A stretch of 60,000 nt of DNA, taken from positions 11,038,001 through 11,098,000 of the forward strand of contig OZ249436.1 in NCBI GenBank assembly GCA_965235115.1, in the 5' to 3' direction. Source of the stretch: Laetmonice hystrix. Lineage: Eukaryota. Position numbers and translations under genes: made by a program. The notes beneath the pieces are model-generated. The model worked only from the letters and a program-made list of their open reading frames with translations, was not told the DNA's origin and made no database searches. Positions within the stretch are counted from its first letter, which is position 1; the number at the start of each line of letters is the position of its first letter. Shown piece after piece: positions 1 to 60,000 of this stretch.

Positions 1-208
1 CACGGTATCCGTGAGGATGGGATAAATATATGTTTCAACTGTTCTAGTTTAGATTGTAACGGATGCAATCATCCAACCACTCGGAGCATTCTACAAACAG
101 CACTACTTCAATCAGCCAGCACACAGAGGGCAGAGACATGACTTCATACGTCATATCCCTAGCCCAGCGTCCATGCTGAGACGGTAGCGCCCTCTGCCGG
201 GCCGTTAC

Positions 209-960
209 CAGTGCACTCCCTGGCGCGTGACGGTGATACACGTGTAGCCACGGCCGTCGTCAGCCGGCGCCATGATCATAGCGTCCCGGCCTTTCTTCAA
301 CTCACACGGCAGACTCTGCCTCCACGCCTGCCCTGCCCCCTGGTGGTGGCTGAGGCTGGCCGACCGCTGGCGGTGGTGGTGGTGGTGGTGATGGTAGCGG
401 CGGTGGTCAGCGGCGGGTGGAGGATCAGCCCTGGTGACGTCGTAAGCTGACTGCGTGCTGTGCCAAGGCGGGGACAGGGACTCGCCAAGCACGGCCGACT
501 GGGGACGGGCCCCCAGTCGCGGCAGGCTCCGCGACTTCTGCCGTCTCACGTCCAAAATGTCCCCAACCTCGGCCGAGACCGAGCAGGAGGAGGAGTAGGA
601 TGGCGGGGCTGGGTGTCGGGTCCTGGGGTGAGGCCTGAGGACGGGGCCGGGGAGCAGGGTGCCTGAGGCCGACCGAGGGAGGTGGACAGAGGGTTGGGGA
701 TCAAACTGTAAAGTTGTCACATAGCCCGTCCTAGGCAGAGTGCTGGCCCTGGCCTCCTGGGCAGGTAAGGGCCGGCCGCCGTGAACAGAGCTAGAGGGTC
801 TGGCCCATGGGATGGGGTTGTTCTGACGACTGCTCGGTCGAAAGGTGCTCAGTACGACCGGTGGAGGTCTCTCATCGATGTTCACACTCTGACTCCGCGG
901 CCGGTGCAGTCTCCGTACCGTTATGGCAACTGTCTCAGCATCCTGACTCAATCCCTTCAT
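209..960 (-). CDS. Large low-complexity (Pro/Ser/Arg/His-rich) coding exon, probable alternative N-terminal exon (MKGLSQDAETVAIT...TRQGVH[W]) of a gene continuing left of the window
   Basis: 251-aa non-repetitive, GC-rich ORF with a poly-His run and RxxS-type motifs (RPRSQSV, RQRSASL). Its apparent stop is part of a splice donor (CAC TG|GTAACG, GT at 208-207, phase 2). Acceptor candidate ...tttgtgaccag at 973-972. Confidence 0.7.
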
Positions 961-971
961 GTGGCCGGTTC

Positions 972-1146
972 CTGGTCACAAATATCATACACCTGGTCAC
1001 ATGTATCATACACCTGGTCACAGGTATCATACACCTGGTCACAGGTATCATACACCTGGTCACGGGTATCACACACCTGGTCACGGGTATCATACACCTG
1101 GTCACAGGTATCATACACCTGGTCACAGGTATCATACACCTGGTCC
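972..1146. repeat. 21-bp minisatellite, 8 full copies (minus-strand unit GTGTATGATACCTGTGACCAG)
   Basis: Tandem copies of ctggtcacaggtatcatacac read directly at 972-1139. Confidence 0.95.
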
Positions 1147-1179
1147 AGGACGCATCGTCTCAACCTCCTCTGATCCTCT
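1140..1179 (-). CDS. 40-nt candidate exon (ATG at 1155: MRPGP) upstream of the 209-971 exon
   Basis: Good acceptor ttttatttcggtttcgtgtag|AGAGG and donor CAG|GTGTAT. A phase-1 join to 971 gives an in-frame MRPGPGTGHMKGLSQ. Confidence 0.45.
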
Positions 1180-2047
1180 CTACACGAAACCGAAATAAAA
1201 CATTCCCCAAACTTGAGAACAAGATAATGCAATTTAATCCTCCAAGGAGCGCATGAAGGTAACTCCTGGTCAAGGTATATCGAGAAAACCGTAATCCAAT
1301 ATTGTTCAAGAGGTTCAGCGATCAGAAGGCGATGTCGGATTGCTTGCTGCCCAGAGTGTGGCCAGCAACAGTACTGGCCGGTATGGTTTAGTGGCAGCCC
1401 AGTGCACGCGTTCAACTGATGAGCCACACTGACAGGGGTAGCACACGTGACTCTAACTCGCCTCTATTTATCACAGGTATCCACACAACAAGCAGCCAGG
1501 TACTGGCTTGCCCGTCTACCAACAGGTATCTGTGTCTACTGCAGCAAGTTGCAAGCAGCTATAGGCCTAGCTGCCCATTCCGAGGGCTGCGGTCTAAGTT
1601 ACGGCCGACCATCTACTGCAGGTATAAAGAATGTCTGGCCTCAAACTTCATCACGGCTACCCTCCCGCCGTACCAGGCCGTGGTAGGTAGATCTAACCCC
1701 ACCGTGTTTCAGCAACTGAATGCGTTCTAACACCCGAGCTCACCCCAACCCATACACACGCCTTATCTAGACGTTTAACACACCCACAGCGGTCCCATTC
1801 ACAGTCCATTATGACTTGGTAGCGATCTCTGTGTCAAAATGAGAAACCTCACGCAGCTCAATCCATTCGGGCAGTATTAAGTATTTTTTGAAATGTTAAA
1901 CGAACGAGCGGTTAAGTGGCCACACTTGGAGCGGTGCCGCCATGCTGGAGGAAGGTAAACTCGGCCTCACGGGAGATCCTCTTAACTGAGGAGTACTTCC
2001 AGCAGGTGGGCTATGTCTGCCCTCCCACGGCGAGCACGAGTATACAT

Positions 2048-4097
2048 CACTGGCTACACACTGATCATCGTAACGCGCGTTACGCTGATCCAAGATGGAC
2101 GATCCCGATGCTCGCTTCGCGTGTTTTTGTTCAAGTTACAAGGGCTACGGTGCATCAACAACATAAAACAACATCTGAATATCATGATAACAATGTGTGC
2201 CTGCCGTTTGTCTCAGTTTGGGGTCCTAGACGGGCGTAGATTAAGAGAAAATGGACGCAGAAGATTTGGCGATGATACCCGTAACGCGCAGCGCTGATCC
2301 CCGTAACGCAAGTTTAATTTGGTGACAGGATAGGCGTAACGCGGCACCTAAACCTTTCACTGAGCCTAAAGGTTTTTACGTAGACGAGTAGACGACTTTC
2401 AACATCGGCTCGTGATCTGATAATGAATCTCAACTTTGTAATGAGCATTATCTACTTCAGTATGAAGGTAAAACCATGAGGTACACGTATATAATAGGGC
2501 CCGGATTAACAGCGTGTGTGATACTATACTATACTATAGGTGTTACCATACAGAGTGTGTGTGGACCCCAGGGCGGGGTCACGAATCTAAGACATGCCTG
2601 GCAGGCACCATGAGAGATCGAGATGCTTTGTCCTTCCCCAGTACCCCGGGGTAGAGCACCCTGACTCCTCCGACAGGGAGTACGCTAGTGAATTTTGGGT
2701 ATTAGCCACAGTGGCTAACAACTGAGGAAAAGAACTAGCCACAGGGAAAAAGTTTTAGCCACATTTGTTTTAATGTTTTTTATTTAGGTAACCAGAGTTC
2801 ATTATACATGTATTATACAGTCTTAATTTCTCTGTATAATATAAAGTACATGTACTTTCATTTGCCAGCTGTGTGTAGGCCTAGTGAACGTTTTTGGGGG
2901 AATAAGCTGTCCTATATCTCGAGGATAACTCTACACAAGTGGCCCTCTTGAGCAGCAAGAATATTGGGATCCAGTACAGTACACCTACACCTCAGAGGAG
3001 GCCTGGCCCAAATTGACGGGTACCTAGGCTATAATACCCTCTCATCACAGCGATCCCCCCCCCCCTGACAGCCCCCACCCCTCACACCCCCGACCCCCGT
3101 ACTGAGCGGCCGAGCTGCCTCCCCACCTTCATGCCATGTGACCTCAGCCATGCTATGTGTCGCCTGTCCTCTCCTGGTACACTCAGCCTGCCAGGTAATC
3201 GGGATAGATTAAACTAGGCCTATATTACTCCTACAGGCTGACTGGCATCTGTCATAAACTCACCCCAGATGGACTGGACCCAGGCCGGGGAGACGGGCCA
3301 GTACTGAGGGTCGGCCTGACCTGGGGTAGTCCGTAGTAGACTAGGGGGAACAGACGCATACGGGCGGCTGGCCTGGCCTGGCGGAGAGACCGGGTCGGGT
3401 GGGTCGGTCACCCTGGTCTCTGACCACCCACATGTCACACCGACACACGTGATCCAACCACAGTCAGTGGTGGACCAGGCGTGCATGGAGGGGGGACCTG
3501 GGCTATAAACTGGAGACAGCTGGAATTTGCAGGCGTGGCGAATTTGGTGGTTTATTTTGGCAGTGGAACTCGCCACAGGCTGGAAGTATTCGCGTTTGCG
3601 AGCGTGGCTACCGCTAACGTACTCCGTTCTACATGAAATTAAACTGTCAAAACTCTGCCACGACCTGCACAAGATTTCAAATAACACAAACAATTAAATT
3701 CCCTTCAAACGAAAACTGGTGAGAATGGTGTTTCTACTTGAAAGACGAAGAATAAAGGCAGTACAGCTTACGAGTGAATGGCAGACTAACCAGCAATGAG
3801 TCGCGTTACGGGTATCAATAATTCGCGTTACGGGTATCATTTGTCAACATGCTTGTCCGCGTTACGGGTATCACAGCGAAAATTTTCGGAGCGATTTTTG
3901 AGATTTCTAGGCAATCTCAGGCGCCGAGGTTCACCAAACATGATGCCACCATTACAATAAACAACTCTGACGTCTTACAGATGAATCAGAGACGCGGAAC
4001 TGCTTGAAATACGCCTAGTTTTAGTTGAAGCGAGACCTGCCTTCCTCCATCTTGGATCAGCGTAACGCGCGTTACGATGATCAGTGTGTAGCCAGTG
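2048..4097. mobile_element. Non-autonomous DNA transposon with perfect 52-bp TIRs (CACTGGCTAC...), CMC/EnSpm-like ends
   Basis: 2048-2099 is the exact reverse complement of 4046-4097. ATACAT flanks both ends (6-bp TSD, or 2-bp AT). Subterminal CGTAACGC motifs at ~2280-2345 and inverted CGCGTTACGGGTATC at ~3800-3872. No transposase ORF. Confidence 0.9.
2674..3628. mobile_element. Possible older hAT-like element nested inside the TIR element
   Basis: Left end CAGGGAGTACGCTAG is followed by three TAGCCAC motifs. The right end CTAACGTACTCCGTT is an imperfect inverted match preceded by GTGGCTA. No clear TSD. Confidence 0.35.
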
Positions 4098-4194
4098 ATA
4101 CATGTACTAAGTCTTGCTGATACAACTGACGGGAACTGTCCAGCCTTCCCTCAAGCAGAACGCCAGGCAGGCCAGCGACAGGCAAACAATACTC

Positions 4195-4275
4195 TTTGAC
4201 AGGCTTGACAAGTTGACAGGCTTGACAAGTTTGACAAGTTTGACAAGTTTGACAAGTTTGACAGGCTTGACAGGC
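4195..4275. repeat. 9-10-bp short tandem repeat (tttgacaag / ttgacaggc)
   Basis: Read directly from the sequence. Confidence 0.85.
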
Positions 4276-7200
4276 AGGTAGTTATCTACACGGCACCCAC
4301 GAGGGATCCTGTTTGATGTGAAGCTTGGAGCATTCCTATTGTGTAAAAGTATGATCCGACTACTGATCCAAGTGGGATTCCATGCAGGTATCTATAAATA
4401 CACCCAGGGTGACCAGAGTCAGGCGTCACACAGAACATCGATCAGGTTACCTTAAGACTGGCCCCGGGCGGGACTGTCTGCCCCATCAATCAACTAATGA
4501 GGTCCTAAAAATACCTGTAGGCCATCGCCACCTCTACTCTACAGGTGGCTTCGGGCATCTCAGGGATTTATCTCCTAGAAATATCTCCAATTGGTTTATT
4601 CTCACCATTTCTCTCGACCTTTACTCAAACTAAATCATGTGCCAATGTCATGAACATTGGATTCAAATGGCACGTTTCCAAACCGTAAACAGCTGAGGTC
4701 CTGGGTTCTAGTTTTCAGCTAGGCTTTCTTTCTTATACAGACTAGGCTTGAGTTATGATGCAAGTATTGTCTGTGTGTATGTTTCTATGTGCCAACAATA
4801 ACAAGTAATTCTGTTACTGCCAACGCCAAGAGGCTTTTCCCCCTATTAGTTTAGGTCCGTATCATCAGGGCTGAAGTAAACAAACTGTATTGTGAACACA
4901 TATTTCTTTTTGCTGTTCTTACTGCGTCTAGACAACCTGTCTCCGACAGAGGTCACTAGAGGTCAAGCCACTTGACCCTTCCTGAACTCTTGCCTTGCAA
5001 GCGTTTCAATACGTTCAGTCCAGGTTAGCACAAAGCAGGTGAGAGGACCTTCGTAACAATACATATCATAGTTCGTGAGGTCATGCGCTTTATGTGGCCC
5101 CAAGTCAGGCGGTTCTTTGGTTCCACATTTTACCACCATGTGTCAGCACTGTAACCGTCTCACTCTATGGACCGTCGGGCCAGTGCCGGCCACGTGCGTT
5201 AATACATATGTGTTATACTCGGCCTGTCACGTACACGTCTCTCCTGACAAGTTTACATTATTAAAGTATTTATATCCTCCAACAATAGAACTGTGTTATC
5301 ATCATTCATGATCATCATCATTCATTCGCGATGTTTAATTGGCTTCATTAGCCTGTACCTGGAAGCAAGGATACATTATTTCTGGAGAGAATAAAAATTA
5401 GAATATTACTTTAGTGTAGGAAACTACCTACATTACTCAGCCTGTCAGTAGCTGAGCTGATTGTTCGGGGATTCACTGCAGTAACTTCATGAGTGGGGAA
5501 GTCATTGACCATCCAAACAGTTCCTCTGTAATCGAATGATCCAGTAAGACCATTTCGTCGTTTAATGACCACCACACAAAGACATCACCTCGATGTGCAC
5601 CAACTCTCTACAAGTGACGGAAATAGTTCTTAGACAATGACGATTCCCTCCGTATTGGGCAAGTGTTGTCTAGGAGTAAGCAAAAAGACAGTCCTTATAG
5701 ATCTTCGTATCTATTTCCAAATCCTTCAATTCGCCAATTATAATGTTCACTGAAACCCTTACAAATAGTAGTAGAAATCGTGTGGAATCATAGAGGAATA
5801 CTTGTTATGAATGTGTAAGATTCACATTGTCAACTTTCATGATCGTCACCATTTCATCAGGCCGGCGTTTTAAGAGTTAAATCCAAGTACAAGTTTTTTC
5901 CTTTCACTACATGAACCCGACGTCTTTCACTTGGCTCGGCCGATTTGACCGATTCCTTTCACTCAGCACAATATCTCCACTATATCCTTAACGAGATCTG
6001 TCTATCCTGAACAAACATTTGTAGGTTAGCTCCAGCGTTGGTCTTTGTGTTTCACACAGAGGAGCCTATTTTCGGTACATGTGTATGCATTCATACCCCG
6101 GTCTTTCCGTCCGTTCATCCACTCCGTCCTGGGATCCTATGTTCTCGTTTAGTTTGTTGGCACACAACCACCTCAACTTCTGCAAATCTGGCGGTTACGA
6201 GGAGTTTGAGAGCAGTGAACCACTAACGTCCACTGACTCAACAACCAATCAGTGCGACTGTGTCTCCTCCGCTGGTGGTGAAGGAGCCGTGCTAGAAGTG
6301 ATACAGGGTGTATCAAAAAAAGTATCCAGTCAGAAAGATGAACCAGAAACGAACCTTTCAACCTAAGCGGGGTGCAAAGCTCTGTGTAAAGAAATGGCGG
6401 TCATGGAGGACGAATAAAGAGTTATACTTTTCCAAGGAACCGGTAGTAAACACAGTACCGGTACATGTTAAATTTGCCTGTCATGGGCTCTGAACATGTT
6501 TGAAACCTTGAATTTTTTTGCTCAAGTTAATTCCCGGTTTACGAAATTGGCCCCTGTTCACACAGCTCTACATGATCGTGAGGTAGCGTGAAACCTTCGT
6601 CACCAATATGTCTGTCGGATTTGATGAAACTAATGACAGGATTATTTCTGGTTCATGTTTCGGAGTGTATACCTTTTGTTGATACACCCTGTAGTATAAG
6701 TTGATAAGGAGCCTTGCCAGGGCGGACCGCCCCATGGTTAACATAGAAACCGGCCATTTCCTTCTCGAGTAGCTGCATAAAAAAATGTACGTGACTAATG
6801 AACAATGAACGATTCCGTTTCCCCCAGGAGAAAGGTGCAACCACAGGAGCCCACTTCACACTCCGACGTTTCTGATCAGAATCAGAGCACTTGTTTCTGG
6901 CACGGCATGGGTTGACCGCTCCACCCGAGTCACGACTCAACACAACTGGCAGCTTTCAACTCCCCCCCCACTCCTCAAGTATTAATTGTGGCCTCACTGT
7001 GGGCAAGACAAATGAGGCCACACTTCAATTGTGCCAAAGTTGTACAGAATGGCACAAAATTGTATGCGAAGGATTTTGAGAAAAAGGAGTCAATGTATAG
7101 AGCACACCCGACACCCCAGAATAAACGACAGCGTTTTTTCAGACCTTCCTGCCCCCTTCATTTATTCAGGCCACTCTCCACATCATATTCGCCGGTATTT

Positions 7201-8536
7201 TAGACAAACTGCACACCCCGTGAGTAACAGATGTTCCCGAATCATGTGCAACCCATCTGTTATCACAAAAAAAAACAGTTCTGAATTCCGAAGGAATGAT
7301 GTGAGCTGACTGACTTTCAATAAAACCTGTCACAGATCCTTTTGACACTTGACTCTTCATTTTTTGCGCTTCCATAAAGGCGAGTCTTTCTCCGGCAGGG
7401 CAAAATATGTTCCTTTGCATATTTTCAGTTTTCCATTTTTTTTCAACAAGTTTTCACAAATAATAACCTATTTCTTTTCACATATTTTGGTTTATGCTAT
7501 ACGTTTATGAGTGCAATGGTACTTCCCGACAATCTTTGGTCTTTCACTGTAATAATATTAAATGACATTTTCACTGTAACATGGAGAAATCATTGCTTTC
7601 CAACTTTCCATTGTAACGGGATGTATTTGAACACAATCTCAAACAGTACCACTCTGCGAATAGTGAATTCAATCCTGAACGGTTTACGGCTTGATGCTCG
7701 ACAACAATTACAATTCTACATGGACTGTAATACGCCGCTCGCCGCCACAATGGTATAATTGTGCCAAGCTCCACCAAAACCTCACTTCAGTTCCCGTCCA
7801 TGACCGACTTCATTAATTGGAGGGAGTAGAACACTCAGGAAAATTACCTATTTGGTGGTTTGGGAACCAATTTTTTCCTATTAATATTAGCCGGATAATG
7901 CTAGTTCCCATGGTAATCACACATAAAGCACTACCGCGATTTTTTTTGAACCGTTTCAAAGATTCAGTGCTTTGTGTGATAATTTGTCATATTGCTCGCT
8001 GAACTATGGCACCACAGATACTTTGAACACAGCAGGTATGTTTTTAAAGATCTATCTTTAGTTATCTCATTTGTTAAATATATCTGTAATAATTATTTAC
8101 CTACTTGTGTTTTGTTTCAACTTAATAACATAAAGGGTGGGGGATATATGTTGGCATGAAATCCAAGTGCTGAACGCAAGCGTTCTCCCTCCGACAGCGA
8201 TAGTTAGCAAGGTTACCGCCAGATGGCACACATGCATCAAGACCACCCTCACTGACGTTAAACCGGGATCCACAGACTTCTGTCGCTCTTGTCCTATTAT
8301 TTAACAGATGGAAACACCAAAATAATAGTAGTGACTTGCAGAATCTGTTGTTGGCCTTCATGATCCCTCACCTCGTACAGACCTTCCATCTCTTTATCTA
8401 AGCTATACTCATCACCTTTGACGTTTTTATCTGATACTGAGGTCCCATTCTTGATCCCATTTTTTTCGACCACAGCCCCCCCCCCGACCTATGACATGTA
8501 GAACTTTCCAATACTATAATGTGAAAGCTTGCGCCC

Positions 8537-9112
8537 TTACAACGTTCTGTCGTCGGTACATTCTCAGACAGCCAGCCGTTCACAGCGAGCTCACTGTGCC
8601 CGCAGTTATAACACGACTTTCTCACCCTGTAAGCTCGTCTCTCGACCTCACGGAGTTAGTGCTAACAGGCACAGATCGTAGGCAGATAGCTCTTCATTCT
8701 GTCAGCATTCTGTCAGCAGCCTTGTTTTACAACGTTCTGTCGTCGGTACATTCTCAGACAGCCAGCCGTTCACAGCGAGCTCACTGTGCCCGCAGTTATA
8801 ACACGACTTTCTCACCCTGTAAGCTCGTCTCTTGACCTCACGGAGTTAGTGCTAACAGGCACAGATCGTAGGCAGATAGCTCTTCATTCTGTCAGCAGCC
8901 TTGTTTTACAACGTTCTGTCGTCGGTACATTCTCAGACAGCCAGCCGTTCACAGCGAGCTCACTGTGGCCGCAGTTATAACACGACTTTCTCACCCTGTA
9001 AGCTCGTCTCTCGACCTCACGGAGTTAGTGCTAACAGGCACAGATCGCAGGCAGATAGCTCTTCATTCTGTCAGCATTCTGTCAGCAGCCTTGTTTTACA
9101 ACGTTCTGTCGT
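8537..9112. repeat. Tandem triplication, units of 190/179/190 bp
   Basis: ttacaacgttctgtcgt recurs at 8537, 8727, 8906 and 9096. The middle unit lacks the internal 11-bp attctgtcagc duplication. Confidence 0.95.
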
Positions 9113-10607
9113 AGAGTTGTAATGTACATAATTCTAGATGCCACATTGACCTGGACACAAAGATTAAGCATCACTATCATAAAATTATGCAAAACCAATG
9201 CAACTTTAAAGAAGAAAAAAATGCACAAAATCAAGTTACTGATAATGCCGCCCAATATTAACGGTAACTACGAGATAATTTTATGAACGTTGAATGGACG
9301 TTTATCACCGTCATCCGTCCATACGCTGACAAACCAGAAAAACCAATTCATATACAGCTGTGTGACACGTGAGAAAAACAGCTCTGGTTTAACCAGACAG
9401 AAGGTGTATATAAAGTCTGAAACCAACTGCCACGGCAGTCTTTTTTTTCACAAAAAATAAAAATGCAAAGAAAAACAGGGCTTGGAGAGAGGGTGATAGA
9501 GAGACTCCAATAACAGTTGGTCGAACTATGAAACAGCATTATGCTTTCCCCCCTTCCATGAGCTAGTCTTGCACGAACTACTGGGTCAGAATGAATGCAG
9601 AATGAGTAAGTGAACCAATATATCGGGTACTTATTCTCACTGACCCCAATCACATAACCATTCTCAATATCCGTCCTTTATAAAATATGGTCAATTCTGA
9701 TCTTGTTCTAAAAGAGATTGAATTTTTATCAATTTACCATCGTGATCATTGCTTTCAGTATTGTCTGCAGGTGTTCCGTTGTTCACCGGACACCGCGTAT
9801 TTCAGATCAGATATGCTGACAATACTTGTATAGACATTCGTGATAATCAGGTTTATTGACACAGTAATTAAGATTATATGGGTTTACATATCCGTTTTCC
9901 CTTTGTATTACAGCACAAATCTCAGCTCTCTACAATCTGTGAGAGATTTATCCATTCTACACTCAATTCTAGAATTGGGCCACTGGGTGCAATTCGGCGT
10001 TATGAACAGGTCAGGCCGAAATAAATGGCACAGCTCGGCTGATTTGACCGAAATCTAGTTTACCCGTGCCAATGCGCATGAGGAAATATGAAAAGTTGTT
10101 TGAACATAAAACTCCAGACAGAATGCTATGAATCAAGATCAAAGATAGCGGCCCCCCCGGTACTAGATCAGTTTGGCCCCGGATACAATCATTTTATGAG
10201 TTACGATACGGGTTGTGAGTAAGAAACATCAATAGACACTCGCTGTATAAATATGACTTGTTATCCACGATCCAATACAATGATTTATTCCATACAAGCT
10301 ATATATTTGTAATATTGTCACTTTATATAATAACACTCAATATCTAAACGTATCATGTGCCCGTCCTTTTCAAGCCATTGATTTTCAAGTGCGCGGTGTT
10401 CAAAGCTCTATAAGCTGGGTTCATCAAAAGGAAATGGTTCGATCGTTCACCCTGTTTGAACAGACTGAGTGGTCGCCTTGGTGACCAACCAGAAAACCTG
10501 CCCTCAACTGAAACCATCGTCCGTCCTGGTCAGTTTGCCGGAGTCTGTCTCTGATCACACGGTCGATAGAAGCAGAACCTCCCAACACATATAGACTGTC
10601 CTCACGG

Positions 10608-11437
10608 CTGTGGACCCAGCCTGTGGACCCACCTCAAATGGTGAGGCGAGCCTGTGTACCCACCTCCAATGGTGGGACCAGTCTGTGGACCCACCTCCAA
10701 TGGTGGGACCAGTCTGTGGACCCACCTCCAATGGTGGGACCAGCCTGTGGACCCACCTCCAATGGTGGGGCGAGCCTGTGGACCCACCTCCAATGGTGGG
10801 ACCAGTCTGTGGACCCACCTCCAATGGTGGGACCAGTCTGTGGACCCACCTCCAATGGTGGGACCAGTCTGTGGACCCACCTCCAATGGTGGGACCAGTC
10901 TGTGGACCCACCTCCAATGGTGGGACCAGTCTGTGGACCCACCTCCAATGGTGGGACCAGCCTGTGGACCCACCTCCAATGGTGGGGCGAGCCTGTGGAC
11001 CCACCTCCAATGGTGGGACCAGCCTGTGGGCCCACCTCTAATGGTGGGACCAGTCTGTAGACCCACCTCAAATGGTAAGGCGAGCCTGTGGACCCACCTC
11101 TAATGGTGGGACCAGTCTGTAGACCCACCTCAAATGGTGGGGTGAGCCTGTGGACCCACCTCTAATGGTGGGACCAGTCTGTAGACCCACCTCCAATGGT
11201 GGGGCGAGTCTGTGGACCCACCTCTAATGGTGGGGTGAGCCTGTGGACCCACCTCTAATGGTGGGACCAGTCTGTAGACCCACCTCAAATGGTGGGGTGA
11301 GCCTGTGGACCCACCTCTAATGGTGGGACCAGTCTGTAGACCCACCTCCAATGGTGGGGTGAGCCTGTGGACCCACCTCTAATGGTGGGACCAGTCTGTA
11401 GACCCACCTCCAATGGTGGGGCGAGTCTGTGGACCCA
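10608..11437. repeat. 31-bp minisatellite (~27 copies) with internal hairpin cccacc-tccaat-ggtggg
   Basis: Tandem ctgtggacccacctccaatggtgggaccagt. The overlapping ORFs show a 31-aa period, consistent with a 31-bp unit. Confidence 0.95.
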
Positions 11438-13679
11438 GGGAGGAGAGAAGGCGGTGTGGTCCAACAGTATACAAAATGTACCAGGTTATTTCACTCCAAA
11501 TCTGAGAAATACCCGGGACATCAGTTAAACCCCGTCGCACTAGTACATGATAAATCACAGGTTCGATTTTCTTACAGGATTTGATCGTCTAAACCCTGGG
11601 GTACAATTTATGATTCCTTGACAGCTTTGGGAATCAGGGATCTTCGGCCGACAAATTACTGCAATAAAGGAACGACTGGAGGCAAAATAATAAAATTGTG
11701 TCTAATAAGACTATGTCTGGAAAGAAATCCTCCAGTCTCAGATATAATACATTCAAGTCCATCATCAGTTGCCATGGTAACATAATCTATCTCTGAAATA
11801 CTTAGTAGATTAGGTTATGAATTTACGAACAGACTGGTGTGGGTTTTTATTCACACTGAGCCTTTGGGATGAAGTTTGGCAGAGGTGATTGATGAGGTGT
11901 TCTCAACAAATTAGAAGATGGCAGATTACTGAAACGTGGCTCGACTCAAACCAGCAAAACAGCCATACATTTCCCGTCCCAACTCACATTACCAAACTTT
12001 GAAAAAGTTTAATTAACACAATTCATGTGATATATAACAGACTCAAGAAAGACGTATCCATCTGAAGATATGGGGATTAGTGCTGGTACAGCAACTGTGT
12101 CTTATCTCCGGGTTGTTTTAATATAACCGTCAGACCTTAAATTATCAAACTATTTCCTGATCTTGATTAAAGTTCTCCGGAAAAAAAAGGACACACAGGA
12201 ATTTAATCCTGGTCACTTTGTTTCCTGAGATGAAACCAACCCTAAATGCTGTTTCGGGGGGGGGGGGGGGGGGGGGGGTTTAACAAACGCAAACTGCGTT
12301 TTTCGCCAACCTGCTGAAAGTAACAGAAAAAGCCAGGAGGTCCAACTCCGAGTAAAGACTCACCAAACCATCCTGTCAGTCAGTGGCTGTTATTCAGACA
12401 CAGGTCTTCCTGGCTGACCTACATGTACAGTTCCATGGTTGCCACGGTTGTATATGTCCGGACTTTCATGACTTCATACCGTCCACATACACCACTCCCT
12501 GCCAACACTCAGTCCAAACCTGCCTCAGTATGTACGACGTTCCCAAGACAAAGATCTGACCCGTTATTCCCTGGCCGATGTTTTGGTGCTGTCAGTCTCT
12601 GAGTGACATGAAAGTGTCCACGTAAAGGTTCCTGTGACCCACAAATACAGGAGGAGGCCTTGTTAAATGAACTTCTCTCCGCCTCGGCCCAACAATGGCA
12701 CCTATCCAGGTCAGCCAGGCAGACATCAAACACATGAATCCACACCGTCTCATCCGACCAGCATACACACACATACAGGTAACAATATCTACTGCTGTAT
12801 GGTGGAGAACCTGCGGCGATAATAACACATCATATAATAAAATTTAATTGGGTCAAATGACGTGAGGAAACAGTGAAATGGGTATTGATCATATCATGTA
12901 GTCTGGCGCCTGTTTCCGCAGAGTGGGTGAAAAAAAAACAGGGAATGTGCCACTTCATCAAAAATCAGAGGCTGAATTACACTACACAGTATGTGGTTTT
13001 TACCGGCAGCTTCAGCTACCGTATGAATAATATATACCCAGTCCACGACCTGCCGATTCAAAAACCAACAGTGCTGAACTATTAATAAAAAGAAAGTAAT
13101 GGAATCGATGTGGCCACAGCTGTTTAAGGTCAAAGGTCTCAGCAGCTGCTGAACTCAGAAGTCATCACAAAAATCGCATTCCAGAGGCTCTGAGCTCATA
13201 TGGACAAACTATGTGCCCATTGTTAGCATCCCGCCGGCGACTAGAGGTACATAGCTGTCATTTCCCACATCATATAGGTATCTATAGCCGCATTAATCAT
13301 CCACATGACAGGGCCCTGGGCAGGTTAACGGTCAGGGGACGGTCAGTGCTACCTCTGACCACTGGACGGGACCCGAACCTCACTACGGCATGGTGATCCC
13401 TTCACGTACCACAATACCAACGCTCAATAGGGTAGTTAAAAAAGTGTGAGATCTTAACAAATAACAACTGGGCAAATAAACCATCGTGATTTTATTTCTC
13501 CCTTTGGGGTTCCTTCCGCTTTCAATCTATAGTGCACGTGGTCTGACGTGAGGGTTTATAGCTCTCCTTTTGACAGGGCGGTCCAACTCTCCCTGTGACC
13601 CAGCCATTATCCTGTGTGGATTCATGAGCCGATTGCTACTGGATCCCTGCTCCAGATCTAGGACCGTGTCATGGGACCA

Positions 13680-14487
13680 TGTCGGCCTGTCATATCTCCA
13701 GGGCTGGTCCCGTGTCGGCCTGTCATATTATCTCCATGGCCGGTCGTATGACAGGTCGTATGACAGGTCGACACGGCTGGTCCCGTGTCGACCTGTCATA
13801 TCTCCAGGGCTGGTCCCGTGTCGGCCTGTCATATCTCCAGGGCTGACGCCGTGTCGGCCTGTCATATCTCCAGGGCTGAGGCCGTGTCCTGTCGGCCTGT
13901 CATATCTCCAGGGCCGATCCAGTGTCGACCTGTCATATCTCCTGGGCTGGGCCCGTGTCGGCCTGTCATATCTCCAGGGCTGGGCCCGTGTCGACCTATC
14001 ATATCTCCAGGGCTGGGCCCGTGTCGACCTATCATATCTCCAGGGCTGGGCCCGTGTCGGCCTGTCATATCTCCAGGTCCCGTGTCGGCCTGTCATATCT
14101 CCAGGGCTGGTCCCACGTCGACCTGTCATATCTCCAGGGCTGGGCCCGTGTCGACCTATCATATCTCCAGGGCTGGGCCCGTGTCGACCTATCATATCTC
14201 CAGGGCTGGGCCCGTGTCGGCCTATCATATCTCCAGGGCTGGGCCCGTGTCGGCCTGTCATATCTCCAGGGCTGGTCCCGTGTCGGCCTGTCATATCTCC
14301 AGGGCTGGGTCCGGGTCGGCCTGTCATATCTCCAGGGCTGGGTCCGGGTCGGCCTGTCATATCTCCAGGGCTGGTCCCGTGTCGGCCTGTCATATCTCCA
14401 GGGCTGGTCCCGTGTCGGCCTGTCATATCTCCAGGTCCCGTGTCGGCCTGTCATATCTCCAGGTCCCGTGTCGGCCTGTCATATCTC
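13680..14487. repeat. 33-bp minisatellite (~24 copies, some 28-bp variants)
   Basis: Tandem gtgtcggcctgtcatatctccagggctggtccc, with a locally inverted segment at 13747-13776. Confidence 0.95.
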
Positions 14488-14523
14488 AGACTTCTGTTTA
14501 CGTACAGTGCCACTTTTTTTTAC

Positions 14524-14636
14524 CAGGACCTGCTGGGTGGCAGCCACCGTCCAGACCGCCACGCCAGCCCAAGCAGGGTTTTATACGCACGTCTTATTAC
14601 CATGACTATGCAGGTGATCATCGCTCCCTGCGGCAT
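14524..14636 (-). CDS. Weak candidate alternative first coding exon (MPQGAMITCIV...PPSRS[W])
   Basis: ATG-initiated open frame of 37 codons + 2 nt ending TG|GTAAAA (phase 2). The donor is weak and this may be chance. Confidence 0.2.
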
Positions 14637-15449
14637 GGGGTAAAAACAGGGAAGGAGGGGGTGGTGTTAGCATAATCCTCCCCACCATGTCTCCTCAGGG
14701 GCGCCCCTGTCCGTGGATCTGCATAATTAACATGTCTGGTGAATGCTCATACTTGTGGTCGCCTTGCCGAGCTATTCCTGCTTGTGGTGAACCCTGTAAA
14801 CTAAACGTAACTCCCAGTTATAAACCCCTCTCAAACAGTCCCTACTTCTATGAAACTCACTCTGTGGGTCCTGGAAAAACATATTCTCCTAAATAAATAC
14901 ATAAATAAGTAAATTTTTATAATAACATCAGTACCGGTACTAATACTCCATCTCGTTAAAGTTGCTATGCTTTACCCGATATTGCATGAAGCACATCCGT
15001 TTTCCTTTACTAGTGCCTCCTGCTGCTGCGCGAAATCGGAATTCGACATACTTGGACTAATGACACAGCGTTTACCTCAAACAGTACTACAATGACGCCA
15101 ACATTTGCTATTAATGCAAGTTTCGTAGCAAAATCATGCCTTATCCATTAGCAGCTTCTACTTCAATGCGATCTATTTGACTGTCACTTATCCACACCAA
15201 TAATCCTCACTTCGCCATTGTGTTCGGTTGGCCACCATGCACTCTCAAGTGGAGGCACTCCCGTCTGCTCAGGTAATGATGGGCGCTCCTTCAGGTGCTC
15301 AGATTAATCATGGACTAATGGAACATCTGGATCCGGTGGGGTTAATACTCAGGATCATCCTCACCCGGGGGAAAAGTCACTCTTGACAATGATGTCATTA
15401 TCAAATAATTTATAATCCACAGAAATCACATGTGTTGGTCGCCACTTAA

Positions 15450-15789
15450 AGGTGCTATTCGTCTCGCACAGAATGGCATTTCTCCTATCATACATTGTGC
15501 ACATAGTACTAGAAAAAATTCCTACCGATACCATTGGCCTGATAAACCTTCTATTAGTTTGTGTGCAGCATTTGAAACCTATCTCGGTGCGCACCGAGAT
15601 AGAGCCATTTCCTATGGTGGGGCGTGTCAGGGTCTCCACAGGCCTTCTGAGAGAGCCCCATTTGTGCCGTTATCCATGAAAAATTTTGATTTCCTTTGTT
15701 GTGAATCTATTTCCATGATAGGTGGGATCACATAAACGTCAACAAAATTAAAAATAAAAACATTGAACTTTTTCTCACGAATAGCACCT
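15450..15789. mobile_element. Kolobok-like MITE (340 bp)
   Basis: TTAA on both sides (15446-15449, 15790-15793). 13-bp TIR AGGTGCTATTCGT / ACGAATAGCACCT. A purine-purine start with a TTAA TSD is the Kolobok pattern. Confidence 0.8.
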
Positions 15790-17455
15790 TTAAGAAAGTA
15801 CAAAAGTGTAACTTTAACACCGATTCTTGCTCTAAGTGGAGCCTATTTATAGAAACACCGACGGATTCAATGCCACTGTTAAATCTAAAAGATGTCACAA
15901 ATGAAACATTTTGACTCCTGTCCTTTTTTTTCAGTGGCCGCTAGCACAGACAAAATATCTCTACAGCGATCATTCCTTTAAATATTCACAGATCTTCCTA
16001 CTGCTTCACACTTCCACATAACACATAATGTGGACCAAACACTCATTTACAATACAGCGAATCTCCTCCAGCATACTTAAAGGTAGCATTATGTCAGTGA
16101 AAGTCATGCCCGCGGATATTTGGCACTTGTCCCACTTTTACACCCGACACAAGCAAACACACTATCCACTACTCTATCCAAATTCGTCGTACAAACAAAC
16201 ACCGTTAACAAGATTACCGTTAACCACCCTTTTAGACACACACATAATAATACTGTCGTACACACTAAACATAGGTCTGGACTACATTTCTCTGACTGAA
16301 CCTTCACTATGAAATCAACTGACAACATATTACATGTTGGTAGATTATTTTTTCAAGACCCAGGCAAGCTGTTCACTAGGTGGGAAAATGCAGGCCAATC
16401 ATGTCGAAAGGCATGCATTCATGGCCTCTACACTGAACATAAAAAACTTAAACTTCTATCCGTTTCTGTATCGTCCTTTTCATGAATATGAACATCACCC
16501 AGTACAACAACTGAAAGTAGCCAATTACCTGTCGCAATGGAAAGAAATAAAAGTTTTGGCAATCATGTTTACAACTACCAGTAAGCACCATCATTAGATG
16601 AGACATTCATAGATTACACAAGCCAGCGGGGGTAGATCAGATCACAAGATTCCACCTCCCCCCCCCCCCCTCAGCATGGTTTCACTGCTAACCTGACAAC
16701 TACCGCACGTCATCAGTACCGTCCCTGGCTCAATGCGCTCTGTCTGATAACATGATCATCTGATAGTAATTGCCACTAATGCCGGGGTTACACTGAATGA
16801 GGTAAACGGTGGGGCAGCCAGCACTGATTTACGTCATGAGACCAGAACAGTGGGCCCTGGCCTATATTCACCCTACATAGAGCCCTGGCATTATAACCAC
16901 CTCATCCTGCTCCCTGTTATATCTGGGGAATTACTATACGAGAAAAACAACGATCTTCAGAATAAAGTTCAAAACGGCACAACAGAAGTTGATATTTTTG
17001 AAATGTGAGTCTGAAGATCCAAACTTCTGATACCCGCTTGTATCTCAGAGATCTCGTCAAAAAAAAGCCAGACATGATTCCTTACTTAAGTCTTCGGTAG
17101 CCTGTACCTGCTCCAGTGTCTTGATAAGGTTTCAGCAGTGCAAGAGTGAAGATCTTCGTGAACTGCACAATGTAGTGTACACTTTCATCAGTGCACACTG
17201 ATTGACCACTACAGAGTGAAGATCTTTGTGCACTGCACAATGTATAGTGTACACTGAAATCACGTCCAATGGTTGGTTGGTTTCAACCTTATCGGTAAAG
17301 TGTACCGTACGATTAAAACTGTTCCTGGAGCTATCCAGTACATTCTGAGAAGCACTGGAGCCCACATTATCCTCCCCCAGTCTCCCATCACCTGCTAACA
17401 CAACCATGATCCCATGACAGCCGTGGATTCCGAGACAAGGACAGACTTTACGTAC

Positions 17456-17499
17456 GTGTTCGTCTCCGGCGACGGTTCCAGCACGTCGGCGGCTGCCAT
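17456..17499 (-). CDS. Candidate alternative first coding exon (MAAADVLEPSPETN[T])
   Basis: Acceptor tgtctgtgacag (17514-17513), Kozak-like GCCATGG, 14 codons + 2 nt, donor AC|GTACGT (phase 2). Confidence 0.55.
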
Positions 17500-18946
17500 G
17501 GCTCGACACTGCCTGTCACAGACACGTCAGCCGTTCTAGTCAAACCATAATCTGGTGACAGCTCTACATCACGCCAGTCCCGACCCTACACTTAATGACG
17601 CAGACCGTGTCAGTAGTACACATTTACACCGTTTACCCGCACTCACTGTCAACCCCGCCACATACCAATATTCATCATTTTGTTTTTTCTTTCATTCTCT
17701 CCCTCGCCCTGAGGAATCCTACAAGATCCTTGCGTTCATCTAATTGCGTTCTTTTTCTGTCGGCTGAGAAGTTGTCATACTATTCTGAGGGTTAACATTG
17801 AAGTTTGTAAGGGACATCAGCACTCTTATATAAACACAGAAGAAAGACATGGACAGTTTACATGCATGGGTATTTCCGAAACTTACCCCGAGCTAAACAT
17901 GATCCAAATAGGTTTACATGTACATGTACTAGCATTTCCTATCTGGGCTCCTGGTCAGAAAGCCCATTCAAATGTACAATAGTGCCGTCTGAATCTGGTG
18001 AAACGGTAGCCGTGTTTCTCATGCAAGCGTCTACAGCAATTGCCTGTTAGCAACGGTCCGTCCATAGATCTATGGTGCGACTTGCCCGTGCAGCAGTAAC
18101 AGAGCACACACTGAAGAAGAACTCCAGCCCCCTACGCTTCAACTACTTCAGTTGCATATGTATTTTTCAACCCCTGCATGCATGCCTTGTCAACATAACT
18201 CTTCTACTTTCCTGTTTTCTTATTTACCCAACGCTCCCCCAAAAAACATAAAGCTCCCCTCCAAACCAATCCACAACGTGTGAATTTATTCAAGTCTTCA
18301 AATACATGTCCTTCCTATTACATGTCGCTGTTAAAATATTAGCAATAATCCAGTTGAACAGTAGAGACATCTGTCACATCAGTAGATCGGCTGTGCGCAG
18401 TGAGGTCTCATGTTACTTTATTGAACTTTCCCCTTGTATAATGTACAAAGTCTATAACGGCGACCTACCCCCTCCCACTGTACCATTCTGTATACCCAGG
18501 AACGTGTGACGTTCTTACCTCCTTCCGACCTCAACACTCGCCTAACGTTGGATTAAGTTGGCAACCTAATATTTTACTTTCAATATTTACAGCTGGAAGA
18601 TTCCAAATCAGATCAATTAGAAAAGAAGCACCCCATAGCAGTCCGTCGTGGTTATTACTAATATTACAGAAAGTTTAAAAAAGAAAAAGCATTCAAAAGT
18701 AGGCCAATTGGGTTGGGATGGGTTAAGTCGGCTTTCGTTATTTTTTTTCATTTTCAAAAGGTATACGCAGTGCCAGACTTGATCTGTAAGGTAAACATTC
18801 AGAAAAAAAATCTGGTTCATGGTTGTTGGGTAGCTTAGGGTAATGAGAGGGTGCAGGGACAGCAATTGTGCCAGTTTTCTCACGGACATTCCACAGGATA
18901 ATGTCACTGGTGATGTTGATGTTAACCGTTAGTTGTGGACGCTTAC

Positions 18947-19053
18947 CAGATGGTCCCTGAAGGCGCGCTGGCACTGGTGTAGAGCAGCATCATTGTCGGC
19001 TCTTCCCCCATCCCCGCCGTCCTCGGCGTCACCACTGTTGTCATGGTATCCAT
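18947..19053 (-). CDS. Candidate alternative first coding exon (MDTMTTVVTPRTAGMGEEPTMMLLYTSASAPSGTI[W]); the frame is open further upstream to an acceptor at 19162-19161
   Basis: Strong donor TG|GTAAGC (phase 2) and GC3-rich codons. The ORF-track entry 18943..19170 ends exactly in the donor. A second frame is also open, so the frame is inferred from phase consistency. Confidence 0.55.
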
Positions 19054-19415
19054 GCTCACCAAAAATATCAGATGGTAAAAATACTCTACGGGGACATATC
19101 TGTTGTGTGCCTGCAGCTCGAGCTGTCCCTGGCCCTCACCGTCGACTGTCAGGACATCCGCTACAGACACGCCTCAATCCACATGAGCGAACCCTCACAG
19201 GCTCAAGGACCCAGCGCAGCCACAAACTGTGCTATCTTACTTCTCGAGTGTAACACAACTGCCTCTGGTGTAGGGCGTTATGATCCGTACCCCACGCCTT
19301 CTGAAGTCTATCCTCCTGGGTAAGGTGGGCGCTTAATCTTCCCGCTCCGACACGCCTGAGTCGGCGTCAGTGTCGGGGCAACATCAGGTGCACATCTTGG
19401 TATTCGCTGACTGAC

Positions 19416-19474
19416 CAATCTGATGGTGGTCCAGTGAACTCCTGGCCGTACCCGGTATCTACTGCCTCGTTCAT
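19416..19474 (-). CDS. Candidate alternative first coding exon (MNEAVDTGYGQEFTGPPSD[W])
   Basis: Acceptor ttcttacctgtag at 19542-19541, 19 codons + 2 nt, donor TG|GTCAGT (phase 2). Lies downstream of the TATA/Inr at 19994/19964. Confidence 0.5.
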
Positions 19475-19961
19475 CGTAATGTATGTATGGTCCCAGGTAG
19501 GAGCGCGCTGGTATGCTCCAATTCCCAGGCTCACTGCCTACTACAGGTAAGAAACAATGTGACCGAGTGGAAGACTGTGAATGCCTGCCCGTGGTTTACT
19601 GTCTATAGACTGACTGACAGAGAAGACTGACTGACAGAGACCGTCTTGAGTTGAACCTGGTAGGCCTGGCATGTCATATTGCCAACCTTGCCAGGCTCTC
19701 CCACGCTGACAGCATGTGCATCGCGCCAAACATGTGCATACAAACATGTGACTGGATCGGAGGAGGCGGCAGCGGGCGGGCGGGGGGGGGGGGGGGGGGC
19801 TGTCGGTCCTTGCTGACCACGTGGTGGTGGGACGTTCTCTTCAGTCAGTGTTCCACTGTTTTCTCCGCCCCCATTCCAGCGCGGCTCCTCCGGGTCCGCA
19901 CTCCACCTGGGATCTCCCCCAGGTAGCCTCAGGTGGTTGCTGACTGCATGCCAGAGGGGAT

Positions 19962-19994
19962 ACTGACCTGACTTCTCTGAGTGGTGTATTTATA
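19962..19994 (-). promoter_or_regulatory. TATA box + initiator core promoter (predicted TSS ~19964)
   Basis: TATAAA starts at 19994. The A of the TCAGT initiator lies exactly 30 nt downstream. Confidence 0.55.
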
Positions 19995-20174
19995 GAAGGC
20001 ACCCCCACCCTTGACATTCTCCCCACCCTACCCCCGGCGGGATCCATTGTGTGTGGGGGTTGTCGTATTACATCCTCCAACAATCGGCAGTGTTATAAGT
20101 ACACTGACCCCCGCTTGGTCAGCAGTGTCCTCTGTCCGGACACGGCTTCCATTCCTCTCACCCAATATTTACTC

Positions 20175-20200
20175 ACTCACCTGGGAAGATCAAAGAAAAT
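20175..20200 (-). other. Candidate recursive splice site (zero-length exon)
   Basis: attttctttgatcttcccAG|GTGAGT: a polypyrimidine acceptor (AG 20182-20181) directly fused to a consensus donor. Confidence 0.55.
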
Positions 20201-20395
20201 GTAGCCACACAGGTTTTCCCTGTCCCTTTGCATTCTCCAATAAAATTATTCGGGAGGGCAATGCTTTTTCTTTGAGTCATAAGAAAGAAAGGACCATAGT
20301 CAATGTTTAAATATTCTCTCGTTGGGCAAAACTAGACTAGACACTGATGCAAACATCTATTTTTCACCAGCTCAATGTTAGCATTCTCACAAGGA

Positions 20396-20716
20396 CAGAA
20401 CCCGCTTACATGTACCATTTAAAGAGGCGGTATCTCTGGCTGCAAGTACCCTGCCCTGGTACCCAATGTGTGAGGCAGAACCCGCTTACATGTACCATTT
20501 AAAGAGGCGGTTTCTCTGGCTGCAAGTACCCTGCCCTGGTACCCAATGTGTGAGGCAGAACCCGCTTACATGTACCATTTAAAGAGGCGGTTTCTCTGGC
20601 TGCAAGTACCCTGCCCTGGTACCCAATGTGTGAGGCAGAACCCGCTTACATGTACCATTTAAAGAGGCGGTTTCTCTCGCCGCAAGTACCCTGCCCTGGT
20701 ACCCAATGTGTGAGGC
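20396..20716. repeat. 80-bp tandem repeat, 4 near-identical copies
   Basis: cagaacccgcttacatgtacc... recurs at 20396, 20476, 20556 and 20636. Confidence 0.95.
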
Positions 20717-22806
20717 TGCCTTCAGCAATCTCTTCCTGATCTACAGCCTCCACGTCACACCCCAGTCACCGGTCTCCACGTAAATCCCGCCTGAAAACAT
20801 AATCTGATGAAAAACGTCGACAGATCGGACATGACCGGTGTCTTTATGCAGGAGCCCGGAACTCATATCTTAACGGCAAAAACTCATAAAGCCCTTTTGT
20901 GTGCAGTGAATGGGGCCCGGTCGTAACAATTTCGGCGACCCAATCTCGTGCTAACGACGTCGAGGCACCAAATCGGAAGAGTGTGTCCCCACCCCAACTT
21001 TCATATAATACCCACAGACGACAGCACAGTTGGGTAAAGTGTTTGAGTTATTCATAAACCAAGGTTACATTGAGATAAATGATTACAATTCGCTGTGCCC
21101 TTGTTCCTAGTCTACCTGCCGTCTGACTCGGTCAGGGTCGTAACCTATACGTGGTCGTTAAGGCCCTAGCCACACACTTCCCACCATTGACGACATCTTC
21201 ATTGTCTGTCCAATGCTGACACAATATCAGTTTATTGGCAACAATACCCGCGCTTTATGTGATAGAATTTATTTTACGACTTTACACAAATCACTTATTT
21301 TTTTGTTGCACAAGTTTATTGTTACCACTACTGTTTTTCCTCTTGACAATTTCTGTAGACCAGCTCATTAAAGTCAGTACATCGGCCTCTCATTAGATCT
21401 AATGCTTTACTTAGCCGCATTTTCCTCACAGGGATAAGCCCGTCGTTAAATACACTTCTATTTTTAGATTAACTTGTATGGCCACTGCAATGAACGTAGC
21501 CAGAAAAGGTTACTCGAAACACGTAAAAAGGGTATTTACTTATGATTTTTCTATCTCTACTGACCTGCTGTCTACTGTTTGTAAATTAACCTAAGCCCGA
21601 CAGATTCCGTTCGAGGCAAACATGTTACCCTTGGATGACAGAACCATGACGATTTTCACGATTCTCTAAAATTGTCACTACATGCTGGTTCCCCAGGCAG
21701 GGTCCGCTATGGTGATACGTGTACATGATACGTGATGTGGAAAGCTACATGCTGGGCATGCGTTCCCGAGATCGTGCCACTGGGTACAATTTACATCCAT
21801 CCATTACCCCAGGGATGATACGGGCTGCTAGAGAGGGCTAGTTACCCCATAGGTATGCCAATAACATACCCGCAGTGAAGGGTAAGCCGGGAGGCCTTTA
21901 AAACAAGCATCGTTTAATGGCACCGTAAACTGTGTCATGTGAGGCGTAACTTTAAAACCTTGACACCTGACACAACTAATCCTCTAAGTCAACGTTAAAT
22001 AATAAATTACTACTATTTGTAATGTACCGGAACATCAAAGCCTCTGTATTATACATCGTGTCTGTACCTCCAAAGTTTCACTTTGTTTGGATGTAATGAG
22101 GCTAACCGTTGAGTACCGAAGCGATTAAACTGCTGGGTTTAACGTTCATACATATTACACGAGGATCAACCAGAACCAGGCACGGTCCCAAGCCACACAG
22201 ACGGCATCCATACATTGCTCCATTTCCACGACAGGTGCTCCATTTCCTGGACAGTGCCTCCTGAAGAGGGCGGGATTCAGTACAGTTACAGGCAATCTTT
22301 GATGGAGTCGTCACCAGCAGTGTGGTCTGTGATCAAACAAGTCTGTCCTCCTCACTGCAGCCATCCCAGAGGACAACATCCCAACATCCCTGAATAAAAG
22401 TCCTCCTCCTCCCGTAACACTGGCCCTACGTGACCGCCGACACTGGCACCAATATATCCTGCCCCAGTAACCAGCTGGCATCAGTCCCCTGCAGGACCTC
22501 ATGGGCATCCTCCCCAGGATCCCAATCCTCCAGCTTATTTGATCGTTAACTAGGTACAGGTATAGACGCAGCATCACAAACCTTGATTACTGCACCAGAC
22601 AGCCACATAAAAAGAAAGGTCTTTTGTAGCCCGACCTCCATTAGAGACTGTGACGGGATGATGTCAGGCAACCTCTGTGAAGATGGAGGTTTCTCTCTGA
22701 AGTTGACTCCCATCTCTCACCCACAACATCACCAAGACATCACCAAGTCACCTACCTTCAGCGCTGGGAACACATTACGTACATACAGAAAGGCGTGGCT
22801 GCGGAT

Positions 22807-22840
22807 ACTTACCTACAAAAGAAACAAAACGAGAAGACAT
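22807..22840 (-). other. Candidate recursive splice site
   Basis: tcttctcgttttgtttcttttgtAG|GTAAGT (AG 22814-22813). A downstream donor AAG|GTAGGT would define a 57-nt cryptic exon at 22756-22812. Confidence 0.65.
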
Positions 22841-23215
22841 TAATAAATGATTATTTAAACAAACTATACATATAATATAGAACAAATCAACAATGGAATC
22901 AATGGAAGTGGGAGACTTCCCATTTAGCGCCCACAGTATTATACGAACATTCCACAGTAATTTTGGCCTTCATTGAACTAAGGCCAGTTTCTCAGTCGGA
23001 TCTTCAGGACACAACTTACATCTCATCCTCATACATAAAACTCATAAAAACCAGTACTAGAAACCTAACGATAGAACGGTTAGAGAGGGAATCTCTGAGA
23101 GATACTCACTCTCCCATTATAATTGTGTGTCTACCCTAATCAAACTGTGTGTCCAACTTTGATGTAAACTCTCGATATCGTACAGTTAGCCCATGAGGTG
23201 ATTGACACTTTGTCC

Positions 23216-25290
23216 TCTACCACTAACACTGACTGAACGAGGTGTGATAGTTCGGGTTCTACCACTAACACTGACTGAACGAGGTGTGATGGTTCGGGTT
23301 CTACCACTAACACTGACTGACAGAGGTGTGATGGTTCGGGTTCTACCACTAACACTGACTGAACGAGGTGTGATGGTTCGGGTTCTACCACTAACACTAA
23401 CTGACAGAGGTGTGATGGTTCGGGTTCTACCACTAACACTGACTGACAGAGGTGTGATGGTTCGGGTTCTACCACTGACACTGACTGAACGAGGTGTGAT
23501 GGTTCGGGTTCTACCACTAACACTGACTGAACGAGGTGTGATGGTTCGGGTTCTACCACTAACACTAACTGACAGAGGTGTGATGGTTCGGGTTCTACCA
23601 CTAACACTAACTGACAGAGGTGTGATGGTTCGGGTTCTACCACTAACACTGACTGAACGAGGTGTGATGGTTCGGGTTCTACCACTAACACTGACTGAAC
23701 GAGGTGTGATGGTTCGGGTTCTACCACTAACACTGACTGAACGAGGTGTGATGGTTCGGGTTCTACCACTAACACTGACTGAACGAGGTGTGATAGTTCG
23801 GGTTCTACCACTAACACTGACTGAACGAGGTGTGATGGTTCGGGTACCACTAACACTGACTGAACGAGGTGTGATGGTTCGGGTTCTACCACTAACACTG
23901 ACTGAACGAGGTGTGATAGTTCGGGTTCTACCACTAACACTGACTGAACGAGGTGTGATGGTTCGGGTTCTACCACTAACACTGACTGAGCGAGGTGTGA
24001 TGGTTCAAGTTCTACCACTAACTGACTGAACGAGGTGTGATGGTTCGGGTTCTACCACTAACACTGACTGAACGAGGTGTGATGGTTCAGGTTCTACCAC
24101 TAACACTGACTGAACGAGGTGTGATGGTTCGGGTTCTACCACTAACACTGACTGAACGAGGTGTGATGGTTCGGGTTCTACCACTAACACTGACTGAACG
24201 AGGTGTGATGGTTCGGGTTCTACCACTAACACTGACTGAACGAGGTGTGATGGTTCGGGTTCTACCACTAACACTGACTGAACGAGGTGTGATGGTTCGG
24301 GTTCTACCACTAACACTGACTGAACGAGGTGTGATAGTTCGGGTTCTACCACTAACACTGACTGAACGAGGTGTGATAGTTCGGGTTCTACCACTAACAC
24401 TGACTGAACGAGGTGTGATAGTGATGGTTCTACCACTAACACTGACTGAACGAGGTGTGATGGTTCGGGTTCTACCACTAACACTGACTGAACGAGGTGT
24501 GATGGTTCGGGTTCTACCACTAACACTGACTGAACGAGGTGTGATGGTTCGGGTACCACTAACACTGACTGAACGAGGTGTGATGGTTCGGGTTCTACCA
24601 CTAACACTGACTGAACGAGGTGTGATAGTTCGGGTTCTACCACTAACTGACTGAACGAGGTGTGATGGTTCGGGTTCTACCACTAACACTGACTGAACGA
24701 GGTGTGATAGTTCGGGTTCTACCAGTAACACTGACTGAACGAGGTGTGATGGTTCGGGTTCTACCACTAACACTGACTGAACGAGGTGTGATGGTTCGGG
24801 TTCTACCACTAACACTGACTGACAGAGGTGTGATGGTTCGGGTTCTACCACTGACACTGACTGACAGAGGTGTGATGGTTCGGGTTCTACCACTGACACT
24901 GACTGACAGAGGTGTGATGGTTCGGGTTCTACCACTAACACTGACTGACAGAGGTGTGATGGTTCGGGTTCTACCACTAACACTGACTGAACGAGGTGTG
25001 ATGGTTCGGGTTCTACCACTAACTGACTGAACGAGGTGTGATGGTTCGGGTTCTACCACTAACACTGACTGAACGAGGTGTGATGGTTCGGGTTCTACCA
25101 CTAGCTGACTGAACGAGGTGTGATGGTTCGGGTTCTACCACTAACACTGACTGAACGAGGTGTGATGGTTCGGGTTCTACCACTAACACTGACTGAACGA
25201 GGTGTGATGGTTCGGGTTCTACCACTAACACTGACTGAACGAGGTGTGATGGTTCGGGTTCTACCACTAACACTGACTGAACGAGGTGTG
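23216..25290. repeat. 42-bp minisatellite (~49 copies; shorter variants)
   Basis: Tandem ttcgggttctaccactaacactgactgaacgaggtgtgatgg, giving 14-aa periodic ORFs. Confidence 0.97.
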
Positions 25291-25707
25291 AGAACTAGAC
25301 TGATTGAGGTGTCGGCCGACAGGTGGCGGGTTGGGGATTCAACATGTGACACCGATACCCGGACCGTGAAATATCGACCATTGGACGTCCACCTTTATGT
25401 GACTATAACTATAAATTACTACATCTGACGTTTAGAGTCTGGCCGTTTATATATTAACCCGACCACCAGTGAATGAACACCTCAGTGTCCACTCGCTGGC
25501 GGGTAGATGTCCGGCTGGTGGTGGTCATTGAGTGACCAGACCGTCGCTCGGCCAGCGCCCTCACCGTCTCCCCGGGACCCCCTACCGCCGGTGTCCAGCC
25601 AACTGTCACACAGCGTGACGACCTCTTCCATCATATCGGTCATTTATTGACACCCGAACCGAGATGGAGAGAATTCGGAGAATCTCCTGACATACTCAAT
25701 GTTCACG

Positions 25708-25890
25708 GTGACCTTTCTATGAGATCAACAACAACAAAATCCACAATCCTTGTCATCTACCAGTTACCTGACCATTCCGGTGGCTGGGAAGGTTAGAATT
25801 CATGGTGACCTTTCTATGAGATCAACAACAACAAAATCTACAATCCTTGTCATAGTTACCTGACCATTCCGGTGGCTGGGAGGGTTAAAA
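25708..25890. repeat. ~96-bp tandem duplication
   Basis: gtgacctttctatgagatcaacaacaacaaaatc...ggctggga occurs twice. Confidence 0.85.
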
Positions 25891-26228
25891 TTACTTCCTG
25901 ACACCACGTCAGTCATTCCTATGTCATGTGGGACCAAATTTTCTGAATCCTGCAGACTCAGTATAAACGACCCCAAAATCCGCTGTATAATTTAGTGGAT
26001 AAACCTGACCATAGCATGACGGATCAGTGCAGGGGAAAGTCTGGGATAGATGGATATGATAAATGGATACATATGTCACCGAGTCGTACCTTGGACAACC
26101 AGTCGTCACCGACCGTCCACACTCACAGTACGTACCCACTCGCACGTCAGTCCCAACGTAAGCACTCCCCCCCCCCCCCCAAAAAAAAAAAAAAAGAGAG
26201 AGCGAAGAAATCCGAGTTCCTTACTTGC

Positions 26229-26353
26229 CTGAAGTTGCGAGTCTCCATCAAAGTCATCCAATGACTCAAATCGGAGCATGACCTGACTAGTTTAGCTCTG
26301 TCATTAACTGGTTCGACAACCCCGACTTTGGTTCTGGTGATTACCTCCATCAT
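26229..26353 (-). CDS. Candidate alternative first coding exon (MMEVITRTKVGVVEPVNDRAKLVRSCSDLSHWMTLMETRNF[R/S])
   Basis: 41 codons + 2 nt ending at a consensus GC donor CAG|GCAAGT (phase 2). A competing GT donor 4 nt further (phase 0) also exists. The peptide looks protein-like (RSCSDL). Confidence 0.45.
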
Positions 26354-29097
26354 CCACAAACTCGGTGTTGAGATCACTCTCTGCCTGCAGCTACTGTTAG
26401 TCTGGCCATGTTAGCGGGTCAGTTTCCCGGACCGCCTTACCTACGGCTCCAGACACCAATGTTTACCGCAGATTTCACACAGTATCATCTCACCCTGAAG
26501 GCGTTCACACATCAAATGTGTCAACATTTTAATGTGAATAATGACACAAATAGATTGTGACATACATCAATCTAGATATGAGGAATTAAGAAGAGAAACG
26601 TCTGGGTTGTGATTTACTTCATTCTAATTAGCTTAGCCTTTATAAAGACGAACCCTGACAGACGGTAGGCCAACTCTGCGTGATCACCGTCAAATTACAT
26701 ACCTTCACCACACTGCCCTCTGGTGGCTGACAATGATTCTACTACATTTGTATTTATGCGTTATGCACCCGTTTGGACTCTCAGCATCCTCTGACAAGGA
26801 TGATTCTTATAGTGATGTATATATGTGATATTGTCTAATGGGTCTTTCAGCTGAAGCACTAAAACCATTCTAAAAGAACAGTCCACATATTGGCAGTAAT
26901 GCAGAGAGCTACATGTTTTGTTTCGTCCTCTATACTGTCAGATCAGATTGGACCCATTAGATAGAACATCTTTGCTTCCAGAAATAGGATTTCAGCTCGG
27001 AGACGTGCATTTATCAGTTTAATATTGAAGTACACTTTATAAAAGAGGTGCCAGCTAGTTTACATATTGAAGTACACTTTATAAAAGAGGTGCCAGCCAA
27101 TTTGTACATCAGCACGTCTTGTCGTTTGGTGTGTGTCTCGTTCCGACTCCTTCAACTACTTCTAACACACAGGTATACCGACCTCAGCCTGACCATAAAC
27201 CAGGTCACTGGTTGACTGTCGACCATGGTAGTAACCTGACCTAGGTTAGAACCAATACCATCTCTGCGGGGCGTTAAAAATCTCTCTTCTAGTTTTAGTG
27301 TGGGTTACTGTGGAGGAGTCTCCGATAAGTCCCGGCGTCCCTTTCTTCCAGCCAATCAGATTCTGCCGTGGAGGAGAGAGAAAATGTCAGGTAGCAGCTG
27401 GCGAGTACACACGGGACAATGTACATACCCAGCGTACTGATAGCCAGTGAGTGACATATGGCTGGTTACTTGATATAGACTCCTGGAACTTCACATCCTG
27501 AGGCCGACAATCCCAAGGTTAAAGGTCACTGCCAATCATTTTCCTGCAGATTGAAGTTTTCTCATTAAGTCGTTTCTAGGATGACATATCATACAACTCA
27601 GTGGTGCCTTTTCTGAAACTCGAATCAATATATAATAACCCCCCCCCCCCCTTTCCTTGGTAACTTTATATTGTAACCGGCGGCTGATAAAAAACTGAGA
27701 AGAGTAATGAGTTTTTCTTCCTTTTTTTCTTTTTTGACTGCTGAACTTCGTGATGCCGAGATATTTTTCCGTTCAGTCATTCTCCCACCCTGACCTCAGT
27801 CCCCCATTCCCCTCCGCCGACCCCCAGTGGTCCAGGCAGCCTGGAGAAGCCCGGAAGGATCCCCTCACGTCAACCTCACAGTTATTTTTTGTCTCTCTCC
27901 TCGACGTCACTGTTCCCACGAGTGTCTGTTTTCACAAAGCCTGCAGCTAGTAGGAGTTTTATCAGATCAGTCAGCTGCTGTATTCTGGTGTAGTCGATAC
28001 AACACGCGACCAGTATTGTTTCATAGATACAACGTTACAAGGGATACCGGGGTACCTTACGTTCTTGCAGCTGTTGCTTCAAAGAATATTTTCGCTTAAA
28101 ACCACAAACATTTTGAGTGTACGTAAGGAACAACTCTAGACTACGAATCAATAATTTAATTACGCTTTGCCTCCTTATCGTGAATGTAATTGAAGCGAAA
28201 TTCATGGCCTCATACATCCTTACAAGTGGCCCTTTTTTCACGTTTAAATTCCCGCACCATTACTGATTTTACTACTCTTTATTTTTGTATTGGGTTACGT
28301 TTACTGTAGGCTTTACAGCTTTGGCTTATTATTGTGACGCGCCATAAGGCAAATATGGAGCCTATAATTTCAGGTTAGGCAAACAGAGCGTCTGTTTCCA
28401 GGGGAGGGGGTGGGCGGGAGCAGCACTCTGACCCATGGTAGCTCACGCAATAGTGGTTCATCCCGGGTTATGTACTCTTGTATGTTTCCTATTGCTGCTA
28501 TACGGTCAGTTTATGATCAATAGTCACGGAAACCATTATAAGTCGAGGTAACCACACCAAAACACGCAACCCGTTTACGTCCTATATCTCTGACAGAGAC
28601 TGAGAGAGGGTCCAGGATGTAAACGTCTTCATGGTAACTAGGATGTCAACATAACTAAACTAATAACAACGAAATGACAAGGTCCTTAAAATGTAGTTAG
28701 TAAAGTCTCATTTGATCACATACTAGTACATCAGTATATTCATAACATTCAATTCATCCTGAGCTCGGGATGCCCAAGCTACCCGCACTAGAACCTAAAT
28801 AAAGGTAGTCCGCCTCAATTCATAAAAATAAAAAAAGTTGCTATGACCAGCTATCTTATAGAAAACGACATTCACCTTAAAAATTGGTAAACATAGTCTC
28901 CGTGAAAGTCACTCTCACCAGGACAATGCCTGCGATGATTCATGACTACCAAATCTCAGAAATGTGCACATTACCTCATTGTTCACCTAAGTATCTACCT
29001 ATATATACTGATAATGTCAGATTACATGAAAGTTTACTCAAGTAGGAGACAAAGCACATTCTCAGTTCTCAAAGGCCTCAATGTAGGTCAGGCTTAC

Positions 29098-29135
29098 TTG
29101 TGGACGATGACTGGTCTTAGCACCCTGTCCTCCAT
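29098..29135 (-). CDS. Candidate alternative first coding exon (MEDRVLRPVIVH[K/N])
   Basis: ACAATGG start context, 12 codons + 2 nt, strong donor AA|GTAAGC (phase 2). Upstream TATA/Inr present. Confidence 0.55.
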
Positions 29136-29493
29136 TGTGGCCGGTGTCGGGGCATTCTGTGCGGACTTGTCTCCGGTCTGTATCTATGTGTGAGGCCGAC
29201 TCTAGTCCTCCTAACACTCCCAGCCCTGCCACCACAACATGTGCGACACGGATCTCACTAGGCTCGCGCCTGGAGCATGGGATCCTCACATCACCACTAC
29301 TATTACTCCAGTGTATGGAGGTCCTGGAGCATCTTCCAGTGCATCCCTCCAGGTGCCAGATGTCGGTGGAGTTCTCCTGCGAGCACCACACACCCACTCT
29401 CTCTGTCTCTCACTCAGTTTCCCACTTTCCACTCCGTGTCCGTCGGCTGGTTCTCTCTCAGTTTTTACTTTCTCTCACCGAGGGGCAGCTGGG

Positions 29494-29525
29494 TCTGAGG
29501 ACACCACCCTCCCACCTCCTCTATA
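29494..29525 (-). promoter_or_regulatory. Possible TATA-like box + initiator (TSS ~29496) next to a GA-rich tract
   Basis: TATAGA at 29525. The A of TCAGA is 29 nt downstream. Confidence 0.35.
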
Positions 29526-29868
29526 CGGACAACTGTCACCGTGCTCTGTCCGCCGTCCGCCGCCACGGCCTTTTTTCTCCCTCTCTCTCTCTCCACATCA
29601 TTATATCCAACCTAAATAGAGACAGTGTGCCCATCATAAACTGGGTTTATTTTGTCCTTTTTCGATTTTCGCAGTACGATTTGCTGCATTTGGTCAGAAA
29701 ATGAATAAGTTGAGGGGAATTCCTCCAAAACAGTAAGAGTGTCTGTGAAATATAGACCACAGGCCGGACAACTTTCTCACCTGTTCAGGTGTCGTTGTTT
29801 ATCTCACCTTTCTCACGCCGCTACTTATGGATTAACGTAATATGTATGCGTTCTTTGCCAACTAATCA

Positions 29869-30081
29869 TCTCATACCAAGCGGAACATTCAGCTAGGACA
29901 ACACTACACCATGAACACTGGAGAAAGGCAGAATGTTATGTCTTCTCCTAGCTACGTGAGCAAACGTCAGTACGTAAGGAACAACTCTCATACCAAGCGG
30001 AACATTCAGCTAGGACAACACTACACCATGAACACTGGAGAAAGGGAGAATGTCATGTCTTCTCCTAGCTACGTGAGCAAA
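29869..30081. repeat. 117-bp tandem duplication
   Basis: tctcataccaagcggaacattcagctagg...agctacgtgagcaaac occurs twice. Confidence 0.9.
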
Positions 30082-30376
30082 CCTTATCTACCTGTTCCAT
30101 GACATGTCCCTGACTGCCCCAGGAACTTTTACAGAAACCATATATCCAGTGCTCCGGAGTTCATTACCCATGACTGCAAGCCATCAGTTCTTTTCGAAGC
30201 TGAACCTGGGACCTACATCCAAGGAACTGCATCCATAAACTGCCTGAAGACATTATGTCCACCTAACTGTTGTCTTGGCAGCACGCAACACGTTCACCTA
30301 AAACTCTCCACAAGTCAACATGTTGGTATGGCATTGTGACCTCAAGTCTGTAATAACTAAGTAACCCGTTCTCGTA

Positions 30377-30859
30377 TGTACTGACCACCGACCAGACTGA
30401 CCACCGACCAGACTGACCACCGACCAAACTGACCACCGATTCCTCAGGCAGTGGCTCAGACTGGAGACATCAGTCTGGTCGGTGTACTGACCACCGACCG
30501 GACTGACCACCGACCAGACTGACCACCGACCAGACTGACCACCGACCAGACTGACCACCGACCAGACTGACCACCGACCAGACTGACCGCCGACCAGACT
30601 GACCACCGACCAGACTGACCACCGACCAGACTGACCAACGACCAGACTGACCGCCGACCAGACTGACCACCGACCAGACTGACCACCGACCAGACTGACC
30701 ACCGACCAGACTGACCACCGATTCCTCAGGCAGTGGCTCAGACTGGAGACATCAGTCTGGTCGGTGTACTGACCACCGACCAGACTGACCAACGACCAGA
30801 CTGACCACCGACCAAACTGACCACCGATTCCTCAGGCAGTGGCTCCGACTGGAGACATC
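30377..30859. repeat. Composite repeat: runs of a 16-bp unit (ccaccgaccagactga) separated by a constant ~47-bp block, three higher-order copies
   Basis: The block ttcctcaggcagtggctcagactggagacatc appears at ~30440, ~30722 and ~30828, with different numbers of 16-mers between copies. Confidence 0.9.
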
Positions 30860-31406
30860 TAACGTAGTCAGTGTTCACTGGTCAGTGTGCAGGCGCCTGC
30901 CCCCCAGGCCCGCCGACAAGAGGGCCAATCTCCTCGTCTTTTGTCCTATGGAGATCTAGAGGACTGCCACAATTTGTTTAATTTAATGCAACATTTTCTT
31001 TAGTAACAAAAACTGTCCAATTATTTTTTCTTATGGGGTTTGTTTAATCTGGATTGACTTTTCTGTGCCCGACTGTACGGTTTCCGGTTACAGGGACCCT
31101 AGTGTTTGGGTTTGTGTATCAACACTGTGGACACTTTACTCCGTAATTAACGGAAATCAATCCTGTCTTTCTCTTCTAAATTGTCGCCTTTTCTGACATT
31201 TCTGACACCAATTGAAGTAACTTCCGGTACAAGATTTCTCACTGACTGCCAGCGGCCACATAAATAAATACATAACATACTATGCATGACCTCAGGCTCA
31301 TTTCTAATGATCTGCTGATCATAATCCCCCATGGCAATAAACTATGACCACTGACCTGCTCTCCTATAACTTAGACTTTACCGCCAGATTCAGGTACCAT
31401 AACCAG

Positions 31407-34400
31407 ATGGTTGAATGGTACCGTTTGAACCCCTGGGACCTATCCACAGGTTTCATGTCTGGGTCAGGTTGTGGTTGAATGGTACCGTTTGAACCCCTGG
31501 GACCTATCCACAGGTTTCATGTCCGGGTCAGGTTGACTGGTTGAATGGTACCGTTTGAACCCCTGGGACCTATCCACAGGTTTCATGTCCGGGTCAGGTT
31601 GACTGGTTGAATGGTACCGTTTGAACCCCTGGGACCTATCCACAGGTTTCATGTCCGGGTCAGGTTGACTGGTTGAATGGTACCGTTTGAACCCCTGGGA
31701 CCTATCCACAGGTTTCATGTCCGGGTCAGGTTGTGGTTGAATGGTACCGTATGAACCCCTGGGACCTATCCACAGGTTTCATGTCTGGGTCAGGTTGACT
31801 GGTTGAATGGTACCGTTTGAACCCCTGGGACCTATCCACAGGTTTCATGTCCGGGTCAGGTTGACTGGTTGAATGGTACCGTTTGAACCCCTGGGACCTA
31901 TCCACAGGTTTCATGTCCGGGTCAGGTTGACTGGTTGAATGGTACCGTTTGAACCCCTGGGACCTATCCACAGGTTTCATGTCTGGGTCAGGTTGACTGG
32001 TTGAATGGTACCGTTTGAACCCCTGGGACCTATCCACAGGTTTCATGTCTGGGTCAGGTTGACTGGTTGAATGGTACCGTTTGAACCCCTGGGACCTATC
32101 CACAGGTTTCATGTCCGGGTCAGGTTGACTGGTTGAATGGTACCGTTTGAACCCCTGGGACCTATCCACAGGTTTCATGCCCGGGTCAGGTTGACTGGTT
32201 GAATGGTACCGTTTGAACCCCTGGGACCTATCCACAGGTTTCATGTCCGGGTCAGGTTGACTGGTTGAATGGTACAGTTTGAACCCCTGGGACCTATCCA
32301 CAGGTTTCATGTCTGGGTCAGGTTGACTGGTTGAATGGTACCGTTTGAACCCCTGGGACCTATCCACAGGTTTCATGTCCGGGTCAGGTTGACTGGTTGA
32401 ATGGTACAGTTTGAACCCCTGGGACCTATCCACAGGTTTCATGTCCGGGTCAGGTTGACTGGTTGAATGGTACCGTTTGAACCCCTGGGACCTATCCACA
32501 GGTTTCGTGTCCGGGTCAGGTTGACTGGTTGAATGGTACCGTTTGAACCCCTGGGACCTATCCACAGGTTTCATGTCTGGGTCAGGTTGACTGGTTGAAT
32601 GGTACCGTTTGAACCCCTGGGACCTATCCACAGGTTTCATGTCCGGGTCAGGTTGACTGGTTGAATGGTACCGTTTGAACCCCTGGGACCTATCCACAGG
32701 TTTCATGTCCGGGTCAGGTTGACTGGTTGAATGGTACCGTTTGAACCCCTGGGACCTATCCACAGGTTTCATGTCCGGGTCAGGTTGACTGGTTGAATGG
32801 TACCGTTTGAACCCCTGGGACCTATCCACAGGTTTCATGTCCGGGTCAGGTTGACTGGTTGAATGGTACCGTTTGAACCCCTGGGACCTATCCACAGGTT
32901 TCATGTCCGGGTCAGGTTGACTGGTTGAATGGTACCGTTTGAATCCCTGGGACCTATCCACAGGTTTCATGTCCGGGTCATGTTGACTGGTTGAATGGTA
33001 CCGTTTGAACCCCTGGGACCTATCCACAGGTTTCATGTCCGGGTCAGGTTGACTGGTTGAATGGTACCGTTTGAACCCCTGGGACCTATCCACAGGTTTC
33101 ATGTCCGGGTCAGGTTGACTGGTTGAATGGTACCGTTTGAACCCCTGGGACCTATCCACAGGTTTCATGTCTGGGTCAGGTTGACTGGTTGAATGGTACC
33201 GTTTGAACCCCTGGGACCTATCCACAGGTTTCATGTCCGGGTCAGGTTGACTGGTTGAATGGTACCGTTTGAACCCCTGGGACCTATCCACAGGTTTCAT
33301 GTCTGGGTCAGGTTGACTGGTTGAATGGTACCGTTTGAACCCCTGGGACCTATCCACAGGTTTCATGTCCGGGTCAGGTTGACTGGTTGAATGGTACCGT
33401 TTGAACCCCTGGGACCTATCCACAGGTTTCATGCCCGGGTCAGGTTGACTGGTTGAATGGTACCGTTTGAACCCCTGGGACCTATCCACAGGTTTCATGT
33501 CTGGGTCAGGTTGACTGGTTGAATGGTACCGTTTGAACCCCTGGGACCTATCCACAGGTTTCATGTCCGGGTCAGGTTGACTGGTTGAATGGTACAGTTT
33601 GAACCCCTGGGACCTATCCACAGGTTTCATGTCTGGGCCAGGTTGACTGGTTGAATGGTACCGTTTGAACCCCTGGGACCTATCCACAGGTTTCATGTCT
33701 GGGTCAGGTTGACTGGTTGAATGGTACCGTTTGAACCCCTGGGACCTATCCACAGGTTTCATGTCCGGGTCAGGTTGACTGGTTGAATGGTACCGTTTGA
33801 ACCCCTGGGACCTATCCACAGGTTTCATGTCCGGGTCAGGTTGACTGGTTGAATGGTACCGTTTGAACCCCTGGGACCTATCCACAGGTTTCATGTCTGG
33901 GTCAGGTTGACTGGTTGAATGGTACCGTTTGAACCCCTGGGACCTATCCACAGGTTTCATGTCCGGGTCAGGTTGACTGGTTGAATGGTACCGTTTGAAC
34001 CCCTGGGACCTATCCACAGGTTTCATGCCCGGGTCAGGTTGACTGGTTGAATGGTACCGTTTGAACCCCTGGGACCTATCCACAGGTTTCATGTCTGGGT
34101 CAGGTTGACTGGTTGAATGGTACCGTTTGAACCCCTGGGACCTATCCACAGGTTTCATGTCCGGGTCAGGTTGACTGGTTGAATGGTACAGTTTGAACCC
34201 CTGGGACCTATCCACAGGTTTCATGTCTGGGCCAGGTTGACTGGTTGAATGGTACCGTTTGAACCCCTGGGACCTATCCACAGGTTTCGTGTCCGGGTCA
34301 GGTTGACTGGTTGAATGGTACCGTTTGAACCCCTGGGACCTATCCACAGGTTTCATGTCCGGGTCAGGTTGACTGGTTGAATGGTACCGTTTGAACCCCT

Positions 34401-34645
34401 GGGACCTATCCACAGGTTTACTGACAGTCAGGTACCGTAACGAGACTGGTTGAATGGTACCGTTTGAACCCCTGGGACCTATCCACAGGTTTCATGTCCG
34501 GGTCAGGTTGACTGGTTGAATGGTACCGTTTGAACCCCTGGGACCTATCCACAGGTTTCATGTCTGGGTCAGGTTGACTGGTTGAATGGTACCGCTGGAA
34601 CCCCTGGGACCTATCCACAGGTTTCATGTCCGGGTTAAGTTGACT
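31407..34645. repeat. 66-bp satellite/minisatellite (~48 copies)
   Basis: Tandem ggttgactggttgaatggtaccgtttgaacccctgggacctatccacaggtttcatgtccgggtca. It generates the 895-aa ORF with a 22-aa period. Confidence 0.97.
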
Positions 34646-35299
34646 GCAGCATGAATCTAGTCGCTGCACAGTAACGGCACCATTCTGATGGCTGCACTAT
34701 GACAGAATTGTGTTAACTTGATGTGGGCCGTAGGCTGAGTGTCACTGACCGGACAACCACCCGTCCTGGCCACTGACAGCTGCGCAGAATGAAGAGAAAA
34801 TTGATCTCTCTTGCCACGTACCTCTTCCACTAATGGATTATCATTAGTTCCTCCATACCGTTCGCTTTCCAATACAATTGATAGTTTAAACACCACTACC
34901 CCCTCAGTCCTTCAGTATAGACCTAATGGTGCCTGAACTGAAGTATGTCCATGCCAAAGTGGCTTAACACCCGGCCCCTCAAAACAAACAAACAAAAAGG
35001 AAGAAACAGAAAGAAAAAAGACGAAAAAGAGGACAATGTCTGGACCAGACTTAAACAGATGCGTATATTTTTTGTTTGCTTTAATATAAATTTACATTTG
35101 ATGACATTTTCATGTACATGCAAATTATATTATGTTACCCTACCTTCGCCGAGTGAGTTCAACCTCTTAAATCACGATCACACCTTTAACGAAACTCAGG
35201 TCAGGAATTGCCTACTTGAATTAAAACACTAGAAACACTACAAGGTCTGCAAGGTGTCGAGATATCGAGTGAATGAACAAGAAGAATGGAAGGTCTTGC

Positions 35300-35379
35300 C
35301 TTTTGCGGCCGATGTTGAGTTGACTTTGTATCCAGGCCGACAGCAGCACATCCTGTACGTCCTGGGCCACGATCGACAT
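35300..35379 (-). CDS. Candidate alternative first coding exon (MSIVAQDVQDVLLSAWIQSQLNIGRK[R/S])
   Basis: GCGCCATG start, amphipathic helix-like peptide, 26 codons + 2 nt ending at a GC-type donor AAG|GCAAGA (phase 2). An in-frame upstream ATG lies at 35403. Confidence 0.5.
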
Positions 35380-35727
35380 GGCGCACGTCTCCTGTACAAC
35401 CATTTCATCAACTCCCTTCTCTCGGCGGCCACCACACCGTGCCTACTCCTCTATGGCACACAACTCCTTCAATGAGCCAAGTCCAACCACTCACACTAAA
35501 GTGGAGCTCACCAAGTCCCTCCACTCAAACTAAGGTGGAGCCAGCTGAAGTGGATGACAGTCAAACAGGGACGGGTGTCCCTCTGCTTTCTGTTCTCAGT
35601 CTCCTCGGAACAGTATGGTTTCACTCCTGGAGAAAAGTCCTCTCAAATATTGGAAAGCTGACATTGCAGAAAGAGGTACCTTTCCTCGGTGATGAAGCAC
35701 TGCACTGCTCCTCTTCATCTCTGTCCC

Positions 35728-35759
35728 ACTGGTGGTAGCGCTCCATTGTGTGATATATA
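35728..35759 (-). promoter_or_regulatory. TATA box + initiator (TSS ~35730)
   Basis: TATATA at 35759. The A of CCAGT is 29 nt downstream. Lies upstream of the 35379 ATG. Confidence 0.45.
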
Positions 35760-38199
35760 GACAGCCTTGGATACTGGATGATCCCCAACCCTTTCTACCT
35801 GTCAGCCTGCTGCAGCACGAGTCAGCGTTCCGTAATTACCAGCACAACACTACAAATCTCAAACCACCGGTAAATACAAGTCATCAAACTTAGAGCTGCA
35901 CAACGTCAGGCGTGACACGTCCGCATCTAATTCTATAGGAAACCTCATCAACTAAAGAAAACGACAGCCCGGAATTATAATTTGCTATGAACGATACCGT
36001 CCCAGAAATAATGCGACTATCAATATCTCAGTAGTGATATTAAATATAGACAATGCTGCTTCCGTCGTCCTTTGACATTTGCGCCCCCCCCCCCCCACCC
36101 AAACCGTCTTAGTTTAGACTTGCTTTAATACCGAAATGGACATAATTACGGAGTTCCCACGCATAGTCCTCCCATTTGAGCTAAAATAAAATAACTATCC
36201 CCAAATTAGAATTTAGTTTGACATAATATTATTGGGTAGCTGTCGTACTGTCCATGGCCTGATGGAGACATCCTGGTTGTGAGTTGGTAGTTGGATCTAT
36301 CGAACTGTTGCCAGTTCTCCACGGCAACCATTTTGCCTCAGTTCTGATTTCCCTGGCTGCTCATCAATACCATTAATGCCGCATACATCTCGAGTGAAGG
36401 TCACGGCCCCGCTATTGACCCAGGGTCCCTCTTGTAAAGTCTGTCTCAGCAGACCTGTCAGCAGACCATGCTGCTGCTTTGTCGTGTCATATCGGAAGAA
36501 AAGTCCAAATTACAAATCACACCAATTTTTATCCATTGCCAGATAAAAAAGTGAAAATAAATTTGCTGCTGACAACAAAAGTCGTAATTGGACAGTTAGG
36601 AAGCGGATTGGTTAAAAATAGAATGCAGTTGATGATTTTGACTGAACAGAACAGAAATTCGACGCCAGACGGCCGCGGAAACTGTCCGGTCTCATTTAAA
36701 TGGAAATCGCTCTGCCTTGATGACCCATCTCCTTTGACAGCGCAATCCTTGTGGTCAATATAACTCTCTAGAACCTATCTAACGATACTCATCCCCTCAC
36801 CGTCATGCTTAAATCCCAGACTACACCATCTATTGCAGGTACACATTCAAAAGGTAGGAACTAATTTAAAACCTCTAAGAACCAATCTTTGTCAGTGCGA
36901 GTTAGGCGGTCCTGAAGCCGAGTCTCTGGCAGTGACCATGTGAGGACTTATTGGGTATCTTCAATCACGTCAGACAGCTTCAACAAGAACGTGCAAGACG
37001 ATTGGTTACAGACAACGTTTGATCCTGGCCACTCAGAGACTTTTATTCCGTGAATTATAGATGCCTACTGAAAGAGGCACTGTTTGCCAATAGAATCTTG
37101 CAAATCGTTAAAGAAGCACAATAGAAGTAGCAAGCCCCAGGAGAAACCCGTCTCTCTCCTAACGTAAGTTCTCAAACAGTTATTTAGAGCTATAATCCAC
37201 GATGAATGAACTTTATCACGACGGTCACATGGGTAAAATTATTCTAAAGATCTGTTGGTTTAAACAGATAAGATGGTTTCACAACGAGTCCTAGAGGGCG
37301 CCCCAAACCACTGTATAGGTCAGCCCTTAGGTCTGGGTGTCGGTTACCGTCAGAGGTCACTTGGGAGGTCACTATCCAAACCTGACATTACCTCTAATCT
37401 AGCATAAAACTCTCATCAAGACATCCCAACGGAGACCAGACCTGCATTCATCTAAATTAGCCAGACTCCCTGCGGCAAGGTCAGAGCGGGGCTTTTATTT
37501 AATAGTAACTGGTTAGAAATCTTCGTTTTACAAGACAAATATGAAAGCTAAACGTCGATGTCACGTACTTCACCACCAGGGGCCCCCACAGTTAACTTGG
37601 GCCCCTTCAAACTTCCCTACTGGGAACAATAATCCCATCTAACCTCTAACCTGACTCCACAGTAGACTTGGTTCCTAATTGGCTAATCATGCCTTCACTA
37701 AGTATCTCCTTACAGTTTCCGTGCCAAGAGAATATATCCATGGGATGTACAGATCTGTATAGCCTACCCACCAACATGACTGAAACACAACTAGTCGGTA
37801 CCCATCATCAAGTACTCGGCCTGAATCACGTCAGATATTGGTAATTCAGATGTAATTTGTTCTGGCTCAAGTCATATCAGGATAGAAACCCCATGTCAAG
37901 ATATTTGCAGCTTTAGTGACGACAATGGTGCAAATATTAAGAATTACAAATCTCTGGTTAAGCACATTGTGTCTCATTATTCAATTGCCCTAAAGTTTCT
38001 GTTCAACGTAGCAAGTACCATGCCGTAAGAACTACCGTACAATGTTGAACTGTTTAATCTAACCATACTGCATGCATAATCAACTGCAAACTTGTATAAG
38101 TAGAAGCTGGAATTAATTCTGATGCAAGAGATGGAAATATAAAATACCAAATCTGAATTACGGGCTGAAACTAACAAAAGCCATCCAGAACAACTGATA

Positions 38200-41000
38200 T
38201 TTGATGCAATCTTTCACGTGTTTCAAAGAACGGCAGAAGACCCAAAAAGACGTTCCCGACAGCCAATTCACCCAGCCTGCTCACATAACTCATTCTAAGA
38301 CTATGCTCACGTTACAATTGGTTGAGTAACTTTACAGAGACGGTTTGCCGTTTCCTGAAGCGCATTGCTTGCCTGGCGACCGGTTCGATGTAAAGAGGCG
38401 CCACTGTGCACGTCCTGTGTCACAGTGCCCTTTTGTTGGGAACAAAATCGACAAAATCAGTCCGAAATGCCCAGTGGGGATTACGTCTGAGCAGGCTGTT
38501 CCCAACTTAATGCTAACAAATGGATCCAACACGTTTTTTCTATGGGCCCCATTCATGTTAGCCACCAAAATGTCTAATGTCCTTTCCCTACAGATTGACA
38601 TGTGGTCCACAAGTAAAGGAGGACCACAGTCCTCGTTTTCTCCCTACTAACCGTATAATTCCATCATCTTGTTAGTATTATGGCCACTCCAGCGGCTGCA
38701 ATCTTGCTCATTGCATCTGAAGAGTCCTTATCAGGTTATCTTGCTAGGGTTTCATCCGTCTTGTGAAACGAGCCGTGACCTTGGTAGCCGGCCAGTCTAC
38801 AGCAGGCAGATCACATTGTTGGGAGTCCACTACTGCATGGTACAAGGTTCTTCCACCTTGCCAGCTCCACGTCTGGCCTTACAAGTTCTGGACTCACAAG
38901 TTCTTATCCTCGAGTTTCTAAAGCCAAAGTTTACAGAGCCGTTGCATGTACACGAAAAAAGCATCGGAAATCACTTTAGCTTAAAAATGTATTTTTTCAG
39001 CAGTTTTGGGTCACTAGTGATCCAAGATCCTTGAATTCCGTGTTTCGTAGTTGTATTTCTATGCATATACATCGGATCTGTTTACTTTGTAATCGAAATT
39101 ATAGCAGACGAGAGCAAAGTGTTAGGGCGATTCATCATCTTGCAGGCCGGTCATAGGTTTATTCCATTCAATAAACACTTACAGCTTTACATTAGAGTAA
39201 GGCTGCAGGCTCCGAGGGTACTGCTGCTTCCATACAATAAACACTTACAGCTTTACATCAGGTGCCATATCTCATAGTAAGGCTGCAGGCTCCGAGGGTA
39301 CTGCTGCTTCCATAGAGACAGATTAACGGAGACCACGATGGACGTTGTAATAGATTCTGACTGTGACAATGACCTACACAAATCATCAGCTCTTCTGTCA
39401 AATAGAAAAGAAATAAATTCAAACATCCTGTGAAAATTTCCTCCCGTCAGCCCACACGGCATGAAACGTTTCGCCATGGCGGCCGCGACTCACGCCTTCT
39501 CCAGGTCCAGTTTGCTGACACTGGCCTGATACAGCAGCCTCCTCCAGGTCCAGTTTGCTGACACTGGCCTGATACAGCAGCCTCCTCCAGGTCCAGTTTG
39601 CTGACACTGGCCTGATACGGCAGCCTCCTCCAGGTCCAGTTTGCTGACCCAGGCCTGATACGGCAGCCTCCTCCAGGCTACGTCAGCCCTCTGGAGAGGT
39701 TCTGCCCAGTTTTCGAACCACTGGAGATGTTCCAGAAATGCCATCTTATCGCACTGACCTGTTTTATTCAACAAATCCGATTTTCTCCAAGCATGGTATT
39801 GGAATTTGGCATCACCATTCTGCCATTCTGATGGATTGACGTCTACAGTTTTTGCCTCCAGAATTCTGCATGAATTTCGCCAGCAATCCTGTTTGGCCAG
39901 CTTAAACAAGTGGTCAGATCAGACCGTAAAATAACTAACTGAGGAATGTCTCATTAAATTGTTGTTTCCCAACTTGAACAAAATGCAATGATAAGCATCT
40001 TCATCCAGATAACCTTAAATTCTGGATAATAATAAGAACCTATTTTTGTCCTCCCATTATAATTTCACAGAACTGCTAGAACAGTTATTTGATCATTGGC
40101 AGAAGTGTCTTTATGAATCATAAGAGAAAGACGTGAACCGTCTCTCGAGTCCATCCAAAACAGTACCACTCCAGCTGTTCCTTCCTCATCCACCCATACC
40201 TTGTCCACAACTGCCCAAAATCTGTAGGTCAGAGAGGCAAAGCAATTCCCTCCAGTAGAAAGGGGATTTGTTTTACCTTATTCGGAGGGACTGTATTTTG
40301 TATCAGCCAAATCATTGCATTCATTTAACATTACGACCGGACACTGTGGTCAACAAAGAGTTTCCTGACCTCAAGCAGTCTTTTGAGGAACAGCTTTCAT
40401 TTCCTGCCCTGAACAACGGGAATTGATTCCATTACGCCCCAGTGCTTATCAGGCTAGTCCGGAACAAGTCATCCTGCCTGAAGCTAAAAAAGTAAGACAT
40501 TCAATTTTCTGGAAGGATCTTTATAGACATTGGAGAAAGTGGTTGTACTGGTGCAGCAATGCTGTCACGTATGAACGAGGGGGCTTGTCTCAGTCTAACA
40601 TAGACATTTCGTTGTCCCCCAGAAGTCCCATTTTGACTTGAGCGGCTTATAACAGAATCTTGCAGGGAATCAACAAAGGTTTTTGAATAACGTTTACTGC
40701 AGCAATATTGGCCGTGTATGATTTGGCTGGGAAAGAATGAAGTAAATCAGGAGTGAGTGCAAGTAATCGTCAGTCAATACCAGCATATATATCTCTGACA
40801 TCTACAGCTATAGTGTCCACACATCACAAATCCTTCCACGTTACGCCAGAAAACAAACACGGCATCTCCAATTTGGATTACGAGGATGGCGGAAAAAATC
40901 TCCCACAAATTAGATGGCAAGACAGACATCCATAATCTTTATTGGTGGTTTCGGATATTAATCCCACACCAAGCATCAAAATAAAAATGGAACAATTACA
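38200..41000 (-). mobile_element. Heavily decayed non-LTR retrotransposon (LINE ORF2) remnant; boundaries approximate
   Basis: Short minus-strand peptides occur in the expected EN-to-RT order: GDFFRHP (~40890), KLAKQDCWRN (~39875-39905), NFGFRNSR (~38910-38932). Many stops and frameshifts. Confidence 0.35.
39499..39677. repeat. 43-bp tandem repeat, ~4 copies
   Basis: ctccaggtccagtttgctgacactggcctgatacagcagcctc repeated. Confidence 0.9.
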
Positions 41001-41286
41001 GAACATTGATTTCACTTTAGAATTTACACAAACGGGAGAGAAAGACAATATACTGCTGAGTTTTCTCTATCTTAGTGTTCAGCTATTCCCATCTGTTGTT
41101 TGAACAGACTTCCGTTTCTGTGGTTGCCCTATTTAAAGACCCCAGTCAGTCCCTCCGGGTAAGTGACCTGTCCGTGACTCCAGGACCCATGCCAACCTCC
41201 TCAGTGGCCAGTGTGACCTGTCAGTGGACGTGTGACCCATCCATGGCTCCAGGGCAGGCTGCAGTCCTGACCGTCCCATACGTTAC

Positions 41287-41498
41287 TGTTGTTGACGAAG
41301 GAGCTCCAATGCCATCCGTCTGTGAGCCTGCTCTGTGCCACCTTCCTCTTCCTGCTCCCCTCCTGAATGACTTGCTCCTGACCCCTCCCGGCACGCTCCC
41401 TCCATCCCCACTAATGGCATCAACATCGGACCCAATATTTGGCCAGTAAACCATTCACATGTAGACGCCACTGATGATATTACTGAACATTCGTCCAT
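41287..41498 (-). CDS. Candidate alternative first coding exon (MDECSVISS...RRMALELLRQQ); alternative frame 41454-41282 (MVYWPNIG...SSTTV)
   Basis: GC-rich island with acceptor gcctacag near 41514 and donor CA|GTAACG (phase 2). The overlapping frame also ends phase 2 at AC|GTATGG, so the frame is ambiguous. Confidence 0.35.
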
Positions 41499-43252
41499 TT
41501 CGTCGATCACACTCTGTAGGCATATATTAAATTATTCCAATCGCAACTCAGGAAAATATCTAAGATCTTACAACCTTTCAGTTACGAAAAACTTCTTTTC
41601 CGCTAAATTTGATAATGTGCTGATAATTGTGCTTGCCCATAAGTTTCAAGCCGATGACCCTCTGCCCTACCTGACAGGCAGTGACCTAAACGTTGACCAT
41701 GTTTGATCATAAAAACCAATGTTTCCATGATGTTAACATTACGACCCCCATCCCTCGCCCTCCATGCATTATTGAGAGTGAGAGATCGGAATGACTCATG
41801 GCGAAGACCTCTGCCTCCCAAACCCTCATCCTTCCATCATCCCCAGCCGCTCCGACTACTGCGTTCTACAACCCCCAACAATTGGTTTTGACATCACCAC
41901 TCTGCTGTCTCTCTCCCCTCTGGGATCTTTCTCAGGCTCGTGCCATACTTCCCAACATTTGCTGCCTTCCTTCATTCCTTTCACTGATGAAATCTCTGTC
42001 TAGGGGAAGCAGTTGAGAACAGATTGCGACCTCAGTTTGTATCCAACAGTGAGAAAGATGTACATCTCTGTCAGAATCTGTCCAACTATCAGAACACAGA
42101 TACCATTTATATTGTGCCGCCTCTTCATGTACCAGTACCCATTATTTCGTCCCCGTTACTAGCAGGATTCCTGAGCTAGTTTTCCCGAGTGCAGTGTATT
42201 TTATCTTTTATACTTATCCCCATTATTCTGTAGGGATGTCCTTCCATTATGTTGCTGAAGAAAATCTTTGCCTTATTTTCGTTGTGTTTCCTCATTATTC
42301 TTGCTGCATCGCTTTACTAATAACACCTACGAGTATCTATTAGCTGTCCCGCCATGTGTGTCGGTTACAGGTTGACGTCGACTGTATCTAACATTGGAAA
42401 CAAAACCCCAGATCATTTGACTTAATTCTTTTTTCTGTTATTTTGAGACTCAATGCAAACACAGTCATGTACATTCAATGTGCATGTAATTGTAATCGAA
42501 CATAATTTTTTTCTACAAAATCATGAACACTGTTGTCATCCTTACACACGAATGTAGGTCAAATAAAATACGTTCTTTTTACAGTACCCATCATTGGCAC
42601 CCAGCATTTATTGTCGCCGGTTTACCTACACATTTCTGAATGTTATTTACATCATTTCTCTTTCGTAACAACTTAGTCCGAGCCGCAGCGTTGATTCAAT
42701 AATGTCATTATGACTTTCCTAACGACCCTCTTCATTACATTACTGCTACCATACGTATCGACGCAGGACTAAACAAATTGTATGCTTGACGTTACGTCTG
42801 TCTCCGCGCCCAGCTCTTCATTCAAAATCCTTTACACCCACAGAATATATCAATACTGCTGTAGATCTAATCCAAGCTACTATCATTATCTGACAGAATA
42901 TCACCAGAATATCTCAGCATGGTGGCAGACAGGCGGTGACAAAACGTATATTTGTCAAACTAACCTTTAATCAGATATTTGTACAAATAACAGTGTTTTA
43001 ATTTCGAGAGAAGCTAGAAAAACTAAAATTATGCAATCAAATGACCTCAAACTTTACCCGCAATAATTTTATTAATTTCTAATTGTTTACCACCATTCCC
43101 CTTCTGTCCCTCCCTGGACCACTAACCCCCCAGACCTCAACCAATTACCGATAACATCCACCGCCTCCACCAATATACCCCACAAGTCTTCTACAAGATT
43201 TCACCGTTTCACACTATTAGATACTATTAAAGAGAGCCACTGCAGCGACGTG

Positions 43253-43832
43253 ACCGAAACCAACACTGCCATTCAGTGCCCAGGTAGACACAAGCTACCG
43301 AAACCAACACTGCCATTCAGTGTGCCCAGGTAGACACAAGCTACCGAAACCAACACTGCCATTCAGTGTCCAGGTAGACACAAGCTACCGAAACCAACAC
43401 TGCCATTCAGTGCCCAGGTAGACACAAGCTACCGAAACCAACACTGCCATTCAGTGCCCAGGTAGACACAAGCTACCGAAACCAACACTGCCATTCAGTG
43501 TGCCCAGGTAGACACAAGCTACCGAAACCAACACTGCCATTCAGTGTGCCCCGGTAGACACAAGCTACCGAAACCAACACTGCCATTCAGTGCCCAGGTA
43601 GACACAAGCTACCGAAACCAACACTGCCATTCAGTGCCCAGGTAGACACAAGCTACCGAAACCAACACTGCCATTCAGTGTCCAGGTAGACACAAGCTAC
43701 CGAAACCAACACTGCCATTCAGTGCCCAGGTAGACACAAGCTACCGAAACCAACACTGCCATTCAGTGCCCAGGTAGACACAAGCTACCGAAACCAACAC
43801 TGCCATTCAGTGTGCCCAGGTAGACACAAGCT
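43253..43832. repeat. 44-bp minisatellite (43-46-bp variants), ~13 copies
   Basis: Tandem accgaaaccaacactgccattcagtgcccaggtagacacaagct. Confidence 0.95.
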
Positions 43833-46603
43833 TGTACTTAAAGCTCCACCTCAGTCAAGTGATCATCAGTTTAACACTGAATCATTGCATTACACCTTGA
43901 ACTCCCTCGCAACCAATCAGTTCCTCATACTTTATAGTCTTGAGAATCACGCCAAACGATGGCAGCTTTCTGAGGTAACACTGGCCTATAGCTCCATGTG
44001 TTCCTCCCTCATCCTCCGTCGATATGCTAACTGATATGTATACGCCTTGTGTAAATTTTAAACCAGAAGAAATTTCCAATTCTCCCTGTCCTGCCTGATG
44101 TTAGGAACTTTAAGAGTTCCAAGCCTATTCACTTTGTGACAATCCTTGGTAATTTTCGGAGCTGCTAATGCTGCTACAGGCTAACAAATCTCCTTCTCAC
44201 CTTCCCAAGCATACCAAGATCAAAGCCCTTGCAGAGATGACCTGACGGGGCCGACTGTTGCATGTAATGACTCCAGAGTCAGATCCTTGACGGTCGTCAA
44301 TCCGTCCTCCGACCCTTTAATCCAAGGACTGTGGGGTACACGTTCCTCCAAGCCGAGCGGTGATACGCTGTGTGCGCGCTCGCGGTGACATCAGGCACAC
44401 AGCTATGGAGAACCACGAATCGTTGGGGTGGCGCAGACCTCACCCTATTGTTGATGGCACGGGCGGGAGGCGGTGGCAGCGGCGTCAGTCCTCCTCAACA
44501 GTGGCCAACTCCTCACTACGAGCGGGTCCCAGTCCCCGAACGTTATCAACCAACGCCAAGCCGCTGTCCAATAGCAGCCCCGCAGTGTGTAGCTACTTGT
44601 AACCATGGTGATTGTCACCATAATCAGTATGGAGTCGGCGGGCTGGGACAAACTCGTTTGTGTGCATCTCCGCAAACAGGGACTGCTCAGCTTCTTGTAA
44701 TAGCTTGAATGCTTCTCAGAACATCAAAGTGAATCTATGAAAATCCTCATGAGAATCCCCCTATTTATTGACTGGCCATTCCCGCCAGCTTTGCTTTATC
44801 ACTGGAACACGAAGTCAATTTGTACGACAATTCCTACGTTATAACACTAAACATGGGTGTCAAATATCTCTTGCATATGTAGTTTGGCACTAAGCAGTGC
44901 ATACTATTGAATGAGTATCTCTGGCCATATTGACCACAATGCCGCATTATTTTTAACCAACTGGACCAAGCCCGATAACGCACGTATACAGCAGTGAAAC
45001 CTATTGGGAATCCGTAACTTTTTCAACACGACCACATCCTGATTTCTGGTCCAACTAAAAGGCCAGCTTTGTGAAAGGTTGTGCCACCGGCTCCAGCAGG
45101 TAATTCAGAACCTGCCTGGCCTTTATCACCAGGCCGTTTGCCATCAAAATGTCACTTGGTAGCCGCCCGATTTAACAGGCTAAACCTCAGCCCTAATCCC
45201 AATCTTAACCCTGCCAAGTGTTTCCTGGGTCAAATCAATAAATATGTTCTACACTGCACTGGTCTCATGGATCATCCGCGACCCGTGTTGATCGCAGGCC
45301 TCGGACAGGCTTGCTCCAGGCCTTGCCAAGTTCAAAGCACTTTTATTAGTGTTAATAATGTTGCTATTCCACCTACTGTAATTCGGATTCAAATGCCAAA
45401 TAATCTGCAATGATAGGAATCCAGACTGATGGAAGAGTCTCAGAGATGCTATCAGGTCCAAGTACCATTAAATGTGGTGTTATACAAACTCGCGTCGACT
45501 TGATATAAAAACCTACAATTCTGTCAACGGTCGCGTAATTAGAGCAAACACCTTGCCAACACGTGACGGTGGACTATCGCTATAATTATCTACCATTTTT
45601 ACGTGTTGGTCAACCAACTCTTGCTGACCAACTGGTGAAAGAACTGTTTGCCTATGTAAGATTAAACGTATCCACATCTGCAGGCCTGCCCACCCAGCGC
45701 GGCTCGTCCCAGTGGCCTTCATGTGGCCACCGAGCAGAGAAACCGTATAAAGTAGTATGTGAAATGTGGCCGATGTATCAGGTTCTGTAACGCTAACCGT
45801 CCCAGCGGTTTTCCAAACCAGTCATCCCCGTAAAAGCATTAATCCTGAAAAAACTGACTAACTCTGCTCTGTTTTTTTGGCTATGGCAATATATATAAAC
45901 CTGGGTGAACAATGAGGCATGTATACCATCTGACAAGATATTACCTTACCTCCTGACAATTTCTACAATAGATTGACCAGTAGCGTGGTGGGTGTGTTTA
46001 CGACGCCTCGGCTTGCTTCATTTCCCTCCAAGCTCTGTTACACGGCTTTTCAGTTTCATAATCTATATTTCAGCGTTAAAGACACACGTCCTAATATGAT
46101 CTGACTGGCGCCTAGACTCTACTGAAGCTCCTAGCTCCGTTCCGCGCAGACTTTTGATACCCACATTATTATTCAGACATCCAATGTTCCTCAAGTTTTC
46201 TCTCGGTCAATTTTCCTTTCGGAAATAGAAACATTTTTGTCAAAAAGCTCCACATCGATTCGGCTAGAATTTAAGGGACATTGTCGATAATAAAAGACAT
46301 TCTATTTTCTGACCTTTCACTTGCAATGCCCCGTTTTAAACGTCATATGGTTAACGACACGCTTCAAAAGGGTCCCTTCGAATGGAAAAACACTGGAGGT
46401 ACTGAGTATTTCTCCTCTATATCCTCATTTTGAACCTACATTCTACTTAGCTATATCAGCAGGGACGCCTATTATAGATCACTTTGGGCGTCTATCTACT
46501 ACTAGTGATATGAGACAAACGATGGATCTTTTTATGTGTGTGGGGCCTTCAATCTTCCTTCTGACACAAGTTCTAGTTGTAAAATAAAATAAAATCAGTT
46601 TAC

Positions 46604-46617
46604 CTTGAGCGAGCCAT
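46604..46617 (-). CDS. Micro N-terminal coding segment MARS[R/S] inside a 45-nt exon (46604-46648)
   Basis: ATG GCT CGC TCA AG|GTAAAC (phase 2). The exon is bounded upstream by a strong acceptor. Confidence 0.45.
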
Positions 46618-46642
46618 ACTGTTTCTGAGTGTCAAACGTGGT

Positions 46643-46670
46643 ACTTACCTGAAACATACAGAAACAACTA
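46643..46670 (-). other. Candidate recursive splice site
   Basis: ttgtttctgtatgtttcAG|GTAAGT (AG 46650-46649). Confidence 0.65.
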
Positions 46671-47177
46671 CACATCAACATCAAATCAAATAACACATGT
46701 CAAATATCATGCATCGACGTAAAACTTCACACCCAACATACGAAAGCATCGGTTTGAACCCATGACTAAAATCGTAAAATGTCAAATACCAAAGTTAAAA
46801 AGTCTGCTTTGGGCCGACTTTACCCACAAAGTTGGACATCGCATAATTCTATTAAAATATACAAATAACCATTAGACTCGGTCTGCAAGTTTAAAGAATT
46901 AACTCACTAATTACGTACACTTACTTACGTACAATTACGTAATATAATCTCTGATATTTAATATGTACTGATTGACGGAGACGTTCTCAAAGTGTCTGTG
47001 CACACAGCTCATTACTTCCCAATGTCACGCCTTTGTTTGATTGCGTTATTATTTCCCCCTTTTCTGAATGTTGTCATTTCAATTATTCTACAGCATATTC
47101 TCGTTGTCTTCCGGAGGCTTATAATTTCCAGGATTCCAAATGTAAAATTGACGAGATGAAATAGAGAGTCTGGAGAG

Positions 47178-48349
47178 TCTGTACGGTCTCTGCATGACCT
47201 CCTGACAGATCCCCAGACCACATTCCTCAACTCATCTTTACGGTCTCTGCATGACCTCCTGACGGATCCCCAGACAACATTCCTCAACTCATCTGTACGG
47301 TCTCTGCATGACCTCCTGACGGATCCCCAGACCACATTCCTCAACTCATCTGTACGGTCTCTGCATGACCTCCTGACGGATCCCCAGACAACATTCCTCA
47401 ACTCATCTGTACGGTCTCTGCATGACCTCCTGACAGATCCCCAGACCACATTCCTCAACTCATCTGTACGGTCTCTGCATGACCTCCTGACGGATCCCCA
47501 GACCACATTCCTCAACTCATCTGTACGGTCTCTGCATGACCTCCTGACGGATCCCCAGACCACATTCCTCAACTCATCTGTACGGTCTCTGCATGACCTC
47601 CTGACGGATCCCCAGACCACATTCCTCAACTCATCTGTACGGTCTCTGCATGACCTCCTGACGGATCCCCAGATCACATTCCTCAACCCATCTGTACGGT
47701 CTCTGCATGACCTCCTGACAGATCCCCAGACCACATTCCTCAACTCATCTGTACGGTCTCTCCACGACCTCCTGACGGATCCCCAGACCACATTCCTCAA
47801 CTCATCTGTACGGTCTCTGCATGACCTCCTGACGGATCCCCAGACCACATTCCTCAACTCATCTGTACGGTCTCTGCATGACCTCCTGACGGATCCCCAG
47901 ACCACATTCCTCAACTCATCTGTACGGTCTCTGCATGACCTCCTGACGGATCCCCAGACCACATTCCTCAACTCATCTGTACGGTCTCTGCATGACCTCC
48001 TGACGGATCCCCAGACAACATTCCTCAACCCATCTGTACGGTCTCTGCATGACCTCCTGACGGATCCCCCAGACCACATTCCTCAACTCATCTGTACGGT
48101 CTCTGCATGACCTCCTGACGGATCCCCAGACCACATTCCTCAACTCATCTGTACGGTCTCTGCATGACCTCCTGACAGATCCCCAGACCACATTCCTCAA
48201 CTCATCTGTACGGTCTCTCCACGACCTCCTGACGGATCCCCAGACCACATTCCTGAACTCATCTGTACGGTCTCTGCATGACCTCCTGACGGATCCCCAG
48301 ACCACATTCCTCAACTCATCTGTACGGTCTCTGCATGACCTCCTGACAG
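47178..48349. repeat. 57-bp minisatellite (~20 copies)
   Basis: Tandem tctgtacggtctctgcatgacctcctgacggatccccagaccacattcctcaactca, giving a 19-aa periodic ORF. Confidence 0.97.
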
Positions 48350-48741
48350 CCTAATCAATTTCTTCTCGATACGGTTTATCAACGACTCCTACATCTACTG
48401 ATATAGGGCGTTTTTTTCACCTGATTCCATCACTGGTGATTTTTACCAGGAGAAACCAAGTAAGGACGGCGAAATAGTCCGCCGAATATGACATTAGTCT
48501 CGACATATCCACAGACAGCGACCGCCGAGCATCAATCACACATAGCAACCGCCAGCGGCACGAGCCAATCAGATATGAGATAACAAGTTCAAGTCAGGAA
48601 CCTCCCTATAGGACGATAGAAACCGCCCTCAAAAATATCTATCTGAACTAATATAGCTGTCCTTGAGCCTCACACGTGTTCAGGTCAAAATGGTAAAAAT
48701 AGAAGCCAATACACATATACTAATATTGAACAACGTTGACC

Positions 48742-48984
48742 CAGTGGCATGGAGAGGGGGGCAGTGGGCGGGGGGGGGGGGGGGGGCTAGTGCCCCAGGG
48801 CTAGGGCCAATTGTGGGCCAAGTTGGCCCGGGCCAAGCTGGATTTCATTGGGGGATCCACGATTTTGATAAGGGGGGCCAACCTAAAAAGATATTTGCCT
48901 CGCTACGTTCGGGGAGGGGTAGGCCAGTAGGGGGACCCATGAGTTGTGCTGCCCCAGGGCCCGCCCTGGCTCTCGACGACACTG
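48742..48984. mobile_element. hAT-like MITE (243 bp)
   Basis: Imperfect TIRs CAGTGGCATGGAGAG / CTCTCGACGACACTG. Flanking 8-mers cgttgacc and cgttaaac match 6/8. Internal GCCCCAGGGC motifs and G-tracts. Confidence 0.65.
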
Positions 48985-50582
48985 CGTTAAACGAAAAGGT
49001 TTCGTTCAACTTCTGGTTGCTGGGTTTCCACTCCCTCTCAGACGAAGAATCTCAGACGAAGAATCTCATCAGGCCAAGTCAGCATTTTTCTGTTTTCCCG
49101 AGAATCAGCCTCCATAATCTGATCAGCATTTTTCTGGTCTGACGGGTTTCATTCCCCGGACTCCATTATTCATAGTTTCCGAATCCCTTCTCTGACAGAT
49201 GTAAAATTACCTAACACAAATCATGCTTTCTCACATTTTTCTCTTCAGTCCCATATTACGTCTGCCCCATCTTGAGTGATTCTACCAAAATGATTTACGT
49301 GAAAAACAGAACTTGGACAAAAGCTGCATTGCAGAGTCATTCGACGTTCTGGGAGTGGGCTGATGATCATGCCGACCCTCCATCAATTCCTGCCCAGCCA
49401 TCGGTCCGGCTCTGAGGGGCTTTATTCGGGATCTACATCTCGGACTATCAATATGCTGCACCCCGCCTGCAGGTGCACCGACCCATGGGGCTACTTCATA
49501 AGAGTAAGTGTTATTAGTACATGGACAGATTGTGGCCCAGCGAGAGGCCTGCTACTACTGGAGGTGTCTTCCAGGGTCAGCCGGGCACGAAGCTGCAGAA
49601 CGTCAATGAAAAACCTCCAGGGATTTTTCTTTTCTTTCTTTCGTTCATTAATAATTTCAAGGATCAGGACGAGCCGACATTTCTTTGTCCGTCCGACATG
49701 TGGACATAGGTGGTGGTCCTTTAAACAATTTAATCGCAAAGTGTAAGAAACAAATTCAAAATTTTCTGTTCTGGTATAAAAAAAAGTATAGGGTTGAAAA
49801 GGTCGCAACTTCTATTGGGACACTATAGTATAATCCATCTGTGGATTACACTGTTGACTTATATCCACATTGCTGTCTTAAAAGTGGGACGTTCAAACAA
49901 TGCAACTTAAAGTTTGCAACCTCCTTTGCCCGTCGAAAGACTACTACACTTGCTTTCATTTGATCTCTTTGGGAATGTTTTACAAAATACACAATCCGGT
50001 TATTACATCAGCTGACAATGAAAATAAGCTTACCTCAAAATGTTGGCAGCTAAAGTCATTGAAGCACTCAAAGCATCTTACAACTTTAAACCTCTTATGC
50101 TGTGAGCTGCTCTTAGCAACTAAAAGAAGTTCAAATCTCAGCTTTGATCTATTTGATAAAACCAGACTTTATTCCTGCCTCAAGTTATACTTCAACAAAA
50201 CACAATGTTATGCAAAAGCAACCAAAAAACCCCAGCTTTTATTGAAACTGAAACATCTAATCTTGTCTTGAAAAATCTTATCCATTTCCTTTGCCTCATG
50301 CCAGAGAACACAATAAAAGATTCCTAGACAGAAAACATCGTCCAGTGAACGCCGTGTTGCAACTGTGAGCGGGGTTGTTCCTGAACGTCGTGTGTCAGTA
50401 AATATTTCAGGTAATTTATACCAGGTAATAGAGACGTTCGCTAACTTCCACCAGACAGCGCACATATCAGGCTGGCAGGCGAGACTTCTACTGCACTCAT
50501 ACGTCAAATACGATCTCCATGTGCTATGGCGCCGCTCCCCGTCCAACAACCCGACAGACATCTACAAAGGCCATCTCAGTTT

Positions 50583-50853
50583 GGACAAGACTGCACAGAC
50601 AATGATCTCCACCATCCACTCGCCCAGTCGTGAGGACAAGACTGCACAGACAATGATCTCCACCATCCACTCGCCCAGTCGTGAGGACAAGACTGCACAG
50701 ACAATGACCACAGCTCCACCATCCACTCGCCCAGTCATGAGGAACAAGACTGCACAGACAATGATCACAACTCCACCATCCACTCGCCCAGTCATGAGGA
50801 CAAGACTGCACAGACAATGATCACAGCTCCACCATCCACTCGCCCAGTCATGA
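50583..50853. repeat. 51/57-bp tandem repeat, 5 copies
   Basis: ggacaagactgcacagacaatgat...ccatccactcgcccagtc repeated. Confidence 0.92.
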
Positions 50854-53658
50854 GACCTGCCTGGAAATCCATCATGTGATGGTATGTCCTCAGACAGCAA
50901 TTAATTTCCGGCTGCTCTCCAGGGTGCCTGACCGACGCACATTAACGATGGCGAAGGTGACTGCTTTGACCAGGAGAAACAAATACCGGGTCCTCAGCAA
51001 CACTACCCTGGGTAAGAATTCATAAACGAACGATAAACCCTGCCGCCTCCTCGACTCTGTCACTATCAGCAGTGTTATTTTGTTATAGTCGACGTAAGCA
51101 CATGAAAACACCACACTTCTCAGTCAATGATGGAGAAAATTCAAATCTGTTGGCTTCAATAAATTTCCATCAGTCGTAGCACTGGCGCGGCAAACTAAAT
51201 CATACCCCCGGTATAATCAGACCAACGAGTATAAATAAAGACTAAAGACCCTAGTCCCAATCATGACAAAATTAATAACTGCATATATCAATTTATTACT
51301 TAAAACTCTAACCGAAATACATGTATAGCCGGTCAGGTTCCTCAGGCTCTCTTGATACAACTCAGCTAGCTTGCGCTGCGCAAGGCCTCACCTCTCTTTC
51401 GTTTATAGTCTATAACAAACGACCGTTTATCCTCACACTGGACGGCCAAGAAGATGTTATCAGTTGTTTTTAGCTATACACCCGTATTTATACGAAATGT
51501 CTCGGCATCAGATTTCTTCAAGTAAAACAGACACGCAGCCACTGATCAATTTCCGACCGTTTTGAGAAACTGCGATGTTAAAAAACATCTTGTGAAGAAA
51601 GTCTTTTCCTGGAGGATAAGAAACCGCTGACCCCCAACCCCGTTTTCTATACGAGCTGTAGGCCCACTCACCAGGTTAGAAGTCTACCGTACTGTCTAGG
51701 TTCTATGGTCATGGTAAAGATTACACGACACATGAAAGGAAAGATAATGACTCCCGACTACCACAGTTTGCCTCAAGACTTACACAGTCCTTTGATATGA
51801 CAGTCTGATGAGAGTACTAATTAACAAGGCCCGCCCTGTTCCTCCCTACTATGTGCATCCAATTAGTGTAATGTTTAGTCTCACCCTGATGACGTGTATT
51901 CAATTAGTCTGAAACCAACACTTTGGACAAACTATACACGAGAAGGGGCGTTCATTCTATCATAAAGCAAATTTTATCTCGACAAACGTTGCTCACCTAT
52001 AATATGATACCTATAGTGGACATTATCTTTATGTAGTTAATTCAACTTAGTTTGAATTAACCTCGTCAAAGAAACATTCCCTTTAGGAGTATGATGCCTA
52101 GTACCATGCCTGACGATGACGGTATAAATTTACGAGTACATGTACTATAAGTTCACTGGCTGATTAACCTACCGGTATATCATGTGTGGATTACTGTCAA
52201 TGACTTACACGTTATTATCTAGCACATACCAACAGATGCTGGAAACGACTATTTCCCAGAATTGTCATTATTCCGCATCTGGAGCAGCGAGACAAGCAAA
52301 CCATTGCTTCTGACTTAATGGCCTACTTAGTTATGGTTCATGCTACTCCCCCCATCCCCCAATCCCCCCCCCCCCCCCCCCCACACACACACAGACACTC
52401 TGCCCGCATCTCTATATCTTTTCTTCTCTCCGTGCGTATTTCCCAGAGCCGTGCTGCTGCAGTTACTCTGTTTTCCACCAGGTGGCAGCGTCAGTCATTT
52501 AGCAGCTCCATGAGTACGTATTTGACGTGGCTGCGAAGCTGGGAATCATACACGGAAACAGTACCTTCATCAATCCAAGAACTTTGTAAAATAATGTTTA
52601 CCTGACTGACTGGACTTTTATTTAATTGATAGAGATATAATTACTGCACCTGCCCCAGACTTTGCAATTTAACAAGAGGGCTCTTGGTGCAATAACAAAA
52701 CGTGTCGTGTGCAATGTTTAAAATAAGCTTTATAATTGTAGTAATTGGTATAATTGCTTAGCCTCCGTGATAAAATTGTCAACATAGACAATGGATGGAT
52801 ATTACATTTATGAAGAATATATGATCTGAAAACAGATAGGCTTGAGTAGACTGAATGATGCAAAACTAACAACATTATGATGTGAATCTAGATATCTAGA
52901 TTGAATGATGCAAAACTAAAAACATTATGATGTGAAATAAATTTAAAAAATGTGATAATGCAGTGTTATATGAACCAGCACGATTAACAATTTTATCTCT
53001 CATAAAGACCCGACAGTACAGCGGACATAAGTGACGGATGAGACAGCTTGTCCTGACGGGCCCAATAAATCCCCACTCCACGTGTATGGGCGGCCGGTTG
53101 GGTGGTCATATCTGCTGCGGTCCATATGTTAGAAAACTTTCACATTACCTCTACTGTCTGTCGTCAATACATGCCGACTGGGCATTAAGTGTTTCCGTGA
53201 TGACATGTTTAGTTACGAGTCTATATCTATTAATCCATCGACAAACCACCAGATAATCATCCGACAACTGACAAAACCTGAAAAAAATACGCCAAACACC
53301 TAACGCCAGATGGAATTAAAATTACATATTGTACAACATTATGGCATTCCTCATTCTGGAACGTTATTTTATATTTAATCACAATATAAATGTGAAATGC
53401 ACCTGGCGTTAAACCATATTATTTACAGAAAGATGGAAAGTATGACATCTAATGGCCTGGTAACTATGGTAACGAGGCGCTTTCATCATAACAACCTGCA
53501 GGGGCTCCACCATGGTGACAAACACTGCGCCCTCCATTTTTTTCTAAATGATCTTCTATCATAAAGTGTACGTAATAACACTCCAGATTATACTAAGGAT
53601 CAGAGCACAACGTCAAGAGTTGCTCTGACAAACTGTGCTGAGTTTAGCGGGTACCTAC

Positions 53659-53786
53659 TCTTGGTTAATCTCCACCATGATCGTACTGTAGTCCAGGGCC
53701 CACTGCTGCAGGTAACTGTAGCACAGTGACTCATTCTCATCGGCACAGATCCAGATATCGCCTCCCACATCGCTCAATTCACCCAT
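53659..53786 (-). CDS. Candidate alternative first coding exon (MGELSDVGGDIWICADENESLCYSYLQQWALDYSTIMVEINQ[E/D])
   Basis: GCTATGG start, coding-like codon usage, 42 codons + 2 nt, donor GA|GTAGGT (phase 2). The ORF-track entry ends in the donor. Confidence 0.6.
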
Positions 53787-56700
53787 AGCGACAGGCAGCG
53801 GCACCCCCGCCGGTAAATATAGCCTCCGCTCACAGCGGCTCTGCCCCCGGGTACGCCCGCAACACAAAGGGACTGTGAGCAGCCTTTGTTAGCGCGTGTG
53901 GTCAATGGCCGTGGTCCAGTGTCTGCTGTCTGTGTGGGGGTCTGTGATGATGGTGGCTCAATGATGACAACCACACAGGATCCAGACTGTGGGTAATCTC
54001 CAGGTACCAGATGGTGTCAATGATACTTGGGTTATAATATACCGTGTCATCTTTCTCACACCACCGCTGGCTTGTGATGGTAACCGGGACAGATGGGCAG
54101 AGTGATCCATAACAAGATGATGATACCTCTTTATCATTATCTTCTCTCACCGTGACATGTGTCTACATGGAACTCATTTCGTGGCCTGTCATCACCTTGA
54201 CATTGACAGAATAACATTTTGACATACTAAGTAACTCAGCAGGTGTCTATGCATCGGGCCCTCATTCAGTATATAAAGGAAGCGTAAGGTTGCATAATCT
54301 CCTGTCAAAATCTCCTTGGCATGAACTATTCGGACATTTTTAAACTACCATCATCATCATCATCATCATCATTATTACAGTAGAAAATGATAACGACGCA
54401 GTCGGCGTTGCAGTTTGCTCCAACGCCAATAATATATGAAGATCTGAAATCATTGCCCTACTAAACCGGTTGATCCCGTGGTTTGGTTTTTGAATGATAT
54501 CTCAACAAAGACGTCACAACTGCAAAACAAAAACTTTCCTCCTCGAGAGATCGGCTAGTGGCGAGGTGTCATGTACGGCTGTGTATATAAGAGGGCCAGC
54601 ATTTTGTTTGAGGACGAAAGGACCTGCCAGCATGCTGTATTAGACAATGATGTCCTTCGTTGTCACCAGATGGCACTGGTGTCGGCCGGTTGCCGGACCC
54701 CACAGGTGTCAGCCTACGTCGGGACCAGCTGGTTGGTATGGTAACGAAGGCAGCTAACAGCCTAATAAGGGGACACTTAACGGTGCTTGTATGTCCCCAA
54801 CCAACACGCCGCACTCAAGTGGTTCACATATTCAGTCCCCCTGATTTAATCATCCATGCGTCTCAATTGAAGGTTCACTAAAACTCTGAACGGAATAGAT
54901 CTAATTGGAACATTGTTTGATTCAAAAGGTCGGTCTTGCTGAAATCGTAGCCCTTGTGTGACAGAAACATCCATCAAACTAAGTTACAGATATGACAGGT
55001 GAGAAGAGATCATTTTAGGTATTCGAAGCATACCTGCATGGTAGTAACCAAAACCTGTATAAATCCTACCTTACTCGCCGCCTACCTGAATGAACCTTTA
55101 AATCTTAGAACTTAAAACTCAGGCACGGTCGTCAAACGTAACTGTGCATGTGCCACAGCAGTCCAATTTCCACTAGAGTCATCTAAGGTCAAATGTACAA
55201 TAACTTTAGTTAAACCCAAGTTCATGTTTAAACAATTCCTGGGTAGGATGAGGGGCAAACAAAGGTGAACAATGCCACATTAGCTGCTGATGGACGTTAT
55301 CATTATAAGTATACAGGTGGTCAGCAATAACTTACCGTATGTGGCCCCTAGTCCGGCCAACTCTTTAATATAGCCGGGGTTTCATATATAGCATACTTTC
55401 ATGCCGAGTTTTTACTCCCGTTTTTAACAGCTAAGTGTACGTTATTCAAGACACTTGCACCGACTCGGACTGGTTCACGATTTTTTTGCTACTTTATCTT
55501 TTTTTTTAGTCTTTTTTGTTATATTGTGACGTCAACTTAGTGTTAGCGTAATGGGATCCTCCCGGGGAGAAAAGATACAGACAGGTGTTTAATGTGGGAC
55601 TTTATTATCAGACGCACAATATACCGACAGACCGGCCGCAAACACCTTCAATATAAAAGAAAGCAGACAAAAAACGGTAGGTCCGTTTCTAAATTCTTAA
55701 TTGGGACGTGGAATGTCGTCACCGTGCTATACCACACAATGGTAATTGGTAGAAACCCATCTTCTGATTCTAAAGACTAGAATGAATGCATCTGATCACT
55801 ATAAAAACGGTCCATATGTCTTGCTCTTTTGGCGGTGAGCTAACAGGGCGAGAAGAGACATCAGGCGCGTTTGGTAAGCCAAGCTCTTCCGCCGCCCCAC
55901 AGGCAAAATGCACTAAGCCTTAAAAAAAAACACCCACACAACTGCCTGAAAGCATTGGCCTGAGGTTAAAAAAAATTAAAAAAAGGAAAGAATGAAAGAA
56001 AGGCAATGGCATCATATAACATTGTTACCATTGAGATGTATTTTTTTTATGAGGCGTACATGTTACGCATACACAAGCTTGACACCGCGGCAACACTCGC
56101 CGACACCTCACCTGTAGATTACGGTGCACATCTAAACCTATACTGCAACTTTTTCTAGTACACTTTCCTCACATCTGTCGTACCCCCCGGCCATTTTTAC
56201 AGTGTCTTTTAGTTTGTGACCTATCTGCTGATATTGACGCCTAAATTTCTGTTCATCTAAAAAAAAAGTTACTGCTTATCCTTTCAGACTCTGAACCAAG
56301 AAATAGACGATTGCGAGGCAGGCAGATGGCACCAGATGATCGCTCCTATCTGTTTGCCTTGCCTGATGTCGTAATATATCCTGGTTCTGGGGACATGTAT
56401 GGCCAGACACGCTGGCTCCATCCCATTCTTGGGTCAATAATCCGACCACTTACGGCGGTCATCGATGGCTGGACGTGTGACCCAATAAAAACACTGACCA
56501 CTGCTCATGTCTGTCCTCTCATTCTACGTGACAGGTATATTAACGGTCATCCACAGCCTGTCGCTCTAACGTCTCGTTACTCTAACCTTACACAAGTTAG
56601 CTTCTTTCATTAATCCAGGGAGAAAACAATGTAAAAATCTTTGAAAAATCTAAAAATGTATATATTAAATCAGAAATCACTGTCAATATATGCCACATAT

Positions 56701-58537
56701 CGTCAATTAACTGTGTACGGTATTGCCCACATCACTAAGTAATTAATGAGGTAACCACAATGCTCACAGTCGTAACTGTGAGGGATCTATTGTGATTGAG
56801 GTATATGAGCACACTCTGTGACCAATACCCGTATATTATGAACGTTCAGTGGAGGTATTATACAATAACTACAACAGAACCTACTTACGTCCCCAACTGA
56901 CCATGCGCTCTCCTAATGCATCAGTAGGGATGTGGTTACCTGGGGCTGGCGAACGGGGTGACTAGGTTTGACCATACAACTGTACTACAGTTCTATGGTT
57001 TGATCTACGTAAATGGTCCGTATTGTAGGGCCCATCATTAAGTGACACTGACAGACCATAACTTTATTACGGAAATAACTATATCGAAACTCCATAGAAA
57101 TCATAGCCCCCCCCCCCCCTCCGTGACCTATTTTGAATTCCTCTATACATGTTTTTAAATTCTTCAGGTGAAAAGGAAATGAAAGTGTCCTGATCTCTTT
57201 GTAGAAAATATTTAAAAGAAAGTTATGTACTCTAGTAAAAATCAGCTAAATGCGGCAGATATTTATATGAAAATATCCAACAATCAACCATGCGTCCAAG
57301 GAATGTCATGCTCTCAGACCCACCTTTACCGTTTCACTACCGGACAGTGGTAGTTTATTTGTCCAACACATAGTGACACCTGAACACTCAATGTACTCGC
57401 AAGGTATCCCAACCCCACTGAATAACCGTCTTGGAGAATCTGTTTGAATCCTTATCTCCGAGGCCTTACCATACCGTGTTTACCCGGTAAAATCTACCAA
57501 TAAATCCATTACGTAGGCCGGAAAGTGCGGTTGGACTATAATAACATTGCTGTCCTATCTAAATACCAGATAACGTCCACATGTATTGGACTTCATTCAG
57601 GCTGGCACGTCAGACTCACGCTGATCATTCTGACGAGGCTGTCTGGAAGGTTGGTCGTAAAGTGTTCTATTATTGTCACCTAGGACTAAAACCACGTGGT
57701 GTGACGGATTGTCAGGGTATTCATGTACCCTGACATAGCAAACATAAGCTAAATGCACCCAGCATATTACCAACTATCAAATGACCGATTTTTATGAAAA
57801 GCCAATTTTGTCAACAACCTTTTGAAGGCCTGCCGTGAAAGCCTGATGACTTCTAAATGCTCGTAAACGTTGGTACACCTTGCACTGCTGCTGTGCACTA
57901 TCCGAGATTTAACATCGGAATCCAAGCTGCACAAATATTTAAAGTTCTAGCAGTATTTCATCACTGAGCAGTAAGACCATCCAGTTTGTGTAAATTCATG
58001 CTACGACATTAAAATTTTTAGACCAAAATGTAAAGTGCCTTTCTCTTAATTCCAATAGATGTTACTAGCAATTATATGCGACATTTTTCAGGGGGTGTGA
58101 CCCCAAACATTGCCCTAGCTCTCCTACAGTAGCTGTGGGATCATAACAGGAAAATTGGTCACGTTCCCCAGTTATTGACAGATCAGAGTGTCCTTTTGGG
58201 TATGGTAGGTCAACACTTAAAAATACACGTAAAAAGAAAGTCCTTATACACGTATTTGACTTTGAGCTACGTTCCACATTCTCCTTTCAAAAATCGCAGC
58301 ATGTATTTATTGTACATTACTAATATTACATTGACTGTAAATATTTCCGCTAAACCCTAAGGTAAATACGAAATTCCTACCAACTTGTATACAGTAAACA
58401 CGTAATATATGGAAGCATAAACACAGCCATGCACCTTAAGGCCTGGGGGTGAGTTGGCACCCAGCAGACAATGGCCATGGATCATGTGAACTGTCACCAC
58501 CTGTCGCTTTATCTTCTACTCGGTATCCCACTCTGTG

Positions 58538-59914
58538 TCCCACACTGTACCCCAGTCTCAGACCTGTAATAATGTCTACGGACTCCCCACACTGTACTCC
58601 AGTCTCAGACCTCTCATAATGTCTACGGACTCCCCACACTGTACCCCGGGACTCAGACCTCTCATAATGTCTACGGACTCCCCACACTGTACCCCAGTTC
58701 CAGACCTTTCATATGTTTACGGACTCCCCACACTGTACCCCAGTCTCAGACCTGTCATAATGTCTACAGACTCCCCACACTGTACCCCAGGACTCAGACC
58801 TCTCATAATGTCTACGGACTCCCCACACTGTACCCCAGGACTTAGACCTTTCATAATGTCTATGGACTCCCCACACTGTACCCCGGGACTCAGACCTCTC
58901 ATAATGTCTACGGACTCCCCACACTGTACCCCGGGACTCAGACCTCTCATAATGTCTACGGACTCCCCACACTGTACCCCGGGACTCAGACCTCTCATAA
59001 TGTCTACGGACTCCCCACACTGTACTCCAGTCTCAGACCTCTCATAATGTCTACGGACTCCCCACACTGTACCCCAGTCTCAGACCTGTCATAATGTCTA
59101 CGGACTCCCCACACTGTACTCCAGTCTCAGACCTCTCATAATGTCTACGGACTCCCCACACTGTACCCCAGTCTCAGACCTGTCATAATGTCTACGGACT
59201 CCCCACACTGTACCCCAGGACTCATACCTCTCATAATGTCTACGGACTCCCCACACTGTACCCCAGGACTCAGACCTCTCATAATGTCTACGGACTCCCC
59301 ACACTGTACCCCAGGACTCAGACCTCTCATAATGTATGGACTCCCCACACTGTATCTCAGGACTCAGACCTCTCATAATGTCTACAGACTCCCCACACTG
59401 TATCCCAGGACTCAGACCTCTCATAATGTCTACAGACTCCCCACACTGTACCCCGGAACTTAGACCTCTCATAATGTCTACAGACTCCCCACACTGTACC
59501 CCAGTCTCAGACCTGCCATAATGTCTACGGACTCCTCACACTATACCCCAGTCTCAGACCTGTCATAATGTCTATGGACTCCCCACACTGTACTCCAGTC
59601 TCAGACCTGTCATCATGTCTATGGACTCCCCACACTGTACTCCAGTCTCAGACCTGTCATAATGTCTACGGACTTCCCCACACTGTACCCCAGGACTCAG
59701 ACCTCTCATAATGTCTACGGACTTCCCCACACTGTACCCCAGTCTCAGACCTCTCATAATGTCTACAGACTCCCCACACTGTACCCCATGACTTAGACCT
59801 CTCATAATGTCTACGGACTCCCCACACTGTACCCCAGGACTCAGACATCTCATGTCCACGGACTCCCCACACTGTACCCCAGGACTCAGACCTCTCATTA
59901 GTCTACAGACTCCC
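58538..59914. repeat. 47/48-bp minisatellite (~29 copies)
   Basis: Tandem ctccccacactgtaccccaggactcagacctctcataatgtctacgga and a 47-bp variant. Confidence 0.97.
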
Positions 59915-60000
59915 TGTCTGATTTAATATACTGTATACGCTCTGACAGAGGGGAAGTATAATTAGGTCCTTGTTTCTTGAAGATCTGGATCCACTCCATA

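Follow-up and report, generated by a model that had tools for sequence, protein, structure and literature searches.

The window, a 60,000-nucleotide stretch of Laetmonice hystrix contig OZ249436.1, is, judging from its sequence, the repeat-swollen 5′ part of a minus-strand Homer scaffold gene from an invertebrate, and the locus reads as an ordinary multi-promoter gene. The explanation that we favour, and consider probable, is a minus-strand Homer gene with alternative promoters and phase-2 first exons that are spliced to exon 2. According to this model the first intron or introns would have been swollen by minisatellites, and transcription would start at several alternative promoters, each lying before its own ATG-bearing first exon; each such exon would end 2 bases into a codon and be spliced directly to exon 2, thus placing a different N-terminal peptide immediately before the EVH1 domain. 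The exons with comparative support for this role are a distal exon of 56 aa, an exon of 26 aa containing the motif SAWI and, less certainly, a disordered exon of 250 aa.

Gene identity and the phase of exon 2

The original prediction placed the constant region of this minus-strand gene beyond the left end of the window, to be named by extending the contig leftwards. It was borne out in both respects, as exon 2 of a Homer homologue (EVH1/WH1) begins on the minus strand at a distance of 1,380 bases from the left end of the window (L009:8620, window coordinate -1380). The N-terminal EVH1/WH1 domain of Homer is present in two minus-strand exons, matched by Pfam PF00568 (WH1; cut-off 22.4 bits) at L009:8416-8661(-) (52 bits, E 8e-14; profile positions 9-55) and at L009:5501-5728(-) (44.6 bits, E 1.6e-11; positions 60-102). 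With the 52 aa of exon 2 as query, 1111 proteins were matched at E <= 0.001 among 1112 candidates; the named proteins among the 120 matches listed are mostly 'homer protein homolog 2', with WH1 proteins also present, identity is 81-94% among the best-scoring matches listed, and the closest named invertebrate matches among those listed are annelid WH1 proteins (85-88% identity). The EVH1 exons and conserved coiled-coil exons were located by tblastn with P0012 and P0030, which placed the Homer C-terminal coiled coil, up to but outside its far C-terminal end, at window coordinates -8298..-8685 (QLKYENDRLKIALAQ and a 41-residue stretch, 81-84% identity); coiled-coil Pfam families match L009 below their cut-offs. 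No Pfam family was matched by any of the window's 150 longest ORFs outside repeats. Homer proteins connect glutamate receptors, Shank and calcium-release channels.

The acceptor of exon 2 (C1:11036620) reads ttttttttag|G GAG CAA CCC, and the first base of the exon is the third of a codon. This acceptor has to be matched by a donor that supplies the first two bases of that codon, a phase that all ten candidate first exons of the original prediction and the distal exon outside the window provide. The first common exon has exactly the phase that had been predicted for it. The same acceptor layout is found in the closest relative, L037, a metagenome contig of which 10 kb reach from the distal exon to exon 2.

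Candidate first exons and their expectation by chance

All ten predicted ATG-to-donor segments exist, with the ATGs in place, the frames open and exon lengths of 2 mod 3 if the intron is counted from the predicted donor coordinate (Table 1); eight of the donors are GT and two (26228 and 35299) are GC.

Table 1. Candidate and conserved first exons of Homer, in window coordinates; donor scores are in bits on a rough matrix
Position	Strand	Peptide	Donor	Assessment
209..960	-	250 codons + 2 bases	CTG|GTAACG	Probable alternative first exon; disordered N-terminal extension
17456..17499	-	14 aa	CAC|GTACGT	Unsupported; no match listed in 12 related Homer loci (tblastn); donor score 4.7
18947..19053	-	35 aa	CTG|GTAAGC	Unsupported; best tblastn E 2.9; single-copy region; donor score 9.0, best of ten
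19416..19474	-	19 aa	TTG|GTCAGT	Unsupported; no match listed in related loci; single-copy region
26229..26353	-	41 aa	CAG|GCAAGT (GC)	Unsupported; region essentially single-copy
29098..29135	-	12 aa	CAA|GTAAGC	Unsupported; best tblastn E 0.26, 8-residue match
35300..35379	-	26 aa, MSIVAQDVQDVLLSAWIQSQLNIGRK + AG	AAG|GCAAGA (GC)	Conserved putative alternative first exon (motif ...LLSAWIQ...)
41287..41498	-	70 aa	ACA|GTAACG	Unsupported; best tblastn E 1.6; no Pfam family; single-copy; donor score 2.3, weakest of ten
46604..46617	-	MARS + AG	AAG|GTAAAC	4-aa peptide too short for search
53659..53786	-	42 aa	AGA|GTAGGT	Unsupported; single-copy region
69301..69132	-	56 aa, ...DYYVLRRPDSTVYYP (DYYVLR exon)		Conserved putative phase-2 first exon, 9 kb past the right end of the window; first picked up as an ORF ending in a stop

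The common phase 2 of these segments, which had been offered as evidence, is an artefact of how they were found. As all stop codons begin with T, a last sense codon ending in G followed by a stop reads NN|GT(AA/AG/GA), and an ORF end mimics a phase-2 GT donor in 190 of the 673 ATG-ORFs on the minus strand that reach 4 aa and in 45 of the 124 that reach 35 aa; six of the ten candidate donors are of this type. Because between one in four and one in three ORFs mimic a phase-2 donor, a phase shared by hand-picked ORF ends carries no evidential weight, and the inference of such a donor from an ORF ending in G and a stop misleads, though the phase proved correct for the real gene. Using the loose donor set of the original prediction (the 4-mers GTAA, GTAG, GTAC, GTCA and GCAA), 2007 sites are present on the minus strand, and the ATG-open paths to them divide by phase into 437 (phase 0), 477 (phase 1) and 535 (phase 2), while the plus strand has 343 to 412 such paths per phase. 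On a rough donor weight matrix built from approximate frequencies the scores of the ten donors run from 2.3 to 9.0 bits, 132 phase-2 ATG-open sites of the minus strand score at least 4 and 47 at least 6, and the supported exons in the window (960, 5.7; 35379, 4.4) score no better than the unsupported candidates.

Nor did each variable exon prove to be a real coding exon under selection, homologues elsewhere being found for two of the ten candidates. When the peptides were compared with 12 related Homer loci including L037 by tblastn, the 35379 exon was recovered, whereas the other searchable peptides had no credible match; seven of the eight unsupported candidates were searched in this way and one was too short. 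The only tblastn matches of the 26353 candidate (E 0.037 and 0.14) were rejected as noise, being located downstream of exon 2 on the opposite strand in L040 and L036, and the 53786 candidate has in L037 only an 11-residue, 22-bit match (E 0.23) outside any ATG-initiated exon. The Arg at the junction of the 46617 candidate has no weight of its own, because any exon ending in AG would give Arg.

It is very improbable that all ten or so segments are used Homer first exons: 10 of 10 fit the acceptor phase, four of the regions tested proved to be single-copy and not transposon debris, and one candidate (53786) has a TATA-like box, but hundreds of equivalent ATG/donor pairs arise by chance, the seven searched peptides lack a counterpart in L037, and the unsupported candidates belong to no Pfam family. 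The eight most probably reflect chance pairing of ATG and GT within intronic sequence, present in the numbers that chance gives, as had been cautioned for the weaker members of the set. What survives of the variable-first-exon inference is a single minus-strand gene with conserved phase-2 first exons; the ten-member battery does not. The TATA-like box, GGCTATATTTACC, lies ~45 bases upstream of the 53786 ATG.

Conserved exons upstream of EVH1

The distal exon, the 26-aa SAWI exon and the 250-aa exon are each conserved and show a coding-type pattern of substitution. Each would have its own promoter and be joined to exon 2, and the resulting N-terminal peptides may function in, for example, scaffold localisation or phospho-regulation.

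The SAWI exon matches L037:5904-5981 (tblastn E 3e-9, 69% identity), where the copy is ATG-initiated, ends AAAAG|GTGAGC at the same position and is located on the same strand, 4 kb upstream of Homer exon 2. Alignment of the DNA with L037 revealed many third-position differences, and conservation ends at the donor. A second, paralogous copy in L037 has the GC donor AAG|GCAAGT, and just one copy is detectable in the window; the peptides of the original set are unrelated within the window, as had been stated, but two first exons of L037 are paralogues. The SAWI peptide also matches the N-terminus of P0030, a full-length Homer protein of 443 aa from a distant invertebrate (BLASTP E 4e-5), though the match is short (25 aa) and P0030 has 28 further residues before EQPIY that are without counterpart in the window. 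Comparative support points to 35379..35300 being a conserved Homer first exon.

The distal exon has, in this genome and in L037, an ATG with an in-frame stop just upstream; 13 of 16 residues of the peptides are identical (E 2e-8), an identical GTGAGT follows in both species, and similarity ends there. An exon first seen as a stop-ended ORF could be the end of a neighbouring gene, and the distal exon, perhaps with the SAWI exon, might on that basis belong to another upstream gene or to a non-Homer transcript, Homer itself starting elsewhere. We consider this improbable, as the ATG, the upstream stop and the GTGAGT after the coding part are kept in both species, order, strand and phase fit exon 2 in both, a SAWI-like peptide heads the full-length Homer P0030, and 150 ORFs from the minus strand of the 50 kb that follow the window's right end contain no Pfam family above its cut-off.

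The 250-aa ORF at 960..209 adjoins Homer exon 2, 1588 bases upstream on the same strand, and encodes a product rich in basic/serine motifs. Searching 1.84 billion proteins by phmmer gave three matches: P0002 (230 aa, E 3e-78, identity listed as 69%) and P0003 (332 aa, E 1e-10, identity listed as 42%), from two other species, begin at the same Met and both end ...QGVHW, the exact donor position, while P0004 (5756 aa) matches over a short internal stretch only. The SNPs listed inside the exon from three runs behaving as DNA are all synonymous third-position changes (3/3, with 72 more differences unlisted). The product has no Pfam family, and AlphaFold2 with a 3-sequence alignment predicted no secondary structure (mean pLDDT 46). 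The basic/serine motifs RPRSQS, RSAS and RPQS are conserved in this module, and we take them to resemble phosphorylation sites.

We regard 960..209 as a probable alternative first exon of Homer. As a Trp codon followed by a stop necessarily yields its phase-2 GT, the ORF may instead be a separate single-exon gene, nested on the same strand in the first intron of Homer and encoding a small disordered protein ending ...QGVHW-stop, a reading that we judge rather unlikely yet worth weighing. All three homologous ORFs end in Trp and a stop, a phase-2 donor is mimicked by roughly one in four or more of genuine ORF ends, and the donor GTAACG is mediocre (5.7 on the rough matrix); tblastn of the 10 kb preceding exon 2 in L037, and of the other 11 related loci, recovered no counterpart, and no database protein was found that joins this sequence to the Homer body or its EVH1 domain. 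Against a separate gene, the ORF has the strand and proximity of an exon within a gene that appears to use phase-2 first exons, neither AATAAA nor ATTAAA is present between its stop and exon 2, and its homologues are known from ORF-type gene calls, which would stop at the donor anyway. As a Homer exon, it would add a disordered, possibly phospho-regulated arm to the protein.

Comparison with other Homer proteins and multi-promoter genes

In the Homer family (vertebrate Homer1/2/3 and the single invertebrate Homer) EQPIF in exon 2 marks, as here, the start of the EVH1 domain; Met and the first 2 bases of the following codon come from the first exon (MG-EQPIF in P0011, P0012, P0031 and P0036). 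Other peptides are joined at exactly this junction in, for example, P0118, P0124, P0116 and P0030, and the variety of peptides found there in Homer proteins, annotated or derived from transcripts, across many animals shows that alternative first exons at the EQPIF junction are common in the family. The conserved first exons described here (26, 56 and perhaps 250 aa) are longer than the MG start, and no convincing ATGGG|GT exon was found in the window or in L037. We tentatively suggest, at somewhat less than even chances, that the near-universal two-residue start, MG-EQPIF, was replaced in this lineage by conserved promoter-specific modules (56, 26 and 250 aa) set against the first EVH1 strand, in which case the choice of promoter would equip the postsynaptic scaffold with either a targeting peptide or a phospho-regulated arm. 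The isoform variation known from studies of Homer is that of Homer1a, at the 3′ end of the gene, with isoform control at the C-terminus; promoter-chosen conserved N-terminal modules would represent a second, little-studied regulation of the scaffold, and full-text literature searching surfaced no paper on Homer first-exon choice.

Intronic alternative promoters that give N-terminal variants are described for Aplysia unc13 in a transcriptome-based study (PMC9282427). That gene is likewise an invertebrate synaptic scaffold/active-zone gene with intronic starts, although it is of a different family, and the unc13 case comes from a transcriptome (PMC9282427) while that of Homer comes from sequence conservation.

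The families to which the original prediction had looked, PDE4, plectin, UGT1 and clustered protocadherins, do not include this gene. A PDE4-type cAMP phosphodiesterase gene was considered and rejected, PDEase_I being absent downstream and the nearest of 46 genomic PF00233 matches on the contig lying at 28.3 Mb and 63.2 Mb, as compared to 11.04 Mb for the window. In PDE4, plectin, UGT1A and clustered protocadherins, ATG-bearing first exons with a donor only share one phase and one common acceptor; the Homer gene differs from these in having two to three supported exons, not ten. The tandem paralogous first exons of L037 recall the arrangement in protocadherin or UGT1A genes.

The Homer gene and its constant region

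The original prediction held that some ten minus-strand first exons would be joined to a constant region that lies to the left of the window and requires phase-2 donors, and proposed that the contig be extended leftwards to identify the gene. Examination of 200 kb of left-flank DNA, with Pfam applied to the nearest 150 minus-strand ORFs (150 of the 573 ORFs prepared), matched a WH1/EVH1 domain as two separate halves in L009, a stretch of the same genome, and thereby found the WH1/EVH1 exons of a Homer gene. The peptide of the exon encoding the first half (exon 2) ends in ...EGSK and retrieved 1111 Homer proteins at E <= 0.001; among the matches listed, the closest named proteins were annelid WH1 proteins with 85-88% identity. 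Further left, tblastn with two full-length relatives located the rest of the EVH1 exons together with the conserved exons of the coiled coil. The predicted constant region proved correct, including its phase, because the first base of exon 2 completes a codon, the first exon of canonical Homers (P0011, P0012, P0031 and P0036) supplying just ATG GG to yield MG-EQPIF. The accompanying comparison with PDE4 was not borne out, a PDEase domain being absent near the window. The idea that the EVH1 domain starts with the string 'ITVTRQGVH' was discarded after the sequence of exon 2 was read.

In the proposed arrangement each alternative promoter would drive its own first exon and each first exon would be spliced to exon 2, such that the products would have a common EVH1 domain and coiled coil and a differing peptide abutting the first EVH1 strand. 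Multi-promoter genes are a textbook kind, and many database Homer proteins already bear alternative peptides at the exon 1-exon 2 junction, as proposed here; the original interpretation is partly right. Two perfect palindromic cAMP-response elements, situated 51 bases apart in the intron that separates the long exon from exon 2, 468-526 bases upstream of the latter, are of interest because vertebrate Homer1 is activity-induced. No study of the choice of Homer first exon came up in a full-text literature search, and the passages of PMC9282427 that were consulted are silent on it.

Features in and around the window, in window coordinates (negative values lie to its left; a slash marks the splice point)
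Feature	Window coordinates	Locus coordinates	Strand	Detail
Distal candidate first exon	69301..69132 (outside window)	L031:9301..9132	minus	56 aa, ATG-initiated; ends ...IHQDYYVLRRPDSTVYYP CT/GTGAGT, phase 2
TATA-like element	53820-53835		minus	GGCTATATTTACC; about 45 bases upstream of the 53786 ATG
SAWI exon (candidate 35379)	35379..35300		minus	peptide MSIVAQDVQDVLLSAWIQSQLNIGRK
High-copy element	2044-4113	L030:7044-9113		depth in thousands in DNA runs
Minisatellite	971-1149			21-bp unit, 8.6 copies
Long exon (candidate 960)	960..209		minus	250-aa ORF
cAMP-response element	about -854	L030:4139-4146		TGACGTCA
cAMP-response element	about -912	L030:4088-4095		TGACGTCA
Homer exon 2, acceptor	-1380	L009:8620 (C1:11036620)	minus	ttttttttag/G GAG CAA CCC; exon at C1:11036464-11036620

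The shared phase of the ten segments

All ten ATG-to-donor segments originally described are present in the sequence and open. With its donor coordinate counted as the first base of the intron, each segment stops after the second base of a codon; eight of the donors are GT and two (26228 and 35299) GC. The evidential argument drawn from this common phase is nevertheless void, because the phase is built in when candidates are hand-picked at ORF ends. As all stop codons begin with T, an ORF with G as the final base of its last sense codon reads NN/GTAA, NN/GTAG or NN/GTGA. This mimicry of a phase-2 donor is seen in 190 of 673 ATG-ORFs on the minus strand when the minimum length is 4 aa, and in 45 of 124 when it is 35 aa. 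GC skew on the plus strand of the window (1-60000) is strongly and persistently negative, with a cumulative value of -3.1 over 60 kb. The minus strand, which is the transcribed one, is consequently rich in G, and this by itself raises the share of minus-strand ORFs ending in G plus stop (28-42%, versus about 20% on the plus strand).

Using the donor tetramers accepted in the original selection, 2007 donor-like sites were counted on the minus strand of the window, and the ATG-open paths to such sites numbered 535 in phase 2, 437 in phase 0 and 477 in phase 1, with 343 to 412 per phase on the plus strand. A rough donor matrix assigned the ten donors scores of 2.3 to 9.0, and 132 phase-2 ATG-open sites in the window scored at least 4. 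Taken as a set, the ten segments are unremarkable against chance counts.

Candidate first exons

A search of sequencing runs with exon 2 plus the long exon listed no RNA run, only three runs of one sample. These covered L030, a stretch at the window, at even depth across introns and exons with no splice joints and are therefore DNA; first exons were judged by conservation, not transcripts. Twelve orthologous loci were obtained from metagenome contigs scanned with a relative's exon 2, the closest being L037, which has 85% nucleotide identity in exon 2 and includes 10 kb upstream of it. Weak chained tblastx matches between the related loci and the window were mostly noise from sum statistics, and only two strong ones were used. 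Two of the ten proposed first exons (35379 and 960) were supported, as were the gene architecture and phase, while the other eight were without support.

The conservation of candidate 35379 indicates with high probability a real Homer first exon. Its peptide matches MSIVSTDVQDILVSAWIQHKLDISRK at L037:5904-5981 (E 3e-9), within an exon (L037:5904-5983) which begins with ATG on the same strand as exon 2 and 4 kb upstream of it, and which ends AAAAG/GTGAGC where the window has AAAAG/GCAAGA. The differences are mostly at third positions and similarity stops at the donor. A second SAWI paralogue in L037, MSVDIPENLLVSAWIHQQLHLISQS at L037:3437-3513, carries the GC donor AAG/GCAAGT, so that the two exons of this type (LLSAWIQ motif), 2.4 kb apart, have one GC and one GT donor; just one copy is detectable in the window. 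P0030, an invertebrate Homer of full length (443 aa), also has an N-terminus similar to this peptide (BLASTP E 4e-5 when compared singly; tblastn E 0.005 as one of many queries).

Candidate 960 is moderately likely to be a Homer first exon. Two homologues, P0002 and P0003, were found among 1.84 billion proteins (listed identities 69% and 42%), both with the same Met start and the same end, ...GY(T/S)C(I/L)TVT(R/K)QGVHW; these are ORF-type calls on contigs and would for that reason stop at a phase-2 donor anyway. A third match, P0004 (5756 aa), covers a short internal stretch only. The ORF is single-copy in the genome and is predicted to be disordered. Exon 2 follows 1588 bases downstream, with neither AATAAA nor ATTAAA in the interval, and among the differences listed all three SNPs inside the ORF are synonymous (72 further differences exist). 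Against a link to Homer stand the lack of a counterpart in L037 or the other 11 related loci and of any database protein found to fuse the ORF to an EVH1 domain. Word-indexed protein searches gave no longer protein containing it, near-length searches gave only P0002, the ESM Atlas gave no usable match, and a search of metagenome contigs with a three-sequence alignment found none. Its conserved motifs RPRSQS, RSAS and RPQS suggest phospho-regulation.

The 56-aa segment right of the window is probably a third alternative first exon of this Homer gene, at a distal position; its orthologue at L037:22-95 reads MDGMDKHIHDYYVLRTPSSTVYYP TT/GTGAGT. In both species an in-frame stop lies just before the ATG, and similarity ends past the common GTGAGT. 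If this segment is a first exon, the entire window falls inside the Homer gene.

The eight other candidates are indistinguishable from chance background. Seven of their peptides were searched by tblastn against the 12 related loci with no credible match, the 4-aa one being too short, and the regions of four among the eight are single-copy. A TATA-like element precedes the 53786 ATG. The product of 46617, MARS-R-EQPIF, was likened to the human Homer3 start; this comparison was dropped, as any exon ending AG yields the Arg.

In five of the 12 loci (L041 and L043-L046, more distant relatives) the canonical ATGGG/GT first exon precedes exon 2 by 230 to 1170 bases. It is not in the 10 kb that L037 carries upstream of exon 2, and none of four minus-strand ATGGGGT sites in the window has a convincing donor or context; the lineage of the window and L037 may have abandoned this minimal exon for longer ones.

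Window content and intron growth

The window (G000:C1:11038001-11098000) belongs to a genome of 627 Mb in 35 contigs. Rfam detected no family in it, Pfam none in its 150 longest non-repeat ORFs on both strands, and nothing exceeded the Pfam cut-off among 150 ORFs taken from the minus strand of the 50 kb to its right. First introns measure about 4-10 kb in L037 versus 37-70 kb in the window genome, growth attributed to minisatellites and mobile DNA; minisatellite arrays scoring at least 200 occupy about 12 kb of the 60-kb window. The 21-bp minisatellite at 971-1149 ends 11 bases upstream of the long-exon ATG and carries ACCAG/GTGTAT in every unit. At the high-copy element, two runs each yielded a contig that passes directly across and skips 2068 bases, which makes this a presence/absence polymorphism of a mobile element.

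Follow-up and report, generated by a model that had tools for sequence, protein, structure and literature searches.

Recursive splicing is a mechanism known from Drosophila and vertebrates. At the Drosophila ratchet points of Ubx, kuz and Bx (PMC8605326, 10.1101/006163, PMC6110457), a strong acceptor abuts a GTAAGT donor, TT occupies positions -6/-5 (in 196 of 197 fly ratchet points; 10.1101/006163) and a second donor lies about 50 nt downstream; the evidence for these sites consists of saw-tooth coverage, lariats, junction reads and conservation. The fly cryptic RS-exon is about 50 nt long and generally out-of-frame (PMC8605326), and at Bx, whose isoforms start transcription at different sites, the ratchet point lies within the longer isoform (PMC8605326). 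Expressed RS-exons include Ubx m1 and m2 (51 nt) and that of the human aCADM2 isoform (PMC8605326, PMC6224609); they are short, have lengths that are multiples of 3 and start with a donor hexamer, and the rebuilt donor competes with the exon's own. A rare CADM2 isoform retains its RS-exon (PMC6224609).

In long introns of five invertebrates, RP motifs occur at 0.48-2.2 per 100 kb in the sense and 0-0.12 in the antisense orientation, with sense/antisense ratios of 4-22 (PMC2773006), which gives a favourable prior for ratchet points in the DNA studied here. That survey covered 13 species, no spiralian among them. An earlier note on this DNA regarded recursive splicing as little documented outside model species, which is partly right: sense-strand enrichment has been reported in sea urchin, mosquito, bee and beetle (PMC2773006, Table 2), and the lungfish has been examined with total RNA (10.1101/2024.12.11.627982). 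We found no report of spiralian recursive splicing in loose searches of the freely available literature, which were dominated by other topics.

The window, the whole 60-kb stretch of DNA that was analysed, contains three AG|GTRAGT sites on the minus strand and none on the plus strand. The polypyrimidine-AG|GTRAGT motifs that the earlier note claimed are present as gtttctgtatgtttcAG|GTAAGT at 46648 (site A), cgttttgtttcttttgtAG|GTAAGT at 22812 (site B) and ttttctttgatcttcccAG|GTGAGT at 20180 (site C), where coordinates give the first base of GT on the minus strand. The note's wording of a long polypyrimidine tract fits 22812 best; at 20180 the run is only about 20 nt and the sequence beyond it is purine-rich. 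By an acceptor-plus-donor log-odds score computed with our own rough matrices, weighted from consensus frequencies, the three sites rank 1-3 among 720 AGGT sites (371 minus, 349 plus). They score 15.8, 12.9 and 11.9, the next minus-strand site 7.2 and the best plus-strand site 8.1, in line with the claim that the plus strand lacks an equally strong counterpart. As in the invertebrate survey, the motifs lie on one strand only; here a single window and a different scoring were used.

With thresholds chosen after the sites were known, and in a window chosen by a reader seeking such motifs, GTRAGT directly follows 3 of 33 strong minus-strand acceptors (at least 6 bits, outside tandem repeats), against 0.03 expected if acceptor and donor were independent, and 0 of 21 strong plus-strand acceptors outside tandem repeats. 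In three Markov nulls (150 runs each) the count averaged 0.007 and never exceeded 1. With the less strict GTRAG, 0.148 would be expected (probability 5e-4 for at least three), and TTNYAG|GTRAGT was observed twice versus 0.15 expected, a count reached in 1 of 100 shuffles. By itself, the core YAGGTRAGT shows no enrichment in the window (3 observed vs 2.56 expected), nor is the pattern with two mismatches anywhere (5 vs 4.53); the enrichment signal is the coupling of the tract with the donor, not the core motif. The three sites are not copies of one another, and 20180 and 22812 fall in bins of single-copy depth. They are also not alike: the layout of 22812 and 46648 is that of fly ratchet points, and 20180 lacks most of it. 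The spacing along the minus strand is 23.8 kb from A to B and 2.6 kb from B to C, unlike the 9-15 kb typical of fly ratchet points (PMC6110457).

Site B (22807..22843, minus strand) is the best ratchet-point candidate of the window. It comprises a TTAAT branch-point motif (A at -28), a pyrimidine tract with TT at -6/-5 and TAG|GTAAGT; the acceptor ranks first among 3131 non-repeat minus-strand AGs and the nearest upstream AG is at -53. The T count in -102..-23 is equalled or exceeded at 0.3% of positions. Downstream, the donor AAG|GTAGGT at 22755 (+57, score 10.0) would close a predicted cryptic RS-exon of 57 nt (22812-22756, within 22750..22812, minus strand); such a donor at +40..+80 is present for 0.4% of positions. 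The predicted exon is open for phase-0 entry and contains a stop for phase-1 and phase-2 entry. Upstream, the donor GAT|GTAAGT at 23019 (23014..23045, minus strand), 207 nt before the site, closes a weak-context phase-2 ATG frame (MSFMYEDE), and the stretch ending there is a possible local upstream exon. By rough scores, the donors rebuilt from candidate upstream exon ends reach 8.2-12.7 versus 10.0 for the cryptic donor; 5 of these 6 exceed 10.0, one by only 0.3.

Site A (46643..46689, minus strand) is the second ratchet-point candidate. TTGAT branch-point motifs (A at -27, -33 and -38) precede a T-rich tract with TT at -6/-5 and CAG|GTAAGT, with an upstream AG at -21; the acceptor ranks 23 of 3131 non-repeat minus-strand AGs, and the T count in -102..-23 is equalled or exceeded at 1.5% of positions. 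The donor AAG|GTAAAC at 46603 (+45, score 7.1, background 7.3%) would close a predicted RS-exon of 45 nt (46648-46604, within 46598..46648, minus strand), which is open in phase 0 and contains agtATGG with an open MARS frame in phase 2 at its end; of the positions that have a donor of this kind, 7.8% also contain such a start. The tandem donors TAC|GTAAGT (46928) and TAA|GTAAGT (46924; 46919..46928, minus strand) lie 280 and 276 nt before the site in a CpG-rich stretch (in CpG o/e, the 500 nt preceding site A rank among the highest 1% of 416 windows) and could mark the end of a local upstream exon. Rough scores of the donors rebuilt from three candidate upstream exon ends are 8.2-11.9, all above the cryptic donor.

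The generic branch-point motif YTRAY is found in range upstream of both sites, with a background of 24%. Like the downstream donors and the upstream T-richness, it lies beyond the scored tract and played no part in selecting the sites. Like the Drosophila ratchet points, the candidates 22812 and 46648 combine TT at -6/-5 and an acceptor abutting GTAAGT with a second donor some 50 nt downstream; the Drosophila sites additionally have transcript and conservation evidence. In contrast to fly cryptic exons, generally out-of-frame (PMC8605326), both predicted RS-exons have a length divisible by 3 and an open phase-0 frame, and a donor lies 200-280 nt upstream of each. In length, in their initial donor hexamer and in a possible competition between the rebuilt donor and their own, they resemble the expressed RS-exons, from which predicted exon A would differ in bearing a start codon.

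On balance, sites A and B are probably Drosophila-type ratchet points, likely serving the stepwise removal of a presumed long minus-strand intron, with site C likelier an ordinary donor. We suggest that the downstream donor helps to define a short cryptic exon of 57 or 45 nt, that a distant upstream exon is joined to the strong AG of site A or B, and that a donor is thereby rebuilt from the last 3 nt of that exon and GTAAGT. The rebuilt donor would usually beat the donor of the cryptic exon, and the latter would therefore leave no trace in the mRNA; after an upstream exon ending in phase 2, accidental inclusion would create an immediate stop (G|TAA). Ratchet points at A and B are favoured by the coupling of the tract to a perfect donor on the minus strand only, by TT at -6/-5, upstream T-richness and downstream donors at both sites, by rough scores of the rebuilt donors at site A and by the intron-like context. 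Against ratchet points speak the lack of enrichment of the core motif and the loose pattern, the frame-preserving lengths of both predicted exons, the spacings unlike those of fly, the cryptic donor of site B, which appears as strong as several rebuilt donors, and the GTAAGT donors 207-280 nt upstream of A and B (background 7.7% for each site), which would fit ordinary short introns.

The last point leads to the strongest alternative, rather unlikely in our judgement, that A and B are acceptors of short expressed exons that begin with GTAAGT by chance. These would be the second exons in local 5' modules of two exons, with introns from 23019 and from 46924/46928, or in-frame phase-0 microexons, and their splicing would be conventional or only sometimes recursive. 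The gaps between the upstream GTAAGT donors and the sites are T-rich (40-41% T) and intron-like, a CpG-rich stretch precedes site A, exon A has an ATG in good context whose frame stays open up to a phase-2 donor, and either exon would preserve the frame and can be read through in phase 0. However, this explanation does not account for the perfect donor hexamer at the start of both exons, given that GTAAGT occurs only 13 times on the entire minus strand. Moreover, the upstream donors and the ATG were spotted post hoc, and 21% of positions have a donor scoring at least 8.5 within the 60-400 nt before them.

The earlier note took all three sites for ratchet points, which we consider improbable. 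Its reading is strengthened at 22812 and 46648 by their TT, branch motif, T-richness and downstream donor, and not at 20180. Site C (CAG|GTGAGT behind a pyrimidine run of about 20 nt; 20175..20233, minus strand) does have an acceptor of rank 11 among 3131 non-repeat minus-strand AGs and an AG-free zone of 41 nt, and an exon might be delimited by weak donors at +72 or +213. The best donor at +40..+80 is the one at +72, with a score of 5.5. Used as an acceptor, the site might yield an exon of 72 nt with the donor at 20108 or one of 213 nt with the donor at 19967 (19962..20180, minus strand), each carrying a phase-2 ATG frame (MEAVS... and MDPAG...). However, site C has TC instead of TT at -6/-5, no YTRAY at -48..-17 and a T content at the background level, and it lies merely 2.6 kb past site B. 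It is also the phase-2 end of an ATG frame, MQRDRENLCGYIFFDLP (ATG at 20233, A at -3), whose Tyr-Ile-Phe-Phe-Asp-Leu-Pro codons account for the pyrimidine run; site C may therefore be an ordinary donor that ends an exon, which we consider likelier than a role as ratchet point. In one of three runs aligned here, a 3-nt deletion at 20120 keeps the MEAVS frame; it lies within a CTG repeat and is hence uninformative.

Still less probable is a combined reading, in which the ratchet points also serve local promoters as second exons and recursive splicing, in a gene with several promoters, switches according to promoter identity. Removal of a short local intron (from 23019 to 22812, or from 46924/46928 to 46648) would bring the exon into transcripts from the nearby promoter, and at 46648 the exon would supply its own start codon (MARS, phase 2). 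Transcripts from a distal promoter would use the same acceptor and rebuild the stronger donor, so that the exon is erased; G|TAA would act as the fail-safe stop. Sibley et al. in 2015 reportedly found that inclusion of the CADM2 RS-exon depends on an alternative promoter.

Least probable of all is that the motifs are chance occurrences in T-rich, G-skewed non-coding DNA selected from many windows; the unenriched core motif, the post hoc thresholds, a G-rich minus strand that raises the number of donor-like words and the lack of an identified gene in the window favour it, but at least two such sites have a probability of about 5e-4 under independence, none of the 450 Markov runs exceeded one, and two sites have independent flanking features.

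Sites 22812 and 46648 are likely new examples of a known mechanism, and are precise RT-PCR targets. If confirmed, they would extend fly-type ratchet points with cryptic exons to a probable spiralian, a taxonomic extension foreshadowed by the motif enrichment in five invertebrates, and would fill a gap that lies between insects and deuterostomes in the question of how general exon-defined recursive splicing is among bilaterians. Switching of promoter-specific 5' ends would be the more interesting and less likely outcome; it would make this the first spiralian case, with RS-exons bearing start codons, in a probable annelid.

The earlier note further proposed that stepwise removal may help to skip downstream alternative first exons, an idea that rests on a battery of such exons on the minus strand. 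This battery was not confirmed: a blind count showed no clear phase-2 excess, no homologs were found and the start of one candidate falls within a polymorphic insertion of high copy number. The phase 0/1/2 counts on the minus strand were 5/3/6 (donor at least 7, RnnATGG), 7/4/10 (donor at least 8, RnnATG) and 38/43/37 (donor at least 5, RnnATG). The candidate first coding exons, all on the minus strand and in phase 2, are MGELSD... (upstream; 53659..53786, donor AGA|GTAGGT), MEDRVLRPVIVH (29098..29135, CAA|GTAAGC), MDTMTT... (18947..19053, CTG|GTAAGC) and a long one of 250 aa, MKGLSQ... (209..960, CTG|GTAACG). Two others were rejected: 15534-15365, whose ATG lies inside a very high-copy insertion absent from one allele, and 3486-3264, which is in phase 1 and inside an element bounded by inverted repeats. 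A common exon joined to alternative first exons was not found within the window.

No recognisable protein-coding exon was found in the 60 kb: none of the 167 ORFs of at least 70 aa reached the Pfam cut-off. A few gave sub-threshold Pfam matches, none at the curated cut-off. Four candidate peptides, including that at 18947..19053, had no Pfam match. Homolog and Atlas searches found no homolog of 53659..53786 (PDB matches only at E of at least 0.7), and homolog, Atlas and metagenome searches none of 209..960. A representative-library search returned a single match (E=3e-4) to an unrelated repetitive protein of 1665 aa, metagenome scans by protein and by DNA found no related locus, and Rfam gave 0 matches. 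A host gene of phosphodiesterase-4-like or RhoGAP-like type was considered as a tentative possibility from N-terminal patterns only.

Four weaker AG|GT sites were rejected: those at 16528, 55033 and 12310 have neither TT at -6/-5 nor a downstream donor of at least 5, and that at 55645 has a poor donor and likewise no downstream donor of at least 5. The three runs over 14500-23200 are contigs with allelic differences, and no joint in them resembles a splice. Of their 132 substitutions, the 40 listed all lie outside the motifs at 20180 and 22812, a sample too partial to count. The window is intron-like in context, with no Pfam-level exon and a strand skew, the plus strand having less G than C in 27 of 30 bins and the minus strand being G-rich; a long intron would presumably lie on the minus strand. 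GTRAG is also more frequent on the minus strand (112 vs 64), an excess left out of the evidence because base composition alone predicts about 1.6-fold.

The earlier note had described three ratchet-point motifs on the minus strand, in which an acceptor is fused to a donor (YnAG|GTRAGT) for stepwise removal of a long intron, and no equally strong plus-strand equivalent. Both observations hold: CAG|GTAAGT at 46648, TAG|GTAAGT at 22812 and CAG|GTGAGT at 20180 are the only AG|GTRAGT sequences in the window, all on the minus strand. They rank 1-3 among 720 AGGT sites of both strands, with a large gap to the next, by a simple acceptor plus donor score whose weights are our own, taken from general consensus frequencies. 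With tandem repeats left out and acceptor and donor thresholds set post hoc, the sites being already known, GTRAGT follows 3 of 33 strong acceptors on the minus strand (0.03 expected) and none of 21 on the plus strand. Markov simulations (n=450) gave at most one acceptor-GTRAGT coupling per run, and coupling with the looser donor GTRAG has P = 5e-4. Neither the bare core YAGGTRAGT (3 vs 2.56) nor a two-mismatch pattern (5 vs 4.53) is enriched in the window; the enrichment signal is the tract coupled to the donor.

The flanking features tested had no role in choosing the three sites. TT at -6/-5, reported for 196 of 197 fly ratchet points (10.1101/006163), is present at 22812 and 46648, and TTNYAG|GTRAGT occurs twice in the window against 0.15 expected. 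Between -102 and -23, 22812 belongs to the 0.3% of positions richest in T and 46648 to the top 1.5%, and only these two sites have in range a branch motif of the generic consensus YTRAY (background 24%). At fly ratchet points a cryptic exon is reported, roughly 50 nt long and bounded downstream by another donor (PMC8605326); such donors follow 22812 at +57 (AAG|GTAGGT, background 0.4%) and 46648 at +45 (AAG|GTAAAC, background 7.3%). We consider it most likely, with moderate confidence, that 22812 and 46648 act as fly-type ratchet points.

From these sequence features we infer a mechanism in which the cryptic exon would become defined, the ratchet-point AG would be joined to a distant exon, and the donor rebuilt at that junction would serve the next splicing step. 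Scores of donors rebuilt with candidate upstream exons are 8.2-11.9 at 46648, where the cryptic donor has 7.1; the contest is closer at 22812, with 8.2-12.7 against 10.0. Entry in phase 2 meets an immediate stop at 46648, 22812 and 20180.

The same two sites could instead be putative acceptors of expressed short exons, a possible but unlikely reading that partly overlaps, as the others do, with the main one. Several features, all spotted post hoc, favor it: GTAAGT lies upstream across a T-rich gap (207 nt at 22812, 276/280 nt at 46648; background 7.7% each), CpG in the 500 nt upstream of 46648 is in the top 1%, the 45-nt exon of 46648 contains agtATGG, whose MARS frame stays open to a phase-2 end (background 7.8% given a donor), and both exons have lengths divisible by 3 and open in phase 0. 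These features also motivate a further idea, which we regard as quite improbable: in transcripts from distal promoters, recursion would erase the exon of a local promoter. Sibley in 2015 reportedly tied retention of the CADM2 RS-exon, the exon from ratchet-point AG to second donor, to an alternative promoter. The reported retention of this exon in a rare human CADM2 isoform is a precedent (PMC6224609).

The ratchet-point reading of the earlier note is partly supported: it gains support for 22812 and 46648, where the sequence features of ratchet points are found, and weakens for 20180, which has TC at -6/-5, ordinary T content (75% on the same ranking of positions) and a best downstream donor of only 5.5 bits, at +72. 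An ATG frame, MQRDRENLCGYIFFDLP, ends in phase 2 at 20180, and the pyrimidine run of this site comes from the frame's final codons; the chance level of such endings is high (10 of 48 strong minus-strand donors). Because the frame end and the missing features coincide, 20180 is likelier an ordinary donor than a ratchet point, and that all three sites are ratchet points seems doubtful. Chance is a very improbable account of the motifs.

Sites 22812 and 46648 resemble Drosophila ratchet points in sequence; a point against the ratchet-point reading is that the spacings of the three sites (23.8 and 2.6 kb) differ from the 9-15 kb reported as typical of flies (PMC6110457). Recursive splicing is reported as established in flies and mammals (PMC8605326, PMC8758631, PMC5126111, PMC7175933) and has been examined in lungfish (10.1101/2024.12.11.627982). 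A literature search of open-access main texts, with partly loose queries, found no report for spiralians. Sense/antisense motif ratios in long introns are reported as 4 to 22 in sea urchin, fly, bee and beetle and >10 in mosquito (PMC2773006); this makes motifs of the kind likely functional if on the sense strand.

None of 167 ORFs of at least 70 aa in the window, longer repeats excluded, reached the Pfam cut-off, Rfam gave 0 matches in the window, and the plus strand has G<C in 27 of 30 bins. A long intron with the minus strand as sense would fit these results. Of the proposed minus-strand first exons, phase-2 ATG-to-donor candidates at 53786, 51712, 29135, 19053 and 17499 are plausible. Another, at 209-960 (minus), is an open frame of 250 aa, rich in Ser, Arg and Pro and with a run of His, that ends at a phase-2 donor; it resembles a long, disordered N-terminal exon, and no homolog was found. 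The candidate peptides gave no homologs (four searched beyond Pfam, others scanned), and phases counted blind give no clear surplus of phase 2 (5/3/6, 7/4/10 or 38/43/37 for phases 0/1/2, by threshold). One candidate was rejected, its start falling within a high-copy polymorphic insertion.

Tandem repeats make up about a fifth of the window. Long minisatellites are numerous (units of 31-66 nt, up to ~50 copies), at 23216-25291, 31408-34646, 47178-48347, 58539-59914, 10616-11437, 13680-14487 and 43253-43832. Contig depth sums to 2-6e5 over a ~345-bp element at 15446-15795 and to ~40 in the flanks, and 3 of 3 runs have a joint that omits 15451-15794; this is a mobile element of very high copy number, polymorphic in this place. 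The region 2046-4099 has inverted repeats of 73 nt, 89% complementary and separated by 1.9 kb, and more inverted arms inside; it is likely a non-autonomous DNA transposon and contains the CpG-richest 500-nt windows. In one allele, 70 nt at 22552-22623 are swapped for 2 bases (3 of 3 runs), about 130-200 nt past the 22812 cryptic donor, on its downstream side.

Other splice- and promoter-like signals were also noted. On the minus strand, an 80-nt tandem repeat at 20396-20716, 229-469 nt upstream of 20180, carries a donor-like CAT|GTAAGC in each of its four copies. At 48430-48575 (minus), 1.8 kb upstream of 46648, an inverted CCAAT box leads into a CpG-rich stretch, a promoter-like arrangement, and a similar CTGATTGG occurs near 27355. 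Identical minus-strand donors CAG|GTAACT at 25767 and 25859, from a local ~92-nt duplication, each close a short phase-0 ATG frame.
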